Assembly (NCBI GenBank): GCA_963843575.1 | Contig: CAWJKZ010000011.1 | Location: forward strand, 106,341-170,340 | DNA length: 64,000 nucleotides | Direction of reading: 5' to 3' | Source of the DNA: an uncultured Acidobacteriota bacterium | GTDB lineage: Bacteria; Acidobacteriota; UBA6911 | Shown: positions 1 through 64,000 of the stretch, piece after piece | Layout of the letters: every line of letters starts with the position of its first letter | Position numbering within the stretch: the first letter of the stretch is position 1 | Position numbers and translations under genes: made by a program | Notes under the pieces: model-generated | The model's database searches: none | The model's input: the letters and a program-made list of their open reading frames with translations, nothing else | What the model was told of the DNA's origin: nothing

Positions 1-5
1 CTGAC

Positions 6-1268
6 GTGAGCATCTGGCAATTGGCGACCAAGGAGATCCTCCGCAGGAAGGCGAACTTCGCCTCCGGCCTGATCGCCGTTACGTTGGCCGTTGCCGTCCT
101 GGCCGGGGCGATGACGATGCTCCGGCTCCACGACCTGCGCACCGAACGCATCGTGGCCCAGAAGGAGCAGGAGACCCGGCAGCGCATGGCGCTGCTCGAA
201 GACGACTACCGGAAGATCATGAAGAACCTGGGCTTCAACCTGCTGATCCTCCCGAGCACGCAGAAGTTGTCCGACTTCTATGCGGACGACGCTCTCTCCT
301 CCTACATGCCGGACACCTACGCGACGCGGTTGGCCGAGGCGAAAATAGTGACGATTCGCCACCTGCTGCCGAGCCTGCAGGAGAAGGTCAGGTGGCCCGA
401 AAGGAAACGCGCCATCATTCTCATCGGAACGCGCGGCGAAGTCCCGTCCATGTTCCGCGACGCGCGCGAGCCGATCCTGGTCGCGGTCCCCAAGGGGAGC
501 GCCGTCGTCGGGCACGAACTTGCCGAGAGCTGCGGCCTCAAGGCCGGCGACCGCATCGCCTTGTTCGGCCGGACGTTCACGGTCAGCCAGTGCAACGAGG
601 AACGCGGCTCCAGCGACGACATCTCCATTTGGATCGACCTGGCGCAGGCGCAGGAGATATTGAACAAACCCGGGAAGATCAACGCCATCCTGGCCCTGAA
701 GTGCATCTGCGCCGGGAACGAGCTGGCGCTGGTCCGGCGGGATGTGGCCGCGGTGTTGCCGGGCGTCCAGGTGATCGAGCAAGGCTCCAAGGTCCTGACC
801 CGCGCCGAGGCCAGGGACCGCGCCGCACGCGAGGCTGCCGACGCCCTCGCGGCCGAGGTGCGCAATCGCCGTCAGCTCCGCGAGGAGCAGGAGAAACTCT
901 CTTCGATCCTCGTGCCGCTGGTGCTGCTGGTCAGCGCGCTCTGGATCGGCCTGGTCTTCTACACGAATGTCCGGGAGCGCCGCAGCGAGATCGGCATTCT
1001 GCGGGCCCTTGGCGCCCGGGCAGGCACGATACTCCGATTGTTCCTGACCAAAGCCCTGCTGATGGGCATCGCCGGCGGCGTCGTGGGTTACGCCCTCGGG
1101 ACCCTGGCCGGCCTGAGCCGCCAGGCGGAATTCAGATCCGCATTCTTGCAGGCGCCCGTGTTCTTCCTGGCTACTTGCACCGCGATAGCCCTCTCCCTGG
1201 CCGCCAGCTGGGTCCCGGCGTATTACGCCGCGCAGCGGGATCCGGCTGAAGTCTTGAGGGAGGAGTAA
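6..1268 (+). CDS. ABC transporter permease, FtsX/MacB-LolE type
   Basis: 420-aa ORF; N-terminal TM helix, large periplasmic loop, C-terminal FtsX-like 3-TM block (ILVPLVLLVSALWIGLVFYTNVRERRSEIGILRALGA). Sits 5 bp upstream of its ATPase partner. GTG start 5 nt from window edge, so the true N-terminus may lie outside the window. Confidence 0.8.
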   Translation: MSIWQLATKEILRRKANFASGLIAVTLAVAVLAGAMTMLRLHDLRTERIVAQKEQETRQRMALLEDDYRKIMKNLGFNLLILPSTQKLSDFYADDALSSYMPDTYATRLAEAKIVTIRHLLPSLQEKVRWPERKRAIILIGTRGEVPSMFRDAREPILVAVPKGSAVVGHELAESCGLKAGDRIALFGRTFTVSQCNEERGSSDDISIWIDLAQAQEILNKPGKINAILALKCICAGNELALVRRDVAAVLPGVQVIEQGSKVLTRAEARDRAAREAADALAAEVRNRRQLREEQEKLSSILVPLVLLVSALWIGLVFYTNVRERRSEIGILRALGARAGTILRLFLTKALLMGIAGGVVGYALGTLAGLSRQAEFRSAFLQAPVFFLATCTAIALSLAASWVPAYYAAQRDPAEVLREE

Positions 1269-1273
1269 CCGGG

Positions 1274-1939
1274 ATGCTCCTGCTCGAGAAGGTTGCCAAG
1301 ATTTATTTCAAAGGAGACTCGCAGATCACGGCGCTGGCGGAGCTCGACCTGAGGGTCCGTCCGGCCGAGTTCGTCGCGCTGCAGGGGCCCAGCGGGAGCG
1401 GCAAGACCACCTGCCTCCTGGTCGCGGGCGGGCTGCTGCGCCCGGACCGGGGGAGGGCGCTCGTCGACGGCTGCGACCTCTATGCCATGACGCGCAACCG
1501 TCTCGCCGCCTTCCGCTCGCAGAACATCGGGTTTGTCTTTCAGCAGTACCACCTCATCCCATATCTGACCGTGCTGGAGAACATCCTCGCTCCCGAAGCC
1601 GCGGGCGGACGGAGCGTCGACGTCGGCCGCGGCCGCGAGCTCGCAGGGCGGTTCGGCCTCGAGCACCGGCTCGATCACACGCCGGCCGAGCTGAGCTCCG
1701 GCGAGAAGCAGCGCACGGCGTTGGCCCGGGCGCTGCTGTTTCAACCCAGGCTCCTGCTGGCAGACGAAATCACCGGGAACCTGGATCAGGCGAATGCCCA
1801 AATCGTCCTCGGTTACCTGACGGACTACGTCAAGTCCGGAGGTTCGGTCCTGCTGGTGACGCACGACCGCGAAATCGCGAGGCAGGCTCACCGCGCCGAG
1901 TATCTGGCTGACTCCGCAGGATTGGAGGTTCCGCGGTGA
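1274..1939 (+). CDS. ABC transporter ATP-binding protein (LolD/MacB-like)
   Basis: Walker A GPSGSGKTT, ABC signature LSSGEKQRTALARAL, Walker B LLLADE, H-loop VTHD. Translationally coupled to the permease. Confidence 0.9.
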   Translation: MLLLEKVAKIYFKGDSQITALAELDLRVRPAEFVALQGPSGSGKTTCLLVAGGLLRPDRGRALVDGCDLYAMTRNRLAAFRSQNIGFVFQQYHLIPYLTVLENILAPEAAGGRSVDVGRGRELAGRFGLEHRLDHTPAELSSGEKQRTALARALLFQPRLLLADEITGNLDQANAQIVLGYLTDYVKSGGSVLLVTHDREIARQAHRAEYLADSAGLEVPR

Positions 1940-4900
1940 AAGAGTTGGTTGCGCGCGTCGCGCTCGGATTCCTGTTGATCGCAGGCCTGCTGCTGCCTTC
2001 GGCCCTGGCCGGTGATTGGCCGATGTGGCGCCACGACGCCGGGCGGACGGCTGCGGCCCCGGAGGAACTGCCGGCGCAGCTCCATCCGCAATGGGTGCGC
2101 CAGTATTCCCCGCGGGAACCGGTCTGGGACGATCCCTTGAATCAGGACCTGATGCCCCTCGACGGCGTGTTCGAGCCGATCGTGCTGGGCGACACGTTGT
2201 ATGTCGGATTCAACGACCGCGACAAAGTGGTGGCCCTGGACACCCGAACCGGGGTGGAGAAGTGGTCCTTTTTCGCCGACGGGCCGGTTCGCCTGCCGCT
2301 GGCCGGCCGGGCCGGCCGGCTCTATTTCACCAGCGACGACGGTTATCTCTACTGCCTCTCCGCAGACACCGGAACCTTGCGGTGGAAATTCCGGGGCGGC
2401 CCCGCAGACCGGAAGATCCTGGGCAACAAGCGCCTGATTTCCACCTGGCCGGCACGGGGCGGGGTGGTCGTCTACGGCAACGTCGTGTATTTCGCCGCCA
2501 GCATCTGGCCGTTCATGGGAACGTTCATCTACGCCCTGGACGCCGAGACCGGCCGCGTCATCTGGCGCAACGAAGGCACCGGCGCGGATTACCAGAACCA
2601 GCCGCACAACTCCCCCGCATTTGCCGGGATCGCGCCCCAGGGCGCGCTCGTGGCCCTGGCCAACCGCCTGCTCGATACCGGGCGGACGGTCCGTGCCGGC
2701 TTGCTTCGACCGCCGCACGGGGAAGCTCCTGTACTATCACCTGGCCGAGTACAACAAGACCGGCGGCGCGTTCGTCGCCGCCGACGAGGCCCGCTTCTTC
2801 AATCACTACAGGGATCGCGACACGGACCTGTACGACGTGCTCAACGGCAAGGTCGTGGCGCGGAAGGTCGGCAGATACCCGGTCCTGTCCAGGTACGCCT
2901 ACTACATGTCCGGCGACTCGATCACCGTGCGCGACGCCCGGCAGCCCAAGGCCGCGCAATTCGCGCTGAAACTGGATGCGACGGGCGACCTCATCCGCTC
3001 CGGGTCCCGCTTGTACGCCGGCGGCGAAGGCCAGATCGCCGCCGTGGACATCGTGTGGAACGGCAAACTCCGCAAACGCAGTCTGAAAACCGCGTGGGTG
3101 CAAAAGGTGGAGGGCAAGGTCGGGCGGTTGGTGGCGGCCAACGGCATGCTCTTCGCCGTCACGCTCGACGGCAAGCTGATCGCCTTCGGGAAGGAAGACG
3201 TTTCCGGTCCGGACCCACCTGGAGAAGGCCGCGGCCCCGGAAATCACGCCGGACGAAGCGCGAACAGGCCCGCGCCATCCTCGACCACACGGGGGCGAAG
3301 GACGGGTACGCCCTGCTCTACGGTGTCGGGAACGGGGATTTGCTCGCCGCCCTGGCCGCAGCGTCGGACCTGCACATCGTGGCGGTGGAGCCAGGAGCAA
3401 CGGCGGTGGCCGATCTGCGCCGCCGCTTCGACGCCCTTGGCCTGCTGGGAAAGCGTGTCCACCTGCTCGAAGGAACTCCCGACACGTTCGAGGCGCCCCC
3501 CTACTTCGCCTCGCTGATCGTGCTCGCCTCCGGAGGCGAGCGCTTGCCCAGCGACGAGTCCCTGCGGAAAATGGTGAGGTCTGCGAGACCTTACGGGGGA
3601 AAATCTGGCTGCCGTCGGGCGCCGGGCAGCAGGCCAGCCTCGCCCGGCTGCTCGGGAAGTCCGATGGTGCGACGCTCTCCGTCCGGTCATTCGCGCGCGG
3701 TGCGGTGTTGAGCAAGGACGGGCCGCTCCCCGGAGGCGCCGCCAACTGGACGCACCAGTACGGCAACGTCGCCAACACGGTGAAATCGGACGACGGCCTG
3801 GTCAAACTGCCGCTGGGGGTGCTGTGGTTCGGGGGCGTTTCCAACCTCGACGTCCTGCCGCGCCACGGACACGGCCCGCCGGAACAGATCGTCGACGGCC
3901 GCCTGATCATCGAAGGCATCGACTCCATCAGCGCCCGCGACGTCTATACCGGCAGGGTGCTGTGGAAAACCCCCTTGGACAAGGCCGACACGTTCGGCCA
4001 GTATTACGACGAGACCTACCAGCAGGACATCCCGCTGACCGTTATCACCAATCAGCGGCACATCCCGGGCGCAAATGCCCGCGGGACGAATTTCGTCGCG
4101 ACCTCCGACCGTGTCTACGTCGTGCAGGGGAATCGCTGCTATGCCCTTGATCTCACGACGGGCGAGACGAAGAGCGTCTTCTCCCTCCCCGCCGAAAACG
4201 GCGCAGAGCCGGCCCGCTGGGGATACGTCGGCGTTTCCGGCGACAGTCTGATCGCGGGGAGCGACTTCGTTCCGTTCTCGAGCTCATCCCAGAGCGCGGC
4301 GAGCCCCGGGGAAACTGCGGCCCTGACCGAACGGGAACGAGCCAGGCTCAAGGTGTCCCCCGTGTTCGACCTCACGGCCAGCAAGTCGCTGGTGGTCATG
4401 GACCGCCACGACGGCTCGGTCAAATGGAAGATAGACGCGCGCCACGGCTTCATCCACAATGCCATCACCGCGAGCGACCGGGTGGTGTTCTGCCTCGACA
4501 AACTGCCGCCCTCGCTCGAGAAGAGGTTGCGGCGCCGCGGCCTCGAGCCGCCCACCGACTATCGCCTGCTGGCCCTGGACCTGGAGACGGGGCGGGTCCT
4601 GTGGGAACGGAATACGGGTGTCTTCGGCAGCTGGCTGAGCTACTCGCTGGAGCACGACCGGCTACTGCAGGCGACCCGGCCCTCCAGCGACATGATCGCG
4701 GACGAGACGGGCGAACGCATGGCGGTCTACGCCGCGTCGACCGGAACACTCGTGTGGGACAGGCCGATCAAGTACGGCAACCCTCCTATCCTGTACCGGG
4801 ACGAGATCATCACCGACCGTGCGGCCTACATGCTGGCCACCGGCGAACGGAAGCTTCGGGTGGATCCGGTGACGGGCGAAGAGATGCTCTGGAGCTATTC

Positions 4901-5702
4901 GCGCGCCTATGGCTGCAACTACAACATCGCCAGCGAACACCTGCTGTCTTTCCGGTCCGCTGCCGCCGGGTTCTATGACCTGTTCTCGGATGGCGGCACC
5001 GGGAACCTGGGCGGCTTCAAGTCGGGGTGCACCTCCAACCTCATCGCCGCCGGCGGCGTGCTGAATGCGCCCGATTACACCCGGACGTGCCAGTGCTCCT
5101 ATCAGAACCAGACGTCCCTGGCGTTCATCCACATGCCCGAGCTGGAGTACTGGACGACGAACGACTTCGTGTGGAACGCCAAGCGAGTCGGGAGGCTGGG
5201 CATCAACCTCAACGCGCCCGGCGACCGGGTCGCGTCTGACGGCACCCTCTGGCTGGACTTTCCCAGCGTGGGCGGGAAATCTCCCGACCTCCCCATCGTG
5301 TTCGATCCGGCGAAGACGCGCCCGATCCGCAGGCATGCCCTCACCCTGAAGCCGAACGGGTACGAGTGGGTGGCCGCCTCCGGGCTATCCGGACCGCTCA
5401 AACTGAAAATCACCCTGTCCGGCGAACCGTCGGACAAGGCGACTTACACCGTCAAACTGCACTTCGCCGAGCTGGAGAACAAGAAGCCCGGCGAACGCGT
5501 CTTCAACGTCAGGCTTCAGGATAGCGAGGTCCTGCACGGATTCGATATCGCGAAGGAAGCGGGCGGGGTCGACACCCCGGTGGTCCGGACCTTCGAAAAA
5601 ATCGCGGTGAAGGACGCCCTCACCGTCGAGTGCCTTCCCACCACGGCCGGGACCGGGGCCCCGCCGCTGCTGAGCGGCATCGAGGTCATCCTGGAAGAGT
5701 AG
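1936..5702 (+). pseudogene. Large secreted PQQ-like beta-propeller / SAM-methyltransferase-like / malectin-like protein, disrupted by >=3 frameshifts
   Basis: Signal peptide plus PQQ/BamB-like repeats in frame 1 (1936 to ~2690); continuation in frame 2 (~2690-3230); class-I MTase-like segment back in frame 1 (~3235-3600, GYALLYGVGNGDLL); then frame 0 ORF 3705-5702 with more propeller repeats and a C-terminal malectin-like domain. The frame switch at 3595-3604 lies on GGGGGAAAA. Confidence 0.6.
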
Positions 5703-5728
5703 CGCTCGAGGCTGATTTCTTGAATCCC

Positions 5729-6289
5729 ATGGCCAAAGATCTCCTCCAGCTCGAGGCCGGCAGCCGCCGGCAGTGGCGGACGTGGCTGGGGAAGCACCAC
5801 GCGTCGAGCCCGGGCGTCTGGCTGGTGTTCCACAAGGGGCACACGGGCGTGAAATCGATCGCGTACGAGGACTCGGTGCGCGAGGCGCTCTGCTTCGGCT
5901 GGGTCGACAGCCTGGTCAAGCGCCTCGACGACGAGCGCTACGCCCGCAAGTTCACGCCGCGCAAGCCCACGAGCAAGTGGTCGGACAGCAATCGGCGGCG
6001 CTGGCTGGAACTCGAAACGGCCGGCCTGCTCACCCCGGCCGGTCTTGCGGTGGCGCCGACGGACAAAGGCTACGCGCCGCCGCCAGCCATCCCTGAACTG
6101 CCCGCTTACATCGCCCGGGCCTTGCGGGCGAACCCGAAAGCGTGGACCTTCTTCCGGGAGCTGGCGCCGACGTACCGGCGTCACTTCGTGGGTTGGATTC
6201 ATTCGGCCAAACGAAGCGAAACGCGTGAGAAACGCACGCGTGAAGCGGTCGCGCTGCTGGAGGCGGGGAAGAAGCTGGGCCTGAAGTGA
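5729..6289 (+). CDS. YdeI/OmpD-associated (OmdA) family protein
   Basis: 186-aa product MAKDLLQLEAGSRRQWRTWL...; the fold and C-terminal KRSETREKR helix resemble YdeI/DUF1801-type proteins. Confidence 0.6.
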   Translation: MAKDLLQLEAGSRRQWRTWLGKHHASSPGVWLVFHKGHTGVKSIAYEDSVREALCFGWVDSLVKRLDDERYARKFTPRKPTSKWSDSNRRRWLELETAGLLTPAGLAVAPTDKGYAPPPAIPELPAYIARALRANPKAWTFFRELAPTYRRHFVGWIHSAKRSETREKRTREAVALLEAGKKLGLK

Positions 6290-6341
6290 CCGGATAGAGA
6301 GCCGCGCGTTTCTTGAAGTGATGGTACTGATATTGACAAAT

Positions 6342-6453
6342 ACGCCAACGTATTTGTCAGGACGCGGATGCGCGCGGATCCCCACAGATCGACCTGGCGA
6401 CAGGCGGCGGTCGATCCGCGTGAATCCGTTGGATCCGCGGAATCTGCGTTCTG
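6342..6453 (-). repeat. ATCCGCG/GATC REP-like repeat, copy 1 of a ~110-bp inverted pair
   Basis: Its reverse complement aligns almost base-for-base with 38905-38996. Both give the same spurious peptide MRADPHRSTWRQ.VDPRESVGS.ESAFC on opposite strands. Confidence 0.75.
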
Positions 6454-6533
6454 TTCTTGCTTTTGTCTTTCATCGCCCGGGTTGTTCTGCGTCCTGAAAA
6501 AATGCGTCAGCCCGGACCCACTACAATGGGGCG

Positions 6534-8438
6534 CTATTCCGGATCGATTACCGCCTCCGCATATTCCCCGATTCGTCTGCCGTTGATGGTGAGGTCGGCC
6601 GTGACCACCCGGCGTCCCTTGCCCACGCTGCGCAACTCGAACGGCAGCGCGATCCCGGATTTGGGCGGAATCGTCACGGTCCTGTCGGCCGAGGCGCACG
6701 TGACACCCTGCGGGCAGCTTGAGCCGGATCCGAACCAGCGCCGGCCTGAACAGGTGGTTGCGCACCCGCAGCTCCAGGTCGACCGCCCGGCCCGGTTCGG
6801 CGATCGTCCGGTACGGGTACAAGTGGCACCAGCGGTAATCGACGCCGAAGTTCGGGTCGGGTTGATCGACGAGCGACGTCATGACTTCCCTGAGCTGCCG
6901 CGCCCAGCCGAGGAAGCCCTGGAGGTCTTCGCGCGTCGGCGAGTACTCCTCGGTGTGGGCAGGGCAGACGAGGTCGGGCATGGTGTCGAGCATCGTCTGG
7001 GCGCACCGTATGAAGCCCCCGTCCAGGAAGTACTCGTTCTGCGGCACTAGCGGACCGTTGCGCACCTTGCCGGGGTACTTCTTGTTCCAGGTGTTGTCGC
7101 CGGTGAAGAGCACCTTCTTGCCGTCGATGGCGACCAGGAGCCCCTGGTGGAACTCGGTCTGGCCCGGCAGGTGGAGGAACTCCATCGAGTACTCGTGCCA
7201 GTGCAACCTTCTCGCGTCGCGCACGCACGCGGTCGGCTGGGATCGGAAACGGGATCAGGCAGGGCAGTCGGAATCGCGCCGGGATGCTCGAGGATGTCGC
7301 GCATGTTCTCGAACACCCAGACTCGCGTGTCCTCCGGCAGCAGTTCGTGCGTGCGGATGATGTGGTCGTCGTGGTAGTGGCTGAACGAGACCGCGTCGAT
7401 CCTCTTCACCCCGAAACCGGCTCTTCAGCTCGTCGATCCGCGAGCGGTCGACGTAGCCGTAGTCGTACAGGAAAGCGCTCCCGCTGTCCGACAGGATGGC
7501 GTAGCAGTTCGCGCCGCACGAAGACGAGGTGCGGCAGGATCTGCCGCACCTCCTGTTGCACCCGGTGGAGTTCATTCGGCACCAGCATGTCGCGGAGGAC
7601 GGCATAGACGCGCCGGTTTGCCGCCATGGCCGCGCGTGGATCCGCGATCGGGTCTCCCTGGCGCCGGCAGGAGCCAGTCCGGCTGCTCGCTTCTCGAGGG
7701 CCGCGAAGGCTCTTCTCGGACGCATCGATCCCCTGAGTGAACCCGTAGTAGTCCCAGTGCAGGTCGAACCAGTTGGGCACCTTGCCGGTCCCGGAGATCA
7801 GGTTTCCCGTGAAGGCGGTCTTCCGGCCGTCGACCTGAACGACAAACGAAATCGCGTGCTCCGTCGGGCCGGGCGTTTCGACGACCTTCAACTCGATAGC
7901 CTCGCCACGACACCACGTCCCCCGCGTTCAGCCTGCGGTCCACCCGGACGCTCTTCCGGAGCGTGTTCCAGTGCGAACGGCAGTTGTAGTTGATGTAGAG
8001 CTTGAGATTGTCCCAGAACTGCTCGACTTTCTCGAAGTGTCCCGCCTCCTGCGCCGGGACGGCCACCTGGAATGCATAGTCCTGCAGGTCGCAGAGTCCC
8101 TGCGCCTGATCGCGGTGGTGGTGGGTGAGAAGGACCTGCTCCACCCGGTCAACGCCGAGGGCAGGGAGCTTCTTCAGGACGTCCCCGGACCCGAAGCCGA
8201 CCAGGAGCGCGGTGCGCCCGTCGCGCAGCACATAGACGTTGCAGGTATCCTCGTAGACGGCCAGGTGCTCGCTCAGGTTCTTCACGGCCCCGGATGGGCG
8301 GAAGTCGCGCTCGTGTCTGCGTGCGGGGTCCGCGGGGAAGGGTGGAAGCGGCCGAGGGGCAAGATCGCGGCGCGTCTGGGCGAACGCGACGAATGAGACG
8401 CACAAGATGAGAACGGCCGGGAATGTCCGTCGCTTCAT
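6534..8438 (-). pseudogene. MBL-fold metallo-hydrolase region (one or two tandem genes) with multiple frameshifts
   Basis: N-terminus MKRRTFPAVLILCVSFVAFA (signal peptide) with THHHRDQ (HxHxD) motif; a second MBL motif SHYHDDH further downstream; TPGHT-like TPGPTEHAISF. Protein-like sequence hops between at least 5 reading frames before the true C-terminus ...GEYAEAVIDPE* at 6534. Confidence 0.55.
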
Positions 8439-8497
8439 GGTAGGTTCTCCGCTTTTTGCTGGACCTGTATAGATCGGACGCGGCTTGTCACCAACTG

Positions 8498-10977
8498 TCA
8501 TTCTCTGTTTTTTAGTCCGCGTGGATCGGCGTGAATCTGCATCCGACCTGCCCTGTCGTGATCGTACCGGAGTGCGAACACCTCCGCCCTGCCCAGGTCG
8601 GAACGCGTTCCGCCGAGCACCATGAGCACGAGGTCGTGTCCGGGATCGTACGTCCAGGCCCGGTTCTGGCTCACCAGGTCGGACGCCTGCCTGCCCGGCG
8701 GCGCGGCAATCCCGAGCTTGTGCCAGCGGTTTTCGCCCACGTGGTACGCATACAGCGCCGGAGCCTGCCTGCCCGCGGGGGAACCCGCGGTGAGCATCAC
8801 GTCCCACTTCGGGAGGTAGACCGCTTCCCGGAAGCAGACGGGAGGTTTACCGCCGGCACCTTCGGCGAACCGGGGCAGGATCTTCTCCCACCTGCTACCG
8901 GGCAACCTGTAAACCCAAAGCTCGTCCTGCTGCGGCCCGCCGCCGTGCAGTATCAGCTGGTCGCGCCTGGAGTCGTAGACGAGCGCCGTCATCTCGTAGA
9001 GGTTCTGCGGCCACGGCCCGGGATTCGCCAGCTTGCGCCACTCCCGGCGAGCGACATCCAGCAGGTACACGGAATTGGGCGCGTTCGTCTTCACCTTCGC
9101 TTCGACCATGTCCCAGTAGTGATCGACGCCCATCACACCGTGAGGCGTAGTGACGGTCAGGTCGAGTCCTGGCACGCCGGAGCACAGCACCTCGGTTCGT
9201 TCGGTCGACGGGTCGTAGGTGGTCGTGACCCACTTCCGGTAGGACGATCTCGTGAAAGCCTCGCCGGCGCCCAGATCCGGGTTCCGGGGCTCGATTCCGC
9301 GCAACGGCTCCGGTTCGTAGCCGGCGGTCAGCAGGATGGTCTTGGTGTTTACGATGAGTTTGCTCACGGGATCGTAGGCGTAGACTTTGCGGCCGTGGCG
9401 CACGAACGGCACCCCGCCGAACGTCACCCCCGCCGCATTGATGCCGCGGTCCCACGCCCGCTCCGGGTACTCGGCGACGACCGGGCTGGCGATCCAGGTG
9501 TTCTGCTCCACGTCGTAGAGGTCGTAATCGGACCCGCCATATCCGCAGTGTCCGCCGCCCCAGTAGACAATCCGGCCCTTGTCCGTGTCGAACGCACACG
9601 AGCCCCAAGTCCGCAGCACGCCCGGCCGGCCCGCCCCGTCGAAATGAACCCATTGGTTCAGGGGCATGTTCCGGATACGCTCGGCCTGCCGTCGCGCACG
9701 CTCCGGGTCCGGTTGCGTGCCCGCGGTAGCCTCCTCCACGGTGCGCTTCGGCATGTCTTGCCGCGGTTGCGGCTGGACGCTTGCGTCCAGGAGCCCCTCG
9801 CGCCGGACTCTGAATCCCCAGGTCGTACGCACGGGGTAGATCTCGTTGCAGGACATCCGGTCGCCTCTGGACTTCTCGGCGGTCGTCAGGATGATGAGGC
9901 TCTCTTGCTCCCGCGGCATGAGATCGGCAGCGACATGCCACCCGGTGGGGACTTCGCCTTTGAGTTTCATCCAGCGGTCCGCCGGGGCGTCGTACGCCCA
10001 CATGTCGGCGAGGTCCTCGCGGTTGTATCCGCCGCCGATGATCACCCACCCGGTGCCGGGGTCGTATACGGCGAAATGACCGGCACGCGGTGGCGGGCTT
10101 CCAGCCGCCCTGGACTGCCTCCACCGCCGGCCGCGCATGTCGTAGATCCAGGTGTCGGCCAGGTAGCGGCTCTGGCCGTCCCCCCCGAACATCACCATGA
10201 CTTCGTTTTTCGTGTCGCAGACCAGCCGCGTGCTCATCCGCGGGGGAGGCTCGATCCCCGAATCCAGGGCGCGCCAGCGCGAGCTCGAACACTCGAACAG
10301 CCAGGTGCCTGTGTACCCCACCAGCCCGCCCCCCGGGCCCTTTTCGGCCACGTGCCCCCCAGCGGCGAGCACCATTTCGTCGTTCAGCGCGTCGTAGGCG
10401 AGCGTCGCCGCACTCACCGGGGGCGGACCCTGGGCGTTTGGGGCCGCATCGGCCCACTTGCGGGCGCGCACGTCATAGGAGAACGTCCTGCCGCCGGTGA
10501 AATAGATCATTCGGGCGCGCCTGGAGTCGTAGGCCACCTGGTCGAACACGATGTTCAAGTCCGGGCGCAGCACGCCCTCGCGCATTTTGAGCTGCGGGCG
10601 ATAGCTGCCCGTGGTGATTCCCTGGTAGGCGCTGCACTCGTGGACCGGCGGCGGCTGGCTGCGCCATTCGTCCCGCTTCTCGAACGGATACTGGCTGACC
10701 CACCTGCCCACGTTCGGGTCGAACGCCACCACGTCGTACTCCTTGTTGCCGCTCCAGGGCTCTTCGGGGTTGCCGTAAAACTCCGTCACGTGACCCATGT
10801 AGCCCCAGAGCAGGAAATAGCCGCCGCCGTCGTCGACGAAGCGGAAGGCGCTGCCGCGCCGCGCGCCTTGCGGGTCCTGGGCGATCCGCGTCCAGGTGTT
10901 CACGGCGATGTCAGCCGGCCCGCCCGTGCTCAGAAGCACGGCAACGAAGGGAAGAAACCAGCAGAGATATCGGGGCA
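8498..10977 (-). CDS. Kelch/galactose-oxidase-like beta-propeller protein, secreted
   Basis: 826 aa from MPRYLCWFLPFVAVLLSTGG (signal peptide). Repeated Kelch-like blades (VYDPGTGWVIIGGG, WTYDPGHDLVLMVLGG). Confidence 0.65.
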
Positions 10978-11094
10978 TAGGTTCCGTCCATTTCCGTTGA
11001 TTACGTGTGAAAGATTCACCTAGCCTGAGTCCGGTTTCGATCCGTGTCAAGACCTGGTCGATAATCGTGGGTGGGCGAGTAGGTATCCAGGACG

Positions 11095-11164
11095 CTGATG
11101 CACGCGGATGCACGCAGATTGTGACTGATCTGCGTGCATCCGCGTCCATCCGCGTCCTCAACAA
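11095..11164. repeat. ATCCGCG REP-like hairpin
   Basis: GCACGCGGATGCACGCAGAT-(9 nt)-ATCTGCGTGCATCCGCGTCC inverted repeat followed by CATCCGCGTCCTCAACAATG. Confidence 0.7.
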
Positions 11165-11261
11165 TGTAGTTTTGCAGCATTCGGGATTAACGCTCGCCCC
11201 CGGGCCGGGGCTACAATCGTTGTGCCCTGTTTTCCCGTCTGCCAATTCGGAAGGAGCCTCT

Positions 11262-12692
11262 ATGTTCAAGACGATTGAGCGAAGAGAATTCCTGAGCCTG
11301 TCGATTGCGGGGTGTGCGTCGTGCCTGGCCGCGAGACGAGGATTCCCGGCCATCCAGGCTCCCGGAGCACCGCTGCTCGTAAGCCCCGGCTGCCGCAGGA
11401 CGAAAGTCCGCGTCGCGAAGATCTATCTCGGCATCCCTCAAGCACTCTGGCCACACCCCAAGATGGATTTGCAGGACGAAATCCAAAGGTACGAGTCGGA
11501 GTTCACCCGCATGAAGCAGGAGTTCTCCGATATCGACTTCGTGGTGAACGACCTTGTGACGCAAAAGGGCCAGATCGGCCGGATGGCAGACCGGCTCAAA
11601 GACGTCGACGGTATTCTCGCCATCCACCTCTCCATGGGGGTGAGGGAGATCCTGGCGGAGGTCCTGGCACTCAAGCGACCTGTGATGCTGTTCGCCGCTC
11701 CCTATTCCGGCCACGAATGGACATCTCTCGGAGCGCTGCGCAACGAGGAAGCCGGAGCGCTCCTGGAGTGCATCCTCAGCAGCAACTTCAACGACCTTGC
11801 CGTCGCCGTGCGGCCCTTCCGTGCGATTCACCACCTCCGGGAAGCGAAGGTCGTCAACGTTTCGACGCGCGCTCCCGAGGCGGGCTACTTGAAGTGGGTC
11901 TCGGAGCGGTTCGGCACCGAGATCAAGACGATCGGCCTGCAGCCGGTGATGGCCGCCTACAATTCGATCGCCGATGCGGACGCCGAAGCCGAGGCCGGGC
12001 GATGGATCAGCCGGGCGGAGAAGGTCGTGGAACCTCCCCGCGACGAGATCTTCCGCTCCAGCAAGCTGGCGCTTGCCTTTGAAAAGCTGCTCAACGACGA
12101 GAACGCCACTGTCATCACCGTGGACTGCTACGGATCGATGTATCGCCGGCTCCCGGCGTTCCCGTGCGTCGGCTTTGTCAGGCTGAACGACATCGGGCTG
12201 GGAGGCATCTGCGAGTCCGATCTGAATTGTGCGATGACCCACATACTTCTCCAGGGACTCTCCGGGCGTCCGGGTTTCATCAGCGATCCGACGATGGACG
12301 AATCCGTCCAGGGGATCATCCTGGCGCACTGCCTGGGGAGCACGAGAATGGACGGGCCGGACAAGCCCGCCGCCCCGTTCAAGCTGCGGACCATCATGGA
12401 ACGCCAGGAAGGGTGCGTGCCGCAGGTGAGGATGCGCGTCGGGCAGAAAGTCACGCAGGCCCAGCTCGTCCAGGACGACAAGCTCCTGTACTTCACCGGG
12501 GACATCATCGAAACGCCGGATGTTGAAAAAGGCTGTCGCACCAAGATCACGGTGAAGATCGATGGCGACGCCGAAAAACTGTGGCAGCACTGGTCGCACG
12601 GCCTGCACCGGGTAACCGTCTATGGGGACTTGACCAGGGACTTGAAGCGTCTCTGCCGTTTCAAGGGCATCAACATGGTCAACGAGGCCTGA
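11262..12692 (+). CDS. Hypothetical TAT-exported protein
   Basis: RBS GGAAGGAG; twin-arginine leader MFKTIERREFLSLSIAGCASCLAA; 476 aa. A possible sugar-isomerase-like C-terminal region is not confidently assigned. Confidence 0.55.
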   Translation: MFKTIERREFLSLSIAGCASCLAARRGFPAIQAPGAPLLVSPGCRRTKVRVAKIYLGIPQALWPHPKMDLQDEIQRYESEFTRMKQEFSDIDFVVNDLVTQKGQIGRMADRLKDVDGILAIHLSMGVREILAEVLALKRPVMLFAAPYSGHEWTSLGALRNEEAGALLECILSSNFNDLAVAVRPFRAIHHLREAKVVNVSTRAPEAGYLKWVSERFGTEIKTIGLQPVMAAYNSIADADAEAEAGRWISRAEKVVEPPRDEIFRSSKLALAFEKLLNDENATVITVDCYGSMYRRLPAFPCVGFVRLNDIGLGGICESDLNCAMTHILLQGLSGRPGFISDPTMDESVQGIILAHCLGSTRMDGPDKPAAPFKLRTIMERQEGCVPQVRMRVGQKVTQAQLVQDDKLLYFTGDIIETPDVEKGCRTKITVKIDGDAEKLWQHWSHGLHRVTVYGDLTRDLKRLCRFKGINMVNEA

Positions 12693-12847
12693 AGCGGTCA
12701 CGCGAGCGCACACAAACCTAGTGGGCCGCGTCGGCTCGACGCGGCTCCGGAACGTGTCGAACCTCCCAAGTGCCCTCCTTTCATGGAAGGATGCCGCCGA
12801 AGCCTGTCACCCGAACTATAATGACGGCTCCTATCTCCGGAAGAAAT

Positions 12848-13030
12848 ATGAAGGCGATCCAGGCGGTGCGGTTTGTCCGCGGAGCGTTGACGGGGCACAC
12901 GGCCCGGGCAGGGCCGTTCTTCGTCAACCTGGATGTAACGGACCGCTGCAACCTCCGTTGTCGCGGTTGCCGCACCCATTCCCTGGACGCCGCTGGCGCC
13001 GCAGCTCGGGCTGGAGGTGGGGAGCGATGA
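12848..13030 (+). pseudogene. Radical SAM enzyme N-terminal remnant
   Basis: MKAIQAVRF...FFVNLDVTDRCNLRCRGC carries the CX3CX2C motif but hits a stop 20 codons later; the downstream frames are not radical-SAM-like. Confidence 0.4.
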
Positions 13031-13219
13031 AGTGTCCTTTTCGCCGCTTCTTGTCCACCGCGGGAGATTCAGCGCGGACGCACTCGAACCCGGGCAGGAG
13101 GCGACGCTCCGCCTGTTGCTGAACCGCCTGCGGAGGGACCTGCGCCGCGCGCCGCATACGATCGTTACGGGCCGTTTCTGCCGGGGTCGTACTGTTCGGA
13201 TACGGCGTTTCACCGGCGG

Positions 13220-13558
13220 ATGGCCCGCGACGGCCAGAAGGTCCTGATCGTCCCTGAATTGCTGATCTTTCACACGGTGCGGTACGGCCTGGGCGGGTTC
13301 CTGCGGCATATTGTCGGCCATCGGCGCAGCTATGCCCTCGTGAATGCGAGGGAGAAGGGTCTTACCGGGGGACGGAGGATCGCAGCGTCCGTTGCGGCCG
13401 GTCTCTCGCCGCCGCTCCTCCTGGGCGCCATTGCCTGGCGCGTGTTCAAGTCGCGGAAGCACTGGGGCCAATTCGTCATGGCGTGCCCCGTCGTTCTGCT
13501 CGGCATCCTCGCCCGTGCCTGGGGTGAGGTGCTCGGCTATGCGCAGGGGCGTGCGTGA
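13220..13558 (+). pseudogene. C-terminal fragment of a membrane glycosyltransferase-like protein
   Basis: 112-aa ORF with hydrophobic tail (LSPPLLLGAIAWRVFKSR...VVLLGILARAWG) and no plausible N-terminal domain; lies in a gene-fragment zone between 12.7 and 13.6 kb. Confidence 0.3.
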
Positions 13559-13599
13559 CGCCTGCGGACCGGCTGAGGATATATACTGTGCGGGAGAGT

Positions 13600-16245
13600 A
13601 TGCACGACCATGACGACCCCCGAATCGGAGGCGAACCGGGGACGCTCCTCGATCTCCTCGCCTTTGATGCTGCGGAGGGCACACGTGCGGCGATCCTGGG
13701 GCCCGGCCGAAAGGACCTGGCACGCGACCGCCTGCTGCCGCAGGTCGGGGCCGTCGTCGAACGCCTGTATGCCCTGGGCGTCGGCCGAGGCGACCGGGTT
13801 GCAGTCGTGCTCCCCAACGGGCCGGACATGGCCGTGGCGTTCCTGGGCGTGGCCGCCGGCGCCGTCTGCGCCCCGCTGAATCCCGCCTACCGCGAACCTG
13901 AGTTCGACTTCTACCTGTCCGACCTCAATGCACGGGCCGTGATCCTGCCGGCCGGAACGGGATCTGCCGCCCGCGCCGCGGCACGAACCCGTTCGATCCC
14001 CGTGCTCGAGCTCTGCCTGGGCTCCGAGGCCGGCGTCTTCTCCCTCGACGGGGGCCCGACAGCACGGAAGGTGTCGACCGGCCCCGCCGCCCCAGGCGAC
14101 GTAGCGCTCGTCCTGCACACGTCCGGCACGACGTCGCGTCCGAAGATCGTCCCCCTCACCCACGCCAATCTCTGCGCCTCCGCCCGCAACATAGCGGTCT
14201 CCCTCGAACTGACCGCGACGGACCGCTGCCTGAACATCATGCCGTTGTTCCACGTGCACGGGCTGGTGGCCGCGTTGCTCGGGGCGCTGGGGGCAGGCGG
14301 CAGCGTCGTCTGCACGCCGGGCTTTGACGGCGAACGCTTCTCCGCGTGGCTGGACGAGTTCCAGCCCACCTGGTACACGGCCGTCCCGACCATGCACCAG
14401 GCCATCCTGGCCCGCGCGGGGGCGTTGGCCGACGCGCCGCCGCGATCATCCCTGCGGTTCATCCGTTCCTGCTCGTCGGCCCTGCCGCCGCAGGTCATGG
14501 CAAGGCTCGAGGACCTGTTTGGCGTGCCTGTGGTCGAGGCCTACGGCATGACGGAAGCCGCGCACCAGATTGCCTGCAACCCGCTGCCGCCCCGGCCGCG
14601 CAAGGCCCGTTCCGTCGGCGTCGCGGCCGGACCCGACGTGGCGATCATGGACGCAGGCGGGAACCTGCTCGGACCGGAATCCACCGGCGAAATCGTTATC
14701 CGCGGCCCCAACGTGACCCCGGGCTACGAGAACAACCCGACGGCGAACGAGCGCGCCTTCACCTCCGGCTGGTTCCGCACCGGCGACGAAGGGACGATCG
14801 ACGCCGGCGGCTACGTCTTCATCACCGACCGCATCAAGGAGATAATCAACCGCGGGGGCGAGAAGATATCGCCGCGCGAGGTCGACGAGGCGCTCATGGA
14901 TCACCCCGCCGTGCAGCAGGCGGTCGCCTTCGCCGTGCCGCACCCGCAGCTCGGCGAGGACGTCGTCGCCGCCGTGGTGCTCCGGCCAGGGGTGTCAGCT
15001 ACGGCCGCCGAGCTGCGGGAGTTCACGGCCGACCGCCTGGCAGCCCACAAGGTCCCGCGGCAGGTTTTAATGGTCGGCGAGATCCCGAAGGGACCGACCG
15101 GAAAGCTCCAGCGGATCAAACTGAACGACCTGCTCGGCGACCGCCTCAAGCCCGCCTACGTGGCGCCCCGGGACGCCGTCGAGGCACGACTGGAGGCGCT
15201 CTGGGGCGAAATACTTGGCGTCGAGCGCGTCGGCGTGCAGGACAACTTCTTCCTGCTGGGCGGCAGCTCACTCCCCGCAGCGCAGATGCTCGCTGGCGCC
15301 GCGGAAGAGTTCCACGTCGCCTTGCCTCTGGACCACTTCTTCCGGCATTCGACCCTGGGGGACCTGGCCGATGCCATTCGTTACGGACAAGGCGCCGGCC
15401 ATGAGCCCGGCGGCGGCCTGGACGCGCTGCTCGGGCAACCGGTCGTTGTGCCCGTGCAGCCGAACGGGTCACGCCCACCGCTGTTCCTCGCCGTGACCGG
15501 ACTCGGGTGGGAAGCCCGGCACGTGGCCAAGTACCTTGGCCCGGACCAGCCGGTCTTCGGCCTGCGCCCGACCGCCCTACTCGCCGACGCGCGCGGCGCG
15601 GCCGGCGCCCGGAACATTGCGGCGCACTATGTCGAGGCCATCCGCGGCGTTCGCCCGCACGGCCCCTACTTTCTCGCCGGAGGGTGTGCCGCCGGCATCG
15701 TCGCGTTCGAAATGGGGCGGCAGCTCATGGAGTTGGGCGAGGACGTCCCGCTGGTCGTGCTCGTGGACGTCGATTACCCGCTCCCGGCCTGGGTGCCGAC
15801 CGCCCTGGCCGTCAAACTCATGCGCCTGCCGCGCGAGTGGGCCAGGGTGCGGCGGCTGCGGCTGCGTCAGCAGTGGGAAAGCGTGACCCAGCATCTGAAG
15901 CGGTTCGCCGCCTGGATCGCCGACACCATACGGCCGGCGCCTTCGACTCCCGACCTGCAGAAGGAACTCTGGCGCCTGCGCGACTCCGTGTGGCGCTACA
16001 CCCCGGCGGCCTACCCCGGACGCCTCGCCCTCCTGCTCCCGGAACAGACCGGTGTGTGGTTCCACCACGACCGCCGCCGGTACTGGCGGCGCATCGCGGG
16101 CGGCGGGAGCGAGATCCAGCCGATCCCGGGCGAGCACAGCGCTGCCCTGCAGGAACCCCACGCTGCCGCCGCCGCCCGGGTCATCCGGGCCTGCATGGAC
16201 AGGGCCCTCGCGGGTTCTTCGAGATCCACCGAGCCGTCGCGGTGA
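13600..16245 (+). CDS. NRPS-like adenylation-thiolation-thioesterase (A-T-TE) protein
   Basis: AMP-binding motifs LHTSGTTSRPK and GYGMTEAA..., TGD, KIxxRGG; carrier-protein motif FFLLGGSSL; C-terminal alpha/beta-hydrolase/TE region LAGGCAAGIVAFEM with Cys at the nucleophile position. ATG 13600 has RBS GGGAGAG; an upstream GTG 13555 is also possible. Confidence 0.8.
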   Translation: MHDHDDPRIGGEPGTLLDLLAFDAAEGTRAAILGPGRKDLARDRLLPQVGAVVERLYALGVGRGDRVAVVLPNGPDMAVAFLGVAAGAVCAPLNPAYREPEFDFYLSDLNARAVILPAGTGSAARAAARTRSIPVLELCLGSEAGVFSLDGGPTARKVSTGPAAPGDVALVLHTSGTTSRPKIVPLTHANLCASARNIAVSLELTATDRCLNIMPLFHVHGLVAALLGALGAGGSVVCTPGFDGERFSAWLDEFQPTWYTAVPTMHQAILARAGALADAPPRSSLRFIRSCSSALPPQVMARLEDLFGVPVVEAYGMTEAAHQIACNPLPPRPRKARSVGVAAGPDVAIMDAGGNLLGPESTGEIVIRGPNVTPGYENNPTANERAFTSGWFRTGDEGTIDAGGYVFITDRIKEIINRGGEKISPREVDEALMDHPAVQQAVAFAVPHPQLGEDVVAAVVLRPGVSATAAELREFTADRLAAHKVPRQVLMVGEIPKGPTGKLQRIKLNDLLGDRLKPAYVAPRDAVEARLEALWGEILGVERVGVQDNFFLLGGSSLPAAQMLAGAAEEFHVALPLDHFFRHSTLGDLADAIRYGQGAGHEPGGGLDALLGQPVVVPVQPNGSRPPLFLAVTGLGWEARHVAKYLGPDQPVFGLRPTALLADARGAAGARNIAAHYVEAIRGVRPHGPYFLAGGCAAGIVAFEMGRQLMELGEDVPLVVLVDVDYPLPAWVPTALAVKLMRLPREWARVRRLRLRQQWESVTQHLKRFAAWIADTIRPAPSTPDLQKELWRLRDSVWRYTPAAYPGRLALLLPEQTGVWFHHDRRRYWRRIAGGGSEIQPIPGEHSAALQEPHAAAAARVIRACMDRALAGSSRSTEPSR

Positions 16246-16374
16246 ATCCTGCAGAATCGTCGACCTTGGGCCGGCGGGAAGCGCTTATCACGCGAAAACA
16301 GGGCCAAAAAGTGGAAATAAGACCTGTTTTGGGGTGGCTAAAACGAGTTAAATTGCCTATTCGCAGCAATTATC

Positions 16375-17163
16375 GTGGTCCGTCCCCTAAAGTTGCGGGC
16401 GCACCGTACCGATCTGAGTTGGGGGGGTGCGGTTTTGGAACCTGCCACTTTGAATTGCCCGAACTGCGGGGCGGCGGCGTCGCCGGACAGCACGAGGTGC
16501 GCCTATTGCCTCTCCACGCTCGCGGTGCTGGTCTGCGCGAAGTGTTTCGGCGCCATCTTCTCGGGCATGAAGCACTGTCCCTGGTGCGGGGAGGAGGGCG
16601 GGGCCGCGCGGCCCAAGGCGGATGGTGGGCTGAAATGCCCGCGTTGCGCGAAGCCGCTGGCTCACATCCAGCTCAACGAACACGGGCTCGCCGAGTGCCT
16701 GAGGTGCGGCGGGTTGTGGGTCGACAGCGAAACGCTGCAGAAGGTCTGCGCCACGGCCGAAGATCAGGAGGCGGTGCTCGCAATGGATCGGAGTGCCCTT
16801 CCCGTCGCACCTGAGGGAGCGAAACCCGGCCGAACCTATGTTCCGTGCCCCATGTGTGCGAAGCTGATGAACCGAACGAACTTTGCCGGCTGTTCGGGCG
16901 TGGTCGTCGATTGGTGCAAGCCGCACGGCAGCTGGTTCGACAAGGACGAGCTCCGCCGCATCGTCGAATTCGTGCGCAACGGAGGCCTCAGGAAAGCGCG
17001 GGAACGCGAGAAAGAGCGGCTGAAACAGGAGAGTGACCGTCTGAAGGAGCAGCAGCGACAAGTCGCCCGGCTCGGCAGCGTCGACATTGCCGCTGCCAGG
17101 CAGGCGAACTCGGGCATGGACACGTTTTTCGAAGCCGTTACCCGAATGCTGGCCGACCGTTGA
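16375..17163 (+). CDS. Tandem zinc-ribbon (zf-TFIIB-like) domain protein
   Basis: Two modules CPxC...C..C followed by GLWVDSETL and GSWFDKDELRRI, then a coiled-coil Lys/Glu/Arg-rich tail; start codon uncertain (no in-frame ATG near 5' end; TTG 16435 possible). Confidence 0.6.
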   Translation: MVRPLKLRAHRTDLSWGGAVLEPATLNCPNCGAAASPDSTRCAYCLSTLAVLVCAKCFGAIFSGMKHCPWCGEEGGAARPKADGGLKCPRCAKPLAHIQLNEHGLAECLRCGGLWVDSETLQKVCATAEDQEAVLAMDRSALPVAPEGAKPGRTYVPCPMCAKLMNRTNFAGCSGVVVDWCKPHGSWFDKDELRRIVEFVRNGGLRKAREREKERLKQESDRLKEQQRQVARLGSVDIAAARQANSGMDTFFEAVTRMLADR

Positions 17164-17181
17164 CCGGCGGCCTCCCTCACC

Positions 17182-18495
17182 TCATCCTCGCAGCAAGCGA
17201 TCCAGTGAAAGGATGCTCAGCATCAGCTGGCGCGGGGGATGGTAGTTGTCCTGCCGCGCCACGTGGGGCTGCTGCACCATCTTGCGGCCTGAAAAGAGCA
17301 TGTAACCGGCCTGCCCGAGCTTCCTGCGCGAGAATTTCTCGTCGATTACCCCCTGCGCCATGCCGAAGAAGCGCGCCGCCCACTCGCTGCGCGTGCGCTC
17401 GAAGACCTTCACGCAGGCTACCAGGATTTCGTTGAGCGACCACAACGTCTTCATGTACTGGTACTCGCCGCGGAACCGGAACTCGAGGTCCGTGCCCACC
17501 GGCCGCTCAACAGGCCAGGCGTAGTCCCCCTGGTCGACGTTGACCCATTGCGACAGGCCTCCGTATACCCAGTCCCAACCCACTTCGATGTGGCGGCGGA
17601 TGCGGTCCGCGCCGAGCTCCCACAGCTTGAGGTCGTTGGTGCGTGAGGCTTCGTCCATCACCATCCAGAGCGTTTCGATGGAATGGCCCGGAATACACTT
17701 CGTCTCCTCTCCAGGCGGCCTGCTGAAGTCGTGGTTCAGGTTTTCGTTGTTCAGCCCGATGTCGGGATTGTAGTGCCTGTTGATGACCGCGTCGACGGAC
17801 TGTTGCGCTACCCGCTCGATCTCGGGGTCGCGCCACCGTTTGAGGAACTGGGTGGCGATGTTGAGGTTGACCATCCAGATCCCCTGCGGACGGCAACCCG
17901 GCCCCGGCGTGCCGGGCAGGACCACCGTGGGATCCTCGATGTGCCGGTGGAGCTTCCTGATCAGCTCCACCGCCGTGCGGCGGGATTCTTCGTGCTTTGC
18001 GGCCCAGGCGTACTCGAGCAGCCCTTCGGCCACGAAATACATGCCGTAGACGTCGCCTTCGAATCCCCGGCGCACCTGCCCGTCGCGCGCCAGCATCTCC
18101 GCCCACCAGCCGTCGGCCTGCGGGGCGTGGCGCAGCACGAACCCCCGCGTCCGGGCCGCGATCTCCAGGTGGCGTGGGTTTCTGCCGAAGTTGTTGTACA
18201 GGAAGCTGTAGACCCAGATCGCCCGTCCCTGGAACCAGAGCAGCTTGTCGGAGTGCACGACCGTGCCGTCGTAGTCGAGGCCGTGCATGACGCCCCCGAA
18301 CTCGTGGTCGACGCCGTGCCCGTCCCAAAACGGCAGCACCACCCCGAAGAGCTCGTCATGGTAGCGCTTGCGCAGTTGCGCGAGCGGCAGGCCCGCCAAT
18401 CTGGCGCCTGCCTCGGCCGCGCCTGCAGCTCCGCCCCAGCTGAGCGGTCCCAGCAACCCTGCCCCCGCAGACCCGATGAATGTGCGGCGTTTCAT
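17182..18495 (-). CDS. N-acyl-D-glucosamine 2-epimerase (AGE) family protein, TAT-exported
   Basis: MKRRTFIGSAGAGLLGPL twin-arginine leader; (alpha/alpha)6-barrel AGE-like sequence along the length. Confidence 0.8.
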   Translation of the reverse strand: MKRRTFIGSAGAGLLGPLSWGGAAGAAEAGARLAGLPLAQLRKRYHDELFGVVLPFWDGHGVDHEFGGVMHGLDYDGTVVHSDKLLWFQGRAIWVYSFLYNNFGRNPRHLEIAARTRGFVLRHAPQADGWWAEMLARDGQVRRGFEGDVYGMYFVAEGLLEYAWAAKHEESRRTAVELIRKLHRHIEDPTVVLPGTPGPGCRPQGIWMVNLNIATQFLKRWRDPEIERVAQQSVDAVINRHYNPDIGLNNENLNHDFSRPPGEETKCIPGHSIETLWMVMDEASRTNDLKLWELGADRIRRHIEVGWDWVYGGLSQWVNVDQGDYAWPVERPVGTDLEFRFRGEYQYMKTLWSLNEILVACVKVFERTRSEWAARFFGMAQGVIDEKFSRRKLGQAGYMLFSGRKMVQQPHVARQDNYHPPRQLMLSILSLDRLLRG

Positions 18496-18539
18496 TTCGG
18501 CGCCCCTCCAAAAGCGGCCGACTCTGCTCAATCAAGTGG

Positions 18540-18567
18540 GTCCGGGCTTCAGCCCGGACGTTTTTTA
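18540..18567 (+). terminator. Rho-independent terminator-like hairpin (unit 1)
   Basis: GTCCGGGC-TTCA-GCCCGGAC perfect 8-bp GC-rich stem followed by GTTTTTTAAT. Confidence 0.5.
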
Positions 18568-18675
18568 ATCTGATTTATGTGGCGACGGGCGCACGTTATA
18601 GCGACCGCAAACAGCGTCCGGGCTGAAGAGGCTGTTCAACGGTTGAACCGCCCGCCCTGCCCGTAAGACAAGTGG

Positions 18676-18703
18676 GTCCGGGCTTCAGCCCGGACGTTTT
18701 TTG
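18676..18703 (+). terminator. Rho-independent terminator-like hairpin (unit 2)
   Basis: Same 8-bp stem followed by GTTTTTTGAT. The palindromic reverse module at 18749-18768 could terminate the minus-strand gene ending at 18797. Confidence 0.5.
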
Positions 18704-18796
18704 ATCTGACTTATGCGGCGACGGGCGCACGCTATAGCGACCGCAAACAGCGTCCGGGCTGAAGCCCGGACCCACTTGTATCTTGTCCTCTTCCAG

Positions 18797-19752
18797 CTAT
18801 CTGGTCTCCACGTTTCCCTTTGCGTCGACGGCTGCAATCCACTGGTCTTTCGCAATCTGGTGGAGATCCACGTGGTGCATGGCGTCGGCGTTCCAGCCCT
18901 TCGATGTGGCGCGGACCAGCGGCGCAGCCAGCATCTGTTCCCTGTATTTGGTGGTGCTTATCTCGCCCACTCGGAAAGCAAAGGCCTGGTTGCCGTACGT
19001 GGGGTAGCAGTCCTGGCCGATCCGGTAGAGGACCCCGTCGATGACGACGGGTCTCCCCGCCGGTCGCGCGGTGTTCAGGTCTTTGACGACGGGGCTGAGC
19101 GGGTGCTCTCTCCACTTGCCTTTCAAGTCTTCCGCGAAAAACAGGCGCAATGTGTCGTTCCCGAGGCCTCCCGCGAACATCCACCAGAGGTCGGCGTACC
19201 GGACGACGGAGGGGCTGATGAAGACGTCGCCGGTGAGCAGGTCTCGTTCGTAGGTCCATTCATTGGGGAACGATCTGGCCCTGTACAGCCGGACGAACTT
19301 CTCGGTGTACGACTCCGGTATCATGTAGTAGTCGTTCTGCCATTTGAACACGTACGGGTAGGACAGTACGAAGGGCTCCTTCAAGACTATCCGTTTGTAC
19401 TCCCACCTGAAGCCGTCTTTGCTTTCGGCCAATCCTATGCCCGATTGTTCTTTGCCCAGATCGTTCTTGGCCGTGAAGAACATGTAGTACTTGGAGCCGG
19501 AGATCACCATGAACGGATGGGCGACGATGTTCACCTTCCAGTCGGTGACAGCCGCCGGCGTCAGCACCGGGTTTGCCACGCCAGCCGGCGCTGCAAGCTG
19601 AAACGGCGACGTGCCGGTGTAGATCCCTATGGACCAGATGTTCTCTGAGGCCGTCCGGGCTGTTTGGCTGCGGATCGGCGTGCCGGCCCAGGCGCACAGC
19701 CCGGCCAGCAAGGCGGAAACGGCAAGGAACCGGATCTTCACGAAGCACCTCC
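18797..19752 (-). CDS. Secreted 5-bladed beta-propeller glycoside hydrolase-like protein (GH43/GH130-like)
   Basis: GTG start with RBS GGAGGTG; signal peptide VKIRFLAVSALLAGLCAWAG; propeller-type motifs (HPFMVISGSKYYMFFTA, WEYKRIV). Confidence 0.55.
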
Positions 19753-19799
19753 AGTGATATGTCCTCCACCGCCCCGGACCCGAAGACTGCAAAGCCTCC

Positions 19800-21917
19800 T
19801 TAAAAGAGGTTCGGGAGGTATTCCAGCTCATCGGAGAACGGCTTTGCGGCCCCCGAAGCGACCTCGTAGGCTGCCTCGTGACTTGCGATGGCCGCCGAGC
19901 CCAGCTCTTCGTAGGGACGGTTGCACACGTCGAGGAAGCCGATGTTGTAGTTCTCCCCGTCGAAGCGGCCCAGGGCGGACTCGTCGTAGAGCGTGAACCA
20001 GTGAGCCCCCACGCACACGGGATTCGCCGCGGCGTCCTCGAGATACACGCGGTACGCTTTCCCCCGATCCACCTGGTTCTTGAGATGCCCGATTCCCGAG
20101 GAGGGCAACCCCACGTCCAATGCGCCGAAGTGCCACTCGCCGATCATTATGGGCATTTTCAGCATCGCGTGGATTTCTTCGGTCTGGGCCCGCGGCACCT
20201 TCTTCTGATAACAGTTTATGCTGAAGACGTCAAAAGAGCGCATCCCCTCGACGGCCCAACGGGGCGGCACGCCCGCCCAGCGCATCCCGAGGTTGAGGTG
20301 GGCGGGATCGATCTTCCTGCAGGCCTCCGACAGGGCACGGAAGTAGGTATCCGCCATCCTCACGCTGAATTCCTGCAGGTCCGCCCTGGCTCCAGGCGTG
20401 AAGATGCCCTCCCATCGTCCCGACGCGACCCGCTGGAAGCTCGTCCTGACGCCCCATGCCGCCGACAGCTTCGCGGCGTCGCCGTGCTTCTTGCGCAACC
20501 AGTCCGCGAGTACCTTGCGGGCCGGGCAGTCCGGGGTGTTGTAGAGCATGCCCGCGGCCGGCAATTCCGAGGAGAAACCCCATTCGGGCTCGTTCATCAG
20601 GAAGTAACCGACAAATGCGGGGTCGTCCTTCGTGTCGGCAAGCTGGCCGGCATATTCCGCCACGTCCCGCGCGAAGGCGGGATGAAAAACATCGGGAAAA
20701 TCCCGATACACGTATGGCACCCTCGTTCCGCGAAAATCCAGCGGGCGGACGTAAGGGAAGCGGGCGTCGCGCGCAAAGTTCCACTCCGACCAGTTCCCGA
20801 CCGTGTTGAAGCGCAGCCGTTTCATCTGCGCCAACGCAATCCGGGCCCACTTGTCCCTCCAGCCCAAGGCGCCGAAAGCCCGGATGAAATTGGCCGCCAG
20901 GTAGTTGACGGACTTCTCGTTCCTGCGCCCCTCCCCGCGAAGCGGGCCGAAAATGTCGGCAAATTCAGCTCGGCCTTCCGGGAGCCAGGCCAGGGCCGTT
21001 TCCAGGCCCGCGTAGCTGGCCGCGGTATCGACCCGGACGCAGTCCAGGCCCGCGGACCAGAAGGCATAGCCGTCCGGATCGACGAGCCACCAGCGCCGCC
21101 CGTCGTTGTGCGTGCGGAAGAAGCCTGCGCCGTCGGTAAGCTTGCGCGCCTGCCATCCGCCCCACCGCGTGAACGAGGCGGGCCAGGCCAGCGTGGGCGC
21201 TTCCTCCAGTTGCGATTGAAGCCGCCCTTTCAGGGCGTTGATCGTGCGCGTCTTCCCAGGCCATTCGTGCAGCGTGCTCTGACCCAGCTCATCCAGGAGC
21301 ACCCCCCTGGTGAGAACCGGTTTATCGATCCGCGGCGCTTCTGTCTCGACGGCGGCAAACGGTGTCATACACCAGCGCGCCGCCTTGGGCCCTTTGCGCT
21401 GGACCACGAACTTCATGCGGTCCACCTTGGAGAGCTCGATGCGGTCTCCGCCGCAGCGCGGCTTCAGGAACGCACCTTCGCGTTCGATGCCCCAACGATT
21501 CTGGTCGACGAGGCTCAGCGGCATCCGCACCCGGAACGAACACTGATTCAGGCCGCCAAACTGGAATGTGAACCTGCGGCCATCGTCCCCTTCCTGGAGC
21601 CAGAGCTGAAACATGACCATGCTGTTGCCGTCGAGGAGCATGTCTGCGGTGAGATACTTCGAACGGGCCAACGCGCCGCGATCGAACCGGCATTGAAAGC
21701 CGTCGCCGGCGGACTGTGCCGTGAACCAGACGGCACCTTCCAGCGGAGCGCCGCCCGCCTCCCTGGTGATGCCGCCGATCATGGATTGGGGATCCAGACG
21801 AATGCCGCCAGGCGACGGCGGCCGCGAGCGCGCGGCCAGCGCGGCCCCCGCGGAGATCGCGGTCACCCAGAGAAACTCCCGTCGATCGAGCCGGCAAAAC
21901 GAGTGTTTTGAGCGCAT
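19800..21917 (-). CDS. TAT-exported TIM-barrel glycoside hydrolase (GH5/GH42-like)
   Basis: Leader RLDRREFLWVTAISAGAALAA; catalytic-type motifs FLMNEPEW and MIGEWHFGALD; 705 aa. Likely co-transcribed with the 18797-19752 gene. Confidence 0.65.
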   Translation of the reverse strand: MRSKHSFCRLDRREFLWVTAISAGAALAARSRPPSPGGIRLDPQSMIGGITREAGGAPLEGAVWFTAQSAGDGFQCRFDRGALARSKYLTADMLLDGNSMVMFQLWLQEGDDGRRFTFQFGGLNQCSFRVRMPLSLVDQNRWGIEREGAFLKPRCGGDRIELSKVDRMKFVVQRKGPKAARWCMTPFAAVETEAPRIDKPVLTRGVLLDELGQSTLHEWPGKTRTINALKGRLQSQLEEAPTLAWPASFTRWGGWQARKLTDGAGFFRTHNDGRRWWLVDPDGYAFWSAGLDCVRVDTAASYAGLETALAWLPEGRAEFADIFGPLRGEGRRNEKSVNYLAANFIRAFGALGWRDKWARIALAQMKRLRFNTVGNWSEWNFARDARFPYVRPLDFRGTRVPYVYRDFPDVFHPAFARDVAEYAGQLADTKDDPAFVGYFLMNEPEWGFSSELPAAGMLYNTPDCPARKVLADWLRKKHGDAAKLSAAWGVRTSFQRVASGRWEGIFTPGARADLQEFSVRMADTYFRALSEACRKIDPAHLNLGMRWAGVPPRWAVEGMRSFDVFSINCYQKKVPRAQTEEIHAMLKMPIMIGEWHFGALDVGLPSSGIGHLKNQVDRGKAYRVYLEDAAANPVCVGAHWFTLYDESALGRFDGENYNIGFLDVCNRPYEELGSAAIASHEAAYEVASGAAKPFSDELEYLPNLF

Positions 21918-21967
21918 CGCGTCCTCCCGCGGCCCCCATCATAATGCCGGAGTCAAGCGCCGGCGGT

Positions 21968-22010
21968 CTTTGATCTGCGTTGATCCGCGTCCATCCGCGT
22001 CCGAAAACGT
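21968..22010. repeat. ATCCGCG REP-like element
   Basis: TGATCTGCGTTGATCCGCGTCCATCCGCGTCCGAAAACG downstream of the GH gene. Confidence 0.6.
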
Positions 22011-22038
22011 CATCGTATTCATGTAATTGCTGGTGTAA

Positions 22039-23782
22039 GGTGGTTACGATGAGCTGGTCCGCCTCTCCACCCAGGGGTTTTCTGTTTCTGGTGCTTTTGC
22101 TGCTGCCTTGCTGCTTCGCCTTGACGCAGAAAAAGGAAAACCAGGAACCCGATTTCAAAGTCCCGGTCGACGTCATCGTCGTCAGTGCCGTTGTCACGGA
22201 TCGGGAGGGCGAGCCTGTGCTGGGCCTGGCGGTCGACGATTTCAAAGTATTCGAGGACGGCAAGCCGCAACCGATCCACACGTTTGCCCTCGAGTCCTAC
22301 AAAGCGACACAGTCGATCGATCGAAACGGCCAGAAGGCGCCCGTCGCCGCCGACAGGGAAGAAGCTTCGGAGCCGGCCCAGCCGCGGCTCTTCTCCATCG
22401 TGATCGACGACCTTTCCACGGAACGGGAGCTCTACTACCCGATCACCGAGGCGGTGCAGAAGTTCGTCGACGAGGACCTGCTGCCGGGCGACCAGGTTGC
22501 GATCCTCTCCGCGTCCGGGCGCATCCAGCATCCTTTCACAACCGACAGGCAGCTGCTCCGGGCGGAACTCGGGGAACTCAACAAGAAGCTCAACATGAGC
22601 TCTGTCACCAGGTCGACCTGTCCCATCCTTACGGATCTGCAGGCGCAGAGGATCGCCACCGGCCGGGCGGATCCGGACTCGCTTACCGTGGCGAAGGAGG
22701 AAGCAAAACGCTGCATGGGCGCGCTCGCCGATGCCGCCACCGACCCGGAAAGCGGCAGCCAACTGAAGTTGGGTCTGGCCCTGGATTCCTTCGTCCGCGG
22801 GGCGGCCGTAGGACAATACTATGAGATGCAGGACCGCAACCGCTCCCTGCTTCTCAACCTCCGGCAATACGTCCGGTCCCTGAGGCACTTCGAAGCGAGG
22901 AAGAACGTCGTCCTTTTCTCGGACGGGTTCCTCTTTGAAGAGCTCACTTACGAACTGCAGGACGTCGTCGACCAGGCCCTTAGGGCCGGGGTCGTCCTCA
23001 ACACGGTGGATGCCCGCGGCCTTTACGTCGACATGTTCAAAGCGAGCGACAATCTGAGCAACGTTCCGTGGGAGCTGCTCATCGCCAAAGACCGGTTGCG
23101 CTCGGCCGACACCCGGGAGGCTGCGCAACCCCTCAACATGCTGGCGCACGACACGGGCGGGATCTTCCACGAAAACAGCAACGACCTGCGCGCCGGGCTG
23201 CAGAAGGTCTCGGAGCGGCAGACCCACTTCTACGTCCTGACCTACGCGGCCCCCTCGTCGAGGGCCGACGGCCGCTACCACAAGATCAAGCTCGAGGTCG
23301 CGCGCCCCGGACTGAAGCTCTCGTATCGCCAGGGGTATTACGCCCCGAAGGAGCAGCTGACCTTCGAGAAGCGGAGAAAAGAAGACATTCTCGAGGCCCT
23401 CCACGCCCCCGGAAACGCCAACGAGATACCGATCCGTACCGGCTATGCATCCTACAAGGTCGATGATGTGCGTTACGAGGTCGAACTCGTGACCCAGGTC
23501 GACATCCGGCGCATGAAGTTCGTCGAGGAGGATTCGAGGCGCCGGAACCTGATCAGCGTCGTGGTTGTCGCCTTCGATGAATACGATCGCTATGTCGACG
23601 GCCTACAGAAGGATGTCACCTTCAACCTCACGCCCTCAGGCTACTCCGAGATCCTCGGCCGCGGCTTCGCGTCCAAGGTTGTGTTTCGGGTGCCTCCCGG
23701 CAGATACAAGATCAAGACCGTCGTTCGGGAAAGCGGGGACAGCAAGATAGGATCGCTGACCAAGGGCATCGAGGTCCCGTAG
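22039..23782 (+). CDS. VWFA-related Acidobacterial-domain protein (von Willebrand factor A family)
   Basis: RBS AAGGTGG; signal peptide MSWSASPPRGFLFLVLLLLPCC. N-terminal VxVxVxV..D..G.PV.GL...DF.V.EDGK.Q.I..F architecture typical of the acidobacterial VWFA family, followed by a VWA-like region. Confidence 0.8.
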
Positions 23783-23814
23783 GACGAGGCAGTCAGGAGT
23801 TGGCAGGAGGTCTT

Positions 23815-26265
23815 ATGTCGAACTCAACAATCCGGTTTTGGTTTGCCCGGCCTTTCTGGTGTGTGCTGACGGTTCTCGGGGTCGTTCTGTGCTCGTCGTG
23901 GACTCCCGGGGCATCCTCGCAGGGCGCACCCGCGCAGTCCGATCGCGTCAGCCTTCGGGTCGATGTGGAGCTGATCACGGTCGAGGTCATTGTCCTCGAC
24001 AAAAAGGGACGCCCCATACCGAACCTCAAGCAGGAGGATTTCCAGCTCTTCGAGGACGGAAAGCGGCAGGAGATCGTCACCTTCGCCGAAATCTCCGACG
24101 AGCAGAACCGGGAGGTTCCCACCAGCCTCGCGGACCTCGACGAGGGGGGGCCAAACCGGGGCAAGGTGGTGCTGATTCTCTTCGACGACAGCCACATCAC
24201 CAACGCGCAGCTCTATAACTCGAGGGAATCGGCCGAGAAGTACGTGAAAGAACAGATGCGGCCGAGGGACCTGTTCGCCGTCGCTTCTTACGGCATGTCC
24301 CTGAAGCTACTACAGAACTTCACGCACGACGCCGCCAAGGTGACGGAGGCCATTCGTCGGCCGACCACCTCCTTCGCCAACCAGGCTGCCGAAATGCGGG
24401 GTGGCGGTGCGATGATGCCCGGCCAGGAGTCGATGGGCCGAGGGTCGATGGACCGGGGATCCATGAACCGGTCGAGACCCGACGTGTCGAGCCCGGAGAT
24501 CCGGATGCGGGTCATGTCGTTTTTCCGGGCGCTCAACGTCCTCAGTTCCGCGGTCTCCCCGGTAAGAGGCCGGAAAGCCGTCATCATCTTCTCCGAGGAC
24601 TTCTCGGCAAGCTCCGAGATCCAGACCGAGTTGATGAACACGATAAACTCCGCGAAAAAGGCAAATGTTTCCTTCTACACCGTCGACGTGAGAGGGCTCA
24701 ATACCGGTCCGTCGGTCGGTATTCCCGACCAACGCGGCCGGTCCGGCGCCGACGCGTTGCGGACCGCGTTCTCCCCGGCGCGCTCCATCTTTAGTCGGCT
24801 CGGGTCCGGCATGGTCCTGCCGGGTGCGGGAACCGGGAGCCTCGCGGCATTCTCGTTCGGCCAGCAGGGAGGCGGCCAGACCGGAGGATCGGGCGGGTCC
24901 GGAGGGTCTGGCGGGTCCGGTGGATCTGGCGGGTCCGGTGGATCGGGGGGCTCCGGAGGCTCCGGGACGGGCGGGAGCGGCAGCGGCGGCACAACCCCTG
25001 GCGGGGGGTCCACGGGAGCGAATCCGGGCGGAAACGCCGGGAACAATCCCGGTACCAACACGAACCCCGTGTCGCCCAACTTCAACCCGAACAATGGCGG
25101 CCGGGACTTCAATCGGGAGCAGCAGGACTTCGCCCGATTCTCGCAGCAGACCATCGACAACATGTTGAGGAGCCTGGCGGGCCAGACCGGCGGGGTGGCG
25201 ATATACAACACCAGCGATTTCAACGGGCGGCTCAACGAGGTCACCCGGGAGCTGAACAACTACTACGTTCTCGGATTTCAGTCGAGCAACCCGAAGCGGG
25301 ACGGCGCGTTCCGCAAGCTCAAGGTCAAAACCGAGGTGAAAGCGGAAGTGCGGCACCGGGACGGTTACGTCGACCCGCGTCCCCTTGACGTGCTCGCCGG
25401 GTCCAAAGGGGAAAAGTCGATGCTGAGCGCGATTGCGTCGCCTGCCCTCGCCGTCACGCTTCCGGTAACATTCAGCGCCGCCTACTTCTATGACTCGCCG
25501 GCATTGGCCCGGATACCGGTTACCGCCAGGATCGCCACCTCGGCCCTCGAGCTCAAGAAAAAGGGAGGGCAGCTCGTGGGCGATCTCAACGTGATGGGCG
25601 TCGCCTACGGCGAGGACGGCGGCATCTCGGCCCGCTTCAGCGAGACGCTGCACGTAGCCATAGACAAGGACAACGAGCCCGCCTTCCGTCAGAGACCCCT
25701 CGATTACCGAAACTACTTCAAGCTGCGGCCGGGAAAGTACCAGCTCAAGATCGCGACCGCGGACGAGAAGGGTAAGGTCGGTTCGGCGGAGCAGGCGCTC
25801 GTCGTCCCACCCTCGAACCCGGGCGAATTGGCGGCGAGCAGCCTGGTGCTTGTGCAGCAGGTCGCGCAACTTCCGGCACTGATCCAGGATCTGCAGGTCA
25901 AACTGCTGGATGACAGCGATCCCCTGATCTACAAAGGGGTGCAGATCACCCCCGCGGCGGAGAGCCAGGTGCCCGTGGGGAGTCCCATCAACATCGTCTT
26001 CAAGCTCTACAACCTGAGCGACAACGCGCAGGAACGGAAGCTGACGGCCGAGGCCCGCCTGACCGATGAGAAGGGCTCAATCCACACCCTGCCGCCGATA
26101 CCTCTGGAACCTTACCTGTATCCGACCGGGAAAACCGAGGCCATGGTCGGCCTCCGCCTGACCTTCGCGGAGGCGCTTGCCGGAACATACAAACTGGAGA
26201 TCGCGACTTCAGAGGGCACGTCCAGCCGCTCCATCTCCCTCCACACCACCCTCCTGTACAAATAG
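23815..26265 (+). CDS. VWFA-related Acidobacterial-domain protein with Gly/Ser-rich linker (paralogue)
   Basis: RBS GGCAGGAGG. Same N-terminal module (VDVELITVEVIVLDKKGRPIPNLKQEDFQLFEDGKRQEIVTF). Internal low-complexity linker (GGS)n..GTGGSGSGG..PGGNAGNNPGTNTNP at ~24870-25110, encoded by a 9-bp-period DNA repeat. Confidence 0.8.
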   Translation: MSNSTIRFWFARPFWCVLTVLGVVLCSSWTPGASSQGAPAQSDRVSLRVDVELITVEVIVLDKKGRPIPNLKQEDFQLFEDGKRQEIVTFAEISDEQNREVPTSLADLDEGGPNRGKVVLILFDDSHITNAQLYNSRESAEKYVKEQMRPRDLFAVASYGMSLKLLQNFTHDAAKVTEAIRRPTTSFANQAAEMRGGGAMMPGQESMGRGSMDRGSMNRSRPDVSSPEIRMRVMSFFRALNVLSSAVSPVRGRKAVIIFSEDFSASSEIQTELMNTINSAKKANVSFYTVDVRGLNTGPSVGIPDQRGRSGADALRTAFSPARSIFSRLGSGMVLPGAGTGSLAAFSFGQQGGGQTGGSGGSGGSGGSGGSGGSGGSGGSGGSGTGGSGSGGTTPGGGSTGANPGGNAGNNPGTNTNPVSPNFNPNNGGRDFNREQQDFARFSQQTIDNMLRSLAGQTGGVAIYNTSDFNGRLNEVTRELNNYYVLGFQSSNPKRDGAFRKLKVKTEVKAEVRHRDGYVDPRPLDVLAGSKGEKSMLSAIASPALAVTLPVTFSAAYFYDSPALARIPVTARIATSALELKKKGGQLVGDLNVMGVAYGEDGGISARFSETLHVAIDKDNEPAFRQRPLDYRNYFKLRPGKYQLKIATADEKGKVGSAEQALVVPPSNPGELAASSLVLVQQVAQLPALIQDLQVKLLDDSDPLIYKGVQITPAAESQVPVGSPINIVFKLYNLSDNAQERKLTAEARLTDEKGSIHTLPPIPLEPYLYPTGKTEAMVGLRLTFAEALAGTYKLEIATSEGTSSRSISLHTTLLYK

Positions 26266-26370
26266 GGGACGGACCAGGAGAAGCGCTTTATTGTCAATTG
26301 TTTATAGATAATTCAGGCTCCAAATTGGCCCTTATTTGAGGTTTTTGGGCCTGTTTTTCTCAATTAAGCC
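26265..26370 (+). repeat. Novel ~108-bp element, copy A (head GGGGACGGACC, tail hairpin)
   Basis: Starts on the stop codon of the VWA gene; tail CTTATTTGAG-GTTTTTGGGCCTGTTTTTCT-CAATTAAG. Confidence 0.7.
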
Positions 26371-26400
26371 ACCAGGCAGTGGCACCGGCGGTGATTCGTT

Positions 26401-26507
26401 GCCTTATCTTAAAAAAAGAGGCCCAAAAATCCGAAATAAGGCTCTCTTTTCGCAGGAATATTCTCGTAAAGAGTTACAATAGTTAGCTTTGTTTAGGTCC
26501 GTCCCCT
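26401..26507 (-). repeat. Novel ~108-bp element, copy D (inverted)
   Basis: Reverse complement: GGGGACGGACC...GCCTTATTTCGGATTTTTGGGCCTCTTTTTTTAAGATAAGGC. Confidence 0.7.
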
Positions 26508-26555
26508 TTTTGAGATTTTCTGGGGTGTTTTTTGTCAATTAAGGTGCTGGGATTT
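26508..26555 (+). repeat. Tail-only fragment of the element
   Basis: TTTTTGAGATTTTCTGGGGTGTTTTTTGTCAATTAAGGTGCTGG resembles the tail of copy A. Confidence 0.5.
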
Positions 26556-26573
26556 GGCGAAGGTCGGTGACGT

Positions 26574-26681
26574 GGTGCTTATTTCAAGAAAATGAGGCCG
26601 AAAATTCAAAATAAGGCACTATTTTGGCCCAAAAAAAGTCGTAAGCTATTGAAAGCTATATGTTTGCTTTGGTCCGTCCCC
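26574..26681 (-). repeat. Novel ~108-bp element, copy E (inverted)
   Basis: Reverse complement: GGGGACGGACC...GTGCCTTATTTTGAATTTTCGGCCTCATTTTCTTGAAATAAGCACC; its head abuts ATG 26682. Confidence 0.7.
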
Positions 26682-27419
26682 ATGGCGTTGGGGCAGCAGG
26701 CGGATCAGGGCAGTTTTGGGTCTAAGTTTTTCGATCAGCTGCAGGCCATTTTCGGCCGGTTCCAGAATTCCGAACTCGACCGGGTCTTCGCACAGTCCAG
26801 GCCGATTCAGTGCTCCGAACTCGTCGCAGGCAAGGGAGAGTGGCGCCCGGTTGCCTTCTTCAATGAAAACCGCAAACTGGGGGACTGGTGCAAGGAGAGC
26901 CTGGAGGAAGTGAAAGCCGACCTGGCCGTGTACACCTTCAAGGGGGAGTGCAGCGGGGAGCAGGGGACCGTGCAACTGAGCACGGAGTTCCCGACCACCG
27001 CAGGAATTGAGGAATACAACCAGCAGAGAATCGACCTCGGCAAGGTCGACGTCACCGTTAACGACCCGGTCCCGGTCGTTTTCAACTCCAGGACATCAAC
27101 CTACACGTTCAATCTCCCCTACCTCTTTAAGTCCGGCCAAGAGGGGAGCATGAATCTCTACAGCTTCGCTGCGCCGGATAGAAACGCGGCCTATGCCAGA
27201 GAGGTGACAAGCCGGTGGGAATGCAAGGCAGTCTCCTCGAGCGACGTGACCTATCGATTTCTGATCTGCCGGGCCAACACGGTCCCGCGCAGCACTATCC
27301 GGAAGAACGAACGGTGGGAGCCATCCTTCGGGGCATCCGCCTATTTCATCCTCTCCGACGGCACGGAGGCTCAGACGAGCGTGAAACTGTCGTTTGAAGA
27401 CGCCGACACCCCGAAATGA
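26682..27419 (+). CDS. Hypothetical protein
   Basis: 245-aa ORF from MALGQQADQG; the longer ORF from 26592 would read through repeat E. No recognisable domain, and the start is uncertain. Confidence 0.4.
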   Translation: MALGQQADQGSFGSKFFDQLQAIFGRFQNSELDRVFAQSRPIQCSELVAGKGEWRPVAFFNENRKLGDWCKESLEEVKADLAVYTFKGECSGEQGTVQLSTEFPTTAGIEEYNQQRIDLGKVDVTVNDPVPVVFNSRTSTYTFNLPYLFKSGQEGSMNLYSFAAPDRNAAYAREVTSRWECKAVSSSDVTYRFLICRANTVPRSTIRKNERWEPSFGASAYFILSDGTEAQTSVKLSFEDADTPK

Positions 27420-27518
27420 AGTAATCCTCGCATCACCCTGGCCGAAAAAAAACGCAAGAGCCTTGCCTGCGCGCGTCTCTCTACTGAAACAGCTGATCCC
27501 TGAAACAGGAGGTAGAAA

Positions 27519-28304
27519 ATGAGAGTCGCCCTGATCCTCGGAATGTCTCTGTTGACGATTGGCTATGTGGCCGCGCACGGCCCTCAGCCCGGGGTGGAGG
27601 TCCTGGTCGATGGTAACCCGGTGCCGAATTATTTCCACCGGGGCACAACCTACCTGGAAGCCGCAAAAGGAAAGGAATACGCGATACGCATCACGAATCC
27701 GATCGGAACCCGGGTCGCCGTGGCCCTCTCGGTGGACGGATTGAACACGATCGATGCGCGTCACACCGAGGCCCGGCTGGGCCGCAAGTGGGTCCTGGCG
27801 CCTTACGAATCCATCGTTATCAGCGGGTGGCAGACAAACGCAAAGCAGGCCAGGCGTTTCTTCTTCACGAACGAGGAGCGGTCCTACGGCGCGTGGCTGG
27901 GTCAGACGGAGGATCTCGGGGTCATCAGCGCGGCCTTTTTCCGTGAAAGAACCCAGCGGTTCTATGCCCAGGATGGTTCCCTCTCGGCGCCGGAAGAACC
28001 GGCGCGGAAGGATTCCGGGACCGCCGCCCCCGCGCGGGCCAAACAGAACGAGTCCGGCGTTGCCGCACCGGCGGACGAGGCCGGTTACGCCGCTACCGGG
28101 ATCGGGCAACGCGTGGACCATGAGGTCCGGCAGGTCCACATGGACCTCGAGGACAAGCCCTTTGCCCTGGTCAATCTCCGCTACGAGTTCAGGCCTGCTC
28201 TGGTCAGGCTCGGCGTTGTTCCGCCGCCGAGCATCGATGATCCGCTGGCTCGTCGTGAAAGGGCCAAAGGATTTCGCGGGACCGGCTTCTGTCCTGAACC
28301 GTAA
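27519..28304 (+). CDS. Hypothetical secreted protein
   Basis: RBS AGGAGGTAGAAAATG; signal peptide MRVALILGMSLLTIGYVAAHG; 261 aa; no known domain. Confidence 0.6.
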   Translation: MRVALILGMSLLTIGYVAAHGPQPGVEVLVDGNPVPNYFHRGTTYLEAAKGKEYAIRITNPIGTRVAVALSVDGLNTIDARHTEARLGRKWVLAPYESIVISGWQTNAKQARRFFFTNEERSYGAWLGQTEDLGVISAAFFRERTQRFYAQDGSLSAPEEPARKDSGTAAPARAKQNESGVAAPADEAGYAATGIGQRVDHEVRQVHMDLEDKPFALVNLRYEFRPALVRLGVVPPPSIDDPLARRERAKGFRGTGFCPEP

Positions 28305-28370
28305 TTGGTCGTTTCCGGGCGGCTTCTCCCGAATCCGGGCCTGAGATCGACGGCTAGATGCTGGACGCGT

Positions 28371-29321
28371 CTACGGCCCTCTATCTTCTCGCCCTCTGGT
28401 TCCGGTTTCGAGGATGGCTCCTCGGCCCTGGAACGCGCAGCCCAGCAGGGGGGCGTCCTCGCCGAGAGTGCTGCGGACGATGCGCACGCCCGAGCTGACG
28501 GAGTGAAACGAGTAGCGGGGCAGGATGCGGCGGGCCGGCTCGAGCAGCAGGTCGCCGGCCTTCGCCACGCTTCCGCCGACGACGTAGAGGTCGATGTTGA
28601 GGATCATCGCCATGGTCGCGACGGCCAGGCCCAGCGCTTCCCCGGCTTCCCGCAGCACCTGCCGGGCGCGCTCGTCGCCTTCCCGTGCCAGCTGCGTGAT
28701 GTGTTCGCCCGACAACGCCCGGCCGGTTTCCCGGTAGCGCCGCTCCAGTCCCGGCCCGCCCAGGTACGTCTCAACGCAGCCCCGGGAACCGCAGGGGCAG
28801 GGTGCGCCGGAGCGATCGAGCGTGATGTGGCCGACTTCCCCGGCGAGGTCCCGCACCCCGCGAAAGACCTGCCCATCGACCACGATGGCCGCGCCGACGC
28901 CGGTCCCCGCGACGATGTAGACCAGCGCGGGAGCGCCGTGCCCGGCCCCGTAGTAGAATTCCCCCAGGGCCGCCGATTTTGCGTCGTGGTCGAGGCTGAC
29001 GGGCAGGCGGAGGCGGTCGGCCAGCATCTGGCGCAGCGGGGTGTTGTGCAGCCCCTGGAGTTCGTGGGGTTCCAGCACCGTGCCCGCGGCGTGATCGACG
29101 GGCCCGGGCGCGCATATGCCGAGCGCGCTGACCCGCTCGCCGCCGGGAAGTTCCGTCTCGAGCTCCGCCACGCAGAGGGCGATCCGTTCAACCACGGACT
29201 CCGCGCCCAGGTGCGCGTCGGTGGAGAGGCGCCGCCGCGCCACGATGCGGTTTTCCGGATCGATCAGCCCGAGCGCAGTCTTGGTGCGCCCCAGGTCGAC
29301 GCCGACGACCCAGCTGCTCAT
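28371..29321 (-). CDS. ROK family sugar kinase (glucokinase-like)
   Basis: MSSWVVGVDLGRTKTALGL N-terminal ATPase motif; ROK zinc motif CPCGSRGCVETY; GxGxGxA motifs. Confidence 0.85.
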   Translation of the reverse strand: MSSWVVGVDLGRTKTALGLIDPENRIVARRRLSTDAHLGAESVVERIALCVAELETELPGGERVSALGICAPGPVDHAAGTVLEPHELQGLHNTPLRQMLADRLRLPVSLDHDAKSAALGEFYYGAGHGAPALVYIVAGTGVGAAIVVDGQVFRGVRDLAGEVGHITLDRSGAPCPCGSRGCVETYLGGPGLERRYRETGRALSGEHITQLAREGDERARQVLREAGEALGLAVATMAMILNIDLYVVGGSVAKAGDLLLEPARRILPRYSFHSVSSGVRIVRSTLGEDAPLLGCAFQGRGAILETGTRGREDRGP

Positions 29322-29348
29322 AGAGTTCCCCATCCCCGGCCGGCAGCG

Positions 29349-29759
29349 TCAGCGCGCGAAGGCGTCGGCGCCGAGCCGGGCGAGGACCATGTCCTCCCTC
29401 TCGGGGAGCCCGCTCACCCCGACGGCGCCGATCACCTGGCCCTCGAAAACGATCGGGACGCCGCCGCCCCATGCGGTGTAGCGCAGGTCGCCGTAGTTGG
29501 TCATCGGGTACCTGTCCGCGCGCCACGTGTCGCCGATTGCCGCCGTCTCCTTCTGTTCGCGCGCGGCCGTGAACGCCTTGTTGATCGCGACCGTGATCGA
29601 CGGCAGGCGGCACCCGTCGGTGCGCAGGAACGCGAGCAGTTCGCCCTGGGCGTCGGCCACGGCGATCGCCGCGCCCTTGCCGGCCCGCTCGAGCTCGTCC
29701 CGGATGGCCTCGACGATGCGCTGCGCGTCGCTGTGGGAAAGATGATTGCGCTGGTACAT
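29349..29759 (-). CDS. GlcG/HbpS-like heme-binding protein (DUF336)
   Basis: MYQRNHLSHSDAQRIVEAI...GGGVPIVFEGQVIGAVGVSG, characteristic of DUF336. Confidence 0.75.
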   Translation of the reverse strand: MYQRNHLSHSDAQRIVEAIRDELERAGKGAAIAVADAQGELLAFLRTDGCRLPSITVAINKAFTAAREQKETAAIGDTWRADRYPMTNYGDLRYTAWGGGVPIVFEGQVIGAVGVSGLPEREDMVLARLGADAFAR

Positions 29760-29838
29760 GCTCACCCCCTCGGTTGACTTGCCTTGCGGATCCGCCTGCG
29801 GCCCCATGGCAGGGCTTTTCCGGGGAAGAACGACCCGC

Positions 29839-30988
29839 TCAGGCGCCTCGCACCTCCGCGACCCGCACCCAGCGCCGCTCGCCGGAGGAACGCTGGGCGG
29901 CCTCCATGATCTCCTGCACCCGCAGCCCGTCCAGAAACCCGGGGGACGCGGGCCCGTCTTCGGCGACGGCCTTCAGAGAACGAATGTTGCGCCTCGACGA
30001 ACGTACCGACGAATCCCGGCGCCATGGTCCAGTCGGGGACCTTCTGGCCCGCGTAGCGCCCGACGGTCTGCACCTTGCGGAAGCCGCTCAAGCCGCCCAG
30101 CGGCTGGTCGGGGTCGCGCGTGTCGAAAACGTGCAGCCAGCTCGGCTCGTCCGCCCTGAAGCGCAGCGCCCCCTTTTCGCCGTAGATCTCGACCGCGAGG
30201 TCGTTCGTGGCGCCGGTCCCCATGCGCGACACCTCCACGCTCCCGAGCGCGCCGCTCGCCATCCTCAGCTGCAGGATCGCCAGGTCGTCCACGTCCACCT
30301 CGCCGACGTCGTGTGCGCCCGCCTGCACCGGCCGCTGCTTGATCAGCGTCTCCATCGTCGCCAGCACCGCGTCGAAATCGCCGAGCAGGCAGTACAGGAG
30401 GTCGAGCACGTGCGAACCGAGGTCGAACAGCGCCCCGCCGCCGGCGCCTTCCTTGCGCAGCCGCCAGGAGAGCGGCTTGTCGGGCTTTATGTAACTCGAA
30501 CGGTAGAAGCACGCCCGAAACGAAAACACGCGGCCAAGGAAGCCCTCGGAGACGAGCTGCCGGGCGCGGGTGATCGCCGGGAAGAAACGGAAGTTGAAGC
30601 CGAGCTGCGCCTTCACCCCGGCCTGTTCCACGGCGCGGACGATCTCGCGGCCCTCGGCGACGGTCAGGGCGAGCGGCTTCTCGCAGTAGATGTGCTTGCC
30701 CGCCGCGGCCGCGGCGGCGATCGCCTCCGCGTGCAGGGCGTTCGGCAGGCAGATGTCGACGACGTCGACATCGTTGCGGGCGAGCAGGTCGCGGTAGTCG
30801 GCGGCCCCGACGGGGCAGCCGGCTTCGCGCGCGGCCAGTGCGGCGGCCTCGGGGCGGCGCCTGGACACGCCGACGAGCCTCACGAGGTCGGAAGGGAACC
30901 CGTAGTGAAAGGGGATGGCGCGGTAGGCGAGCGCGTGCACGCGGCCCACACCGCCGTAGCCCACGATCGCGACGCCGAGCTTCCTCAT
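29839..30988 (-). CDS. Gfo/Idh/MocA family oxidoreductase (C-terminal frameshift)
   Basis: MRKLGVAIVGYGGVGRVH Rossmann N-terminus and EKPLALT motif. After ...FVGTFVEAQHSF the family-typical C-terminus (GFLDGLRVQEIMEAAQRSSGERRWVRVAEVRGA*) continues in the +1 frame near 29995. The 4-bp ATGA overlap with the next gene suggests an operon. Confidence 0.7.
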
Positions 30989-31833
30989 GGCCGGTTCCCC
31001 TGGGGCTTGAGTCCGCGCTCGTCGCGCCAGCGCTCGCTCGCCTCGTCCATTACCCCCCGGAGCTTTTTCACGGCGGCCTGGATGTCCCCCGTGCCGGGGA
31101 CGAGCTTTCCTTCCGGACCCTTCAGCAGCGGCGACGAGAACTCGCCGACGGTCATGCCCGCCTCGATGAATTCGGCGACGTTGCCCGCGTTGAGGCCGCC
31201 GTCTTCCATCAACTCGATCCGGCCCTCCATGCCGGCTGCCGCGATCATTTCGTGGAGCCGGCGGACGCTGGCGAGGACGATCGGGTCGATCGTGTGGGGG
31301 CTTTTCCCCGCCTGCGGCTTTACCCAGAACGGGGCGCGGCTTTCGTACTCGATGATGTCCACGTAGGGATGGATGTACTGCTCGAAAAAAACCACCGGGC
31401 AACCCTGCCAGGCCCAAACCCCGACCTTCAGCTCGAGCTTCTCCTTGACGTACGTGATGTTCTGCATCAGGGTCTCGCCGGTGGTCTCGATCGGCAGGCT
31501 GATCAGGTCGACCCCCAGGTCGGCGAGCTGATTGAAGACGTCGAAGCTGGGACGGACCATCTGGAGCTGCGCCTCGATCTCGAGCGACGTGCTCTTGCGC
31601 ACCCCTTCGAGGATGTCGAAACCGCCGCGCGGCATGCCGAAGTCCATGTACTTGCCGTCCCGGACCTCGACGTGGAGCCAGTCGACGCCGGCCTCCTCCA
31701 GGTCGCGCACCTGCGCCCCCAGCACCGAGTAATCGGCCCAGAACAGCCCCGCCGCGATCTTCGCCCGCCGCCCAATCTTCCCTATCGTGTCGCTCACGCC
31801 GCCAATTACAGCCCCCCCCTCCCCCCCTGTCAA
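30985..31833 (-). CDS. Ribulose-phosphate 3-epimerase family protein (divergent)
   Basis: VDWLHVEVRDGKYMDFGMP and C-terminal EDGGLNAGNVAEFIEAGMTVGEFSS match RPE/allulose-6-phosphate-epimerase core motifs. The ORF is longer than typical RPE, so the true start is probably internal. Confidence 0.5.
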   Translation of the reverse strand: MTGGEGGAVIGGVSDTIGKIGRRAKIAAGLFWADYSVLGAQVRDLEEAGVDWLHVEVRDGKYMDFGMPRGGFDILEGVRKSTSLEIEAQLQMVRPSFDVFNQLADLGVDLISLPIETTGETLMQNITYVKEKLELKVGVWAWQGCPVVFFEQYIHPYVDIIEYESRAPFWVKPQAGKSPHTIDPIVLASVRRLHEMIAAAGMEGRIELMEDGGLNAGNVAEFIEAGMTVGEFSSPLLKGPEGKLVPGTGDIQAAVKKLRGVMDEASERWRDERGLKPQGNRP

Positions 31834-31840
31834 GCAGTAA

Positions 31841-31946
31841 TGGGGACGGACCAGGACAACCCACGCTTTTGCAGTGAATTGTAGGGAATTTCGACCCTAA
31901 AAACGGGCTTATTTCACGTTTTTGGGCCTGTTTTCTGCAAATAAGC
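31841..31946 (+). repeat. Novel ~108-bp element, copy B
   Basis: GGGGACGGACCAGGACAACC...GGGCTTATTTCACGTTTTTGGGCCTGTTTTCTGCAAATAAGCGG. Confidence 0.7.
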
Positions 31947-32296
31947 GGTAAGACGCGTTCCGCCTCGGACGGGGCAGATTCGGGAGGGTCGGTGCAGATG
32001 TCGCGCGGGACGAACGACCGGATCGCGAAGCCGCGTCAGCCTGACAGGAGTAAGATGAATCCCGGTACCTGTCTACTCTATCCAATCGGCCAAGGCCATC
32101 CGGTCTTCGGATTGCAGCTCACCAGGACAGCGTTGGAGCCGCTGCTTCTGAAGACACTCAGCGCGCACCGGAATCCAGGCGATGGCGCGGCTTTGGCGGG
32201 CCGCACGGCGCAGGTATGCGGAGCGCCTCACACAAAATGGGAAATTGCCGGAGTGGTAATATTCCCGGAGATCTGCAGCACAGATGGAGGTCTGGT

Positions 32297-33355
32297 ATGG
32301 GTGGAACATATCGCATGTCGATTGCCGTTGCCGTCTTGATCCTCACGATAGCGCCTTCGACCAGGTCACGAACCGCGGAAGCTCCGTATCACTTCCTTGC
32401 CAAGATCGACGTCGGCGGCGAAGGGGGGTGGGATTACGCTTCGGTTGATGCGGCCGCGCGCAGGCTCTATGTCACGCATGCGACCAAGGTCGTTGTGATC
32501 GACCTCGACAGTCACAGGGTGATCGGCGAGGTGGTCGACACTCCCGGGGTCCACGGTTTTGCGCTGGCGCCGGACCTCGGGCTGGGGTTTGCGAGCAACG
32601 GCCGGGAGAACAAGGCCAGCATCGTGGATCTAAAGACGCTCGCGACCCGGATGAAGGTCGACACGGGGGCGAACCCCGACGCGATTCTGTACGTCCCCGG
32701 CGTGCAGGAGGTGTACACGTTCAACGGGACCGGCAAGTCCGCGACGGTATTCGAGGCAAAATCGGGCCAAGTGATCGCCACGATTCCTCTGCCGGGGAAG
32801 CCTGAATTTGCCCAGTTGGACGTGAAGGCCGGGCGGATCTACAACAACATCGAGGACACGAACGAAGTCGTGGCGATCGACATCCGAAAGCACGAGGTGG
32901 TCGCCAGATGGCCGATCGCGCCGGGCGAAGGCGCATCCGGCATGGCCATCGACCTCGCCAATCACCGGCTGTTCCTCGGGGCCGACAAGCTCATGGTCGT
33001 GCTGGACAGCACATCGGGCAGGGTCGTCACCACGGTTCCCATCGGTCCCGGCGTCGATGCCAATGCCTATGACCCCGCGACCAGGCTGGTCTTCGCCTCC
33101 TGCGGCGGCGACGGCACCGTGACCGTCGCTCGCGAGGACGGCCCGGACAAGCTGACGGTCGTCCAGGTGCTTCAGACCGCGAGGGGCGCCCGCACCATGA
33201 CGCTCGACCCCAAAACGCACAATATCTACCTTGCGGCGGTCGACTACGAAGCTCCCGCCGCGCCGGCGGCCCAGCCCGCTCCAGGTCAGAGGCCCCGGCC
33301 GAAGCCGGTGCCGAATTCCTTCAAGGTCCTCGTCTATGGAACCGAGGCGCAGTAA
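32297..33355 (+). CDS. YVTN-family beta-propeller repeat protein, secreted
   Basis: Signal peptide MGGTYRMSIAVAVLILTIAPS; repeated ~40-aa YVTN/YncE-like units (RLYVTHATKVVVIDLDSHRVIG, RIYNNIEDTNEVVAIDIRKHEVV, etc.). Confidence 0.75.
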   Translation: MGGTYRMSIAVAVLILTIAPSTRSRTAEAPYHFLAKIDVGGEGGWDYASVDAAARRLYVTHATKVVVIDLDSHRVIGEVVDTPGVHGFALAPDLGLGFASNGRENKASIVDLKTLATRMKVDTGANPDAILYVPGVQEVYTFNGTGKSATVFEAKSGQVIATIPLPGKPEFAQLDVKAGRIYNNIEDTNEVVAIDIRKHEVVARWPIAPGEGASGMAIDLANHRLFLGADKLMVVLDSTSGRVVTTVPIGPGVDANAYDPATRLVFASCGGDGTVTVAREDGPDKLTVVQVLQTARGARTMTLDPKTHNIYLAAVDYEAPAAPAAQPAPGQRPRPKPVPNSFKVLVYGTEAQ

Positions 33356-33411
33356 GAGAGACCGGGGGAAGTACTCGAAGCGGAGTCCCTGCCTTTCTTG
33401 AAGAGGTCAGG

Positions 33412-34428
33412 ATGAACGGATTCCAGCGAATCCGGGCTGCACTGCGCGGTGAGGCGCCGGACTGCACGCCTGTGATGCTGCACAGCTTCATGCTTGCCGC
33501 CGCGGAATCCGGCATTCCGATGTGGCGCTATCGACGGGACCCGGCGGAGATCGTCCGCTGCCTGATCGAATTTGTGGAGCGGTACGGCACCGACGGGGTA
33601 TTGCTCGACATCGACACCGCAACGCTCGCGGGCGCACTCGGGATCCCGGTCGAGTACCCCGACGACCAGCCGGCTGTCTGCCGGCGGCCGAAACTGGCCG
33701 ATGTGTCCGAGGTCGACCGGTTGGAACCGGTCGATGTCCTCGCCTTTCCGGGCGTGCAGGTGTGGCTCGAGGCGGCGAGGCTGTTGAGCCGCTACTTTCG
33801 GGGCGAAATATACGTGCGCGCGAACTGCGACCAGTGCCCGTTCTCTCTTGCCTCCATGATGTGCGGCTCGGAACCCTGGATGCTTGCGTTGGTCGACCCG
33901 TCCAGGCACGTGCACGTGCGCCGCCTGCTCGCGTACTGCACTCGGGCAACGGTCCAGTTTGTCCGGCTCATGTCCCAAACGGGTGCCGACATGCTCTCCA
34001 ACGGCGATAGCCCCGCGGGCCCCGAACTGATCTCTCCGCGATTGTACCGGGAATTCGCGCTGCCGTACGAAACGCAGGTCGCAGCCGCGGCCCACGAGAC
34101 GGGGCTGCCGTACGCCCTTCACATATGCGGATCGACCGAGCAGATCCTGCAGGACATGGTCTCGACCGGCGCCGAGGCGCTCGAACTGGATTACCGGACC
34201 GACTGCCGCATGGCCTGCTCCCTTCTGAAGGGAAGGGCTGCCTTCATCGGGAACATCGACCCCACGGGCGTCCTGGCCTTGGGTGATCCGCGGCTGGTCG
34301 AGGCGAAGACGCGCGAGCTGGTTGCTGCCTTCGAAGGCAATCCCCGCTTCATCCTGAACGCGGGCTGCGCAATCCCCCCCTCGACTCCACCCGCCAATGT
34401 GCGGGCCCTGATCCGGGGACGGACCTAG
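33412..34428 (+). CDS. Uroporphyrinogen decarboxylase (URO-D) family protein / MtaA-CmuA-like methyltransferase
   Basis: URO-D-like TIM-barrel sequence over the full length (MNGFQRIRAALRGEAPD..., ALHICGSTEQILQDMVSTGAEALELD). Confidence 0.7.
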   Translation: MNGFQRIRAALRGEAPDCTPVMLHSFMLAAAESGIPMWRYRRDPAEIVRCLIEFVERYGTDGVLLDIDTATLAGALGIPVEYPDDQPAVCRRPKLADVSEVDRLEPVDVLAFPGVQVWLEAARLLSRYFRGEIYVRANCDQCPFSLASMMCGSEPWMLALVDPSRHVHVRRLLAYCTRATVQFVRLMSQTGADMLSNGDSPAGPELISPRLYREFALPYETQVAAAAHETGLPYALHICGSTEQILQDMVSTGAEALELDYRTDCRMACSLLKGRAAFIGNIDPTGVLALGDPRLVEAKTRELVAAFEGNPRFILNAGCAIPPSTPPANVRALIRGRT

Positions 34429-34583
34429 AAAAGAAGGACGCAGATGAACGCGGAGAAACGCGGATCAGCACTGACGATTCGCTCTGCCAGCGTTTGTCCG
34501 CGTCCCACTACGCTTGCGGTTGATTGGGAACGTCATCAGGCTCTAGTATGAGCCGGGATCAAACACGTATTGAGGAGGGGCGT

Positions 34584-35834
34584 ATGACGGGCCTTGATTT
34601 GACCGGTGAACACCTCCAGGTGACGCGGCGCCATTTTTTCCAGCTTGGGGGCGCAGCAGTGGCAGCCTGGAACGTCTCCGGGCTCGCCGCCGGCCAAGCC
34701 GCCATTGATCCTCAACTGGAGGAGGCCGTTGCCAAACTGCAGTACCTGACTCCGCCCGACCGGGTTGGCACCATCCTGGACAAAGGGAAGGCAGGCGTGG
34801 CGAAACTTCCGCCGGAGAGGCTTCATGAAATCGGGCTGGTCCCGGAAACCTGGTCACTTGACGTCGTCGGCGACCCCACGAGCAACTGCGTCGTGGAGCA
34901 GCCCCTCTCGCGTGCACTCGGCAACGCCCTGGACTGGAAGGGCCTGATGAGGTTGGCCGATAAGCATGCGACCCGCTTCATGCAGGTCTGCTCGTGCACA
35001 AACGGCGCCGATCCTTTTCACATGAGCCTTTGGGAAGGGGTCCCGCTCCGTGAAGTCATCTGGCTAGTCCGTCCCAAAGACAATGTCCGACGGGTCTATT
35101 ATCAAAGCTATCACCCCGAGAACCTGCCCCCGTTTCAAAGCTCTCTGCCGCTGGGTCAGATTCTGGAAAACCCGCCAGGGCAGATGCCGGTCATTCTTGC
35201 CTACAAGCGGAATGAGCAGGTTATCCCCGCCTCTCATGGCGGCCCCGTTCGGATGATCGTTCCGGGTGCGTACGGCAGCAAGTGCATTAAATGGGTTCAG
35301 CGCGTTGTCCTGACCAACGAATTCAAGGCGAACGATTCAGACGCGGATCTGAACAACGACCCGGAAAACGCGCTGAAGACAAGGGCCAGGTTTGTCAATG
35401 CTCCGAAGGAGGCCGCGTCCGGAACGCCCTTTGCCTTGACCGGCATGGCGCAGGTCGGCGTTTCGGGTCTCAGCAAGGTTCAGTTCTGCGTGCATTCTCA
35501 GCAGGGCCCATGGCCGGCCGATGACCCGTATCGCGCCAAGGCGGACTGGAAGGACTGCACCATCCTGCCGCCCCCCAACAACTGGGGAGGAGGGCTTCCG
35601 CAGGGGAAACTGCCCGCCACAGCCCAGACCGATCCGACGACCGGCAAGCCTTTCCAATGGCCCATGCGGTACGCGATCGTCCACTGGGCGAAATTGGTCG
35701 CCGGCCTGGCTCCCGGCACATACGAACTGTGCTGCCGCACGATCGACGATAACGGCATCGCGCAGCCGATGCCCCGTACGTTACCGAGGACAGGCTTCAA
35801 CGAGATTCAGCGTGCCTCGCTTGTCGTGAAGTGA
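34584..35834 (+). CDS. Sulfite-oxidase-family molybdopterin oxidoreductase, TAT-exported
   Basis: RBS GAGGAGGGG; leader TRRHFFQLGGAAVAAWNVSGLAAG; Moco-domain-like core (PVRMIVPGAYGSKCIKWVQRVVLTNE) plus a C-terminal Ig-like dimerisation-type region. Confidence 0.7.
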   Translation: MTGLDLTGEHLQVTRRHFFQLGGAAVAAWNVSGLAAGQAAIDPQLEEAVAKLQYLTPPDRVGTILDKGKAGVAKLPPERLHEIGLVPETWSLDVVGDPTSNCVVEQPLSRALGNALDWKGLMRLADKHATRFMQVCSCTNGADPFHMSLWEGVPLREVIWLVRPKDNVRRVYYQSYHPENLPPFQSSLPLGQILENPPGQMPVILAYKRNEQVIPASHGGPVRMIVPGAYGSKCIKWVQRVVLTNEFKANDSDADLNNDPENALKTRARFVNAPKEAASGTPFALTGMAQVGVSGLSKVQFCVHSQQGPWPADDPYRAKADWKDCTILPPPNNWGGGLPQGKLPATAQTDPTTGKPFQWPMRYAIVHWAKLVAGLAPGTYELCCRTIDDNGIAQPMPRTLPRTGFNEIQRASLVVK

Positions 35835-35870
35835 TTGAACCCACTGTAAACCGCCCTCCAGCGCGGTCGT

Positions 35871-35980
35871 GGGGACGGACCACGGCAAGCCATTATCTCA
35901 CTATCAATTAGCAGATTTCAGGACCAGGAAACAGGCCTTATTTCGTGTTTTTGGGGGCGGTTTTCTTGAGATAACGGCGG
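35871..35980 (+). repeat. Novel ~108-bp element, copy C
   Basis: GGGGACGGACCACGGCAAGCC...GGCCTTATTTCGTGTTTTTGGGGGCGGTTTTCTTGAGATAACGG, 37 bp after the stop of the molybdoenzyme gene. Confidence 0.7.
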
Positions 35981-36352
35981 GGGACATGTCTGTCGCGGCC
36001 ATGCTGATGAGCGGAACGCCGCCGGCAGTGCTGCGCAAAGGCCCGCCCTCGCCGCTCGTGGAAGAGAGCGACGAGGAGAAGAACCCAGCGACAGAGATCT
36101 AGCCCAAGGGCGGGCGGCCCGGACCGGGAAACGCCGAATCGGTGATCATTGACTTCGAAGGCGTGCAGAACCGCATCGTGGCCGTTTCCATTCCGTCCGG
36201 CGATCACTCGAACCTGCGCGCGGCTGCTTCCGCAACCCTTGCCTTGGTTTTGCTTTTACCTTTTTTTCTTATCTTCCGTTGCTTTTTCTGGCCTATGCTG
36301 GGGGACATCAGCCTTCACAATCCTGATATTTGTCATCAAACGGGAGACCGCA

Positions 36353-37819
36353 ATGCAGAGAGAGGACACCAGCAATTCAGAAAGAAACACGACGACGCGC
36401 CGACGTTTTCTCACCCAGACCGCGGCAGCACTGGCGGGCGCTTCCACGCTGACGGGTCTCGAGGCGGCGGGGAAGCAGGCGACCAGAGCGGTAGGAAGGG
36501 TGTTGGGGGCCAACGACCGCATCAATCTGGCATTTATCGGAAACGGGATGCAGTGGCAGGGGCTGCTTCGGGGGTTCCAGGCACGCAAGGACCGGCAGGG
36601 AGACATCGAGTTCGTGGCTTGTTGCGACGTCTGGGAGCCGCGGCTGAAGAATGCCCAGGAAAAGACCAAGGCGGAGAAGACCTATCGCGATTACCGCGAG
36701 GTACTGCAGCGGCCGGACATCGACGGCGTCGTGGTGGCCGTGCCCGATCACTGGCACTTTGCGATCGCCAGGGACGCATGCCTGGCAGGCAAGGACGTCT
36801 ACCTCGAGAAACCCATGGTCCGCACCATCGAGCAGGGCGCCCAGCTCAACGAAATCGTCAACCAGACCAAGCGCATCCTCCAGGTGGGCGGCTCCGGTCC
36901 TGCAAGCGGGTTGAACTGGAAGATCAACGAATACATCAAGGCCGGCAGAATGGGCAAGATCCTGTGGGGCCTGATCAGCTACAACCGGAACACGGACGCC
37001 GGCATGTGGGATTACCCGATCCCCGGGATCGGTGAAACGCCTTGGCCGGACGCCGATTTCAGCGCCAAGAGCTGCGACTGGAACATGTGGCTCGGTTCGA
37101 CGCGCAAGCGGTCGCTCAGCGCGGAGCGTTACTTCCGTTGGAGGAAGTACTGGGACTACGCGACCGGCAACGCGGGCGACCTTCTCTACCATCAACTTGG
37201 CACCATGTCGACGATGATAGGGTTCGATTTCCCGACTCAGGTCGTGGGCGCAGGCGGCATTTTCATCCAGAAGGACCGCGAGGTCCCCGACACCTACATG
37301 ACCATGGTCGAGTACCCCGGCGAGTACTGCGTGAACATGATTTCCTGCATGGGGAACGCCGACTCCGTGCCGATCACGGTTTATGGGAACTGGGCCACGT
37401 TGCGGCTCGGCGGCCCGGGCGCCGCCGCGGGACAGGGCCAGGGGGCCATGGGAGATCAGGCCCGCGGCGCAGATCAGGCCGGGGCCGGACGATCCGGGGG
37501 CGCCCGCCCACGCGCGGTCGCCAGCGTCACCGCGCAACCGCAGTTCCTCAACAAGTTCAAAGAGGCCAACGACGGAAAAACCGAGGTGACCATCGAGGCC
37601 CCCGCGCAGAGCGAAAGCCTCGGAGAGAACTGGCTCAACTGCATGCGTTCCCGGCAAAGCCCTGTGTACGACGTGTTGAGGGGCTACCAGGTGCTGGTCG
37701 CGATCATGCTGGGCGTGGATTCCTACCGGGAGGGGAAGGCGCTGGCCTTCGACCCCGTCGGCCGCAAGGTGCTGCCCAAGCCGCCGGCCAGGAAGATGTA
37801 CCCGCCCGCCGAAACATAA
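36353..37819 (+). CDS. Gfo/Idh/MocA family oxidoreductase, TAT-exported
   Basis: Leader TTRRRFLTQTAAALAGAST; Rossmann INLAFIGNGMQ, EKPMVRT motif. Includes an unusual Gly/Ala/Gln-rich insert (GPGAAAGQGQGAMGDQARGADQAGAG) at ~37410-37500. Confidence 0.75.
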   Translation: MQREDTSNSERNTTTRRRFLTQTAAALAGASTLTGLEAAGKQATRAVGRVLGANDRINLAFIGNGMQWQGLLRGFQARKDRQGDIEFVACCDVWEPRLKNAQEKTKAEKTYRDYREVLQRPDIDGVVVAVPDHWHFAIARDACLAGKDVYLEKPMVRTIEQGAQLNEIVNQTKRILQVGGSGPASGLNWKINEYIKAGRMGKILWGLISYNRNTDAGMWDYPIPGIGETPWPDADFSAKSCDWNMWLGSTRKRSLSAERYFRWRKYWDYATGNAGDLLYHQLGTMSTMIGFDFPTQVVGAGGIFIQKDREVPDTYMTMVEYPGEYCVNMISCMGNADSVPITVYGNWATLRLGGPGAAAGQGQGAMGDQARGADQAGAGRSGGARPRAVASVTAQPQFLNKFKEANDGKTEVTIEAPAQSESLGENWLNCMRSRQSPVYDVLRGYQVLVAIMLGVDSYREGKALAFDPVGRKVLPKPPARKMYPPAET

Positions 37820-38009
37820 GGTCCGCGAGGGAAGACTCACCGCCCCGATGCAGAGGCCGCCGAGATCTGGTTCCTCTCTCGGCGGCCCGTGCGCGACGTT
37901 CGGCGCGGTCGTTCTGGACCGGCGCAAGGGCAGGAGCGGCTGGTAAGCCGGCGCCGCCGCGCGGCCGACGACCCACACAACGAGGACGAGGAAAGCAAGG
38001 AGCACGACT

Positions 38010-38846
38010 ATGATTGACAGGCAGCGCTTCAGCCTGAACCGGATCATTTCGCCATCGCTGACCTTGGGAGAGTTCCTCGAACTCACGGCCCGCTTGGGTC
38101 TGAGCAAGGTGGAGCTCAGGAACGATCTTGATGCCCGCGACCCCGTGGACGACATGAAACCTGCCGCCTTCGCCCGTATGGCGGCGGATCACGGTGTCGG
38201 AGTCATTTCCATCAACGCGTTGCAGAAGTTCAACCTCGCGGCAGCTCGGGCCAAGGCCTCCGACGAGCTCAAGAGGCTGCTCGACCTTTCCGCCGCGATC
38301 GGCTGCAAGGCCGTGGTTCTGTGCCCGAACAATGATGCGGCGGATGCCCGAAGCCACGCACGGCGGATCGGGGAAACGATCGACGCCCTTGCAGCTTTCG
38401 GCCCTCTGTTCCGATCCGCCGGCATCCTCGGGTACGTGGAGCCCCTGGGATTCGCGATCTCCTCGCTCGCTTCCCTCGTCGTTGCACAGGACGCGATCCG
38501 GGAATCCGGCCAATCCTGCTTCAAGGTCGTGCACGACACATTTCATCACTTCATCGGGCCTGACGACCAAAGCGTCCTGGGCACGACGTACGGCATCTCC
38601 ATGACGGGTCTCGTTCACGTCTCGGGCGTCGAGGCGAACATCCCCAGAGACGCCTGCCGGGACGAGCACAGGGTGCTCGTCGGGCCCGCCGATACGATGA
38701 AGAGCAAGGAACAGATCCTTCACTTGGAAAAGCTCGGCTATGCCGGCGACTATTCGTTCGAACCCTTCTCGCCCGAAATCCAGAAACTCGGGAAGAGCGA
38801 ATTGGCCGCTGCCTTGCGGCAGAGCCTCGACTACCTCCTCGCCTGA
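38010..38846 (+). CDS. Sugar phosphate isomerase/epimerase (xylose-isomerase-like TIM barrel)
   Basis: 278 aa with typical AP-endonuclease-2/TIM-barrel pattern (GCKAVVLCPNN, GYVEPLG, HDTFHHF). Confidence 0.75.
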   Translation: MIDRQRFSLNRIISPSLTLGEFLELTARLGLSKVELRNDLDARDPVDDMKPAAFARMAADHGVGVISINALQKFNLAAARAKASDELKRLLDLSAAIGCKAVVLCPNNDAADARSHARRIGETIDALAAFGPLFRSAGILGYVEPLGFAISSLASLVVAQDAIRESGQSCFKVVHDTFHHFIGPDDQSVLGTTYGISMTGLVHVSGVEANIPRDACRDEHRVLVGPADTMKSKEQILHLEKLGYAGDYSFEPFSPEIQKLGKSELAAALRQSLDYLLA

Positions 38847-38904
38847 CAGGGCTGCCCTGGGTGGTCAGGGCTCGCGCAAGAATAAATGAAAAACAAATGC
38901 CAAA

Positions 38905-39075
38905 CAGAACGCAGATTCCTCGGATCCAACGGATTCACGCGGATCGACCGCGTCCTGTCGCCAGGTCGATCTGTGGGGATCCGCGCGCATCCGCGTCCTG
39001 AAAAATACGTTGGCGTGGTCACGCGGATGTACGCAGATCCGCGCCAATCCGTGAACCCGTCAAATCCGCGTTCTG
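38905..39075 (+). repeat. ATCCGCG/GATC REP-like repeat, copy 2 of the inverted pair plus extra REP modules
   Basis: 38905-38996 is the reverse complement of 6342-6453; it continues with CACGCGGATGTACGCAGATCCGCGCCAATCCGTGAACCCGTCAAATCCGCGTTCTGCTC. Confidence 0.75.
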
Positions 39076-39084
39076 CTCATTCGG

Positions 39085-39954
39085 CTAATTGATGCCGGGT
39101 GCCTTTGCCGCGACGACAGGGATGGCGGTGAACAGGCCACGGTCCTGCAGCAGGGCGACCACGGCGAACGTCCCGCTGCCTTGGGCAATGAGCACCATCG
39201 ACCCTTTGAACTGCAGGTTGGCATTGTTCAGGTCCTGGTACAGGAATCGTGCGACGTGAGCTCCGGGAGCAAGCGGGTTGAGCAGCGGCGGATTCAGGGT
39301 CTGGGACGGGCTTCCGTCGGGATTGACAACGACGATCCTGATGTTGACATTCTGATTCCCGGAATTGGCGATCGCGTAGCCCGTGAAGCGATTGGCAGCG
39401 CTGTCGTCGTCAACGGGTATGGTTGCCACGGAGACGGGCTGAGAGGCGAGGACGCCGGCGACCGTGGCCAAACTCGATCCGCTGCTCAGCCGGAAAGTGC
39501 CAACCCCGTTGGGCGAGCCGCCCGAGCTCATGATGCTGGCCCAGCCGGCCTTCGTCGAGTCGTTTGGGGTAACCGGATCGGCGGTGATGATCTGGGCACC
39601 CCCGGCCGGCACGTTGACAGCGGCGGAGGCCGCCACTGCGGGCTGGTTCTGGACTGACCCGGCGGAAGATAGCGAGGCGTTGAGGGGCCGCCCGTCGTCG
39701 GCGACCAGGAAAAGATCACCCGCCAGCGCGTCACTGCCCGTGTTCAGGATAGTGAACGTGGTGTTAAACCCGCCGCCAATGGCAATCTGTGCGAACAGGG
39801 CCGTGGTCGTCGCCGCGCCAACCGGACCCGGATCGACGAGGTTCATCCTGATCGTCGGCACCCCCTGACCGGGTGCCGCTGAGGCGGTATTCACTGTCAG
39901 GAAGACAAGAAAACAGAATACGGCGACAACGCTCCAGCGCGATTGAATTTGCAT
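39085..39954 (-). CDS. Hypothetical secreted protein (Ala/Gly/Ser/Thr-rich)
   Basis: Signal peptide MQIQSRWSVVAVFCFLVFLTVNTASA; 289 aa; low-complexity beta-rich composition; no known domain. Confidence 0.55.
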   Translation of the reverse strand: MQIQSRWSVVAVFCFLVFLTVNTASAAPGQGVPTIRMNLVDPGPVGAATTTALFAQIAIGGGFNTTFTILNTGSDALAGDLFLVADDGRPLNASLSSAGSVQNQPAVAASAAVNVPAGGAQIITADPVTPNDSTKAGWASIMSSGGSPNGVGTFRLSSGSSLATVAGVLASQPVSVATIPVDDDSAANRFTGYAIANSGNQNVNIRIVVVNPDGSPSQTLNPPLLNPLAPGAHVARFLYQDLNNANLQFKGSMVLIAQGSGTFAVVALLQDRGLFTAIPVVAAKAPGIN

Positions 39955-40063
39955 AGGGCCCACCCGAGAAGCTGAGAAGTTAACCGGGGACACCCACCAA
40001 ACCCCGGCCATTTTTTAAATGCTACTACGGCCAAGGCCAGGGTTCAATACCATCACCGCCGGA

Positions 40064-41977
40064 TCATTGGGGCCGAACGTTCGGGCCGGTGGTCAGTTGG
40101 CGGCCGGCACGAAGTGAACCGATGCGCTCGCGCAATTCCCTGATCCGATCACGGTAAATCCCGGCAGCGTCCCTCGACTCCAGCGACCGCAATTCCCTTT
40201 CGGCCTCTGCGAACCTGTCCAATTCGATCAGCGCATGAGTTGTCAGGAGGGGTGTCTCAAGCAGTGCAGGCGCGAGTGCCCTCAGGCGGTCGAGGGTCGC
40301 CAAGCCAGCCGCGGCGTTGCCCCGTTGGATCTGCAGCGTTGCCAGGCTCTGGTAGGCTGGCCAGTAATCCGATCTGTAGGTGACGACCTGTCTGTAATGT
40401 GCCTCCGCCTCCTCGAATCTGCCTTGTATTACGAGGACGTTACCCAGGTTCTGATGAGCCTGCCAGAAAGCGGGGTCGAGCTTCAGGGTTCTGATGTAGT
40501 AGGAGCGGGCGTCATCGAATCTGCCGGCCGTCTGCTCCATCCAGCCCATGTTGTACAGCGCGCCGACGTGATCCGCCTGCAGTTCCAGAGTTTTCAGGAA
40601 CTCCGTTTTGGCTGCGTCGCGGTCGACCCCCAATGTGGCCACGGCGAGATTGTAGTGGGCCCTCGGGCTCCAGGGAGCCTTGTCAACGGCGTCCTTCCAC
40701 AGCCGGATGTCATCCCCCCATATGAAGGTTCGGCGATGGGAAAGCCCGGCATACCCCGCCAGCAAGATTACGACTGCAGCCGCCCACGCCGTGATAAGCG
40801 CAGGTCGGCGTGCGGCCCATGGTGCACAAATACGCCATCCGGCCCAGGCGAGCAGGGTGGAACCGGCCATCATCGGGAGATACAGTCGGTGCTCGAACAT
40901 CAGATCGACGCTGGGAATGAACGAGGACGTCGGCAGCAGCAGTATCAGAAAAGCCGCAGCCAGAAAGGCAGCCAGAGGATCTTTCGACCTGAGCCTGACG
41001 ATACCCACCACAACCGCCACCAGCAGGAGAGCGCTCGCGACGCCATAGACCGACAGCGGAGGGGCCGGCCGATAGGCGTGGTCGATCGAGAGCCCCCACG
41101 GCCAGGCGAGGAACCGCAAATAGAGCGCAAACACCTGGATCTGCGCAAGTACGTAGCTCCAAGCCTTCGTCATCAGTCGAAAGCCCACCGTCGATTCGCC
41201 ACCCCGGTAGAGAATGAGCAGCATCCATGCCGCGGCGGCAGTTGCTGCAGTGGTGGACAGCACGATCGCGCGGTGCCTGCGGGTGAATGACCCCTGAAAT
41301 GTCCGCCGACCCGCCAGGGAAGACCAGCCAAACGCGACCGCGACCAGCGGGAGTACAACTGCAGACTCCTTCGAGGCGACGGCCAGCAGGAAACTCACGG
41401 CCGCGACCGATACCAGAATCCTGCGCTTCCAGCCTTCGGCCGGCTCGAAGAGGGCCGCTGCGCAGATGAGCGCAAAGAAGCCGGCAAGGAGGACGGATCG
41501 CTGATACACGTAGTTCACGGCTTCGGATTGGATTGGGTGGAGGGCGAATATGCCGGCGGCTGCCAGCGACGGCCACCGCCCCGTCGGCTCGGAGGATGCC
41601 TGCGGGCGCTTAGCAAAGAGAAGCCGCGCCACCAGGTAAAGCAGAAGCACGTTGACGAGGTGAATTCCCAGGTTTGCGGCGTGGTATCCGGCCGGCTCCG
41701 TTCCGCCCAGCCGGTAGTTCCAGTGGAATGTCAAGTAGGTGAACTGGCGAAGTTGCGTTGGGTCGAGATCCTTGATCCAGGCCCGGGGATCGGTCACGCG
41801 CGCGCTCTGCAAGAACAGGCTGTCGTCAAAATGAAATGGAGCGGTCAGGGATCCCCAGTACGTCCACGCGGTGATGGCCGCCAGAGCGGCCAGGCCGAAG
41901 TAAGAACCGACACTGTTGAGAGTTGCGCGTTTCGACGGTTGCGCGGATGTGCGGGTCAGTAATTGTGAGCGCACCAC
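40064..41977 (-). CDS. Polytopic membrane protein with C-terminal TPR repeats (DUF1736/TMTC-like O-glycosyltransferase-like)
   Basis: N-terminal ~11 TM segments with HFDD motif; C-terminal TPR repeats (AHYNLAVATLG, ALYNMGWMEQTAGRFDDARSYYIRTLKLDP, AHQNLGNVLVIQGRFEEAEAHY). Confidence 0.7.
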   Translation of the reverse strand: MVRSQLLTRTSAQPSKRATLNSVGSYFGLAALAAITAWTYWGSLTAPFHFDDSLFLQSARVTDPRAWIKDLDPTQLRQFTYLTFHWNYRLGGTEPAGYHAANLGIHLVNVLLLYLVARLLFAKRPQASSEPTGRWPSLAAAGIFALHPIQSEAVNYVYQRSVLLAGFFALICAAALFEPAEGWKRRILVSVAAVSFLLAVASKESAVVLPLVAVAFGWSSLAGRRTFQGSFTRRHRAIVLSTTAATAAAAWMLLILYRGGESTVGFRLMTKAWSYVLAQIQVFALYLRFLAWPWGLSIDHAYRPAPPLSVYGVASALLLVAVVVGIVRLRSKDPLAAFLAAAFLILLLPTSSFIPSVDLMFEHRLYLPMMAGSTLLAWAGWRICAPWAARRPALITAWAAAVVILLAGYAGLSHRRTFIWGDDIRLWKDAVDKAPWSPRAHYNLAVATLGVDRDAAKTEFLKTLELQADHVGALYNMGWMEQTAGRFDDARSYYIRTLKLDPAFWQAHQNLGNVLVIQGRFEEAEAHYRQVVTYRSDYWPAYQSLATLQIQRGNAAAGLATLDRLRALAPALLETPLLTTHALIELDRFAEAERELRSLESRDAAGIYRDRIRELRERIGSLRAGRQLTTGPNVRPQ

Positions 41978-42339
41978 GTCCCCTTTCCTGCATCAGCTCG
42001 GCCCGCACCGCCTCCGATGGGAGCACACCGTAGCGCGGCCGTTCCACCCGTACTTTTCCGACCAAGAGCAGCTGGGGGCTCCACCCCGAGGCCCCGTGCG
42101 CTGGTGGGATCGCCTGCTCACGAAGAATCACGCTTGTTGTAGGAAATCGCAGACGGATGGAAAAAACAAGCTGCAATTCTTTGAATCCGGCTCGAGTTTC
42201 CGGGGATCCTGCCTTCCGTCTTTCGACCAGACTGCTGTTCGATCGTCTTGGTGCCGTCCTCTTCGGATTTGGGGAATAAGGTGGATACATCGCAAGCGCC
42301 GTGGCATCCTTAACGCCTACACCTTTTAAGGAGGTACTT

Positions 42340-42438
42340 TATGGCGAAGGGATTGATTCAGAAAAAGGCGGTCAAGAAGAAACCAGCCAAGACGGTAAAG
42401 CAAAAACGCGCTGCCAAGGTAGCCAAGAAGAAAGGTTA
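42340..42438 (+). CDS. Small Lys-rich basic protein (32 aa)
   Basis: Strong RBS TAAGGAGGT 7 nt upstream; MAKGLIQKKAVKKKPAKTVKQKRAAKVAKKKG. Below the ORF-track size cutoff. Confidence 0.4.
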
Positions 42439-42460
42439 ATGCCGGCTGCCTCAAGGACCC

Positions 42461-42500
42461 GGATAACACGGATGAACGCGGACAGATGACAGATCCGCGT
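42461..42500. repeat. ATCCGCG REP-like hairpin
   Basis: TGAACGCGGA-CAGATGACAGA-TCCGCGTTCA. Confidence 0.6.
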
Positions 42501-42650
42501 TCAAATCCGCCCGGTGGCCTGCTTGCGTCATTTCCATGGCTCCGGCCTGTTGCAGCCGAAAAAGAAGGCCGGGGCCGGAATTTTGTGATAATCCGCGTTT
42601 TTGAGCCGGAAAAGTGCCGGATGGCGCTCTCGATTGGCTGGACCCATGGC

Positions 42651-43917
42651 TCAGGTCCTGACTGCACTGCATGCGGTGTCTGATCGTTGGGGCCCTATGC
42701 AACGGGTGGGATCGATTTTCAGCCAAAGCACTGCGCCCAGGCCGAGGACTGACGCCACGACAATCAGCGGCAGATTGAAACCACCGGAGAGTGCTGCCAG
42801 GTAACCAAATGAGATCGAGAGAAGGAATGAACCTAGCTGCGCGGCCGTATTCATGGAGCCCGAGACTGTTCCCGCGTGCTTTCCGCCGACGTCCAGGCAG
42901 ACCGCCCAGACGGCCGGTTGCTGGAAGGCAATGCCCGCGTAGCTCAATCCCAGCAGCGCCAGGGCCAACAGGTTGTTGGGTGTGAATGCAGCCGCCAACA
43001 TGAAAAGAGCTGCGGCGGACAGACTCGCCATACCCGTCGCACGCCGGCCCCACTTCAATCCCAGCCTCTTCACCGTCAGGTCGCTCGCATATCCTCCGAC
43101 AACCGTTGGCCAGGGCACCGAGCACGAAGGGCACTGTGGAAAGCAGGAGTTCGCTCTCCCCGAAGCCCCGGCCTTTGGCCAGATAAGTCGGAAGCCAGGA
43201 GATGAAGAAGTACATGCCATAGCAGTAGGTTAGTGCCAGTGTCATGAGCGCCCAGAGATTTCCATCCCGGAACAAGCCCCCCCATGGCAGCCGATCTCCA
43301 TGCGGCATCGGGGCGATGCCGATCTCGTCCAGTTCCTGCCTCGTGATGGCAGGCTTGTCTCCGGGATTGTCCCGATACCAGAGATACCATACCGCGCACC
43401 ATCCCATGCCAATCAAGCCGAAGAGGAAAAATGAGGTTCGCCAGCCGTAACGCATCTGGATCGGGACGACCAGCAGGGGGGAAAGGGCGGCTCCCGCTTG
43501 GCTCGCCATCCAGACAATACCAAAGGCGCCGCCGCGCTCTGCCTGGGGAAACCAGCGTGAGATGCTCGTAGCGGTGGTGGGATAGGCTCCTGCCTCGCCC
43601 ATGCCGAAACAGAAGCGGGTCAGGAGAAGGGAGTAGTAGTTCGAAACCGTCCCTGTGAGGCAGGTGAAGGCCGACCACCAGCAAACAATTCGCGTCAGCA
43701 CTCGCCGGGCGCCGATCCGATCTCCCAGCGAACCACTCGGAATCTCAAATGCCCCATAGGCGATTGCGAATACGCCGACCACCCAACCCCAGGCCTGCAG
43801 ACTGATGTTCAATTCCTCCTGCATTCGAGGACCTGCGACTGAGATGCAGACCCGATCGAGGTAGGTGATCGCGGAAAGCATCGAAAGGAGCACAAGGACG
43901 CGATGCCGCAATTTCAT
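42651..43917 (-). CDS. MFS transporter (ACS/anion-cation symporter-like), frameshifted
   Basis: MFS TM pattern, D-R-x-G-R-R-like DRIGARRVL. N-terminal 265 aa in the 43917 frame; the C-terminal half (VVGGYASDLTVKRLGLKWGRR...) continues in another frame (ORF 42651-43220). The break is near 43080-43130. Confidence 0.7.
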
Positions 43918-44005
43918 GTGGCGATGATAGATTCAACGGGTTGCGCAAGTGAAGAGGATTCACCCCTCGCTGTACGGTATACAATATTGCGTGCTGGAGT
44001 GTGGC

Positions 44006-45880
44006 ATGACAAATCCCCTTCCTATCCGGCCCGGCGGCAGTTTCATTGCCTTTGACAAGATTGAGATCAATGGTTCGATCCCCGAGCGCTTCGAACGACA
44101 GGTGCAGGTTTATTCCGGGAGACTCGCGATCCAGTTCGGGAATCATGCGCTGACATACGCGGACTTGAATGAGGCCGCTAACCGGATAGCACAAGCCCTC
44201 CTGTACCTATCCTCGCGGGAGCGGGAGACCATCGCGTTGCTGATTGAGCAGGGGGGTCTACTCATAGCCGCGATCCTGGGAATCCTCAAGGCGGGCAGGA
44301 TCTACGTCCCACTGGATCCGCAGCACCCCCGATCACGACTCGAATATATGCTCTCCGATGCCGAGCCAACCTGGATTTTGACGCACGACACCCATCTGGC
44401 ATTGGCCGACGGATTGGCCCCGGAGGGTTGTAGAGTGCTCAATGTCGAGCGGCTCGACGCATCGGGAATTGCCCGAAATCCTTCCCCTCAAGCCGGCCCG
44501 GATTCTCTCGCCTGCCTCTATTACACATCGGGATCCACCGGCCGGCCCAAAGGCGTCGTTGACAGCCACCGGAATGTCCTTCACAACATCATGCGATACA
44601 CGAACGGGTTGTCTTTTTCCCCGGAGGACAGGTTTTCGCTCATTCAATCCTGCGGTTTCAGTGGTTGTGTCTCGACCATGTTCGGCGCACTGCTCAATGG
44701 GGCCTCGGTCTTTCCTTACGACCTGCAGAAAGCCGGATCCGCCGGGCTCAGCGATTGGGCGCGGCAAAGCGGAATAACGATCTATCACTCGGTCCCGGCC
44801 CTGTTCCGTGAGCTGGCGTGCGGCACGAGCCAGTTTCCCAGTGTTCGACTTATCCGCCTTGAAGGTGACCAGGCCTCGCGCAAGGACGTTGAGCTGTATC
44901 GCAGGCATTTCAGTCCGGAGTGTCTGCTTGTCAATGGGCTGGGTACCACCGAGACCGGAATTGTCCGCCGCTTTGTTATCGACCACCGGACGACGGTGCC
45001 GGAGGGGCCTCTGCCGGTGGGATATGCCGTTGATGACATGATTGTCCTCGTTTTGGATGAAGAGGGCCGCCCGCTGGTGGACTGTGAAATAGGGGAAATT
45101 GCCGTCCAGAGCGAATATCTTGCCTCGGGCTATTGGCGCCGACCGGATCTGACTGCGGCATGTTTCCGGCGAGATCCAGAAAATTCACGCGCGCGCATCT
45201 ATCGGACGGGTGACCTGGGTCGCATGCGTTCGGATGGCTGCCTCGAGCACCTCGGTCGCAAGGACTTCCACGGAAAAATAAGGGGACAATGGGTTGAAAT
45301 CGAGGCAGTCGAATCCGCGCTGCTCGACATGGGCGCCTTTAAGGACATAGCGGTTGTCACACGTCAGGACCCGGCCGAAGAAACGCGCCTCGTGGCTTAC
45401 CTCGTGCCTGCCACCGATTTGCCCCCGACGGTGAGCGCCCTGCGGCGGGTTCTCGAACAGAAGCTACCCAGGCAGTCGATTCCCTCTTCCTACGTCTTGC
45501 TCGATGCCCTGCCGTTGAACGAACACCGGAAGCTGGACCGGAGCGCCCTTCCTCCGCCCGAGAGGACTCGGCCGTGCCTGAGCCAGCCATATGAAGCGCC
45601 TCACACTCCCCTGGAGCAGGTCGTTGCGGACATTTGGGTTGAGGTACTGCAACTGGACCGGGTGGGCATTCATGACAGTTTCTTTGACTTGGGCGGGGAT
45701 TCACTGACGGCGGGACGAGTGCTGTCGCGGGTGCGCCTTTCGTTTTCTGTCGAATTGAGCCTGCGCCAGTTTTTCGATGCCCCGACCGTCCATCAAATGG
45801 CACTCGAGATTCAGGAAGTTCTTGTTGCGCCCGCCATCGTGCCACGGGCGCAAGGACCCCAAGATACCCCACCAAGTTGA
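44006..45880 (+). CDS. Non-ribosomal peptide synthetase-type adenylation-thiolation (A-T) didomain protein
   Basis: A-domain cores LTYADLNEAANRIA, YTSGSTGRPKGV, GLGTTETG, YRTGDLGR, GRKDFHGKIRG; PCP core FFDLGGDSLTAGR. Confidence 0.8.
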   Translation: MTNPLPIRPGGSFIAFDKIEINGSIPERFERQVQVYSGRLAIQFGNHALTYADLNEAANRIAQALLYLSSRERETIALLIEQGGLLIAAILGILKAGRIYVPLDPQHPRSRLEYMLSDAEPTWILTHDTHLALADGLAPEGCRVLNVERLDASGIARNPSPQAGPDSLACLYYTSGSTGRPKGVVDSHRNVLHNIMRYTNGLSFSPEDRFSLIQSCGFSGCVSTMFGALLNGASVFPYDLQKAGSAGLSDWARQSGITIYHSVPALFRELACGTSQFPSVRLIRLEGDQASRKDVELYRRHFSPECLLVNGLGTTETGIVRRFVIDHRTTVPEGPLPVGYAVDDMIVLVLDEEGRPLVDCEIGEIAVQSEYLASGYWRRPDLTAACFRRDPENSRARIYRTGDLGRMRSDGCLEHLGRKDFHGKIRGQWVEIEAVESALLDMGAFKDIAVVTRQDPAEETRLVAYLVPATDLPPTVSALRRVLEQKLPRQSIPSSYVLLDALPLNEHRKLDRSALPPPERTRPCLSQPYEAPHTPLEQVVADIWVEVLQLDRVGIHDSFFDLGGDSLTAGRVLSRVRLSFSVELSLRQFFDAPTVHQMALEIQEVLVAPAIVPRAQGPQDTPPS

Positions 45881-46073
45881 ACCGCGGCGGCGGCACAAGG
45901 GCCGCCAGCCAGGCCACGAGCGTCCACAGCCGGTTGAGGAAGTATGGGAAGTCTGCCGCCAGACCCCCGAAGGACCGGGGAGCTGCTCATGAGAGAGGCA
46001 ACATCCACCGTGACCTGAAACCTGCCAACCTGTGCCTGTTCTGAGTTCTCTCCCGAGCTGTTGCCGGCTGCTT

Positions 46074-47336
46074 TCAAATCGTGCGCGCCAGACGTCGAAT
46101 GACTTCGAGACAGGCCCGCGAAGCGTGGTAGGGGCCTCGCCAGGGACCGGCCTTTGTGCCGTCGATTTTTCCCTCGGGATCTATTGCCGCGTACCATTCA
46201 CCGCACTCACGGTCCACGAAGTCATCGAGAATGAACTGTGCCTCGTGCTCGAACGCCTGCCAATATTTCAGCCGCCCCGTCAACTGGTAGGCGTTTAGAG
46301 TTCCGACAAGAGCCTCGGCCTGTTGCCACCATTCTTTGCGCTTCCTGTCGGCGGGGCCTGACGCCGGCCCTTCCAGGAAGAGTCCGCCGCGCTGGTTGTC
46401 AAAGCCGTCGCGCAGCGCGTGATCCACCAACGCCAGGCAGGTTCGCTCGACCCTGGAATCCCGGCCACGCCCGACAAGCGCCGCGGCTTCAGGGACGAGC
46501 CAGCTCATCTCCATGTCGAGACCGTACACACACCGGATCGAATCGCCGTCTCGGTCGGCGGGCTGCCAATCGTCCGTGAAGTACAACCGGGCGTAGCCCT
46601 GCTCCAAGTCCACAACCCTTTCCACGAAGATATCCACCAATTCCTCAACGCGGGCGCGAACGTCGGCTTCCCCGGTCACATCGTAAAGCGTGGCCAACGC
46701 CTCAAGGAGGCCGAGGTGCCAATCCGATGACTTTCGGCCGTGGGAGGCAACCAGGACCGGGTGAACCTCCTCGTCCGGCGCGACACATGACGAGGCGGTG
46801 GTTCCTGAATCGCGTTGGTAGTCCCGAATCGGCTGCCAGTCCTCGGTGAAGGCGACGTGGTAGCCCCCGTACACGCCATCGTGGGCGCGGCGGTCCATGA
46901 CCTCAAACAGGTCCAGCGCTTCCTGGCGGGCCTGCGCGTCGTGGAACGCAAGCGCATACTCGGCCAGTCCCTCGAGCACATAGGACATCGGATTCAGAAG
47001 CTTCGTGCCGTCGAGCAGCCGACCTTGGCGGTCAACCAACCAGCAGTAGCCGCCCCGCTTCGCGTCCCACATCTTGGCGCGCAGGAACTTCAGGAGGTGC
47101 GTGGCCGCTTCCGCGTAAATGGGCTCGGGGTAGCGCCGGTAGACTTCGGCGAACGTCCACAATAGTCGCCCCTGCTGCGCCACGGATTTGGTACCGGGAG
47201 GAACCGGGTTGCCTTGTCGGTCGAGCCAGCCCATGGCGCCGCCGTATTGACGGTCGATGCCGTGGTCAATCCAGAATTGCAGGACGCCGTGCAAGAGATT
47301 GTCGCGAAATTCCACCATCCAGTCGCGCTTCGGCAT
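46074..47336 (-). CDS. N-acyl-D-glucosamine 2-epimerase (AGE) family protein (cellobiose-2-epimerase-like), cytoplasmic
   Basis: MPKRDWMVEFRDNLLHGVLQFW... AGE-type (alpha/alpha)6 barrel; no signal peptide. Confidence 0.8.
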   Translation of the reverse strand: MPKRDWMVEFRDNLLHGVLQFWIDHGIDRQYGGAMGWLDRQGNPVPPGTKSVAQQGRLLWTFAEVYRRYPEPIYAEAATHLLKFLRAKMWDAKRGGYCWLVDRQGRLLDGTKLLNPMSYVLEGLAEYALAFHDAQARQEALDLFEVMDRRAHDGVYGGYHVAFTEDWQPIRDYQRDSGTTASSCVAPDEEVHPVLVASHGRKSSDWHLGLLEALATLYDVTGEADVRARVEELVDIFVERVVDLEQGYARLYFTDDWQPADRDGDSIRCVYGLDMEMSWLVPEAAALVGRGRDSRVERTCLALVDHALRDGFDNQRGGLFLEGPASGPADRKRKEWWQQAEALVGTLNAYQLTGRLKYWQAFEHEAQFILDDFVDRECGEWYAAIDPEGKIDGTKAGPWRGPYHASRACLEVIRRLARTI

Positions 47337-47387
47337 ATGCCCTCGTGACTTGTGCCGGCAATTGTACCACTCGCGTGAATCCGTCAA

Positions 47388-47666
47388 GCAGAACGCGGAT
47401 CTTCGCGGATTTTACGGATTCACGCGGATCGGCCGCGCCCGGCATTCCTCCCCGAGGGCCGGCGCTTCGCGCCGAGGCATCAAAGCCCGGCTCCCGCAGG
47501 AAAGCGCGCGGTTGGAAGGATGCCGCTTCGATTCAAGGTCCACGTTTTCCTGCGGGAGCCGGGCTTTGATGCGTGCCAAAGGCAGCCCTCGGGGAGGAAT
47601 GCCGGGCGCGGCCTGCCACCAGGCAGCAATCCGCGTGTATCCGCGTAGATCTGCGTCCTGGAAACG
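47388..47666. repeat. MITE-like palindromic element with REP-type ends
   Basis: Internal inverted repeat: left arm 47431-47503 and right arm 47545-47613 share two perfect blocks (29 bp GGCCGCGCCCGGCATTCCTCCCCGAGGGC; 27 bp CATCAAAGCCCGGCTCCCGCAGGAAA) in inverted orientation. The arms are flanked by CGCGGATC-rich ends, CAGAACGCGGATCTTCGCGGATTTTACGGATTCACGCGGATC and ATCCGCGTGTATCCGCGTAGATCTGCGTCCTGGAAACG. Confidence 0.75.
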
Positions 47667-47717
47667 TTAGCGTGTTTCTGAACACGAGTACTTAGTGATG
47701 GTGCCGTGTCAGCGGTT

Positions 47718-47752
47718 GACAGTAAACCAGCCGGGCCTTAGGATACAGCCCA
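47718..47752 (+). promoter_or_regulatory. Candidate sigma70-type promoter (TTGACA-17-TAGGAT) ahead of a ~430-nt leader
   Basis: GCGGTTGACAGTAAACCAGCCGGGCCTTAGGATACAG, ~430 nt upstream of the sulfotransferase start; no convincing ORF in between. Confidence 0.3.
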
Positions 47753-48177
47753 GTACCACGTGTGCCGCAATTTCGCATGCGCCGGGTCCTGGAGGATGCC
47801 CCTTCAGGAGGAATCCACGGTTGGTCGGGCCGCCATCCGAAGGATCATAGAGTGCCATAAGGGGTCGGTTGCACGACATCGAATACCGGCGCCGGGCAGA
47901 TGCTCGAAAATGGTTTCTTTGGCTGGCTCGCCAGGCAGGTTCGCGGCGCGGTGCGATGTAACGAGATTTCCGTTTCGCTTCTCTCCACCCCAACCTCATA
48001 TCCCCTGAACGCTGCAGAGCGATCTCTCGCAGCTACTGGAGCTGCATGACGTATGCGGGACTGCGAGCTGAGAGACGATGACACCATCGTCTTTGGGCAA
48101 GTGCCCGAAGGTATCTGCGCACCTCGTCCCCGCCAAGTAAGGGCGGCAGGCGAAGTTACTCCGGGTTCATTAAGAAC

Positions 48178-49419
48178 ATGAGCGAACGAGAAGCGTCCTG
48201 TGAAACGGCCCAGGGAAAAATCGTGAAGCCCTTGTCCCCGACTCCGCGGCCTATCTTTATCATTGGTTCACCCCGGTCGGGAACCAGCATTCTCACATGG
48301 TGCCTGGGGCAGCACCCTGACATCCTACCTTTGGAGGAGGGCAACTGGCTGGACAAGTTTGCATTGGAGTTGGGATCGACCTACGAGTGTGGCACCAGGC
48401 GAGGGGAGCGGGCCCAACTCGCAGCGCTGGGAATCAGCCGCGATGAGTTTTACGAATCGTTCGGTTCCGCCATCAATGCTCTCATCCTGAGTTGCCGTGA
48501 CCGATTGTATGAACGTGCGCATGCAAGCGCCGTGCTCGACCCGACCCAGATACACCCTTCATTCAAGCTGACGCGAGAGACAGGCGAACCGAAACTCCGA
48601 TGGACGGATGGGACGCCCGAATATTCCCTTTGCGTCTACGGGCTGCTCAAGCTTTTTCCAGAAGCCCGGTTCATTCACGTCGTTCGAGACGTCAAATCCG
48701 TGGTCAGATCGTTGGTGAGGTTTTCGTCGCAGGGGCAATCCATAGTCCGTAACGAGCGTGAAGCTTACGAATACTGGCTCAGGACGACCCGTGCGTGTGT
48801 AACCGCCGAGCAAGCACTTGGCCCAGGCCGGATTCGTCGGGTTCGCCACGTTGACCTGATGAAAGATCCGGTGCGTACGTTTACAGGTCTCCTCGACTTT
48901 CTGGGCGAGCCATTCTGCCCGCGGTGTCTCGAACCGCTGGAAGTTCGCATCAACAGCTCGAAGGTTCCGCCGGAGTTCGATAGCCGTGACGGAACATCTC
49001 CGACAACTGTCCTGGAGGAGGCCGAGATTCTCAGCGACCGGCTCCAGCGAATGGAACAACCGTCTCTTCCAGATTTGCGTAAGATGGCGGAGGTGGAAGA
49101 CGCGTTCTGGGATCGGGTGCGGTACGTCGGAAGTCTGGATGCCGAACTCGACAGGAGTATCGCGAACTACGTTGCCCTTGAGGAAGCCCTAGCCGACCGG
49201 ACCGAGTGGGCACAGAAACTGGTCAGGGAAATAGCTGACCGTGACGAAACGATCCGCCGGTACCAGCATGAATTAGGGAAACGCACCATCAGATACGGCC
49301 TGTGGCGGTTTGGCCAGCTTCTGTCACGAAGACTTCGGCTCAGGCCCGATCCCGAGGGGGGTTCTCCGAACCATCCCTCCCGCCAATATTCGGAGAGTAG
49401 AGACACCCGGCCGCACTGA
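48178..49419 (+). CDS. Sulfotransferase family protein with C-terminal coiled-coil extension
   Basis: PAPS-binding P-loop IFIIGSPRSGTSIL (5'-PSB) and an RxxxxxS-type 3'-PB region (ARFIHVVRDVKSVVRS). C-terminal ~150 aa are predicted helical. Confidence 0.75.
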   Translation: MSEREASCETAQGKIVKPLSPTPRPIFIIGSPRSGTSILTWCLGQHPDILPLEEGNWLDKFALELGSTYECGTRRGERAQLAALGISRDEFYESFGSAINALILSCRDRLYERAHASAVLDPTQIHPSFKLTRETGEPKLRWTDGTPEYSLCVYGLLKLFPEARFIHVVRDVKSVVRSLVRFSSQGQSIVRNEREAYEYWLRTTRACVTAEQALGPGRIRRVRHVDLMKDPVRTFTGLLDFLGEPFCPRCLEPLEVRINSSKVPPEFDSRDGTSPTTVLEEAEILSDRLQRMEQPSLPDLRKMAEVEDAFWDRVRYVGSLDAELDRSIANYVALEEALADRTEWAQKLVREIADRDETIRRYQHELGKRTIRYGLWRFGQLLSRRLRLRPDPEGGSPNHPSRQYSESRDTRPH

Positions 49420-49685
49420 TGCTCTGAATGCCCGGGGACGAATCTGCACAATTACAGCTGCAAACTACGTCCGGGCCGAAGAGGCTGTCCAACGGTTGAT
49501 TGTGGAGTGCGGCGGCTCGACGGCTCGACGCCGCTTTGGTGGTGGCGCCTCGGCGCCACCAAAGGCCGAGGTCGCAGGGTCGCCTCTCGCAATTCGGCGT
49601 GGCGCCGAGGCGCCGGGCATTCCTGCCGTAGGACGAGTGAAAGCGACGCCGAGGCGCCGCACTCCAGATTCGTACGAGGTGATCC

Positions 49686-51437
49686 GTGCAGAAGACCCTT
49701 GTTACACCACACGGCGGAACGCTCGTCGACCTCTTCGTCTCGAATGAGCGAGCTGCGGATACCGCGAGGGAATCGAAGTGTCTGCCCTCCTGGGTCCTGA
49801 CGCCGCGGCAGCGGTGCGACCTCGAGTTGCTCATGAGCGGAGGGTTCTCGCCGCTGAAAGGATTCCTCAACCGGGAGGATTACCATTCGGTGCTCGAGAC
49901 GATGCGCCTGGCGGATGGAACGCTCTGGCCGGTCCCTGTAGTGCTCGATATGCCAGAAGAGCACGCCTCGAGGCTCAGCAAGGGGGATCGGCTCGCCCTG
50001 CGCGACGACGAAGGCGTGATGCTCGGTATCCTCCACGTCGAGGAAGTGTGGCGCGCGGATCGCCAATTGGAGGCGGAGAAAGTCTACGGCACGATAGATC
50101 CAGCCCACCCAGGTGTGCGGCACCTGCTGGAGAGTACGCACCCCGTATACGCGGGCGGCCGCGTCGAGGGGATCCACCCTCCTGCGCACTACGATTTCCG
50201 GACGCTCCGGCGCACGCCCGCCGAGATGCGCAGCGAATTCCAGCGGCTCGGCTGGCGGCGCGTCGTGGCCTTCCAGACGCGGAATCCTCTCCACCGGGCG
50301 CATTTCGAGCTGACATTGAGAGCCGCCAGGGAGTGCAACGCAAACCTCCTTATCCACCCGGTAGTGGGAATGACGAAACCGGGCGACCTCGATCACTACA
50401 CGCGGGTCCGCTGCTACGAGGCGCTGATGCACCGTTATCCCCCGGGGACGGTGATGCTTTCGCTCCTGCCGCTCGCCATGCGGATGGCAGGCCCCCGGGA
50501 GGCAGTCTGGCACGCGATCATCCGCAAGAACTACGGCTGTACCCACTTCATCGTGGGACGCGACCACGCAGGACCCGGCGTCGACGGGGGCGGCAACAGG
50601 TTCTATGGCCACTACGATGCCCAGGAGCTGCTTCGAGCGCACGAAGCGGAGCTCGAGGTGCAGATGGTGCCGTTCCGCTCGATGGTCTACCTTGAAACCG
50701 AGGACCGGTACGTCTCCGAGGACGAAGTGCCCGAGGGCGCGCATGCCTCCAACATGTCGGGGACGGACCTCAAGCGCCGCCTCGCCGAGGGGCGCGACAT
50801 CCCGGCATGGTTCACGTTCCCGGAGGTGGCGGCGGAACTCCAGAAGAGCCATCCTCCCCGCAGCCGCAGTGGGTTTACCGTGTTCTTCACCGGGCTGTCA
50901 GGCGCGGGCAAATCGACAATAGCTAACGTGCTCCTCGTGAAGTTGCTGGAAATGGGCGGCCGCCCGGTGACGCTCCTGGACGGCGACATCGTCAGGAAGA
51001 ATCTCTCCTCCGAGCTCGGGTTCTCAAAGGAGCACCGCGACATCAACATCCGCCGGGTCGGATTCGTCGCGTCCGAGATCACGAAGAACGGCGGCATAGC
51101 AATCTGTGCCCCAATTGCCCCCTACGACAGGACGCGGCGCGACGTGAGGGCCGCCATCGAGCCGCTCGGCTGCTTCGTCCTCGTTTACGTGTCGACCCCG
51201 ATCGAGGTATGTGAGCAGCGCGATCGCAAGGGGCTCTATGCGAAGGCGCACGCGGGCCTCATCCCCGAGTTCACGGGGGTCTCGGATCCGTATGAGGCGC
51301 CGGCTGATGCGGACGTCGTCATCGACACGACCGACCTCACTCCCGAACAGGCTGCCGAGGAAGTGCTGCTGCACCTCAGGAATATAGGGTGTATAGGCAC
51401 AATCACCCCGGCGGATCCGCGCGCATCCGCGTCCTGA
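49686..51437 (+). CDS. Bifunctional sulfate adenylyltransferase / adenylylsulfate kinase (PAPS synthase)
   Basis: ATP-sulfurylase motifs QTRNPLHRAH and GRDHAGPG in the N-terminal two-thirds; APS-kinase P-loop FTGLSGAGKSTIA and LDGDIVRKNL in the C-terminal third. GTG start. Confidence 0.85.
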   Translation: MQKTLVTPHGGTLVDLFVSNERAADTARESKCLPSWVLTPRQRCDLELLMSGGFSPLKGFLNREDYHSVLETMRLADGTLWPVPVVLDMPEEHASRLSKGDRLALRDDEGVMLGILHVEEVWRADRQLEAEKVYGTIDPAHPGVRHLLESTHPVYAGGRVEGIHPPAHYDFRTLRRTPAEMRSEFQRLGWRRVVAFQTRNPLHRAHFELTLRAARECNANLLIHPVVGMTKPGDLDHYTRVRCYEALMHRYPPGTVMLSLLPLAMRMAGPREAVWHAIIRKNYGCTHFIVGRDHAGPGVDGGGNRFYGHYDAQELLRAHEAELEVQMVPFRSMVYLETEDRYVSEDEVPEGAHASNMSGTDLKRRLAEGRDIPAWFTFPEVAAELQKSHPPRSRSGFTVFFTGLSGAGKSTIANVLLVKLLEMGGRPVTLLDGDIVRKNLSSELGFSKEHRDINIRRVGFVASEITKNGGIAICAPIAPYDRTRRDVRAAIEPLGCFVLVYVSTPIEVCEQRDRKGLYAKAHAGLIPEFTGVSDPYEAPADADVVIDTTDLTPEQAAEEVLLHLRNIGCIGTITPADPRASAS

Positions 51438-51445
51438 AAAACAGG
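51408..51445. repeat. ATCCGCG REP-like element overlapping the PAPS synthase 3' end
   Basis: GCGGATCCGCGCGCATCCGCGTCCTGAAAAACAGG; the stop codon of the gene lies inside it. Confidence 0.6.
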
Positions 51446-51475
51446 TTGTACTTGCGCTGCAATAGCGCGCAGGAA

Positions 51476-52891
51476 TTATTTCCTTCTCAGGAACCGGAAG
51501 GATAGAACGGCCGTGCTCGTCACGTTACGATCCCCGAATCTGGCCGGGACGAAAGTGCTTTGGCGCGCCGCGCTGATCGCGATGCTTGAGAGGTGGCGGA
51601 GCAGGGCATTTCCCGAAGCCAATGATTCGGCGCTCGTGACCGCGCCAAAGGCGTTAATCTTCACCCTGACATTGATCTGAACGGAATCAACGGTGAACGG
51701 ATATAAGCTGTAGTAGAGGTCCGGCTGAATCAGACGGATCGGGCGCGGTGGAACCCCATCAAAGCCGGATACCTCTCCCCCCTGTGCCGGGCTAGGCCGG
51801 TCTCGCCAGCTCTCTTCGGTGAAGCCAACTGTCATTCCCTCCACGCCCCTTTTCGGACGTTTCATGCGCAACGGTGCGGCGGGTGAGGCGGCGCTGGTTC
51901 GTGAATTATCCCTCTGGAATTTGTCTTTGGCGCGCAGCAGGTTCTCTTTGCTAGTAGTCATGCGATCCGGCTTGGAGAGTGCTGCCGTGGGGGCGAGTGG
52001 CTGTGAACCCATGGCCGGATCAGATCGTGGCACCAATTCGCTAATCTCTTCGGTGAGTGCGAGCGGCCTCGGTTTTTGTTGGACAGAACTCTTCTGCGAA
52101 GATTGCGGACGGGATTGCCTGGTCGAGATCAGGCGCCAGCAAGGGACTGCCGCGATGCAGAGTGCAAGTGCCCAGACCAGGGGCGAACGGCAGGCAGTTT
52201 GAATAGCCGCGCGTGGCATCTGTCTGAATCGGTTCTTTCCGGCTGCCGGACGGGAAGGGTCCTGAAGCATTCGAGGGCCAAGTTTTTCGGTGTCCAGCAC
52301 GTCTGGATCGGAGGTTTGCTCCGGTTCGGACTGTTCAACGTTATCTGGAGGCTGCAATGCATGTTCCGGGGAGTTAATGTAATCTCGGGATGCGGTTTCG
52401 GCGCCCGGACGGTTGGGAAATTGCACTTTTGTTTCGCTGGCTAGCAGTAGCTGTCGATCCATTTCCCCCCATACAAAGACAGATCCGGTATTGCTCCCCT
52501 GAGATGTGCCTATCAAGAGAAGCATCGAGGCAGACTCGGGCAGGAATTCCCTCATGACCCGCAGATCGCGCTCGTCCGGCACCGGTTCTGCGCTGGAGGC
52601 GAGGCGATAATAGCCCAGAATTTCGAGTTGACCGGCTCGCCTTTGCAGCGAGGACGCGAACGGTTTCCAAAATTGATCTCTATCCCGCACGAGCTTTCGG
52701 CCGAGTTGCGGAGCGTAGCTGAATACGATCGCAGCTCCCCCGTTACTCTGGCCCAGCAAGAGACCGCTTGGTTCCGACGGTCCCGGCGGGATCAATGCGC
52801 GCGAAATCTCCTTCTGCAAGGCCTCAATGAGGGCGAGATGCATGAACACCGTGAATTCCCGACCGGCGAAATGCAATTCGCAATACTGCAT
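51476..52891 (-). CDS. Membrane protein with TonB-C-like C-terminal domain (hypothetical)
   Basis: Single TM VWALALCIAAVPCW; Pro/Ser/Gln-rich linker; C-terminus PIRLIQPDLYYSLYPF...SFRF resembles TonB/energy-transducer C-terminal domains; N-terminal ~130-aa globular domain of unknown type. Confidence 0.5.
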   Translation of the reverse strand: MQYCELHFAGREFTVFMHLALIEALQKEISRALIPPGPSEPSGLLLGQSNGGAAIVFSYAPQLGRKLVRDRDQFWKPFASSLQRRAGQLEILGYYRLASSAEPVPDERDLRVMREFLPESASMLLLIGTSQGSNTGSVFVWGEMDRQLLLASETKVQFPNRPGAETASRDYINSPEHALQPPDNVEQSEPEQTSDPDVLDTEKLGPRMLQDPSRPAAGKNRFRQMPRAAIQTACRSPLVWALALCIAAVPCWRLISTRQSRPQSSQKSSVQQKPRPLALTEEISELVPRSDPAMGSQPLAPTAALSKPDRMTTSKENLLRAKDKFQRDNSRTSAASPAAPLRMKRPKRGVEGMTVGFTEESWRDRPSPAQGGEVSGFDGVPPRPIRLIQPDLYYSLYPFTVDSVQINVRVKINAFGAVTSAESLASGNALLRHLSSIAISAARQSTFVPARFGDRNVTSTAVLSFRFLRRK

Positions 52892-53278
52892 ATTTGGTGC
52901 TCCCGAGGCAAAGTCCTGGAGGGGGAATTGATACTACATGTTACCACAGCCAGAGCGACCCGTATGCCGCCGCGTAGCCAACAGCCCGAGGGACCGAGCT
53001 ATGCAACTGATGCCAACGATCCTGTCCGGCAGAGCCGGTTGGACGCCAACACCACGGAATCTGGCAATTCGGCTCTCGGGAGACGAGCGGGCGAGGGCAA
53101 CACAGTGGGCAGCAACAATACGTTTCCGGGGTATTGGACCGGCAGGTACAACACGACCGGGAGTACCCACGTGTTTGTAGATTGCATGGACAGGCAAACA
53201 CCTTCTTGCCAACACGTTCGCGACGACAGCGGGTCCAATTATCCGGAGGTGGTATGCTTTACGAGAAAGGAGCAGCCC

Positions 53279-53758
53279 ATGTCAGCGACAACTAAGGTGA
53301 ATCCTTCTGAAGAGACCATCACCATTGGTCCACTCAGCATCCGCTTCCTCCTCACCGGAGAGGACACCAACGGCAGCGTGTCTGTCTTCGAAGTCATGGT
53401 GCCCGCGGGACAGAAGTTGGCTGCCCCCGCCCACAAGAACGACGCCTACGAGGAGACCCTTTATGGCATCCAGGGCGTGGTGACCTGGACCATCGATGGC
53501 AACCCCATCGAGGTTGGCCCCGGTCAGGCTGTCTGCATTCCGCGGGGCGCCGTCCATCGGTTCGACAACTTCGGCACCCAAGACGCCAAGCAGCTTTCTA
53601 TCATATCGCCGGCCATTATGAGTCCGGCCTATTTCCGCGAAGCGAGCGCAGTGTTGAATGACTCGGCGGGTGGCCCGCCAGGCGTTGCTAAGATGGTCGA
53701 GGTCTTCCGCCGTCACGGGATGACAATTGCTGCCCCACCGCCTGCGCCTGGCATCTGA
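53279..53758 (+). CDS. Cupin domain protein
   Basis: RBS GAAAGGAG; small beta-barrel-type sequence (GSVSVFEVMVPAGQKLAAPAHKNDAYEETLYGIQGVVTWTIDGNPIEVGPGQAVCIPRGAVHRF). Confidence 0.7.
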   Translation: MSATTKVNPSEETITIGPLSIRFLLTGEDTNGSVSVFEVMVPAGQKLAAPAHKNDAYEETLYGIQGVVTWTIDGNPIEVGPGQAVCIPRGAVHRFDNFGTQDAKQLSIISPAIMSPAYFREASAVLNDSAGGPPGVAKMVEVFRRHGMTIAAPPPAPGI

Positions 53759-54527
53759 GTTCACCCGAGACCTTCGGTCGAACCGGCGGGCCCGCTCTTT
53801 GAGCCCGAGTCCGAACCGGTGCTGCAGGTTCCGCGATCAGCCGGCCCTGCTCCAGGGCACTGTCGCCGTCGGAGGTGCGTAACGAGTGGCCCAGCACGAG
53901 AGCCTCGGCCTCGTTCATCTGCCAGACCGCCGCGCACACCGTGTCTCGGCCCAGCGCAGATATCCCCCTAAATGTCTCGAATCGACTTTCAGAGCCGATT
54001 CGCCGGCCTTCCCTCTGGTCGCGGGGGGCCGCGCAAGGCTATTCCGGTCTTGAACAGCATCTGAATCGATATGGCAACCTCTACGGCAAGGTCAGATTGC
54101 GCCCCTTGTTTTCAACAAGTTAGCGCGGCACCATTTTCTCACTTCTGGGACAGGTTACGAGGGTATGACATTGCAGTGAATCGTTTTCCGCAGAACAATT
54201 TCCTATTGCTCCGGGAACCCGACGGGTGTATCGTGCCGGGTTATAAGTATTGAGCTTTAGCGCCGAAACCAGAGCGCAACTCGCGCAAGACCTCGCAGCA
54301 CTCTCTTTCCGACGGAACACTTGGCAAAAACACACCTACGGTAGGTGTACAAGTGAATTCCACAAGGGCATTCTGTACGTCGACAACCATCAAAAGCATC
54401 GCACCTCACCTGTCCTGGTGTGCTGACCCAGGAACTCCACTGTGCCAAGCCGGCGATCGCGGCTGTGAAAAGTCGTGGAGCTCCTCTAGGAAATCCGAAA
54501 CCATCAGATGCGCTAGGGAGAAAACAC

Positions 54528-54857
54528 ATGGCGCACAACCACGGACATGAAGGTAATGAATATCAGATCAGAATTGTTCATAGGGACGGAACTGAGGAAC
54601 TGAGCGGATGGATGAACAGCACAGAGCAGGTTGCTCAGGCGATGGCTGCGGCCCAAAGGCTACAAGGTAGAGCTTACTGGCTTCTGGAACGAAACGTCCT
54701 GTGTCCCAACTGCTTAGACAGGGGACTCGGTCTGGAATATCCCATTATGGGTATCCCGTCTCCGCGATGCATGCCACACGACTCCCGTTATCTGCTGGTA
54801 TCGGGGTCGAGGAACCGGTCCGCGTTGGGCTTTTCAACGTTATGGCACACACTGTAA
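54528..54857 (+). CDS. Hypothetical protein (His-rich N-terminus, CxxC pair)
   Basis: RBS AGGGAG; MAHNHGHEGNEYQIRIVHRDGTEEL...CPNC...; lies in a lower-GC stretch; no known domain. Confidence 0.4.
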   Translation: MAHNHGHEGNEYQIRIVHRDGTEELSGWMNSTEQVAQAMAAAQRLQGRAYWLLERNVLCPNCLDRGLGLEYPIMGIPSPRCMPHDSRYLLVSGSRNRSALGFSTLWHTL

Positions 54858-55073
54858 GCTAGCGCACGCACGGAATCGGCATTCAGCTGCCCTGGCGGGG
54901 AGTCCGGCGCCGGCGTGATAGTAGCGGTCGCCCGGTCAGAACATCTCCGGCGCTTTCGTACCGTCCGATACTTGGGTGGAATTCAACAAACTGGGTATCC
55001 CGTTGACTCAGGTGCCCACTATTTCTTGTCTCCACGCACTTTGGACACCGATAGACCAGTTCCTGAAGCAGTG

Positions 55074-55688
55074 TCAGGCTCCAGGGAGGATTCGCAGAAT
55101 GAGGAGTGTGATGTCGTCGTAGCGCGCGGCGGTGCCGACGCCGGCGACGTCGGCCACAACCAACAGCAGGTGCTCCGTCGCGGGCTGTCCCGGCGGCGCC
55201 GGCCGGAGAAAGGCGTCATAGTAGTCGCCGGAAACGGTATTGGCCGGCAGAGTCACGAAGGCGATGTCGGTGCCCGTCACCGGCGGAGGTGCTTTTGGCA
55301 CCAGCCACCCCTGTATTTCGCGCGCAATTTCCAGGTCCCGCTTCATCGTCACACGGTCGGCGAGCTCGAGACCCAGGACCAAAAGCACGAGCAACGCTCC
55401 GAGGATCATAGGCCCCTGGTCCTGTTCCTGCCTCCCGCCTGCCAGCAACAGAAGTCCCAGGATCAGGCAGACGCGTCGCGCAGCGGACAATTCCCAGAAC
55501 AAGGCCGCTGCAATTCGCGCAAACTGCTTCCACCGCGGCATGCGTCGGAAAGTTTCGGACTCCATTTTCCTGGAATACAGCCCATAGCTGGAACTTGCTT
55601 CGGACCGGAGCTGGCGCCAGAGGTCCTGCAGCGCTATGCCGTCCGTCAGCCGCTTCCATAAGCTCGGGCCTCTTCGCAATAGGCCCAT
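55074..55688 (-). pseudogene. PP2C-type (SpoIIE/RsbU) phosphatase remnant with internal deletion
   Basis: N-terminal TM segment, then GDYYD...LLLVVADVAGVG running directly into the domain-terminal YDDITLLILRI; ~130 aa of the catalytic domain are missing. Confidence 0.45.
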
Positions 55689-55839
55689 CGAGATCTCCTC
55701 CCGCTATGCTCCGTGTTAGGGCAGCTTACCACGCATGATGAGCTGGCGAGCGGATGCTCCTGCCGCCGCCTTCGCCCCAATGAAATCACAGTTCGGGAGT
55801 CTCCGTGGCGAGATTCCACATCTGGGAGGAGAGAGCCGC

Positions 55840-56102
55840 ATGACTAACAAATCCAAAACATCCGCTGCACACTCGAAGTGTGACCTCAGTCGCCTGTCGG
55901 ATCTGTTTAGAAAAACAAAACTTTAGTCGGTTGTTGCTTCATCGAAGTAGAGGTTGAGGCGGTGGGCGCGTCCGGATGGCGGACAACCTCATCGGCGAAC
56001 TGGCTCGGGCCGCCCTCAGGTGAAGCTCACGGTTATATCCCAACAGGGCAAGGAAGCAATCGTCGCCATTCTGGACGCCGATATTTCCCTCTTCCGTTCG
56101 TA
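55840..56102 (+). pseudogene. Crp/Fnr-family regulator remnant (fragments)
   Basis: MTNKSKTSAAHSKCDLSRLSDLFRKTKL* followed in another frame by ...LTVISQQGKEAIVAILDADISLFRS*; weak cNMP-binding-domain resemblance. Confidence 0.3.
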
Positions 56103-56235
56103 AAGAGCGTATAGTCATCTCAACTGTCTAGCGCCTTTATATCTTCTACCGAAGTGAGGCATTGACGCTACCCAGCTCAGGAGGTAGCCGGATAATGCCC
56201 GCCAAAGCGCAGGTTTACGAGGCCACCCCGCAAAT

Positions 56236-56402
56236 CAAAAATCGAATCTTAGTCGCGCATCTGGGGATGACGTCTTCATCCCGCAATAAAGGCCACCGGT
56301 TACATGTCGCTCAGTGAAGGAGACACGGTTGAATTCACCGTGGCGAGAGACCCGAAAGGTCTCCAGGCGCAAGACGTGGTGAAGATTCCAAGGATGACCT
56401 AA
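56236..56402 (+). pseudogene. Cold-shock protein (CspA family) 3' remnant
   Basis: ...GDDVFIP then frame change to ...AIKATGYMSLSEGDTVEFTVARDPKGLQAQDVVKI matches Csp C-terminal strands; no N-terminal KGxVKWFN segment upstream. Confidence 0.4.
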
Positions 56403-56426
56403 CTGAATGCTGAAAGGGAGGGGAAG

Positions 56427-56843
56427 ATGGCAGATACGGTTCGCAAAGTCGATTACTTCTACATTGAAACCCAGGATAAACCAGGGGAGGGGGCCAAGGT
56501 GCTCGCAGCGCTCCGGGATGCGGGCGTAAACCTTATTGGCTTTACTGCGTTTCCACGAGGGCGTTGGAGGGCTCAGATTGATTTTATCCCGGAGGATGCG
56601 GTTGCGTTTAAGACCGCTGCGAGGAAGGCTGGACTCAAGCTCAGCGCCAAGAAGACGGGCTTCTTGATCCAGGGGGAAGACCGACCGGGTGCGTTTGCCG
56701 ACATACTGCGTAAGCTCGCTGCGGTCAACGTCAATGTTACGGCGAGCGACGCCGCATGTGCCGGGGGAGGTCGCTACGGAGCGATGCTCTGGGTAAAACC
56801 CACTGACGTGCGGAAGGCGGCGAAGGCTCTTGGCGCTACATAG
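56427..56843 (+). CDS. ACT-domain-like small protein (hypothetical)
   Basis: RBS AGGGAGGGGAAG; 138 aa MADTVRKVDYFYIETQDKPGEGAKVLAALRDAGVNLIGF... with two beta-alpha-beta-beta-alpha-beta-like halves. Confidence 0.55.
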   Translation: MADTVRKVDYFYIETQDKPGEGAKVLAALRDAGVNLIGFTAFPRGRWRAQIDFIPEDAVAFKTAARKAGLKLSAKKTGFLIQGEDRPGAFADILRKLAAVNVNVTASDAACAGGGRYGAMLWVKPTDVRKAAKALGAT

Positions 56844-57105
56844 CGCAGGGCGAAGCCCGACCCCAGGGCGGCGTGGCGAGGTGCCGGGAGAGGCCCCCAC
56901 CGGCCGCCCTTTCTTGGTCTAGCAGCAGTGGTGGTGATGCCCGTCGGGGTGGGCACATCCTCAGGCAGGGGCCACGTAGCGCTCGGGCTCCTTGTCGAAT
57001 TCCTTCTTGCAGCTCGGGGAGCAGAACACATAGGTTTGCCCGGCGTGCGTACTCCTGTGCGGGGAGTTGTCGTCACGGTCATGCCGCAAACAAGGTCCTT
57101 GGCCC

Positions 57106-57776
57106 GCGTGCGGCTCTTTCGGCTGAGTTGTTGGAAATTCGCCCGTTTTTCTTTTGTGCCAGAACAGAATTGACCGAACGGTGTGTCCCCGGCGCGAAAG
57201 CGGTCGGCCTGGCGCTGCTGTATTCGGACCTCCGTATCGGCCCGAGTCAGGCTACGGCACAAATTCCGATTCTCGCTCCGGCGGGAATGCCAGCTACCGG
57301 CCCTTGTTCTCATGCGTGTGCACGGCCCTTTCGGGGTGGTCGGCGGCATCCTCGAGACCGTCCACGACCCCGGCCTCGTATGCCTGGTCCGTCTCGGCGA
57401 GTTCTCCAACGCTCTCCTCGTCAGCGTCCGCAATTTGCGAAAGCCCCTGGGCATCACCCGATTGCCCCGCGCTGTCAGAACTTGCTTCCTCCGGGTCCCT
57501 CCCAAGCTCATCGATCTGAGCCTCGTCATTCCGCAGTTTACGTGTCACCATGGACACCTCCCCAGAGCGCCAGAATCGAGTGCCGAATAGTGGCTGCTCA
57601 TTGGATGAATTTCGCCAACACTTGCATGGGGCTTCTTGGTCGCGGCGATGCTCTTCAATTTCGCGCGGTCCGTCACCATCGCCCGACGGAACCGGGTATC
57701 ACGCTGTACGTCGACGAGATCGGCCCTTCAGTGCTCTGGCACTTCGCGCCAGGCTCTTCGCGTCCCTGCTTGCGGA
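57106..57776. repeat. 671-bp direct repeat, copy 1
   Basis: Near-identical to 62426-63096 (a handful of substitutions and two 1-nt indels by eye); both copies yield identical ORF-track peptides. Confidence 0.9.
57294..57557 (-). CDS. Small acidic protein encoded inside the direct repeat (87 aa)
   Basis: GTG start; MSMVTRKLRNDEAQIDELGRDPEEASSDSAGQSGDAQGLSQIADADEESVGELAETDQAYEAGVVDGLEDAADHPERAVHTHENKGR. This is the only frame in the repeat with non-biased composition. Confidence 0.4.
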   Translation of the reverse strand: MSMVTRKLRNDEAQIDELGRDPEEASSDSAGQSGDAQGLSQIADADEESVGELAETDQAYEAGVVDGLEDAADHPERAVHTHENKGR

Positions 57777-58549
57777 CCCATCGCACACCTCCCGTCGGTG
57801 TGCATTGCCAAGTATTCCGTTGGAAGAGAGTGCTGCGGGCGGTAATTGGGTGAGTTGCGCTCTAATTTTCGGCGATGACATTCAACGCTCACGGCAAGCT
57901 ACACCCGTCGGATTCCCCGATCTATGGGAAATTGTCCACGGGAAATTGTTCTGCAGATCCGCAGACGATAATTCACTGCGATACCATGAGCTTATAACCC
58001 GTGGTTGCCGCTCCTGAAGTCGGATGAGCAATTCTGAACACGCAGTTGAGCAAGATTAAACTGACGCGTGAATTCCCCCGGAGTACAAAGAGTCAGGCCA
58101 CAAGCGAGAATCTGGCAGGAGGCCAGGAGCCAGAGGGGCGTAATAGGAGGCTTTCAGGCTGAAAAGAAGGGGTGCGAGCGGCATCACGGCCTGTTGCGGT
58201 TGAGGGTGGGAAATTGATTGGCTGAAAGCATCGAGGGTTTCGATGAAACCCTCAGCTTGTTTCGCCTGTCCACCGCGGTTGTCCTCTCATCGCTGGGGCT
58301 TCGTGGAAGGGGGGGGCGTCTTTCCTGAGCCCTATTGGAAACAGCAAAGGCGATGGCCAGCCTCAGCGGAGGTACTCCAGCGGCAGGCCATCGCTCGTTT
58401 GGTGCTTGCACGACTACGCGCGGTGGGGAGGTGCAGTAGCAATCTGGAACAAGGCGCCTATCGCGTGGTTTGATGAATCGCAGAATGCCTTAACCCTCAA
58501 CAGTGCATACACGAGATCGAAGCCAGTCCTGAGCTGAAAGGAGATTCCC

Positions 58550-58717
58550 ATGTTACTGATCTTGTTGATTATTGTCCTGCTGCTCGCGTTCGGCGGCGGC
58601 GGTGGGTATTACGGATATAAGAGATGGGGGACGGGCGGAGGCGTCGGGATCGTCGGGCTTGTCCTGATCATTCTGGTGCTCTTGTACCTGTTCGGTGGAT
58701 TGCCTCTGCCCCGTTGA
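58550..58717 (+). CDS. Small hydrophobic membrane protein (DUF3309-like, 55 aa)
   Basis: RBS AAAGGAGA; MLLILLIIVLLLAFGGGGGYYGYKRWGTGGGVGIVGLVLIILVLLYLFGGLPLPR. Confidence 0.55.
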   Translation: MLLILLIIVLLLAFGGGGGYYGYKRWGTGGGVGIVGLVLIILVLLYLFGGLPLPR

Positions 58718-58811
58718 AGTTCAGAGGGGGTTATGGGCTTGAACGGCCCAAGGCACCGAGGAATAGGGTCATCTTTGTGGACTAAATGCTATGCCTCATC
58801 AAAGGAGAAAT

Positions 58812-59360
58812 ATGAAAACGCTGAAACTGTGCTTAACCTTGCTCGCGCTACTCCTAGTCGGGATCCTCGTAAGTTGCTCAGGGACGGCCACGCGATCCCC
58901 CGACATTTCTGACAGCATCCGCAAGTCGCTCGATCAAGCCGGCCTCAAGGATGTCTCCGTAAGTCAGGATCGCGACAAGGGTGTAGTGACCCTTGGCGGA
59001 CACGTCGCAGCTGACGCGGACAAGTCACAAGCCGAATCCATTGCGAAATCAATCGCAACTGGGCAGGTTGTCGCGAACCAGATTGCCGTGCTTCCTCCCG
59101 GTGGTGAGAGCGATGCAAAAGCGGTGAACTCTGCTCTCGACAAGGGTGTCGAGAACAACCTGGACGCTGCTCTCATCCAAAACGGGCTTCAGGAGAGTGT
59201 CAAATATGATGTTAAAAATGGTGTGGTCACGCTAACTGGAGACGTCAACTCACAATCCAAGCGTGCGCAGGCCGAGAAGATCGCTGCTTCAGTTCCGAAT
59301 GTTCAGCAGGTGGTGAACAACCTGCAGATTAAGAACCAGAAGGCCACCACGTCGAAATAA
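58812..59360 (+). CDS. BON-domain lipoprotein (OsmY-like)
   Basis: RBS AAAGGAGAAATATG; lipobox LVSCSG; two BON-like modules (IRKSLDQAGLKDVSVSQDRDKGVVTLGGHV...; LIQNGLQESVKYDVKNGVVTLTGDV...). Confidence 0.8.
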   Translation: MKTLKLCLTLLALLLVGILVSCSGTATRSPDISDSIRKSLDQAGLKDVSVSQDRDKGVVTLGGHVAADADKSQAESIAKSIATGQVVANQIAVLPPGGESDAKAVNSALDKGVENNLDAALIQNGLQESVKYDVKNGVVTLTGDVNSQSKRAQAEKIAASVPNVQQVVNNLQIKNQKATTSK

Positions 59361-59534
59361 GAGTTACCGTAGTCGTCGGTGTCCTGGATCAAAACGTCAG
59401 GCTGGCTGGCTCGAACCACGTGCACGGCGGCGAGGCTGTGCTTCGGCTCGCCTCAAATTGCTCCAGGAATCACAGAGGCGCCGCCGCATTCCCGCCCGGG
59501 CCCGGGCCGGAACGCCAAAGACGCCGTGGTCGCC

Positions 59535-60308
59535 CTACTCGTCCCAGTCGCGGGGCTGGCCATAGTGGCCGTATAGTTGTGTCTCGTAGGTGCGCTCGAC
59601 AGGTCGGGCTGGATCGTACTCTGGACAGTTCTTGATCTGCGCGCGCGTGACGGTCACGTGCAATTCCGAATGGTCCCAGTCCACCCGCTTGATCCAGGCG
59701 GTCGCCACCAACACCTTCTTGCCTAGCCACCAGTTGCTTGTGTCCGCGATCATGTAGCGGATCGCCCAGGAGTAATCGTCCACAAGAAAGTCCGCCACAT
59801 GGCCGACGTCGCCGTCCTTCGCCTGGATGTGGTAGCCGGTCACTGCGCGCGAACTCCGGAGGTGCGGGTCGCCGCGCTCCTTGGTCTCCCAGTTCCAACG
59901 CCGCTCGTGCTCGAGGTCCGCGGCACTCGGGGCCGGCCCGGACCCAGAATAGGGATAGGAATACGCGCCCCAGAGATAGGACCCCTCCCAGTACGGGTTG
60001 TAGCCATAGTAGCCATAGTAAACGGCCTCGTGCTGCCGCGAGACCGGCTTATCCGTGTCGATATCTGGACTCTTCTCCACCTGGGCCTTCGTCAGCGCGG
60101 CCGTGATGCGCTTGTGCTCCCAGTCCATTGCTCGGAAGGCGATTGGCGAGAGGAGCACCTTACGTTCTGAAAGCCATCCCAACGTGTCGACCACGACGTA
60201 GCGCACCGTGTGGCTCACGTCGTCGAAATAGGCCTCTTTGACCGTGCCGATGTCCCCGTCGGTGGCCCCGATCGTGAACCCGTAGAGATCGTTCATGCTC
60301 CTAAGCAT
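59535..60308 (-). CDS. PRC-barrel domain protein (tandem PRC barrels)
   Basis: RBS AAGGAGG; MLRSMNDLYGFTIGATDGDIGTVKEAYFDDVSHTVRYVVVDT and HIQAKDGDVGHVADFLVDDYSWAIRYMIADT PRC-barrel motifs, with a Tyr/Gly-rich linker. Confidence 0.7.
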   Translation of the reverse strand: MLRSMNDLYGFTIGATDGDIGTVKEAYFDDVSHTVRYVVVDTLGWLSERKVLLSPIAFRAMDWEHKRITAALTKAQVEKSPDIDTDKPVSRQHEAVYYGYYGYNPYWEGSYLWGAYSYPYSGSGPAPSAADLEHERRWNWETKERGDPHLRSSRAVTGYHIQAKDGDVGHVADFLVDDYSWAIRYMIADTSNWWLGKKVLVATAWIKRVDWDHSELHVTVTRAQIKNCPEYDPARPVERTYETQLYGHYGQPRDWDE

Positions 60309-61054
60309 CGCATCCTCCTTTGTGGATTGTTGCTGTCCCCACCGTAACTCTGGCCTCTGACGCCCGCCCGGCCGGACGGACCGGGTCGGACCGAGTGCAA
60401 AAGAGCATGCCTGTTGAGGCCTGTGAGGCTTGGAGTAGACCAACGCCGATCATACAGGGCGGACTATCCGGCTGGTGGTCACCAATCCCACTTTAACCAT
60501 ACCTTTGTGGGACTCACTTTTCAGCGCACTATTGCTCACACGTTTGGTCGCGATTGCTCATCCCATTCACAATGACGGCCCCCGTCCTTTGCCCCAACTT
60601 GACCGGCTTTTCATGTCACCTCCGGCACGACCCGACCGGTAAGGGTCGCTCCGACTCACCGGAAACCGCAAGCTCGAGCCTTCCTGCGCTACTGCTGCGC
60701 TAACTGCCAACCCCAATAGGGCAGCCGATCCCGGCTGTTGTCCCTCGCCCATATCCCGGTGTCGGCGTCAGGGTTTCGCCGCGACTTTGGGGGTGGAGGC
60801 TTGATCCCCTCGAGCCGCAGGTAGCCTGCAGCGGCGCGAACGCGCACGGCTTCGGTCTTGTCATCAAACACTGGGACCAGATCGGCTGCCAGAGCAGGAT
60901 CGTTGCGCAGTGCGATGGTAACTCGGGTCCAGTCTGGGGGCACGGGTGCTCCTTCCAACTTCGTTCCAGCCATTGTAGTCGGGTCGGATTCTGGCTGATA
61001 GCGGAATGCACCCTCCGGAATTCAGTTCGATCTTGGTTGCAGTTTGTTGTGCTT

Positions 61055-61102
61055 GGATTCTCGCGGGCACAGCTCGGGACAGAACTGGGGTATTTTGAGG
61101 CA
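61055..61102 (+). repeat. Conserved ~48-bp intergenic motif, copy 1
   Basis: GGATTCTCGCGGGCACAGCTCGGGACAGAACTGGGGTATTTTGAGGCAT matches 63495-63543 with ~6 substitutions. Confidence 0.6.
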
Positions 61103-61575
61103 TTTGGAGTGGGGTTCTGGTAGCTGTTTATGCCCGAAGAACCTTGACGGACGGCAATACCGGCGGCTGCCCGATTCAGCGCCGCGATTGGCGAGCGCGC
61201 CGCCGCCCAGATGATGGTGTTCAGTGACCGTTCGACTGCATGGGTATACCGTTGTGTGCCGCCAAAACCCGCTGCTGTCGACAGGGAAAGTGTGCAAAAA
61301 TTCCATTCCCGGGTACATCGATCTGGCGCATAATCCCGTTCGTGACTGGTCTTAAGCTCGGCTCAGCGGCGGCAGACGGGGCGGAATTGACGTAATACCC
61401 CAGATCGGAAGCAGGATCCATACCGGAACCTCCGACAATGCAGCTTGTTTTTCCTGTCGGGGGGCTCCTCCGTTCCGATGTAGGTGAGCGGAGTGGCCTT
61501 CGGGGTGGCAGGCGGGGTGGCGCTCGTGCTATGGCGAGAGGGGCGCCGGTAAGCGGCTATTCAAGGAGGGGCACC

Positions 61576-61752
61576 AATGTCATTCGGCATTTACATTGTG
61601 GGGTACATCATACTGATCGTCGGCCTGGCCATGGGTGCGCACTTGCTCCACATACCACAAAGGTGGATCGTGGTGGGCGTTATTTGCCTGGTCGGCCTGG
61701 CCATCCTCCATGGCGTGACGGCAACCCGACAAAAGGATCCGCCATCCAAGTG
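61576..61752 (+). CDS. Small membrane protein (58 aa, two TM)
   Basis: RBS AAGGAGGGG; MSFGIYIVGYIILIVGLAMGAHLLHIPQRWIVVGVICLVGLAILHGVTATRQKDPPSK. Confidence 0.55.
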
Positions 61753-62000
61753 ACAAGGAGGCGCGAATATCGGTAGATCGATAGGGATTTCTATCTCGGG
61801 ATGGTTGGAGAGGCAGGTCGAAGCCCGTGTCACCAACTCCATGACAAAGAGCAGGTAAACGGTGGCCAACCCGCAGACCATTCGCGCCCTTCTATGGCGG
61901 CCTATCAAAACTGGATGGCGGAGGCACCCGGCATCGGGAACGAAACCGTACGCGGTAGGAGCGGTGAGGTCGACGCGACGGGTGCTGGGTGCTGCGACAT

Positions 62001-62207
62001 CTACTTCTTGGCCTTCTTCTTCGCTGTACGCTTCTTGTCTTTCTTCGAGAGCCCGGCTTCAGAGAGCGCGATAGCAATGGCCTGTTTCCGATCCGTTACC
62101 TTCGGCCCCTTCTTGGAACCAGAACGCAATGTGCCCTCCTTGAACTTGTGCAACTCGTCCTTGACGCGTTTCTGCTTTGCTTTCTTAGGTGTACTCGGTT
62201 TCGGCAT
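62001..62207 (-). CDS. Small basic Lys-rich protein (68 aa, stress-protein-like)
   Basis: MPKPSTPKKAKQKRVKDELHKFKEGTLRSGSKKGPKVTDRKQAIAIALSEAGLSKKDKKRTAKKKAKK; codon usage is consistent with coding. Confidence 0.55.
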   Translation of the reverse strand: MPKPSTPKKAKQKRVKDELHKFKEGTLRSGSKKGPKVTDRKQAIAIALSEAGLSKKDKKRTAKKKAKK

Positions 62208-62425
62208 AACTCCCTCATAGGGTCGTCAGACAATGGGTAAAAGACGTTAGGCAGCTGCGGATTGGCCGGGTTGAGGTCGACACATTTCACCTATGCAACG
62301 ACGTACAGTTGCGTACCGAGCGCCGAAATCAGCGCATCAGATTCGCGGTCGAACTTGAGGACCTCTCCAGAACTGAGCGCACCGTGCTCCGCCAGATCAC
62401 GGTCAGCAAAGGGAAATCTGATGGC

Positions 62426-63096
62426 GCGTGCGGCTCTTTCGGCTGAGTTGTTGGAGATTCGTCGTTTTTCTTTTATGCCAGAACAGAATTGATCGAACAG
62501 TGTGTCCCCGGCGCGAAAGCGGTCGGCCTGGCGCTGCTGTATTCGGACCTCCGTATCGGCCCGAGTCAGGCTACGGCACAAATTCCGATTCTCGCTCCGG
62601 CGGGAATGCCAGCTACCGGCCCTTGTTCTCATGCGTGTGCACGGCCCTTTCGGGGTGGTCGGCGGCATCCTCGAGACCGTCCACGACCCCGGCCTCGTAT
62701 GCCTGGTCCGTCTCGGCGAGTTCTCCAACGCTCTCCTCGTCAGCGTCCGCAATTTGCGAAAGCCCCTGGGCATCACCCGATTGCCCCGCGCTGTCAGAAC
62801 TTGCTTCCTCCGGGTCCCTTCCAAGCTCATCGATCTGAGCCTCGTCATTCCGCAGTTTACGTGTCACCATGGACACCTCCCCAGAGCGCCAGAATCGAGT
62901 GCCGAATAGTGGCTGCTCATTGGATGAATTTCGCCAACACTTGCATGGGGCTTCTTGGTCGCGGCGATGCTCTTCAATTTCGCGCGGTCCGTCACCATCG
63001 CCCGACGGAACCGGGTATCACGCTGTACGTCGACGAGATCGGCCCTTCAGTGCTCTGGCACTTCGCGCCAGGCTCTTCGCGTCCCTGCTTGCGGAG
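62426..63096. repeat. 671-bp direct repeat, copy 2
   Basis: See copy 1 (57106-57776); offset 5320 bp. Confidence 0.9.
62613..62876 (-). CDS. Small acidic protein, second identical copy
   Basis: Identical 87-aa product to 57294-57557. Confidence 0.4.
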   Translation of the reverse strand: MSMVTRKLRNDEAQIDELGRDPEEASSDSAGQSGDAQGLSQIADADEESVGELAETDQAYEAGVVDGLEDAADHPERAVHTHENKGR

Positions 63097-63494
63097 TGCT
63101 GCTTTGTTTTCGACACCAGCTTCTGAGACTGCTGAACGGTTTCCGCTTCCTTCGCATTCACGCGTGCAGTGATCTCTCGTCTTTCACCTGTGTTTGGCAT
63201 ATCTTTTATGGTCTCTCATTTCTGCTATGCAAGACGTTCAGTTTTTGCACAGATCCGCTACCCTCTCCAGGAACAGTACATCTGATGATGGCATATGACG
63301 CATTGCACGGTCTGTTCACAATTGCTCACGGTCTCCTTTCGCCTATTCCGTCAATCCACGATATATCGTGCTTTCGCCCGGCATGAGTCGTTCGCAGAGG
63401 TGGCACATTTCTGCTGGTGAGAACGACCCTATCCGAGAACAGTGTTCGATTCGGCCTGATCCTTGGCCTGAGTTGGTTGTGCTGGGATACGATC

Positions 63495-63543
63495 AGATTC
63501 TCGCGGGCACAGTTTGGGACACAGCTGGGGTGTTTTGAGGCGT
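63495..63543 (+). repeat. Conserved ~48-bp intergenic motif, copy 2
   Basis: AGATTCTCGCGGGCACAGTTTGGGACACAGCTGGGGTGTTTTGAGGCGT. Both copies are followed ~80-520 bp later by GAGGG(G)CACCAATG (RBS plus ATG). Confidence 0.6.
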
Positions 63544-64000
63544 TATCGAGATTGCTTTAAAGGGGATTTGCTGCCCGTGAGTCCTTGACGGATGGGCGCG
63601 TGGTGCGCGAGGGCACCAATGGCGCTACCGACAAGCGGCCTGACCCGCCGGTTCAGAAGGGACGTCGGGCCCTGTGCCTCGTCGCGGCATGAGGTGTGCG
63701 CGGGTGACCACCTGCGTCCTCGCGATCAGGCGAAGAACCGGGCATCGGGCCCCGCTTCCGCATATGCTCAGGTTTCCACTCCCTTGATTTCGGCCGAGAT
63801 TCCTATCGTTTCCCGGCTCCAACCGACCATGTTTGGCCTCGTTGCCTGTCGGTCGACTATCTTCACCTAACGATCGATTCCTGAGATCTTAACGCGCGGC
63901 CGAGCGCCCCATCTGCGCGTACAACTCGCCGGCGTACTGCTTTACCATCCGTCGAGCGGAGAATTGAGGCGCCACTGTCCGTATCGCCTGCTTCACGATC

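What the first reader, a model, noticed from the sequence alone, without database searches (positions are those of the whole stretch)
6342..39075. Inverted ~110-bp REP-type repeat pair 32 kb apart, part of a GATC/ATCCGCG palindromic element family with at least 9 loci
6342-6453 and 38905-38996 are near-perfect reverse complements (same artefactual peptide on opposite strands). They belong to a larger family of short palindromic units built from CGCGGATC / GATCCGCG(T) motifs. Other loci are 11095-11164, 21968-22010, 34445-34500, 42461-42500, 47388-47666 (elaborated into a 280-bp MITE-like palindrome), 51408-51445 (overlapping a stop codon) and 39000-39075. Canonical 3' end is CATCCGCGTCCTGAAAAA(C/T). 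The embedded GATC suggests interaction with a Dam-like methylase or a REP-associated tyrosine transposase (RAYT). Inverted copies at this distance are substrates for inversion of the intervening 32-kb segment.
Basis: seen in the sequence. Interest (0 to 1): 0.55.

Follow-up and report, generated by a model that had tools for sequence, protein, structure and literature searches.

The report
Dispersed heptad hairpins linked to GxxExxY
The inverted repeat pair is real and belongs to a dispersed family of intergenic hairpins built from the heptamer CGCGGAT repeated every 10 bp; in bacteria of several phyla the same arms bracket a small nuclease gene of unknown function (GxxExxY), so the window's copies look like gene-less derivatives of an apparently undescribed cassette, not classical REP/RAYT elements.

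Summary
Positions 6342-6455 and 38903-39016 are 114-nt reverse complements (96%). The motif CGCRGAT-N3-CGCRGAT occurs 18 times at 8 loci, against 0.26 expected. All loci are intergenic or at the extreme 3' end of a gene.

The unit is not a GATC palindrome. It is an invariant heptamer CGCRGAT at 10-bp spacing with a variable 3-nt spacer, 2-4 units per arm and outer end TTCAGGAC. Rfam has no matching family.

The same arms occur in Acidobacteriota, Chloroflexota and Bacteroidota genomes, in metagenome contigs of 47-69% GC, and in tailed-phage contigs. In seven independent loci they bracket a GxxExxY (PF13366/TIGR04256, PD-(D/E)xK) gene. Of the 120 best homologues, 88 start with an MNAD-like N-terminus (56 exactly MNAD = ATGAACGCNGAT), so the start codon lies inside the arm.

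More distant GxxExxY genes carry different inverted periodic arms. The window has no GxxExxY gene, transposase or RAYT.

Best reading: MITE-like, gene-less derivatives of a hairpin-bounded GxxExxY cassette. The heptad arrays are probably protein recognition sites. The mobilising enzyme is inferred, not shown. The Dam and RAYT ideas are unsupported, and inversion of the 32-kb segment is possible but untestable here.

The parts
6342..6455 (.). Copy A: full hairpin element. It has a 16-nt unpaired head (ACGCCAACGTATTTGT), a left arm CAGGACGCGGATGCGCGCGGATCCCCACAGATCGACC, a loop, and a right arm ending ATCTGCGTTCTG. It lies between convergent genes.
   Evidence: I1; DNA fold -32.7 kcal/mol, z -3.85. 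The GC3 profile shows the minus-strand ORF stops being coding near 6720.
6486..6503 (+). Solo outer-end remnant TCTGCGTCCTGAAAAAA.
   Evidence: Read from the sequence. Weak: a single unit only.
8513..8544 (+). Degenerate ATCNGCG-type array (72% to the reference copy).
   Evidence: D2; 2 mismatches. Weak.
11089..11158 (.). Near-perfect hairpin: 3 heptad units per arm and an 8-nt loop. It lies between divergent genes (Kelch protein start about 10978 on the minus strand; plus-strand gene start about 11262).
   Evidence: I12, 94%; z -8.85.
21971..22005 (-). Single arm of 3 units with no inverted partner, in a divergent intergenic region. On the minus strand it reads GGACGCGGATGGACGCGGATCAACGCAGAT and ends 55 nt upstream of the ATG at 21917.
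   Evidence: (D2).
34435..34505 (.). Hairpin with an intact left arm (3 units) and a decayed right arm (GTCCGCGTCC), between the co-directional hemE (URO-D) and molybdopterin oxidoreductase genes.
   Evidence: (z -2.7).
38903..39016 (.). Copy B: the reverse complement of copy A (96%), between convergent genes (AP_endonuc_2 gene ending at 38846 on the plus strand; ORF ending at 39085 on the minus strand).
   Evidence: (I1).
39017..39075 (.). Second, degenerate hairpin directly abutting copy B.
   Evidence: The fold is not significant (z -1.1).
42455..42511 (.). Degenerate hairpin (CCCGGAT/CACGGAT/CGCGGAC units) overlapping the last codons and the TGA stop of the MFS ORF 42451-43917 on the minus strand.
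   Evidence: z -3.1; GC3 falls to 0.22 in the last block.
47388..47659 (.). Composite element. The heptad arms 47388-47429 and 47627-47659 bracket a nested, unrelated 180-bp perfect palindrome (47431-47613). It lies in a divergent intergenic region upstream of the nhaA-I riboswitch.
   Evidence: I10, I13, I14, I16; -129 kcal/mol, z -15.5.
51410..51448 (+). Single arm plus the conserved tail (GGATCCGCGCGCATCCGCGTCCTGAAAAACAGGTTG). It encodes the last residues (..ADPRASAS) and the TGA stop of the sat/cysC gene.
   Evidence: (D9, I5). C-terminus comparison with relatives that end ..GYIGTGGAA*.

Best explanation
The elements are gene-less, MITE-like members of a widespread family. Its full-length form is a roughly 450-550-bp cassette in which two inverted arrays of CGCRGAT heptamers bracket a GxxExxY (PF13366, PD-(D/E)xK nuclease fold) gene.

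Each array has 2-4 units at a 10-bp period. The outer end is TTCAGGAC, and the arm often supplies an AGGA Shine-Dalgarno-like motif and the ATG.

Shown:
- the family exists;
- it is spread across phyla;
- it is physically coupled to GxxExxY genes;
- the heptamers are invariant while the spacers vary;
- two 96%-identical gene-less copies in the window show recent duplication;
- insertions fall at gene ends and operon junctions.

Inferred:
- the heptad arrays, all on one face of the helix, are sequence-specific protein recognition sites that define the element ends;
- the inverted arrangement lets single-stranded DNA or the transcript fold into a panhandle;
- gene-less copies arose by internal deletion and are copied in trans;
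- the most economical candidate for the trans factor is the cassette's own GxxExxY nuclease, but no transposition chemistry is known for it.
For: Family and statistics.

Cross-genome presence with the same outer end:
- Terriglobia MAG (6 loci), Anaerolineales MAGs, Pyrinomonadaceae and Lewinellaceae;
- 13 metagenome contigs of 47-69% GC;
- phage contigs carrying portal and protease genes.

Coupling to GxxExxY:
- TIGR04256 hits next to the arms in L007, L022 and L025;
- arms on both sides of the gene in L007 and L025, L026 and L034, L041 (Acidobacteria MAG) and L047 (Anaerolineae), and L058 (variant CACGGAT arms);
- 88 of the 120 best homologues start with an MNAD-like N-terminus, M[NDS..][AT]D, 56 of them exactly MNAD = ATGAACGCNGAT;
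- some ORFs run out into the 3' arm.

Arms co-vary with protein subfamily: L059 carries a different inverted periodic array.

Heptamers carry about 2 bits per position, while spacers are variable and only about half complementary. In 15 hand-picked, in-register arm pairs I counted 44 of 90 spacer positions as complementary (my count from the table; logo).

Whole cassettes fold with the 5' arm paired to the 3' arm around the ORF (z -4.1 and -4.9).

The gene-less hairpins L004 and L008 keep the cassette's third unit and first codons (..TTTCAGGATTTAA), matching the AATCAGGATTTTAA of cassette L025.

The protein is a confident PD-(D/E)xK fold (pLDDT 92.6). Its best structural matches are Cas4, lambda exonuclease and Hjc.

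Insertion footprint: the sat/cysC C-terminus is replaced by arm-encoded residues and stop. A relative with 79%-identical Sat/CysC has no arrays in 21.7 kb.
Against: - There is no GxxExxY gene or remnant in the window, and the rest of this genome could not be read. Co-occurrence in this organism is therefore unproven.
- No target-site duplication and no empty or filled orthologous site were found.
- PD-(D/E)xK nucleases cut but do not join DNA, so a copy mechanism is missing.
- Most arms are gene-less: 3 of 25 pattern-derived loci, 0 of 6 viral loci and 0 of 8 window loci carry the gene.
- In one phage, arrays are single, in the sense orientation, and sit just upstream of ribosome-binding sites. 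This hints at a cis-regulatory use.
- The L022-like GxxExxY subfamily mostly lacks arm-encoded N-termini. One Acidobacteriota locus (L045) has hairpins only 3' of the gene.
Confidence: 0.6

Rival explanations
1. Classical REP/REPIN elements maintained and copied by a RAYT (IS200/IS605-like Y1 transposase) encoded elsewhere in the genome.
For: - The elements are extragenic, palindromic and multi-copy, often as inverted doublets.
- A conserved unpaired head lies beyond the hairpin in copies A, B and C, as in HUH substrates.
- Acidobacteria encode Y1 transposases ('TIRYTs') flanked by long TIRs, one of which belongs to a repeated family (PMC3733652).
Against: - There is no GTAG tag. The CGTC inside GCGTCC is part of the paired outer unit, and stems are 25-45 bp built of 10-bp modules, not 8-9 bp with 4-5-nt loops as in the CGTC families.
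- No Y1_Tnp domain occurs in the window or among the Pfam-annotated genes of the fetched contigs.
- The heptamers are identical across phyla, which is unlike lineage-specific REP/RAYT pairs.
- The linked gene is GxxExxY.
Confidence: 0.08
2. The arrays are primarily functional cis-elements, not mobile DNA. They would be binding sites on DNA or RNA for a conserved regulator, or RNase III-type processing stems that control translation or stability of neighbouring genes. GxxExxY would then be just one regulated gene.
For: - The arm contains AGGA-N7-ATG and provides the start codon of many GxxExxY genes.
- Pairing with the 3' arm would occlude it.
- In phage contig UViG_3300033991_000115, five single arrays lie in the sense orientation 13-64 nt upstream of start codons, ending ..CGCGGATCGGAAGGA.
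- The window's 21971 arm also lies in the sense orientation upstream of a gene.
- Heptamer invariance implies a reader protein.
Against: - No common function links the flanking genes.
- Copies sit in convergent, divergent and tandem intergenic regions alike.
- Decayed copies and a nested palindrome are present.
- A close relative has none in 21.7 kb.
- Two 96%-identical copies, including loop and tail, sit at unrelated loci.
- There is no Rfam family and no T-run for termination.
Confidence: 0.17
3. The hairpins are an independent repeat family, and the GxxExxY gene is a separate selfish gene that homes into hairpin loops. The arms would be its target, not its ends.
For: - The loop can hold unrelated cargo: the 180-bp palindrome at 47431-47613.
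- Gene-less hairpins far outnumber gene-bearing ones.
- PD-(D/E)xK homing endonucleases exist; I-Bth0305I is among the weak structural hits.
Against: - The ORF uses the arm's ATG and often its first 7-10 codons.
- Distant GxxExxY subfamilies carry their own different arms, which points to co-inheritance as one unit.
- Gene-less L004 and L008 retain cassette-internal sequence.
Confidence: 0.12
4. Chance similarity, low-complexity sequence or a purely local duplication.
For: The window is GC-rich, and the 7-mer alone is only about 3-fold enriched.
Against: The double unit occurs 18 times against 0.26 expected. The same element occurs in unrelated genomes.
Confidence: 0.01

Closest known systems
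REP/BIME elements and REPINs with RAYT transposases (E. coli, Pseudomonas; GTAG-tagged REPs)
   Same: Short extragenic palindromes, many copies, frequent inverted doublets forming larger hairpins, and a conserved unpaired head next to the hairpin.
   Different: There is no GTAG tag and no RAYT association. The arms are modular arrays of a 7-mer at a 10-bp period with free spacers. The sequence is conserved across phyla, and the linked gene is a PD-(D/E)xK nuclease, not an HUH transposase.
CGTC-tagged REPs (Di Nocera et al. 2013, PMC3733652)
   Same: The outer end contains CGTC (GCGTCC), and that paper found no dedicated transposase. They are also found in several phyla, including Bacteroidetes.
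   Different: CGTC REPs have 8-9-bp stems, 4-5-nt loops, AT at the first stem positions and a CCA tail. Here stems are 25-45 bp built of heptad units, and the CGTC is base-paired.
MITEs such as Correia/NEMIS, ERIC/IRU and RUP
   Same: 50-300-bp non-coding elements with terminal inverted repeats. They insert in intergenic regions and at gene ends, are sometimes co-transcribed, and can alter gene termini.
   Different: No target-site duplication was seen. The matching full-length element encodes no known transposase, only a 120-140-aa nuclease-fold protein.
23S rRNA intervening sequences carrying small ORFs in a long stem (from my own knowledge, not tested here)
   Same: A small ORF is enclosed by long complementary arms that pair in the transcript, which is the architecture predicted for the cassettes.
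   Different: The copies here lie between protein-coding genes, not in rRNA. RNase III processing was not tested.
TIRtrons: Y1 transposase genes flanked by long TIRs in Acidobacteria (PMC3733652)
   Same: A gene is bracketed by long TIRs that also occur as a repeated, gene-less family, in the same phylum.
   Different: The enclosed gene family differs (HUH Y1 transposase versus PD-(D/E)xK). The TIR sequences of that paper were not available for comparison.

Membership tests
REP/REPIN-RAYT system | A 20-40-bp imperfect palindrome with a conserved unpaired GTAG (or CGTC) tetranucleotide at one end. | tested here: not met
   The outer consensus is TTCAGGA|CGCRGAT with no GTAG. The CGTC lies inside the paired unit, and stems are 25-45 bp of 10-bp modules, against 8-9 bp for CGTC REPs.
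REP/REPIN-RAYT system | A RAYT (Y1_Tnp) gene in the genome, flanked by the same repeats. | not testable with these tools
   Only 64 kb of this genome is readable, and it is not in genome contigs. Exact look-ups failed or returned no DNA for window proteins. No Y1_Tnp occurs in the window or among the Pfam-annotated fetched loci.
REP/REPIN-RAYT system | High copy number and extragenic location. | tested here: met
   About 10 loci in 64 kb, all intergenic or at ORF ends.
MITE | Terminal inverted repeats and a small non-coding body. | tested here: met
MITE | Target-site duplication flanking the element. | tested here: inconclusive
   No direct repeat is seen at the ends of copies A and B or of cassettes L026, L034 and L041. 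The boundaries are not known to the base.
MITE | A full-length element with the same ends that encodes the transposase. | tested here: inconclusive
   The same ends bracket a gene in 7 loci. However, the product is a PD-(D/E)xK protein of unknown function, not a recognised transposase.
Heptad-array / GxxExxY cassette family (defined here) | Outer end GGACGCRGAT followed by at least one more CGCRGAT at a 10-bp period. | tested here: met
   16 hits against 0.20 expected. The consensus is the same as in the cassettes.
Heptad-array / GxxExxY cassette family (defined here) | A GxxExxY (TIGR04256/PF13366) ORF between the arms. | tested here: not met
   A profile search of the six-frame translation finds nothing (best E 2.4). 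tblastn is also negative. The window copies are therefore gene-less.
Intrinsic terminator | A GC-rich hairpin followed by a 3' T-run. | tested here: not met
   The 3' flank is an A-run (CTGAAAAA) and the 5' flank a T-run, the reverse of a terminator on either strand.
Any Rfam RNA family | A score at or near the gathering threshold. | tested here: not met
   the only true hit is nhaA-I at 47784-47838, and nothing falls on the repeats.
Dam-target (GATC) element | GATC conserved in the unit. | tested here: not met
   GATC depends on the variable spacer. The commonest spacers are GAA, AAA and TTT.

The most novel reading that the evidence does not exclude
The CGCRGAT heptad arrays are the recognition ends of a previously undescribed, cross-phylum (and phage-borne) selfish cassette. 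Its only gene, the small PD-(D/E)xK protein annotated 'GxxExxY', acts on those ends, for instance on the extruded hairpin or cruciform or on the panhandle, to mobilise the cassette and its far more numerous gene-less hairpin derivatives. This would give a function to PF13366/TIGR04256 and define a mobile-element class that uses neither a DDE, HUH, serine nor tyrosine enzyme.
Probability: 0.3. Interest if true: 0.85.

Novelty: new variant of a known kind. Interest (0 to 1): 0.68.

Why it matters
GxxExxY/PDDEXK_3 proteins are a very large family. Each of two capped searches returned more than 7,900 hits. Their function is listed as unknown and their phylogeny is marked by many horizontal transfers (PMC3424549). 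Neither their coupling to a specific, conserved inverted heptad array nor the array itself appears in Rfam or in the searchable literature.

If the coupling reflects mobility, this is a new kind of small mobile cassette with MITE-like offspring. These offspring shape intergenic regions, gene termini (sat/cysC and MFS here) and operon junctions in soil Acidobacteriota, Chloroflexota, Bacteroidota and their phages.

In practice, the elements create spurious ORFs and peptides (MNADERG.., ..IRVIRVLK) and wrong start or stop calls in annotation. Near-identical inverted copies are also potential rearrangement and assembly break points.

Tried and rejected
- Rfam at gathering and E-value thresholds: no family on the repeats.
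- Literature searches by motif, by 'RAYT Acidobacteria', by GxxExxY/PDDEXK_3 and by the double-unit sequence: only Di Nocera 2013 and Steczkiewicz 2012 were relevant, and neither describes these arms.
- BLAST of the 186-nt region against plasmids and phages: no match.
- Attempts to reach the rest of the genome failed. The window is absent from genome contigs, and exact look-ups of window proteins failed or gave no DNA. The source contig is 172,493 bp in NCBI/ENA.
- Terminator reading: rejected, because the T/A-run polarity is wrong.
- Strand asymmetry in the hairpins: copy A folds better than its complement because of two G·T pairs. Pooled over all arm pairs, however, G·T-type and A·C-type mismatches are equal (203 against 203), so this gives no evidence for an RNA-level strand preference.
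- 'Sense orientation upstream of a gene' as a general rule: it holds for one phage genome and for the window's 21971 arm, but not generally.
- Defence-system membership of GxxExxY: only weak Cas4b-like hits in PADLOC and none in PHROGs.
- Sequence search of the PDB: no hit.
- Target-site duplications: none seen.
Full report
**1. The observation**

The inverted pair exists as described. The repeat finder reports arms 6342-6455 and 38903-39016, 114 nt, 96% complementary, 32,447 nt apart (I1). In an alignment the copies differ at 4 positions, with a longest identical run of 48 nt. Homology starts at ACGCCAACGTATTT, which is 16 nt outside the hairpin, and fades out about 18 nt past the other end. 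A third partial copy at 51413-51448 shares the outer arm and the tail CTGAAAAAnnnGTTG (D9/I5).

Weak remnants also lie at 6486-6503 and 8513-8544. The double unit CGCRGATNNNCGCRGAT (up to 1 mismatch) occurs 18 times at 8 loci against 0.26 expected from dinucleotide shuffles. With the outer GGA included the count is 16 against 0.20.

The 11089-11158 copy is a near-perfect 31-bp stem (z -8.9), and copy A folds with z -3.9. The 47388-47659 composite folds at -129 kcal/mol (z -15.5), because the heptad arms bracket a nested, unrelated perfect palindrome.

**2. Anatomy**

The repeated unit is not 'CGCGGATC'. It is the heptamer CGCRGAT at a strict 10-bp period with a free 3-nt spacer, 2-4 units per arm. 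The outermost unit is preceded by GGA and a less conserved TTCA. One arm therefore reads TTCAGGACGCGGAT-nnn-CGCGGAT-nnn-CGCGGAT, and its partner ends ATCCGCGTCCTGAA(A).

In a logo of 56 arrays from independent loci, the heptamer positions carry about 2 bits, with only R variable. Spacers are diverse: GAA 21, AAA 9, TTT 7, then many others. In 15 hand-picked, correctly registered arm pairs, the cores match far better than the spacers. I counted 44 of 90 spacer positions as complementary (my count from the table). Many 'stems' are thus 7-bp helices separated by small internal loops.

GATC appears only when a spacer happens to supply the flanking base, so it does not define the family.

**3. Context in the window**

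Pfam annotation of about 50 ORFs shows ordinary chromosomal genes: ABC transporter, PQQ/Kelch propellers, NRPS-like adenylation proteins, hemE, GFO/IDH/MocA oxidoreductases, sat/cysC, sulfotransferase, an MFS transporter and others. No transposase, integrase or Y1 (RAYT) domain is present.

GC3 profiles and start-codon inspection place every element between genes, in convergent, divergent and tandem arrangements alike. Two elements overlap the last codons of an ORF. In sat/cysC the arm encodes ..ADPRASAS and the TGA stop. The closest relatives (74-80% identity) end ..GY(I/V)G(T/A)xxxx* and are 7 residues shorter. The MFS ORF likewise ends inside an arm (GGTCCTTGA).

The organism is not identified. 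The named relatives of Sat/CysC are mixed (Acidobacteria, Gemmatimonadetes, Actinomycetota). The only genome in the species collection with several copies of the canonical end is a Terriglobia MAG.

**4. Distribution**

An exact scan of 185,579 species genomes for ATCCGCGNNNATCCGCGTCCTGAA found 12 loci:
- six in one Terriglobia MAG;
- three in Anaerolineales/Anaerolineaceae MAGs;
- one each in a Pyrinomonadaceae MAG and in Lewinellaceae SD302;
- one in a Phyllobacterium, a lone array that may be a chance match.

The window's own genome is not in that collection. The same pattern found 13 metagenome contigs with 47-69% GC. Most show the full palindrome TTCAGGACGCGGAT..ATCCGCGTCCTGAA.

A three-unit pattern found six stretches on four phage contigs. 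These encode portal and head-maturation protease proteins. In contrast, a relative with 79%-identical Sat/CysC (GC 0.71) has no array in 21.7 kb. The family is therefore patchy, cross-phylum and present in phages, which is the signature of horizontally moving DNA rather than a lineage-specific REP.

Neither Rfam threshold gives a family on the repeats. There is no match in the plasmid and phage record collections.

**5. The linked gene**

In three of the 25 pattern-derived loci, the ORF next to the arm is a GxxExxY protein (TIGR04256; E 9e-40, 4e-25 and 7e-10). In L007 and L025 the gene lies between a left and a right arm. L022 is cut by the contig end.

A database search with the L007 protein returned more than 7,900 PF13366 proteins. 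Of the 120 best, 88 begin with M[NDS..][AT]D and 56 begin exactly with MNAD. MNAD is ATG-AAC-GCN-GAT, the repeat unit itself. Others begin MQIRVIRVLK (= ATCCGCGTnATCCGCGTCCTGAAA) or read out into the 3' arm (..NPRHPRS..QINADF). Pfam places the domain from residue 12, so the MNAD segment lies outside it. The structure model has it disordered.

DNA fetched for five proteins confirms the picture:
- Arms flank the gene in L026 (an AT-rich MAG).
- Arms flank the gene in L034 (a Deltaproteobacteria MAG), wedged between hemB and a radical-SAM gene.
- Arms flank the gene in L041 (an Acidobacteria MAG), between PSD1 and DUF1501 genes.
- Arms flank the gene in L047 (an Anaerolineae MAG), with an extra internal arm that can form a local hairpin.
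- L045 (an Acidobacteriota MAG) has two variant CACGGAT hairpins on the 3' side only.

A protein-based sample of viral contigs gave three further patterns:
- L058 (45% identity) has variant CACGGAT/ATCCGTG arms.
- L059 (40% identity) has a different inverted periodic array (..CGCGAAAAGCGCTAAAG / CTTTAGCGCTTTTCGCG..).
- Three AT-rich loci from two distinct phage contexts (L061 and L062 are near-identical), at 32-36% identity, have none.

The architecture is thus conserved, and the arm sequence changes with the protein subfamily.

As single strands, the L041 and L047 cassettes fold with the 5' arm paired to the 3' arm around the whole ORF (z -4.9 and -4.1). The gene-less hairpins L004 and L008 still carry the cassette's third unit and first codons (TTTCAGGATTTAA, against AATCAGGATTTTAA in cassette L025). 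That is what internal deletion of a cassette would leave.

**6. The protein**

The AlphaFold model from 58 sequences is confident (pLDDT 92.6). Foldseek finds Cas4 SSO0001 (E 3e-5), lambda and alkaline exonucleases, and archaeal Hjc resolvases (E 1e-3). The invariant residues include the D...E-x-K core (D73, E83, K85 in P0003).

There is no sequence match in the PDB, only weak Cas4b hits in PADLOC, and none in PHROGs. The one survey that lists PF13366 gives 'function unknown; Prokaryota and viruses; multiple transfers' (PMC3424549).

**7. Interpretation**

Shown:
- a dispersed, cross-phylum family of inverted heptad arrays;
- tight physical coupling to GxxExxY genes, to the point of sharing the start codon;
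- recent duplication of a gene-less copy to two unrelated loci in this window;
- insertion at gene termini and operon junctions.

Inferred:
- (a) The heptamers stay invariant while spacers, and even pairing, vary. They also recur once per helical turn. They are therefore most simply protein recognition sites, not merely a stem.
- (b) The gene-less hairpins are MITE-like derivatives.
- (c) The only consistently linked protein, a nuclease-fold protein, is the best candidate reader.

How copies would be made is unknown. No target duplication or empty site was found, and PD-(D/E)xK enzymes are not known to perform strand transfer.

The main rival is a cis-regulatory or processing role. The arm supplies AGGA-N7-ATG, which the 3' arm would occlude. 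In one phage, single arrays sit in the sense orientation just upstream of ribosome-binding sites. The two readings are not exclusive.

**8.

'REP-type dispersed family' is right in the broad sense. The RAYT link has no support:
- there is no GTAG tag;
- the geometry is not that of CGTC REPs (PMC3733652);
- no Y1 gene was found anywhere I could look.

The complete genome could not be examined, however, and Acidobacteria do encode TIR-flanked Y1 transposases. The Dam link fails because GATC is not conserved. Inversion between the copies is mechanistically possible, given the 48-nt perfect run, but cannot be assessed from one sequence.

**9. Novelty**

As an element in this window, it is a new REP/MITE-like family. 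The heptad-array architecture, its spread across phyla and phages, and its coupling to GxxExxY genes were not found in Rfam or in the full-text library, either by name or by sequence. I rate it a new variant of a known kind, with roughly a 0.3 chance that it represents a new class of nuclease-associated mobile cassette.

Noticed in passing
window 18533-18782; also 6505-6530 and 49460-49499: A second, unrelated hairpin repeat family with core GGGTCCGGGCTTCAGCCCGGAC followed by a T-run. Two 96-nt units (96% identical) lie 136 nt apart at 18533 and 18669, with an inverted copy at 18744-18779. A 90% copy of the adjacent 40 nt lies at 49460. A fragment (GTCAGCCCGGACCCAC) sits next to copy A at 6508. 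There is only a sub-threshold Rfam hairpin hit (mir-1422, 38 bits against 60).
   Followed up: partly
window 47784-47838 (+): An nhaA-I riboswitch-class motif (RF03057; 48.3 bits against a 37-bit cut-off). It is not upstream of a cation transporter. It lies about 340 nt upstream of a sulfotransferase gene (48178-49419), which is followed by sat/cysC (PAPS synthesis). No convincing ORF lies in between.
   Followed up: partly
window 57105-57443 and 62425-62762: A direct repeat of about 340 bp, 5.3 kb apart (300 nt at 99%, preceded by 50 nt at 88%). It covers the 5' parts of two paralogous 138-aa ORFs (57174-57590 and 62493-62909) that have no Pfam match. A further 72-nt repeat (76%) lies at 61033 and 63473. 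The region 52-64 kb has lower GC (0.57-0.60).
   Followed up: no
window 26302-26449 and 31879-31946: An AT-rich palindromic repeat (..CCTTATTTGAGGTTTTTGGGCCTGTTTTTCTCAATTAAGC..) is present as a local inverted pair at 26330-26441, and again in both orientations at 31879-31946. It brackets a 5.5-kb segment (ROK kinase, GFO/IDH/MocA and ribulose-phosphate epimerase genes). GC dips to 0.56 at 26-28 kb.
   Followed up: no
window 6199-7254 (-): The long minus-strand ORF has GC3 of 0.87-1.0 down to about 6720, then 0.5-0.6. It is therefore not coding across copy A. Either the real gene ends near 6700, or it is frameshifted or a pseudogene.
   Followed up: partly
window 24874-24963: An 18-nt tandem repeat (GGCGGGTCCGGAGGGTCT-like, 4-5 copies) encodes a Gly/Ser-rich stretch inside the 821-aa ORF 23800-26265, which has no Pfam match.
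   Followed up: no
L050 2932-2961, 8238-8267, 9016-9045; L053 117-146, 492-521 (phage contig IMGVR_UViG_3300033991_000115): In this tailed-phage genome the heptad arrays are single, with no inverted partner. They are always in the sense orientation and end ..CGCGGATCGGAAGGA 13-64 nt before the next start codon, for example between the portal and protease genes. Some arrays are extended by tandem duplication of TTTTTTGGACGCGGAT. The mobile-hairpin model does not explain this.
   Followed up: partly
L001, L002, L010, L011 (Terriglobia MAG MFD05942.bin.2.344): In this MAG the arms are asymmetric, with 2-3 units against 1. They are fused to another GC-rich module (GCAAAAGCCCTGCAC.. plus the GGGCCCGAAGGGCCC hairpin) and to a conserved tail CTGAAATGTCTTGC. 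This gives a mosaic, BIME-like organisation.
   Followed up: no

Follow-up and report, generated by a model that had tools for sequence, protein, structure and literature searches.

What does an adenylation-carrier-thioesterase (A-T-TE) protein activate, and what does its thioesterase (TE) do with the product when a cysteine stands in the place of the usual catalytic serine? The question is raised by a gene on the forward strand of the 64-kb stretch of DNA analysed here (hereafter the window), at 13555..16245, which encodes 896 aa from a GTG codon at 13555 to a TGA stop at 16243-16245. Two alternative starts are a GTG at 13588 (885 aa, as in the public record) and an ATG at 13600, the start taken in an earlier note on this DNA. 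The window sequence contains no N, and the 896 codons run without interruption. Pfam matches to AMP-binding, PP-binding and Thioesterase within this one ORF bear out the domain order A-T-TE proposed in the earlier note, without a condensation (C) domain. The ORF is thus an intact three-domain enzyme, made of an oxalate-type acid activator, a carrier and a cysteine thioesterase.

The adenylation (ANL) domain, delimited by Pfam, by its match to the solved AtAAE3 (PDB 5ie0), by pocket mapping and by homologue conservation, covers residues 63-517 (13741..15105, forward strand), with AMP-binding at residues 63-391 (E 1.9e-73) and AMP-binding_C at 442-517. Compared with PDB sequences, it scores 410 bits against AtAAE3, 404 against LsOCS and 370 against Pcs60, all of them oxalate-CoA ligases, whereas the best non-oxalate enzyme reaches 209 bits, which leaves a gap of about 200 bits to other ANL families. 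The alignments with these ligases (AAE3, 5IE0-5IE3; Lathyrus LsOCS, 6QJZ; yeast Pcs60, 8AFF) run end to end, over residues ~44-520. The best NCBIfam match, NF004511, the equivalog of FadD7-family fatty acid-CoA ligases, scores 419.2 bits where its curated cutoff asks for 650, and the 25 NCBIfam matches listed for the protein do not include TIGR01733 (amino acid adenylation). Its top matches being acyl-CoA and oxalate-CoA ligases, the domain is indeed of the acyl-CoA-ligase type and not of the amino-acid type, as had been suspected. With a full-length similarity well above that to other ANL families, it is by sequence a member of the oxalate-CoA ligase family (AAE3 / Pcs60), and the 'unusual starter acid' of the earlier note can be specified to that extent. 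Oxalate itself would be the substrate by extrapolation from the plant and yeast enzymes.

The putative binding pocket supports this assignment. Using the published list of oxalate-pocket residues of AtAAE3 (PMC8905533), we mapped the pocket to V234, H235, C306, S307, G331, M332, H337 and K517; seven of the eight AtAAE3 residues are identical here, the sole change being Ala313 to Gly. AtAAE3 Ser289 and His319, reported to be specific to oxalyl-CoA synthetases (PMC8905533), align with S307 and H337, and the catalytic Lys500 with K517, so that the contacting Ser, His and Lys are common to the known enzymes and to this domain. Among 121 aligned sequences, S307 is kept in 120, H337 in 119, and M332 and K517 in all; position 306, a Cys here, is Ser in 65 of them. 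The known oxalate-CoA ligases are, however, free-standing proteins of ~515-545 aa that produce oxalyl-CoA for oxalate catabolism. Unlike AAE3, LsOCS and Pcs60, the present domain is fused in one ORF to its own carrier and TE, and the thiol acceptor is therefore presumably phosphopantetheine rather than CoA. This carrier (T, or PP-binding) domain lies at residues 545-608 (15187..15378, forward strand; Pfam PP-binding, E 3.9e-13). Its predicted phosphopantetheine site, Ser572 in the motif LGGSS (codon 15268-15270), is kept in 121/121 aligned sequences.

The third domain, at residues ~630-890 (15442..16224, forward strand), is recognised by Pfam, by alignments to PDB sequences, by an AlphaFold2 model and by Foldseek as a type I TE, that is, an alpha/beta hydrolase with a helical lid. 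Pfam Thioesterase (PF00975) covers residues 680-744 with 39.1 bits, for a cutoff of 26.4. The motif LAGGCAAG spans residues 707-714 (nt 15673-15696), and its cysteine, Cys711 (codon TGT, 15685..15687), aligns in phmmer comparisons with solved TEs (E-values 2e-15 to 1e-12) on the nucleophilic Ser of 7crn (GWSLGS) and of NocB (GWSFGG), on the Ala of the mutant structure 7dxo, and on the Cys of Acinetobacter baumannii AB3403 (GWCFGG). The elbow reads G-G-C-A-A, with Ala at position +2 in place of the Gly of GxSxG or GxCxG. Asp738 (codon GAC, 15766..15768), at +27 from the nucleophile, matches the equivalent Asp in both NocB and AB3403, while His861 (codon CAC, 16135..16137), in the motif PGEH, falls on the PGAH of NocB; the three codons are on the forward strand.

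The model, which covers residues 610-896 (pLDDT 90.0, pTM 0.88), agrees with these alignments. It predicts a strand at model positions 97-101, followed by Cys102 (Cys711 of the protein) and a helix at 103-117, as expected of a nucleophile elbow; Asp129 (Asp738) would come directly after strand 124-128, and His252 (His861) after strand 243-248, while the lid helices (140-203) lie between strands 124-128 and 215-220. Triad geometry was read from these secondary-structure positions. All of the best 50 Foldseek matches of the model are TEs from NRPS, PKS or FAS systems, including the Cys-bearing AB3403 and the TE of Pks13. Position-I acid (after beta6) and His (after beta8) also go together in evolution: over 118 homologues, 86 of the 88 that bear the His have the position-I acid as well. 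Cys, Asp and His are found in 16/16 closest orthologues, and are invariant in the 17-sequence orthologue alignment. We conclude that Cys711, Asp738 and His861 form the predicted catalytic triad, with its acid at position I. The claim that a cysteine replaces the nucleophilic serine thus holds against solved TEs and a structure model, and two further points on which it was to be checked, an intact His/Asp pair and conservation of the Cys in orthologues, came out in its favour. A second acid, Asp839 in the loop after beta7, was considered as a SulM-like position-II acid. It shows no co-variation with the His, being still present in 22 of 24 homologues that have neither the His nor the position-I acid, and it forms part of a D....W stretch with a Trp conserved in 115/121 sequences; we therefore rejected it in that role. 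Conserved Arg and Trp residues of the TE are R757, R760, W813, R823, W835, R841 and W844.

Does the cysteine announce an unusual release chemistry? The earlier note had drawn a parallel with the TEs of the sulfazecin (SulM, a monobactam) and obafluorin (ObiF, a beta-lactone) pathways. In such a scheme the Cys TE would cyclise a tethered substrate, perhaps with N-sulfonation by the sulfotransferase (48082-49419) and the bifunctional ATP-sulfurylase/APS kinase, or PAPS synthase (49683-51437), that Pfam and NCBIfam scans do confirm in the window. The Cys nucleophile and the type I TE fold are indeed shared with SulM and ObiF. However, both of these have their Asp at position II, in the loop after beta7, and act on peptides with a beta-nucleophile, and SulM is further marked by the motif Gln-Cys-Asn and by a pocket rich in Arg (PMC11298585). 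None of these features is found in the A-T-TE protein, where the acid is at position I, the motif is Gly-Cys-Ala, and there is neither a C domain nor an amino-acid A domain; an oxalyl group would moreover offer no beta-nucleophile. The upstream NRPS module with a beta-hydroxy or beta-amino residue that goes with these TEs (for SulM, together with a pathway sulfotransferase) is missing, and no SulM or ObiF entry is recognisable among 31 PDB sequence matches at E<=1. As for the sulfation genes, which had been placed ~30 kb away, they are real, but lie 32-34 kb off, behind ~20 unrelated ORFs, and none is listed within 8-10 kb of the gene in seven orthologue loci; a link with the A-T-TE gene is not supported. 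Obafluorin- or sulfazecin-type release thus fails on published grounds; nothing ties the enzyme to beta-lactam or beta-lactone chemistry, which is disfavoured, and we regard such a role as very improbable.

A closer parallel is the terminal TE of AB3403 (ABBFA_003403, 4ZXH), an A. baumannii NRPS, which is likewise a type I TE with a Cys nucleophile and a position-I Asp after beta6. It ranks third by Foldseek and fourth by sequence match to the present TE, with an identity of only ~21%, and differs in its C-A-T-TE module, whose A domain is of the amino-acid type. More generally, the statement that Cys-nucleophile TEs are rare is true only of characterised enzymes. In the family itself, the nucleophile position is occupied by Cys in 69/120 full-length homologues, and in 89 of 149 TE representatives (the nearest ones at 50% identity), drawn from many architectures. 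The family moves freely between Ser and Cys at this site, and a rough NJ tree calls for 12 changes or more. The orthologue clade is entirely Cys-Asp-His, but some clades have Gly-Asp-His, where the nucleophile is missing, or Cys-Tyr-Arg/Lys, where His and Asp are missing, and Ser-Asp-His and Cys-Glu-His triads occur as well; not every member can therefore use a triad for covalent catalysis.

The question then becomes that of the acceptor. The window says little on this point, and seven orthologue loci were read for their gene context. A Phosphodiest gene (PF01663, alkaline-phosphatase superfamily) lies upstream in 5/7 of them, and a dedicated phosphopantetheinyl transferase (PPTase, Sfp/HetI-type) downstream in 4/7; a NodB-type polysaccharide deacetylase, a DUF354 protein and a GT-C (PMT/PMT_2) glycosyltransferase are each found in five of the seven, and a ~560-aa protein in four. 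A comparable pathway, also with a lipid-linked aminosugar, is that of ArnD (PF01522), ArnT (GT-C) and ArnC (GT2). The closest orthologues therefore appear to sit in a conserved envelope-glycoconjugate locus, and the use of the enzyme appears to be tied to the modification of such a glycoconjugate.

Taken together, these data suggest the following scheme. The ANL domain would adenylate oxalate or a very similar small carboxylate, to judge by homology, and the acid would be thioesterified onto the phosphopantetheine of Ser572 on the enzyme's own carrier, not onto CoA, as the fusion implies. The type I TE would then take the acyl group onto Cys711, with the assistance of His861 and Asp738, and the acyl-S-Cys intermediate would be resolved by transfer to an external nucleophile. 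We favour transfer over plain hydrolysis because hydrolysis would give the substrate back at the cost of ATP. In view of the contents of the conserved orthologue loci, a glycoconjugate of the cell envelope would be the likeliest acceptor, through an amine or a hydroxyl group, such as one on a de-N-acetylated amino sugar. Two known systems offer partial analogies. The non-reducing NRPS-like synthetases that make quinones and furanones (TdiA, AtrA, RalA; see also PMC9047271) share the A-T-TE order without a C domain and a TE that makes the product-forming bond; they use an NRPS-type A domain for aromatic alpha-keto acids and a TE that dimerises two units, while the A domain here is of the oxalate-CoA-ligase type. 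The other analogy is of a structural order: the Pks13 TE of Mycobacterium tuberculosis (5V3W and related entries) is a neighbour of the TE model (Foldseek E ~1e-12, TM ~0.6), although it belongs to a large PKS, has a Ser nucleophile and handles a very long lipid. Trehalose being the acceptor of its acyl chain, the Pks13 TE sets a precedent for acyl transfer onto a sugar by a TE. On balance, we give an even chance to an NRPS-like enzyme that works on its own, loading an activated small acid onto its carrier and passing it to an acceptor, most likely an envelope glycoconjugate.

Two departures from this scheme deserve consideration. The architecture and the Cys-TE chemistry may be the same, but the acid may be other than oxalate (glyoxylate, malonate, oxamate or a short fatty acid, for instance), the AAE3-like pocket being a mark of ancestry. 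The score below the FadD7 equivalog cutoff, the slight enlargement that the Ala313 to Gly change would bring, and the frequent Ser at position 306 are all compatible with such a shift, as is the genomic context of stand-alone bacterial homologues (58-64% identity): in five such loci, no oxc or frc gene (oxalyl-CoA decarboxylase, formyl-CoA transferase) was found in the ten neighbouring ORFs scanned in total. On the other hand, the Ser and His specific to oxalyl-CoA synthetases are retained in 119-120 of 121 sequences, the ~200-bit gap separates the domain from all other ANL families, and one of the stand-alone homologues (L049) is followed by a reductase of the PanE/ApbA family, to which the Methylobacterium oxalyl-CoA reductase PanE2 belongs. 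A different acid is therefore a possibility to be kept in mind, but distinctly less probable than the scheme above.

The other departure concerns the last step: the TE may do no more than release or edit by hydrolysis, the acyl group being modified in trans on the carrier and then freed as an acid, in which case the Cys would have no special meaning. The free alternation of Ser and Cys would fit this, and two radical-SAM enzymes are encoded near one orthologue locus (L002). Yet the orthologue loci do not have these radical-SAM genes in common, an oxalyl group leaves little room for tailoring on the carrier, and direct hydrolysis would amount to a futile, ATP-consuming cycle. We consider simple hydrolysis unlikely, and transfer to an external acceptor remains the reading that we prefer.

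How does the copy in the window fit with this picture? When ~45 ORFs from across the window were scanned with Pfam and NCBIfam, no biosynthetic gene cluster was found around it; its neighbours are sugar-metabolism, Kelch, zinc-ribbon and transporter genes. The six families of partner genes seen at the orthologue loci are all absent from the 64-kb window (tblastn, E 1e-2), so that the acceptor hypothesis rests on other genomes; the window copy has lost these neighbours, or never had them, and must depend for its PPTase and its acceptor pathway on genes located elsewhere. A second carrier protein, an NRPS-type amino-acid A-T didomain at 43949-45880 that passes TIGR01733, was examined as a paralogue or partner and set aside: it is only 25% identical and 28 kb away, and no link was shown. 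Also rejected as an operon partner was the ORF at 13031-13558, which overlaps the A-T-TE start codon. What it encodes is the C-terminal end of a GT2 glycosyltransferase whose gene is truncated: the last 136 aa (13147..13558, forward strand) remain of roughly 300, the N-terminal 165 aa being gone. Homology to the intact relative breaks off no more than one base from the GT2 stop codon, at the beginning of the A-T-TE ORF. Immediately upstream of the gene there is also a CxxxCxxC fragment, followed by an in-frame TGA.

One might suspect from such surroundings that the window copy is a stranded, non-functional relic, cut off from its PPTase and partners and lying beside a deletion scar. Besides the missing partners and the truncated GT2 gene and CxxxCxxC fragment directly upstream, the GC content is consistent with this view, at 70% over 14001-16000 against 64-65% in the flanks. 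The gene itself does not look decayed, however: the frame is open over its whole length, every catalytic or binding residue that is invariant in orthologues is still present, and third-position GC (0.86) is typical for coding sequence in the window. We hold a relic to be improbable, though somewhat less so than a beta-lactam or beta-lactone role.

The window's own copy adds little to the family beyond one intact, context-poor member, and the interest lies in the family at large. The reputation of Cys thioesterases as rare and exotic ring-forming enzymes rests on few characterised examples; most of the present TE clade carries Cys, with repeated exchanges between it and Ser, Gly or His-less triads. 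The presence of a cysteine by itself therefore says little about beta-lactam or beta-lactone chemistry, and the position of the triad Asp is a better discriminator. The fusion of an oxalate-ligase-type A domain with a carrier and a TE is widespread, in Acidobacteriota, cyanobacteria, Chloroflexota, Bacteroidota, Poribacteria and others, and our literature search found no description of oxalyl-loaded carrier proteins or of oxalate-type A-T-TE enzymes. To our knowledge, oxalylation of a bacterial surface polymer has not been described either. A more speculative extension, which we judge rather doubtful as a whole, is a new bacterial acyl-transfer system, in which the oxalate domain would charge its own carrier and the Cys TE would be an oxalyl-transferase decorating an envelope glycan or lipid-linked amino sugar, together with the NodB-type deacetylase, the alkaline-phosphatase-family enzyme and the GT-C, in a logic similar to that of Arn and lipid A. 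Should oxalate prove to be the substrate, the family would point to a use of oxalyl thioesters not yet recognised in bacteria.

The A-T-TE protein is encoded by a single open reading frame on the plus strand (13555-16245), giving 896 aa if GTG 13555 is the start. The alternative GTG 13588 yields the 885-aa product found in public databases (P0001, 100% identical), and the earlier note had chosen ATG 13600. Third-position GC is 0.86, typical of coding sequence within the window. Four Pfam domains succeed one another in this frame: AMP-binding (residues 63-391, E 1.9e-73), AMP-binding_C (442-517), PP-binding (545-608) and Thioesterase PF00975 (680-744, 39.1 bits where the cutoff is 26.4). The architecture claimed for the protein is therefore real. 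The carrier-domain serine, Ser572 (LGGSS), is kept in all 121 aligned sequences.

The stretch LAGGCAAG, in which a cysteine was said to take the place of the nucleophilic serine, corresponds to residues 707-714, the Cys711 codon (TGT) lying at 15685-15687. Both alignment and modelling confirm the claim. In phmmer alignments to PDB sequences (E-values 2e-15 to 1e-12), Cys711 is matched with the nucleophilic Ser of 7crn (GWSLGS; Ala in the mutant 7dxo) and of the NocB thioesterase (GWSFGG), and, in A. baumannii AB3403 (GWCFGG), with a Cys. Asp738, 27 residues further on, has its counterpart in an Asp of both NocB and AB3403, and His861 (PGEH) is aligned with the PGAH of NocB. An AlphaFold2 model of residues 610-896, with a 62-sequence alignment as input (mean pLDDT 90.0, pTM 0.88), places Cys711 (model residue 102) at a nucleophile elbow between strand 97-101 and helix 103-117, Asp738 (model 129) right after strand 124-128 and His861 (model 252) after strand 243-248, with a helical lid (model 140-203) inserted between strands 124-128 and 215-220. 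The elbow reads G-G-C-A-A, with Ala and not Gly at the +2 position. The top Foldseek matches of this model in the PDB are all type I NRPS/PKS/FAS thioesterases, including 7dxo/7crn, AB3403, the FAS and Pks13 thioesterases and NocB. The predicted triad, Cys711-Asp738-His861, thus sits in the model at the canonical positions of a type I thioesterase.

Is such a cysteine rare, as had been proposed? A search of 5.8 billion proteins gave, among the matches listed, 120 homologues, nearly all of which measure 840-930 aa and share the four Pfam domains; their sources are cyanobacteria, Chloroflexota, Bacteroidota, Poribacteria, one gammaproteobacterial symbiont and numerous metagenomes. The 16 closest of those listed (53-62% identity) all keep Cys711, Asp738 and His861, and the nucleophile column of the 120 holds Cys in 69, Ser in 38 and Gly in 10. 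When the thioesterase domain alone was searched, without a profile, against 1.84 billion cluster representatives (13,680 matches at E<=1e-10), the best 149 matches, from many architectures of up to 4,500 aa, comprised 89 with Cys and 58 with Ser, which makes Cys the majority state in this clade. The Cys nucleophile is ordinary for its thioesterase clade, and rare among characterised enzymes only.

On a rough NJ tree of the family, sequences with the same type of triad group into coherent clades, namely C-D-H (that of our protein), S-D-H, C-E-H, G-D-H and C-Y/F/N/Q-R/K, and at least 12 changes of nucleophile are required. Since some clades lack the nucleophile (G-D-H) and others both the His and the Asp (C-Y-R/K), the chemistry of the domain is not uniform across the family. 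Among homologues P0019-P0120, ten are of the G-D-H type, fifteen are Cys-Glu-His, and in about 25 the Cys is accompanied by Tyr, Phe, Asn or Gln at the Asp position and by Arg or Lys at the His position; all these non-canonical clades retain the oxalate-type pocket of the A domain.

The cysteine had also been linked to beta-lactone or beta-lactam release. Thioesterases of that kind have a positively charged pocket and a catalytic Asp at position II, after beta7, and SulM carries a Gln-Cys-Asn motif; AB3403 pairs its Cys with a conventional Asp at position I, after beta6 (PMC11298585). In our protein, Asp738 is at position I, and a second conserved Asp, Asp839, lies in the loop after beta7. Asp839 was considered as a position-II triad acid and ruled out: of 88 family sequences that have the His, 86 also have an acid at position 738, whereas Asp839 is still there in 22 of the 24 that lack both the His and the position-I acid. 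Asp839 is also part of a D....W stretch, the Trp of which is retained by 115 of 121 sequences. The triad acid is therefore Asp738. Moreover, the motif is Gly-Cys-Ala and not the Gln-Cys-Asn of SulM, the protein has neither a condensation domain nor an amino-acid module, and no SulM or ObiF entry was recognisable among the 31 PDB sequence matches at E<=1. With three of the four defining features failing, we consider a SulM/ObiF-type thioesterase very unlikely.

The sulfotransferase and PAPS synthase mentioned alongside this reading do exist, as a Sulfotransfer_3 gene (48082-49419, +) and a bifunctional ATP-sulfurylase/APS kinase gene (49683-51437, +), but they lie 32-34 kb downstream of the A-T-TE gene, beyond about 20 ORFs (sugar metabolism, TPR, oxidoreductase, transporter), and no sulfotransferase was listed within 8-10 kb of the orthologue in any of seven orthologue loci. 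We see no basis for tying them to the A-T-TE gene. They fall within a second carrier-protein locus (42451-51437), together with an MFS transporter (42451-43917, -), an NRPS-type amino-acid A-T didomain without C or TE (43949-45880, +; TIGR01733 321 bits, just above cutoff) and an AGE-family epimerase-like gene (46074-47411, -); together these genes could make a sulfated product by a short pathway. The sole Rfam match at gathering threshold in the window, an nhaA-I RNA (RF03057, 47784-47838, +; 48.3 bits against 37), lies some 240 nt before the sulfotransferase gene; a gene of this kind does not usually follow the motif.

The suggestion that the A domain is closer to a CoA ligase than to an amino-acid activator proved sound. 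In the PDB it is matched best by three oxalate-CoA ligases, those of Arabidopsis (AAE3, 410 bits, E 1e-121), Lathyrus (LsOCS, 404 bits) and yeast (Pcs60, 370 bits), the next-best family reaching 209 bits. The oxalate pocket of AtAAE3 consists of Val215, His216, Cys288, Ser289, Ala313, Met314, His319 and Lys500 (PMC8905533); residue by residue, the equivalents are V234, H235, C306, S307, G331, M332, H337 and K517, seven of eight identical with a single change, Ala to Gly. M332 and K517 are kept in all 121 aligned sequences, S307 in 120 and H337 in 119. The FadD7 equivalog of NCBIfam was not reached (419 bits against a cutoff of 650). We lean towards oxalate as the substrate.

Stand-alone bacterial ligases share 58-64% identity with residues 30-528. 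Neither an oxalyl-CoA decarboxylase nor a formyl-CoA transferase was present in the ten neighbouring ORFs scanned at five stand-alone ligase loci. Two such ligases are 51-61% identical to the A domain: in Sneathiella chungangensis (L049, 11454-13969) the ligase is followed by a reductase of the PanE/ApbA family, and the locus has a second ligase gene; in Methyloversatilis universalis (L054, 9857-14711) the ligase is followed by a TctC/TctA carboxylate transporter. In Methylobacterium, oxalyl-CoA is reduced by PanE2; the Sneathiella reductase may have the same activity, and this neighbour is a lead pointing to oxalate.

Close orthologues were placed in context on seven contigs (L001, L002, L003, L005, L086, L087, L088). 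A PF01663 gene (alkaline-phosphatase superfamily) is directly upstream, often overlapping or abutting, in five; a Sfp/HetI-type PPTase is directly downstream in four. A convergent NodB-type polysaccharide deacetylase, a DUF354 gene and a GT-C glycosyltransferase (PMT or PMT_2) are each found in five loci, a ~560-aa protein without family name in four, and a flippase-like LPG_synthase_TM protein and a GT2 in one each (NCBIfam). This gene set looks like an envelope-glycoconjugate modification locus. The combination of PF01522 deacetylase, GT-C and GT2 recalls the Arn pathway of lipid-linked aminoarabinose, which has the same three, and by analogy the set resembles a pathway modifying a lipid-linked amino sugar. 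More distant members of the family, from Acidobacteriota, Desulfobacterales and Chloroflexota, lack this set of neighbours, but several retain an adjoining PPTase.

By tblastn, none of the partner families, nor any PPTase, occurs in the 64-kb window. Directly upstream of the A-T-TE gene lie the C-terminal 136 aa of a ~300-aa GT2 glycosyltransferase (13147-13558, +), 82% identical in protein and 84% in nucleotides to the intact gene of locus L089 (P0274). In relatives, this GT2 follows a radical-SAM/SPASM gene, both being intact. Further upstream, a 60-codon fragment with CxxxCxxC ends at an in-frame TGA (12848-13027, +); it did not significantly match any radical-SAM protein, and its label as a radical-SAM remnant is tentative. 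The region 12848-13558, where the public record has a 112-aa ORF (P0275), looks like a deletion scar. Nucleotide homology to L089 breaks off at the GT2 stop codon, to within one base, and so at the point where the A-T-TE ORF starts. The A-T-TE gene is GC-rich (70% at 14001-16000, 64-65% in flanking 2-kb bins). Composition and synteny break hint at a separate origin; taken together, these features suggest that one intact gene has come to lie next to a deletion scar, apart from its usual partners, and horizontal arrival is plausible.

Other features of the window deserve mention. AGE-family genes (GlcNAc 2-epimerase/cellobiose 2-epimerase-like) are convergent to or near carrier-loading enzymes three times: one gene away from the A-T-TE (17182-18531, -), directly after the A-T didomain, and directly after a Cys-type homologue in an Acidobacteria MAG (L062, 5863-7149, -), the last two products being 36% identical. 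These pairings could be due to chance. The product of 11001-12692 (+), without Pfam family, begins with a signal of twin-arginine-like type (MFKTIERREFLSLSIAG...), and in NCBIfam it resembles sulfoquinovose isomerase and L-arabinose isomerase only weakly (E 2e-10); it is an unclassified sugar-isomerase-like protein, predicted to be exported. A 672-bp direct repeat (57105-57776 and 62425-63095, 99% identity, ~5.3 kb apart) contains 139-codon ORFs of non-protein-like appearance; a small acidic minus-strand ORF (57294-57557) may be its real gene.

In the orthologues, the order of the domains, the phosphopantetheine (Ppant) serine, the pocket of oxalate-ligase type and the Cys-Asp-His positions are all conserved. 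On this basis, oxalate or a near analogue would be adenylated and loaded onto the Ppant of Ser572, pass to Cys711, and from there go to an external nucleophile. Transfer is favoured because hydrolysing an unmodified acyl group would merely burn ATP, and because the deacetylase of orthologue loci would yield a free sugar amine; a Cys thioester would be apt for aminolysis. The Pks13 thioesterase, which moves an acyl chain onto trehalose, is a precedent among the structural neighbours. For the copy in the window, the acceptor pathway would lie outside the 64 kb in view. Quinone and furanone synthetases are likewise NRPS-like A-T-TE proteins, but their A domains are dissimilar, and AB3403, nearest in kind to our thioesterase, is itself uncharacterised. 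Full-text searches of the literature brought up neither an oxalyl-loaded carrier protein nor an oxalate-type A-T-TE architecture. The family is widespread and without reported function, the copy studied here being one context-poor member, and its pairing of an oxalate-type loading domain with a transferase-like Cys thioesterase makes it a reasonable target for biochemistry.

Follow-up and report, generated by a model that had tools for sequence, protein, structure and literature searches.

The 64-kb stretch of acidobacterial DNA analyzed here (the window) carries six full copies, each of ~108 bp, and one tail fragment of a short repeat. An initial annotation had recognized the tail fragment and a repeat family with a shared 11-nt head but counted five full copies, missing a sixth (copy D); its copy B is retained, with the start corrected from 31841 to 31842. 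The copies, their parts, and the adjoining genes are:

16281-16387, minus strand: copy D, a full unit; its head (16377-16387) faces a Zn-ribbon gene (16375-17163, plus strand), and its tail ends 36 nt past the stop codon of an AMP-binding/PP-binding gene (13555-16245)
26265-26372, plus strand: copy A, left unit of dimer 1; its head opens on the G that ends the stop codon (TAG) of gene 23800-26265
26373-26400: GC-rich spacer between the tails of dimer 1, paralogous to the spacer at 26546-26574
26401-26506, minus strand: copy A2, right unit of dimer 1
26507-26545, plus strand: fragment consisting of a tail only, the remainder of a second dimer's truncated left unit, beginning at the CTTATTT position directly against the A2 head
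26575-26681, minus strand: copy A3, its head abutting the ATG at 26682
31842-31948, plus strand: copy B, in the gap from which two operons diverge; 8-45 nt separate its head from the start of a minus-strand sugar operon (rpe-like gene 30985-31833)
31842-31852, plus strand: head of copy B, the invariant 11-mer GGGGACGGACC
31869-31881, plus strand: position in copy B (unit bp 28-40) of the family's best match to the IHF consensus, WATCAANNNNTTR
31908-31945, plus strand: tail of copy B (CTTATTT, N4, TTTTTGGGCCTGTTTT, N3-4, AAATAAG), an imperfect palindrome with phased A/T tracts
34415-34425, plus strand: head-only occurrence, forming the last four codons (RGRT) of a URO-D-like gene, with the stop codon immediately after
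35871-35976, plus strand: copy C, its head 36 nt past the stop codon of a Mo-oxidoreductase gene (34524-35834)

Several features of this arrangement agree with the initial annotation. The cluster that contains dimer 1 and A3 starts on the last base of a stop codon (TAG, 26263-26265) and ends directly against the ATG at 26682-26684, where the called protein P0102 begins. The units are AT-rich relative to their surroundings (39-49% GC versus 51-70% GC in the flanks), and copies B and C, in the same orientation, bracket the genes at 32216/32297-35834.

Anatomy and copy number of the repeat family

The window contains 8 exact occurrences of the head GGGGACGGACC (0.14 expected) and 6 of the composite pattern head-N55-CTTATTT (0 expected). 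An nhmmer search of the window returned six full-length matches (E-values from 2e-27 to 5e-24), and the six copies align without gaps, bearing out the proposed family. The search for further copies in other genomes, which the initial annotation had advised, yielded eight on five other metagenomic or MAG contigs, for a total of 14 full copies on six contigs, all 14 with sharp boundaries.

All 14 copies share one layout, in which the head GGGGACGGACC is followed by 55 nt (56 nt in one copy) of AT-rich, nearly unconserved sequence and then by CTTATTT-N4-TTTTnGG…ATAAG. In most copies, the family consensus lengthens the 11-mer head to GGGGACGGACC-N4-CAA. The two ends of the unit are unlike each other (head GGGGACGGACC, tail ...ATAAGC), the heads are not palindromic, the whole unit has no dyad symmetry, and no consistent open reading frame runs through the units. 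The subterminal block (bp 55-105) consists of an imperfect palindrome, CTTATTT ... GGGCC ... AAATAAG, amid helix-phased A/T tracts; the periodicity of A/T tracts in the units peaks at 10.5-11 bp. Averaged over copies, the match to the IHF consensus reaches its maximum, 5.93 of 9, 27 positions from the head (all-offset mean, 3.02), with scores of 8/9 in four copies (A and A3 among them) and of 5-7 in the others, including 6/9 in B. By this consensus match, bp 28-40 look like a candidate IHF-type site.

The family had been called undescribed, and in the resources searched it is. A scan of the elements against Rfam gave no hit at the gathering score and, at relaxed thresholds, sub-threshold hairpin-type noise only; a search of plasmid sequences returned no match; and a full-text literature search for the head motif retrieved unrelated papers only. 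The repeat family is genuine, without match in the resources searched, and present in this acidobacterial genome and a few relatives.

Outside the conserved motifs, the copies are close to random with respect to each other. Identity in the variable region is 23-54% overall, 28-52% among window copies, and 28-50% between dimer halves. Because identity within a genome is no higher than between genomes, no recent burst of copying is visible. The motifs and their spacing have nevertheless survived amid saturating substitutions, so the copies are probably still bound in place, and the near-absence of decayed copies points to selection on each copy where it stands and not to mobility alone. Together, the invariant terminus, exact spacing, free middle, and equal divergence imply that a specific protein partner binds this DNA, in a nucleoprotein complex of defined geometry.

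The tail as a possible structured RNA or terminator

The leading idea of the initial annotation was that the unit is a structured small or cis-acting RNA with a functional tail hairpin (conserved loop, covarying stem). The covarying stem as described was not borne out: all six window copies have one and the same 5' arm, CTTATTT, whereas the 3' arm, ArATAAG, varies without compensation. Specifically, in an unbiased alignment of 13 copies, 69.2% of the proposed stem cells are paired, versus 65.6% in column shuffles (40 of 500 shuffles equal the observed value), and 31% are unpaired. When the alignment was fitted to the hairpin by a covariance model, pairing was 68.9% versus 64.1% in shuffles, with 5 of 500 shuffles reaching the observed pairing and just 8 of 500 the covariation score. 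The covariation tool's own notes rate this outcome as marginal. We likewise regard the covariation in the proposed hairpin as marginal, because the complementarity derives mostly from the conserved imperfect palindrome. Copy-specific complementarity involves the inner 2-3 pairs only, in about half of the copies; in A, A3, B, and L3 the palindrome does run past CTTATTT/AAATAAG in a copy-specific manner.

Folding gave a similar picture. RNAalifold, whose use on the tails had been advised at the outset (14 sequences were available), returned no consensus structure, and an alternative helix had no covariation support. Single-sequence fold z-scores ranged from -2.6 to +2.2 over both strands and scattered around -0.5, although two copies fold better than their own shuffles (z = -2.3 and -2.6). 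Additionally, the unit is not framed by a promoter or terminator, it occurs in both orientations relative to neighboring genes, and it has no Rfam match. The units appear to lack a conserved RNA structure, and a role as structured RNA is very unlikely.

The tail could instead be a bidirectional intrinsic terminator or insulator composed of an A-run, a GGCC stem, and a T-run. The arrangement AAAAcaGGCC ... GGCCTGTTTT is present in many copies and is picked by single-sequence folds in B, C, D, and L6, and the tail points toward the stop codon of the upstream gene in D, L2, and L8. However, the loop would be ~16 nt, against the 3-8 nt of an intrinsic terminator, and the GC stem just 4-6 bp; pairing is 61%, versus 62% predicted from column composition alone; and a terminator scan found no site inside any unit, its sole nearby match (26386-26403) lying in the dimer spacer. 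A terminator would also leave the head and the fixed 55-nt spacing unexplained. We consider this function extremely doubtful.

Placement, dimers, and possible traces of insertion

All 14 full copies are intergenic, and they occur either as single asymmetric units (n = 8) or as tail-to-tail dimers with the heads outward (n = 6 units). Dimers are found in three genomes (window 26265-26506; L001, 5887-6119; L004, 1965-2216). Dimer 1 (A + A2) is 242 bp long and has a terminal inverted repeat of 17 nt with 94% complementarity; dimers carry inverted heads at their ends, whereas single units have no terminal inverted repeat. Within the window cluster, dimer 1 and the left-truncated second dimer are paralogous over their whole length, including the spacer. 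The neighboring genes are mostly those of sugar or polymer catabolism and of secreted proteins.

Copy A3 and the head-only occurrence stand where genes would be expected to continue. Copy A3 occupies the place at which homologs of gene 26682-27419 have the signal-peptide coding end, and the in-frame reading upstream of ATG 26682 through the A3 head is ...MKAICLLWSVPMALGQQ. In an 81%-identical relative of this gene the upstream spacer is just 55 nt, and in an 86%-identical relative at least 534 nt of uncalled DNA lie upstream of the same truncated gene. The last codons of the URO-D-like gene have given way to the head-only remnant, and at this point the likeness of the URO-D-like protein to its homologs ends. 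A gene pair common to the window and three related contigs has the element upstream in L006 and downstream in the window, and no element was seen at this pair in L007 or in the short contig L005; these comparisons of presence and absence are between distant relatives, whose proteins are 55-80% identical and whose synteny has mostly disappeared.

Other marks of mobility were sought. The flanks of all 14 copies have no direct repeat of 2-9 bp that could be a target-site duplication, and neither the 64-kb window nor the DNA beside the L001 and L002 copies yielded a transposase, integrase, or HUH-endonuclease domain. Of the initial description as mobile and MITE-like, the class remains the best available, but neither a target-site duplication nor a transposase accompanies it. 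The idea that the elements mark cassette boundaries is unsupported: no integrase or recombinase was found, orientations are mixed, and B and C just fill two gaps around one operon.

A related proposal is that the units are site-specific recombination sites delimiting gene cassettes (integron attC or att half-sites), with the head as crossover core. The short invariant core, together with an IHF-like site and recurring arm-like motifs, does recall phage att arms, and copies lie at operon boundaries. Yet the window yielded neither a tyrosine nor a serine recombinase, RYYYAAC/GTTRRRY cores are absent, the unit lacks dyad symmetry and its heads are not palindromic, and the six window copies (-,+,-,-,+,+) form no co-oriented array. 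Such a role is highly improbable.

A possible host binding site or transposon end

The main rival to a mobile origin is that each copy is a host cis-regulatory or architectural site, that is, a maintained nucleoprotein binding module. A specific factor would sit on the head, IHF or HU would occupy bp 28-40, and the tail would contribute bent DNA and the palindrome. Such a module would organize transcription where genes meet, for instance in catabolic operons, by working in an enhancer-like or promoter-proximal way, and its spread would have been slow and ancient. The divergence pattern fits this reading: head, tail, and exact spacing are intact while the rest is near random, within-genome identity equals between-genome identity, and degenerate copies are nearly absent. 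In the great majority of copies (A3, B, D, L1p, L1m, L2, L3, L6, L8, and L4m), the head lies 0-107 nt from the start of a gene that reads away from it, and in tandem gene contexts it faces the downstream start in 3 of 4 single copies. The uncalled DNA before the truncated gene in the 86%-identical relative and the catabolic and secreted-protein neighbors also agree with it. On the other hand, consistent -35/-10 or -24/-12 elements are absent in both orientations, and a promoter scan of 10.5 kb found one site, in copy C, aimed at a gene end. The heads of A and C are set against stop codons, orientation relative to the downstream gene varies, one copy destroys a signal-peptide coding end, and the element is not conserved around the gene pair shared by L006, L007, and the window. 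We judge a host-site role rather unlikely, if worth serious consideration.

A version that we consider unlikely treats the units as genome-wide binding sites kept by selection, at which a sequence-specific protein (e.g. a domesticated transposase or recombinase) and IHF/HU would form wrapped complexes at operon boundaries. The family would then represent a new chromosomal punctuation or regulatory system in Acidobacteriota and not decaying selfish DNA, recognizable from its constant 11-mer, its exact spacing of 55 nt, and its helically phased A/T tracts.

The explanation that we tentatively prefer, at somewhat less than even chances, is that the family is a non-autonomous DNA repeat resembling a transposon end, which the host may have co-opted. 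The element looks like one that acts at the level of DNA through protein binding and not through RNA structure; its binding proteins and its mobility are what we infer from the repeats. The unit would correspond to a single transposon end, with GGGGACGGACC as the terminal recognition sequence, an IHF-type bend at bp 28-40, and the subterminal block at bp 55-105; two units tail to tail, heads outward, would make a MITE-like dimer of ~240 bp. A trans-acting transposase or recombinase, encoded outside the window, may bind the head. IHF or HU would fold the arm back, and the head-binding protein would then also contact the subterminal block. We propose that the fixed spacing and the free intervening sequence are due to this folded-back arm, which would let one protein touch both parts. 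Units would have inserted into intergenic DNA or gene ends, and the host may since have put copies to use as bent, AT-rich stretches at the edges of genes.

For the transposon-end reading we counted the sharp-edged intergenic copies, dimers in three genomes, and the paralogous second dimer; the replacement of a signal-peptide end by A3, the head-only URO-D-like remnant, and the presence differences at the shared gene pair; and the 55-nt spacer in the 81% relative, the IHF peak, A/T phasing, low-GC units, and IS10 geometry. Against it we counted the absence of a target-site duplication and of a transposase among our findings, the excess of singles over dimer units, the lack of a recent burst, the scarcity of decayed copies, the distance of the relatives compared, and the consensus-only nature of the IHF site.

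Acidobacteriota are abundant soil bacteria, and to our knowledge almost no small non-coding or mobile elements have been described in them. Identification of the binding partner would reveal either a new kind of transposition that uses asymmetric ends or a system by which the host marks operon boundaries. The motif is also a clean annotation marker for these genomes, in which odd gene starts or ends beside it (e.g. the signal-peptide-less gene 26682) are explained by the adjoining element.

Comparison with known systems

Integron attC sites were rejected as a match: the unit ends (GGGGACGGACC and ATAAGC) are non-complementary, orientations are mixed, and no integrase was found in the window. 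The ERIC/IRU sequences of enterobacteria are ~127-bp imperfect-palindrome intergenic repeats whose positions are not conserved between species; we know of no transposase or function for them. They share imperfect palindromy and intergenic location with our family but are palindromic over their full length, much more conserved in sequence, and without a terminal invariant 11-mer.

REP/BIME (RIB-RIP)/REPIN elements, like our family, are found in intergenic DNA both singly and as inverted dimers; in BIME-1, palindromic units are accompanied by an IHF site, for which our family has a candidate, and REPs likewise persist long in place. A REP unit is a 20-40 bp palindrome whose stem bears a GTAG or CGTC tag immediately at its foot (PMC3733652). 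We rejected assignment to REP/REPIN-RAYT: the unit here is 108 bp, 55 nt separate its invariant head and the palindrome, we saw no RAYT gene, and REPIN halves co-evolve and a master sequence is expected, whereas our dimer halves are 28-50% and our window copies 28-52% identical.

Correia elements (CREE/NEMIS) of Neisseria have 26-bp terminal inverted repeats and a TA duplication. Like our family, they are intergenic, ~100-150 bp long, and near gene starts, with an IHF site (in our family a candidate) in the body; their copies, in contrast, are highly similar and confined to Neisseria, and they have no sequence similarity to our family. They are reported to create promoters and to bind IHF (PMC2649163). 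Copies of typical MITE families are far less diverged from each other than ours, and our family has mostly single asymmetric units, with no target-site duplication or cognate transposase found; it resembles MITEs in being short, non-coding, multi-copy, and intergenic, with dimers that have inverted terminal heads.

In geometry, the family resembles the outside end of IS10, where transposase contacts +7 to +23, the IHF site lies at ~+28 to +42, and subterminal transposase contacts follow beyond the bend (PMC3159471). The order is the same in the IS10/Tn10 outside end and in our family: a terminal recognition sequence, then IHF (here a consensus match) at ~bp 28-42, and then a subterminal block.

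Copies of the repeat in the window

The 11-nt head of the repeat, GGGGACGGACC, occurs exactly eight times in the window, whereas 0.14 occurrences are expected from shuffled sequences, and the composite of head and tail start (GGGGACGGACC-N55-CTTATTT) occurs six times, with none expected. When a profile built from the copies was run against the window, six full-length matches were obtained (E-values of 2e-27 to 5e-24), with the rest at noise level. The repeat family is therefore real. Five full copies had been listed in the initial annotation; all were recovered, but the count was one short, as copy D had been overlooked.

Repeat units detected in the window
26265-26372, + strand, copy A (profile match)
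26401-26506, - strand, copy A2 (profile match)
26575-26681, - strand, copy A3 (profile match)
31842-31948, + strand, copy B (profile match)
35871-35976, + strand, copy C (profile match)
16281-16387, - strand, copy D (profile match)
26507-26545, tail-only fragment without a head

The six copies align without gaps and have a GC content of 39-49 per cent, compared to 51-70 per cent in their flanks. The AT-rich spacer at 26265-26681 is built of these units; its first base is the final base of the gene 23800-26265 stop codon, and it ends flush against the ATG at 26682, as the initial annotation had described. Another exact GGGGACGGACC, at 50759-50769 (+), encodes SGTDL within an ATP-sulfurylase/APS-kinase gene; it probably arose by chance in coding sequence and is not a remnant of the element.

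Copies in other genomes

Scanned with a strict pattern, 185,579 species-representative genomes gave a match in one Acidobacteriota metagenome-assembled genome, with a dimer on one contig (L001) and a further match on another (L002). Strict scanning also matched two metagenome contigs, L003 and L004, the latter a 42 per cent GC contig that likewise carries a dimer; viral contigs yielded no match to the unit. The strict pattern is blind to copies with variant motifs, two of which were found on contigs fetched via homologues of window proteins:

L006, 8081-7978, copy with head GGGGTCGGACC
L008, 423-534, copy with a variant motif

Together with the pattern matches, these bring the copies outside the window to eight, on five other contigs, and the total to fourteen full copies. 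Searches of the window and nine loci (175 kb) with nhmmer and two covariance models returned no additional full copy, the sole addition being a head-only match at 34415. A different repeat, the 31-bp perfect inverted repeat GTAACGGGGACAGTCACCATAACCCCCAAAC, is found in related contigs (L008 539-657, L009 9869-9934 and L006 18657) and is absent from the window; in L008 it directly adjoins the 108-bp unit.

Anatomy of the unit

The head is exact in eleven of the fourteen copies, carries one mismatch in the remaining three, and in most copies extends to GGGGACGGACC-N4-CAA. Its distance to CTTATTT is exactly 55 nt in thirteen copies and 56 nt in one L004 unit. The interior is AT-rich, with pairwise identities of 23-54 per cent between copies (26 per cent is expected from composition), and interiors of window copies are no closer to one another than to those of different genomes. 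Within the unit, the family's best match to the IHF consensus WATCAANNNNTTR is at bp 28-40 (mean score of 5.93 out of 9, compared to 3.02 overall; 8 out of 9 in four copies), and by this consensus match bp 28-40 constitute a putative IHF-like site. Between approximately bp 45 and 105, A/T tracts are repeated every 10.5-11 bp, which is a signature of intrinsically bent DNA. These tracts surround an imperfect palindrome composed of CTTATTT, N4, TTTTTGGGCCTGTTTT, N3-4 and AAATAAG. In single copies nothing is conserved 3' of ATAAGC, which indicates a sharp 3' boundary of the unit.

Recognition as RNA or DNA

The initial annotation had regarded a conserved loop and a covarying stem in the tail as the signature of a structured RNA, an interpretation that our analyses do not bear out. 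RNAalifold found no consensus helix, in body or tail, among thirteen copies. In the proposed hairpin, 69.2 per cent of cells are paired versus 65.6 per cent after partners are shuffled within columns (equalled by 40 of 500 shuffles); the 5' arm is invariant, and the 3' arm varies without compensation. Because pairing is near the shuffled level, the complementarity is mostly that of the conserved palindrome itself. When the copies were realigned to a covariance model of the hairpin, a step that biases the test toward the hairpin, 68.9 versus 64.1 per cent of cells were paired (reached by 5 of 500 shuffles) and the covariation score was reached by 8 of 500 shuffles, an outcome that the tool's calibration classes as marginal. 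A second candidate helix, of an A-run-GGCC with a GGCC-T-run, had no support; single-sequence fold z-scores ranged from -2.6 to +2.2 over both strands; and the units have no Rfam match at gathering or relaxed thresholds. A structured RNA is consequently improbable. We conclude that the conserved features are probably recognised by proteins as double-stranded DNA, and in some copies the inner palindrome may also act as a hairpin or cruciform. Elsewhere in the window, the nhaA-I RNA family (RF03057) matches 47784-47838 (+) with 48.3 bits (gathering score of 37); a sulfotransferase-family gene (48178-49419) lies approximately 340 nt downstream of the match.

The units lack framing promoter or terminator patterns, and it is very improbable that they are bidirectional terminators. 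A sigma-70 promoter was rejected: a scan of 10.5 kb gave a lone promoter-like site, in copy C and aimed at a gene end, and the reverse-strand alignment, inspected by eye, gave no consistent -35/-10. A sigma-54 promoter was likewise rejected, as, in the sequences read by eye, GG-N10-GC is compatible with copies B and D alone.

Genomic context and arrangement

All fourteen copies are intergenic, and occur either as lone units or as tail-to-tail dimers with the heads outward:

Window, 26265-26506, dimer of A and A2, terminal 17 nt 94 per cent complementary
L001, 5887-6119, dimer
L004, 1965-2216, dimer

The stretch comprising the tail fragment, spacer and A3 is paralogous over its whole length to the A tail, spacer and A2, so the window cluster consists of one dimer and a left-truncated second dimer. 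The head lies 0-107 nt from the start of an outward-reading gene for A3, B, D, both L001 units, the copies of L002, L003, L006 and L008, and one L004 unit, but this agreement is often trivial, since many such cases are in divergent intergenic regions; in the informative tandem contexts, three of four single copies have the head toward the start, which is not significant. Copies A and C have their heads against a stop codon. A C-run (CCCCCCCCTCCCCCCC, 31815-31830) lies in the gap separating the copy B head from the start of a minus-strand rpe-like gene; on the coding strand it is a long G-run just 5' of the start codon. In the window, cumulative GC skew is lowest at 31000-36000, within the 16-36 kb stretch in which every one of the six copies lies. 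Five of them run head-first away from approximately 27-31 kb, numbers too small, in too short a window, to bear on a link with replication.

A Pfam search of essentially all convincing ORFs in the window revealed genes of ordinary metabolism, with transposase, integrase and HUH endonuclease not among them; around the L001 and L002 copies the outcome was the same. The tRNA/tmRNA scan was also negative. Two paralogous gene pairs (13555-18531 and 43949-47387) each comprise an AMP-binding/PP-binding (NRPS-like) enzyme and a GlcNAc-2-epimerase-like gene. A segment of approximately 0.6 kb is present twice, at a distance of 5.3 kb (57105-57680 and 62425-63000; 300 nt at 99 per cent identity), and each duplicate is followed by GGTGACGGACC (57667 and 62986), one mismatch from the element head. 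The 135-aa plus-strand ORFs of the duplicates (57183 and 62502), considered as IS200-like TnpA, were rejected: they have no Pfam match and a junk-like translation, and look spurious; a small acidic minus-strand ORF looks more plausible. The 54000-64000 region also contains a repeat (61033-61104 and 63473-63544, 76 per cent), an inverted pair (54185-54238 and 57892-57945, 80 per cent) and several kb-scale stretches without convincing ORFs.

Signs of insertion and turnover

Homologues of gene 26682-27419, a family of conserved hypothetical secreted proteins, have an N-terminal signal peptide ending in ...AQQ, whereas the window protein and an 86 per cent identical relative are without it and start with MALGQQ. 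Upstream of 26682 the frame is open through the A3 head and would read MKAICLLWSVPMALG-QQ, MKAICLLWSVPMALG forming a new hydrophobic N-terminus. The absent signal peptide and the open frame indicate that copy A3, which abuts the ATG, took the place of the gene's original 5' end. In gene maps, the upstream spacer of an 81 per cent identical relative measures just 55 nt and the neighbouring gene is a different one; for the 86 per cent relative, the maps show 534 nt or more upstream in which no gene was called. Near relatives also occur in the Logan runs ERR12037368, ERR12035931 and ERR15459707. At 34415, the head-only motif supplies the four final codons of a URO-D-like gene, at the exact point where similarity to homologues ceases.

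With the related contigs L005-L007 the window has a single gene pair in common (window 21980-26265). In L006 a unit lies upstream of the pair; in the window, units follow it downstream; none is seen in L007 or the short contig L005. Synteny of window 17-26 kb with L007 was rejected, as tblastn found only this pair in common. By eye and by k-mer search, the copies have no target-site duplication or conserved flanking target motif.

Nature of the element

Tentatively, we favour a repeat that resembles a transposon end in its construction and is non-autonomous: a partner acting in trans would mobilise the unit, and the dimer would be its MITE-like form. The MITE-like character suggested initially fits the dimer, but the defining tests of a MITE gave neither a target duplication nor, in the window and around the L001 and L002 copies, a partner gene. 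Also against mobilisation in trans are the lone asymmetric units, which form the majority, and, chiefly, the lack of within-genome similarity and the near absence of decayed copies. Neutral decay at this divergence should also have yielded indels and broken heads; from their lack we infer that selection continues to preserve head, tail and spacing in each copy or in each active lineage. Such selection favours the main rival, a regulatory or architectural binding site maintained by the host, which we consider possible but somewhat doubtful. Co-option of an old mobile family would reconcile both readings. It is unlikely that the copies form a nucleoprotein 'punctuation' system, genome-wide and under selection, with a novel putative head-binding protein. 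Recombination or cassette sites are quite improbable, and, like structured RNA and terminators, less likely than the two leading readings.

Comparison with known systems

The family is unmatched in Rfam, in plasmid (distant blastn) and viral collections, and in the searchable literature, where the head motif retrieved unrelated primers only and work on MITE or REP in Acidobacteria contained nothing matching the unit. REP/RAYT is ruled out by anatomy (PMC3733652), and attC by core sites and symmetry. The broad kind, small interspersed bacterial repeats, is known, but the family departs from MITE, REP/REPIN, Correia and attC elements in tests that define each, and its conservation pattern is unusual. 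Like our units, REP/BIME are found both singly and as inverted dimers, but are defined quite differently (PMC3733652). Correia elements provide a known case of intergenic repeats that are small, carry IHF sites and influence adjacent genes (PMC2649163). In the outside end of IS10, transposase contacts +7 to +23, the IHF site extends to +42, and 'subterminal' contacts form after IHF folds the arm (PMC3159471); the unit resembles this end in its terminal invariant sequence, its putative IHF-type site at approximately bp 28-40 and its conserved parts beyond the bend.

Follow-up and report, generated by a model that had tools for sequence, protein, structure and literature searches.

The window (the whole 64 kb stretch of DNA that was analysed) was searched against Pfam and NCBIfam, and every gene named in the original prediction was recovered where it had been placed. 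The genes form four separate transcription units on alternating strands: an MFS transporter gene (-), an NRPS-type A-T gene (+), an AGE gene (-) and a sulfotransferase (ST)-Sat/CysC pair (+). The stand-alone A-T didomain (44006..45880, + strand; ORF 43949-45880 with a likely ATG at 44006) matches AMP-binding (1.4e-62), AMP-binding_C (7e-08) and PP-binding (2.8e-13) in Pfam, and scores 321.3 bits against TIGR01733, slightly above the cut-off of 317.4. It belongs to a large family of A-T and A-T-TE proteins with about 50% identity. Its A4 motif reads SFSGxVS and not FDxS, so Asp235 is missing. The AGE-superfamily epimerase/isomerase gene (46074..47336, - strand; ORF 46074-47387, likely ATG at 47336) is convergent with A-T and divergent from ST, and matches GlcNAc_2-epim (Pfam, 5.3e-39); the best NCBIfam match, cellobiose 2-epimerase, reaches 180 bits against a cut-off of 800. 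It had been described as a cytoplasmic AGE-family protein; the family is confirmed, and an N-terminal signal-like segment is absent. The ACS-type MFS gene (42651..43917, - strand) is broken, as sequenced, by a 1-nt frameshift near 43100. The MFS_1 match is confined to residues 12-271 of the 488-aa ORF, the C-terminal half being encoded in another frame (42651-43220). Once spliced, the protein aligns with TIGR00893 from position 3 to 395 of 399. This gene had been described as a divergently transcribed transporter; it is divergent from A-T, but it is frameshifted and its best NCBIfam matches are ACS-family acid-sugar importers, not exporters. Judged by comparative sequence evidence, the supposed single locus divides in two: only ST and Sat/CysC are linked, and the A-T, AGE and MFS genes look like unrelated neighbours outside this module.

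ST (48178..49419, + strand) is a predicted PAPS-dependent sulfotransferase of 413 aa. Residues 25-246 match Sulfotransfer_3 (Pfam, 3.6e-31), and the 5'-PSB loop GSPRSGTS, the 3'-PB segment RDVKSVVRS and an invariant E54 are conserved family-wide. The catalytic core (about 25-290) is followed by a coiled-coil helix of 88 residues (300-387) and a basic amphipathic tail. In the AlphaFold2 model (pLDDT 80.2 overall) the helix is unbroken, with a block pLDDT of about 85-95, in agreement with the long C-terminal coiled-coil extension expected from the original prediction; in the best heptad register, 68% of the a/d positions are hydrophobic. The tail motif RT(I/L)RNGLWRLG is conserved in the window's subclade, and other clades have hydrophobic, transmembrane-like segments instead. 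Through this tail ST may be membrane-associated. Profile searches and Foldseek gave TPST1/2, CurM/OLS ST and Stf1/Stf9 as the nearest solved folds (18-22% identity), and an NCBIfam match to NoeE is limited to the 5'-PSB loop (E = 6.8e-05). These closest solved relatives act on tyrosylproteins and polyketides, and none is a carbohydrate sulfotransferase, so the acceptor has to be read from gene context. On that basis, the acceptor is probably a membrane-proximal sugar-based molecule.

Sat/CysC (49686..51437, + strand) is a bifunctional sulfate adenylyltransferase/APS kinase of 583 aa. It contains PUA_2, ATP-sulfurylase and APS_kinase domains, scores 923.5 bits against PRK05537 (NCBIfam, cut-off 669) and has intact catalytic motifs (QTRNPLHRAH, GRDHAG, GLSGAGKST and LDGD). 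Homologues are 70-80% identical across several phyla, and the enzyme could be the general sulfate-activating enzyme of the cell. The association of ST with PAPS synthesis recurs elsewhere. At the locus of P0003, an ST homologue of 58% identity, a Sat/CysC gene (P0244, 75% identical to that of the window) lies directly upstream, in the opposite order and with no gap. This is the relative with the best-preserved gene content, having Sat/CysC, ST, SpoIIE and PRC in common with the window. At five ST-homologue loci from Rhodanobacteraceae and their relatives, CysD (519 bits) and CysN/C (964 bits), which are non-homologous to Sat/CysC, are encoded no more than a few kb from ST, and in four of the five they follow it immediately. 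Among Sat/CysC homologues whose gene context could be retrieved, the closest (79%) precedes genes for a CysQ-like phosphatase and a sulfatase; cysH/IJ do not follow it. These results bear out, for ST and Sat/CysC, the proposal of a sulfation module and not assimilatory sulfate reduction. Among the window ORFs scanned, cysH, cysD/N, cysI/J and cysQ were not found.

The neighbourhoods of other ST homologues were also compared. P0002 (63% identity) is flanked by a pair of Na_H_Exchanger genes and by Usp genes. MS channels, ClC, Na_Ca_ex and a TreT-like glycosyltransferase are encoded close by, the last together with MS channels within 8 kb of the ST gene. P0003 adjoins ClC-CBS. No glycosyltransferase neighbours were seen at the loci examined in the window's ST subclade. 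Homologues of 41-53% identity lie in glycan clusters with GT2, GT1, GT9, DegT, GDP-mannose dehydratase and RmlD-like genes and methyltransferases, those at 50-53% being in LPS- or glycan-type clusters. Such homologues adjoin, or form the N-terminal domain of, proteins of ~1100 aa with the order ST/MT - coiled coil - GT2 - GT1.

The original prediction did not include the element that tells most about the locus, an nhaA-I riboswitch in the leader of ST. This RNA (Rfam RF03057, the Li+-I / Na+-II riboswitch aptamer class) lies at 47784..47838 on the ST strand, 340 nt upstream of the ST start, and ST is the next gene downstream. With 48.3 bits it exceeds the gathering score of 37 (E = 1.8e-06, computed over both strands of the whole window and 4227 Rfam families), and it is the sole Rfam match in the window. 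The alignment is full length (model positions 1-55 of 55), all conserved nucleotides of the class (GGGU, AGG and UGGUCGGGCCGCCA) are matched, and P1 is preserved via changed base pairs. Members of the class have been validated as Li+-activated ON switches, some variants being Na+-responsive, and for most of them the presumed target is the adjoining ribosome-binding site (PMC9646797). The regulon reported beyond nhaA holds osmotic-stress genes: otsA 16, glycosyl transferase 5, mscS 3 and trkA 4 (Supplementary Table I). The named associations of the class include neither a sulfotransferase nor a sulfate-activation gene (PMC9646797, PMC5737381), and we did not find an earlier report linking cation sensing to sulfation.

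A sigma-70-like promoter candidate (TTGACA-17-TAGGAT, 47716..47744, + strand), matching 10 of 12 consensus positions, is the only such site in 45800-51700. It is not significant by itself because shuffled sequences yield a mean of 0.8 such sites; lying ~40 nt upstream of the aptamer, its position is compatible with a transcript beginning just before the aptamer. The leader from the aptamer to the ST start codon (47839..48177, + strand, 340 nt) has an in-frame stop 99 nt upstream of the ST ATG, and its sole small ORF (47900-48049, 49 aa) has a GC3 of 0.52 compared with 0.64-0.89 for window genes. The ST start call is sound, because the N-terminus aligns with those of the homologues. No canonical intrinsic terminator or expression platform was found in this leader. 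The riboswitch-ST link is known from one sequence, and no nhaA-I-like site was detected at 160+ ST-homologue loci more distant than the closest ones (P0002, P0003, P0004 and P0008). Two nested palindromic elements surround ST. One (47372..47646; arms of 29 nt, 100% complementary, and 30 nt, 97%) lies between AGE and the promoter/aptamer, and the other (49498..49671; arms of 25 nt and 16 nt) occupies the ST-Sat/CysC spacer. The motif GCGCC[C/G]GGCATTCCT has three copies in the window against 0.16 expected, all confined to these two palindromes. The spacer element has no U-tract and is therefore not a canonical terminator. The segment 49470-49685 has a folding energy of -118.5 kcal/mol (z = -4.3), and because this very stable palindromic structure separates the two genes, co-transcription of ST and Sat/CysC is not assured. 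We infer that the riboswitch controls ST and possibly also Sat/CysC.

The reading we prefer, tentatively and at a little short of an even chance, is a two-gene, cation-stress-induced sulfation module composed of the nhaA-I riboswitch, a membrane-associated coiled-coil ST acting on a sugar-based acceptor, and Sat/CysC for PAPS supply. A rise of cytoplasmic Li+ or Na+ would fold the aptamer and turn on the downstream reading frame, as in characterised members of the class; ligand and ON logic are both presumed from these members. Sat/CysC would convert sulfate and ATP to APS and then PAPS. ST would oligomerise via its 88-residue helix, and the basic amphipathic tail would keep it on the membrane's inner face. 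There it would sulfate a sugar-based acceptor, for which a precursor of an envelope glycan or glycolipid is the likeliest candidate. Such sulfation would give the cell surface extra fixed negative charge during cation or osmotic stress.

Other explanations were weighed against this module. It is unlikely, though the least so of the alternatives, that there is no regulated module at all, Sat/CysC being housekeeping, ST a recent insertion between palindromic repeats, and the nhaA-I RNA an orphan or remnant without control. The identity of Sat/CysC across phyla, the GC3 of ST (0.64 versus 0.81 in Sat/CysC), the related palindromic elements on both sides of ST, the long leader with no platform found and the single sequence behind the riboswitch link would fit this explanation. 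However, the ST-PAPS synthase linkage recurs with the genes in another order, and also with an ATP sulfurylase that is not homologous, the aptamer retains all conserved positions and scores well above the gathering score, and close ST homologues lie in independent ion-transport contexts. Somewhat more doubtful is that ST makes a soluble sulfated compatible solute, a sulfotrehalose-like sugar sulfate, upon salt, with PAPS from Sat/CysC. The long coiled coil and conserved basic tail are not expected for a free-solute enzyme, relatives at 50-53% identity belong to clusters of LPS or glycan type, the window ORFs scanned include no gene for trehalose synthesis, and in Pfam ST does not match the trehalose sulfotransferases of the Stf0 type. 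In its favour are the 16 cases in which the class is associated with otsA (trehalose-6-phosphate synthase), the TreT-like glycosyltransferase and MS channels near P0002, and the absence of polysaccharide glycosyltransferase neighbours from the window's subclade; moreover, 2-sulfotrehalose is a salt-induced osmolyte of haloalkaliphilic archaea, its biosynthetic enzymes being unexplored as of a 2005 review (PMC1224877). A shade less probable again is that the same riboswitch operon offsets lithium poisoning of the PAPS/PAP pathway instead of remodelling the envelope. Li+ strongly inhibits pAp phosphatase, and pAp is a by-product of sulfur metabolism (PMC1935014); pAp would build up and inhibit sulfotransferases and PAPS reductase (PMC8268124), and more ST and PAPS synthase would sustain the flux of a sulfation step that is otherwise constitutive. 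The agreement of the aptamer with the class consensus at every conserved position is consistent with a lithium response, and the authors of the Li+ riboswitch study say that other associated genes might reveal Li+ targets, drawing the analogy with fluoride riboswitches that raise fluoride-inhibited enzymes (PMC9646797). Higher ST activity, on the other hand, would produce more pAp and worsen the problem unless the phosphatase rose too, and there is no cysQ-like gene in the operon or among the window ORFs scanned. The Na+/H+ exchangers, MS channels, Usp and ClC genes around close ST homologues also suggest general ion or osmotic stress more than Li+ in particular.

We consider it highly improbable that ST is a protein or peptide tyrosine sulfotransferase of the RaxST or TPST kind. 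TPST1/2 are the best matches among solved structures (profile E = 3e-15, Foldseek E = 7.5e-10 to 1e-07), and the match takes in the region around the catalytic Glu; yet the identity is low, scores just as good are reached by CurM/OLS and mycobacterial Stf1/Stf9, ST has no adjacent candidate genes for a peptide substrate or its secretion, and glycan biosynthesis is the family-wide context. Hardly credible at all is the single biosynthetic gene cluster first proposed, in which A-T (and A-T-TE), AGE, ST, Sat/CysC and MFS make and export a sulfated aminoacyl, glyco- or lipo-conjugate. The genes do lie within 9 kb of one another, and the second A-T-type protein, an A-T-TE, was found as predicted (13555-16245), together with an AGE-like neighbour in the stretch 13.5-18.5 kb. 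But with 24% identity between the A-T proteins and 23% between the AGE proteins, the two sets are not a duplicated module. Relatives of A-T, AGE or MFS occurred at none of 159 ST-homologue loci (1.9 Mb), and the P0003 locus, despite its shared genes, lacks all three within 10 kb. A-T homologues neighbour HPPD-like/MurJ genes or form tandem A-T arrays, and neither AGE nor ST was ever beside them at the loci examined by DNA or gene tables. The separate transcription units, the frameshifted, importer-like MFS and the lack of a condensation domain among the window ORFs scanned likewise argue against a common pathway.

The cation-stress sulfation module can be compared with several known systems. 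Like the Li+-I / Na+-II riboswitches (RF03057) found upstream of nhaA and osmotic-stress genes, the window RNA is full-length, with all conserved nucleotides, in the 5' region of a same-strand gene, and ion/osmotic-stress genes lie around close ST homologues. It differs in that the genes downstream serve sulfation (sulfotransferase and PAPS synthase) and not cation transport, and in its distance from the ORF (340 nt, with no recognisable platform). Moreover, the class was reported from Proteobacteria only (PMC9646797), whereas the named best Sat/CysC matches are from Acidobacteria, Gemmatimonadetes and Actinobacteria. TPST1/2, the CurM/OLS domains and mycobacterial Stf1/Stf9 have the PAPS-dependent sulfotransferase fold with 5'-PSB and 3'-PB motifs in common with ST, but at 18-22% identity their acceptor-binding regions are not confidently alignable, and all of them lack the coiled-coil extension. 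The coiled coil of WbdD drives trimerisation and serves as a ruler (PMC3482155). As in ST, a catalytic modifying domain precedes a long C-terminal coiled coil in WbdD, and ST relatives adjoin or are part of ST - coiled coil - GT2 - GT1 proteins. WbdD, however, has no sequence homology to ST, its modification is phosphorylation/methylation and not the putative sulfation, and the window ST, unlike WbdD, has no glycosyltransferase or ABC-transporter genes nearby. Sulfotransferases encoded with dedicated PAPS-synthesis genes include nodH with nodPQ in Sinorhizobium and RaxST with RaxPQ in Xanthomonas. In the window the ATP sulfurylase is a homo-oligomeric Sat fused to CysC instead of CysD/CysN, ST comes from another, uncharacterised Sulfotransfer_3 branch, and putative control by a cation riboswitch stands in place of host signals. 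Common to all is a PAPS-dependent sulfotransferase coupled genetically to its own sulfate-activation enzymes, and this coupling logic recurs in the Rhodanobacteraceae-type loci with ST, CysD and CysN/C.

The gene content of the window was established by ORF listing followed by Pfam and NCBIfam scans, and every gene of the original prediction was found. An MFS transporter gene (42451-43917, minus strand) is followed by an NRPS-type adenylation-carrier (A-T) didomain protein (ORF 43949-45880, likely ATG at 44006, plus strand; AMP-binding, AMP-binding_C and PP-binding domains) that barely exceeds the TIGR01733 cut-off (321 versus 317 bits), a protein of the AGE epimerase superfamily (46074-47336/47387, minus strand), a 413-aa Sulfotransfer_3 sulfotransferase (ST; 48178-49419, plus strand) and a 583-aa fused Sat/CysC PAPS synthase of the PRK05537 type (49686-51437, plus strand). 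A second NRPS-type protein, A-T-TE, was recognized by ORF and domain scan at 13555-16245 (plus strand). ST, Sat/CysC and the other genes are ordinary members of known families. They had been joined into one NRPS pathway making an exported sulfated small molecule, a plausible but wrong biosynthetic-cluster call that the present outcome corrects. When 159 ST-homologue loci (1.9 Mb) were searched with the proteins of the window, no relative of the A-T, AGE or MFS protein was found near ST (0/159), and the same was true of a 471-aa ORF and a cupin. No condensation domain was detected in the window ORFs scanned. Moreover, the A-T homologues, which form a large A-T/A-T-TE family at ~50% identity, have other neighbors, adjoining HPPD-like and MurJ-like genes or forming tandem A-T arrays. 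A single NRPS cluster spanning A-T, AGE, ST, Sat/CysC and MFS is therefore very unlikely. The MFS transporter gene itself was present, but its export role was not borne out: the gene is frameshifted near 43100, with the C-terminal half in another frame after an apparent 1-nt indel between GCCAACGGT and TGTCGGAGGA, and it resembles ACS-type (D-galactonate-type) acid-sugar importers (NCBIfam). Once spliced, the translation aligns with positions 3-395 of the 399 in TIGR00893. The split gene, taken as 42651-43917, may be a pseudogene, or the frameshift may come from the assembly; gene calls are fragmented in related ENA contigs too. The genes of the locus fall into four transcription units on alternating strands; together with the comparative loci, this leaves the ST-PAPS synthase pair as the only functional unit with support.

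The Sat/CysC scored 923.5 bits against the PRK05537 equivalog model (cut-off 669), and its catalytic motifs (QTRNPLHRAH, GRDHAG, GLSGAGKST and LDGD) are all present. As predicted, it lies outside an assimilatory cluster, since the scanned ORFs of the window yielded no cysH, cysI/J or sir gene; none was found either at the loci of P0003, an ST homologue, and L166, which carries the closest retrievable Sat/CysC homologue (79% identity). In L166 (10001-16719) Sat/CysC heads a row that runs through a CysQ-like phosphatase of the inositol-monophosphatase family, a sulfatase, phosphodiesterases and a small Sulfotransfer_3-like ORF, which is a context of PAPS use and PAP recycling rather than an assimilatory one. 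The ST scored 109.5 bits against PF13469 (Pfam cut-off 27). Its 5′-phosphosulfate-binding loop GSPRSGTS (residues 30-37) and 3′-phosphate-binding segment R170...S178 were invariant or nearly so in an alignment of 22 homologues, and sequence and structural model together predict a PAPS-dependent, TPST/CurM-like sulfotransferase of the Sulfotransfer_3 family. The C-terminal coiled-coil extension proved real: in the AlphaFold2 model (pLDDT 80.2) residues 300-387 form one helix, with 68% hydrophobic a/d positions in one heptad register, and a basic amphipathic tail terminates it. The coiled coil is common to the whole ST family, whose C-terminus is a conserved amphipathic tail, RT(I/L)RNGLWRLG, in the subclade of the window's ST and a hydrophobic, transmembrane-like segment outside it.

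Scanned in full against Rfam, the window gave a single match, an nhaA-I RNA (RF03057) at 47784-47838 (plus strand). Its score of 48.3 bits (E = 1.8e-06) exceeds the gathering score of 37, and it covers model positions 1-55 of 55 and matches all conserved nucleotides of the model, with the conserved loop GGUCGGGCCGCC, while P1 is kept with different base pairs. This strong match places the RNA in the nhaA-I (Li+-I / Na+-II) riboswitch class, with ligand binding and activation as predictions from sequence. A promoter-like TTGACA-17-TAGGAT lies at 47716-47744, 40 nt 5′ of the aptamer, and the next plus-strand gene is ST at 48178, 340 nt downstream. RNAs of this class have been validated as riboswitches that Li+ turns ON, and variants respond to Na+ (PMC9646797). 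Their usual downstream gene is nhaA; otsA, glycosyl transferase, mscS and trkA also occur in that position (PMC9646797 with Supplementary Table I; PMC5737381). A small ORF at 47900-48049 was considered as the direct target of the riboswitch and was ruled out by codon statistics. On either side of ST, two long nested palindromic elements were observed (47372-47646 and 49498-49671). Both carry the motif GCGCC[C/G]GGCATTCCT, which occurs only there in the window, and part of a palindrome arm, GCCCTCGGGGAGGAATGCC, resembles the P1-3′/linker of the aptamer, GCCCCTTCAGGAGGAATCC. An origin as REP/MITE-like elements is possible, as is one in the event that brought in an ST cassette.

With 1405 matches at E ≤ 0.001 among the candidates scored, mostly at 41-50% identity, the ST family is very large, and it is abundant in soil Verrucomicrobiota, Rhodanobacteraceae and Terriglobales; no member carries a functional name among the source annotations of the homologues. 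In metagenomes, a single-protein scan found no close ST relatives and an alignment-based scan gave only homologues of 40-52% identity, while the only tblastn matches in plasmids were PKS sulfotransferase domains (25-28%). P0003 (58% identical to ST) lies immediately 3′ of a fused Sat/CysC (P0244, 75% identical to that of the window), and the pair adjoins a ClC-CBS channel. SpoIIE-like and PRC-barrel genes occur both on its contig and in the window, and no A-T, AGE or MFS gene was found within 10 kb. The homologue P0002 (63%) is flanked by Na+/H+ exchanger and Usp genes, and close by are mechanosensitive channels, a ClC, a Na+/Ca2+ exchanger and a TreT-like glycosyltransferase (GT). The surroundings of P0002 and P0003 are suggestive, independent support for an ion-stress role of ST. 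APS-kinase matches were found in 5 of the 159 loci, all being CysD + CysN/C, directly downstream of ST in four and a few kb upstream in the fifth (L013). The order ST, CysD, CysN/C, DegT aminotransferase was observed in L006, L019, L047 and L089, from Rhodanobacteraceae and related Lysobacterales. These loci and L013 represent an independent coupling of ST to PAPS synthesis with another type of ATP sulfurylase.

In the wider family, the conserved neighbors were further ST paralogues, methyltransferases, GT2, DegT and GDP-mannose dehydratase genes, together with ~1100-aa proteins composed of a sulfotransferase or methyltransferase, a coiled coil, GT2 and GT1. The clusters that hold P0009 (50%) and P0006 (53%) also contain GT1, GT2, GT9, RmlD-like and dTDP-sugar isomerase genes. 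Such contexts suggest that sulfated surface glycans are widespread among soil bacteria. The large proteins were seen at 1100-1320 aa upstream of the ST homologues in L005, L060, L062, L029 and L047, from soil Verrucomicrobiota, Terriglobales and Dyella, where they adjoin tandem arrays of stand-alone ST and methyltransferase genes, DegT and GDP-mannose dehydratase.

Several other features of the window were recorded. The A-T family is very widespread, with stand-alone A-T proteins of ~640 aa and A-T-TE proteins of ~900 aa, and one record is labelled Nitrosotalea. Its A4 core reads SFSGxVS against the usual FDxS and thus lacks the Asp for alpha-amino group binding, which suggests a substrate other than an alpha-amino acid. 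The window contains two instances of an A-T-type protein with a convergent AGE-superfamily gene behind it (13555-16245 (+) / 17182-18531 (-), with a small zinc-ribbon ORF in between, and 44006-45880 (+) / 46074-47336 (-)). A duplicated two-gene module was ruled out, and the repeated arrangement is probably coincidence, because the two pairs share only 24% and 23% identity and A-T homologues occur elsewhere without AGE neighbors. The ORF at 18797-19831 (minus strand) matched GINT1_N (2.4e-60), the N-terminal domain of glucosamine inositolphosphorylceramide transferase 1; the family is named for a plant sphingolipid glycosyltransferase and is unusual in a bacterial context. GC is lower (0.57-0.59) and long ORFs are scarce in the stretches 53800-58800 and 60500-64000, which may reflect gene decay or a frameshift-rich assembly. 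By its look, the ORF at 55074-55688 (minus strand) is an internally shortened SpoIIE/PP2C phosphatase (GDYYD ... ADVAG ... DDITLL), and a BON-domain (OsmY-like) gene (58791-59360) and a PRC-barrel gene (59535-60443) lie near the low-GC stretches.

An ST-PAPS synthase module behind a cation riboswitch is supported by the strong RNA match and the suggestive context, as seen in one sequence. In our best model, which we hold tentatively at a little short of an even chance, the module would answer cation stress: raised Li+/Na+ would stabilize the aptamer, the stabilized aptamer would turn on ST and possibly also Sat/CysC, via read-through of the highly structured spacer between the two genes, and with PAPS made, an envelope glycan or glycolipid would then be sulfated. 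Direct control of PAPS-dependent sulfation by an alkali-cation (Li+/Na+) riboswitch is possible, and we regard it as somewhat doubtful. A rival explanation is an orphan aptamer beside a housekeeping Sat/CysC. No terminator, no RBS-overlapping alternative helix and no expression platform was found in the 340-nt leader between aptamer and ST, and no further nhaA-I-like site was found by pattern search of all fetched loci or by Rfam scan of L160, L163, L165 and L166; these loci, more than 160, are more distant than those of the ST homologues P0002, P0003, P0004 and P0008.

For the acceptor, we favor a membrane-proximal, sugar-based molecule because of the GT-rich family neighborhoods, the coiled coil and the amphipathic or transmembrane-like C-termini. 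A sulfated solute stays a serious rival, since the subclade of the window's ST lacks GT neighbors; sulfotrehalose provides a precedent (PMC1224877), and the association of this riboswitch class with otsA points the same way. A tyrosine sulfotransferase is a further rival. The loop and segment of ST align with the P-loop and 3′-PB region of TPST, and the fold was matched at a Foldseek probability of 1.00 to TPST, to CurM and OLS sulfotransferases and to Stf1/Stf9 alike, at 18-22% identity to TPST1/2, the CurM/OLS sulfotransferase domains and Stf1/Stf9 by sequence-profile and fold comparison, so that the relatives of solved structure do not decide the acceptor. In an attractive variant of the best model, induction of ST and PAPS synthase could compensate for lithium toxicity in the PAPS/pAp pathway, given that pAp phosphatase is inhibited by Li+ (PMC1935014) and that sulfotransferases and PAPS reductase are inhibited by pAp (PMC8268124). 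Such compensation would parallel the suggestion of the riboswitch authors on unidentified Li+ targets (PMC9646797).

If the aptamer controls the operon, sulfation would join ion export and trehalose synthesis in the cation-riboswitch regulon, and some soil bacteria would be shown to sulfate an envelope glycan or a solute when under cation stress. Bacterial Li+/Na+ sensing would also be tied to the lithium-sensitive PAPS/pAp pathway. The discoverers of the Li+ riboswitch proposed that other associated genes might reveal the molecular targets of lithium in bacteria (PMC9646797); the PAPS/pAp pathway is the classic target of lithium toxicity, and the operon would thus fit this idea. Induction by salt or LiCl would moreover give a simple handle on the product of an abundant soil sulfotransferase family.

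Modules of ST and PAPS synthase have precedents, as do Li+/Na+ riboswitches. The two class-defining papers (PMC9646797, PMC5737381) list no association that combines them and name neither a sulfotransferase nor a sulfate-activation gene, and our literature search on a sulfotransferase-riboswitch link returned nothing relevant. The coiled coil and C-terminus of the ST family recall WbdD-type terminators (PMC3482155). A coiled coil is present in the window's ST, and its 50-53% homologues lie in GT clusters; the window's ST itself is without GT or ABC-transporter neighbors. The 1100-1320-aa ST/MT-GT2-GT1 systems look like WbbB/WbdD-style polymerase-terminators in which the modification is sulfation. 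Compared with the nhaA-I class, the window has the same full-length RNA in the 5′ region of a same-strand gene, but differs in the genes downstream, which are neither a cation transporter nor an osmotic-stress gene but ST and Sat/CysC; the difference is one of regulon and leaves the identity of the RNA untouched.
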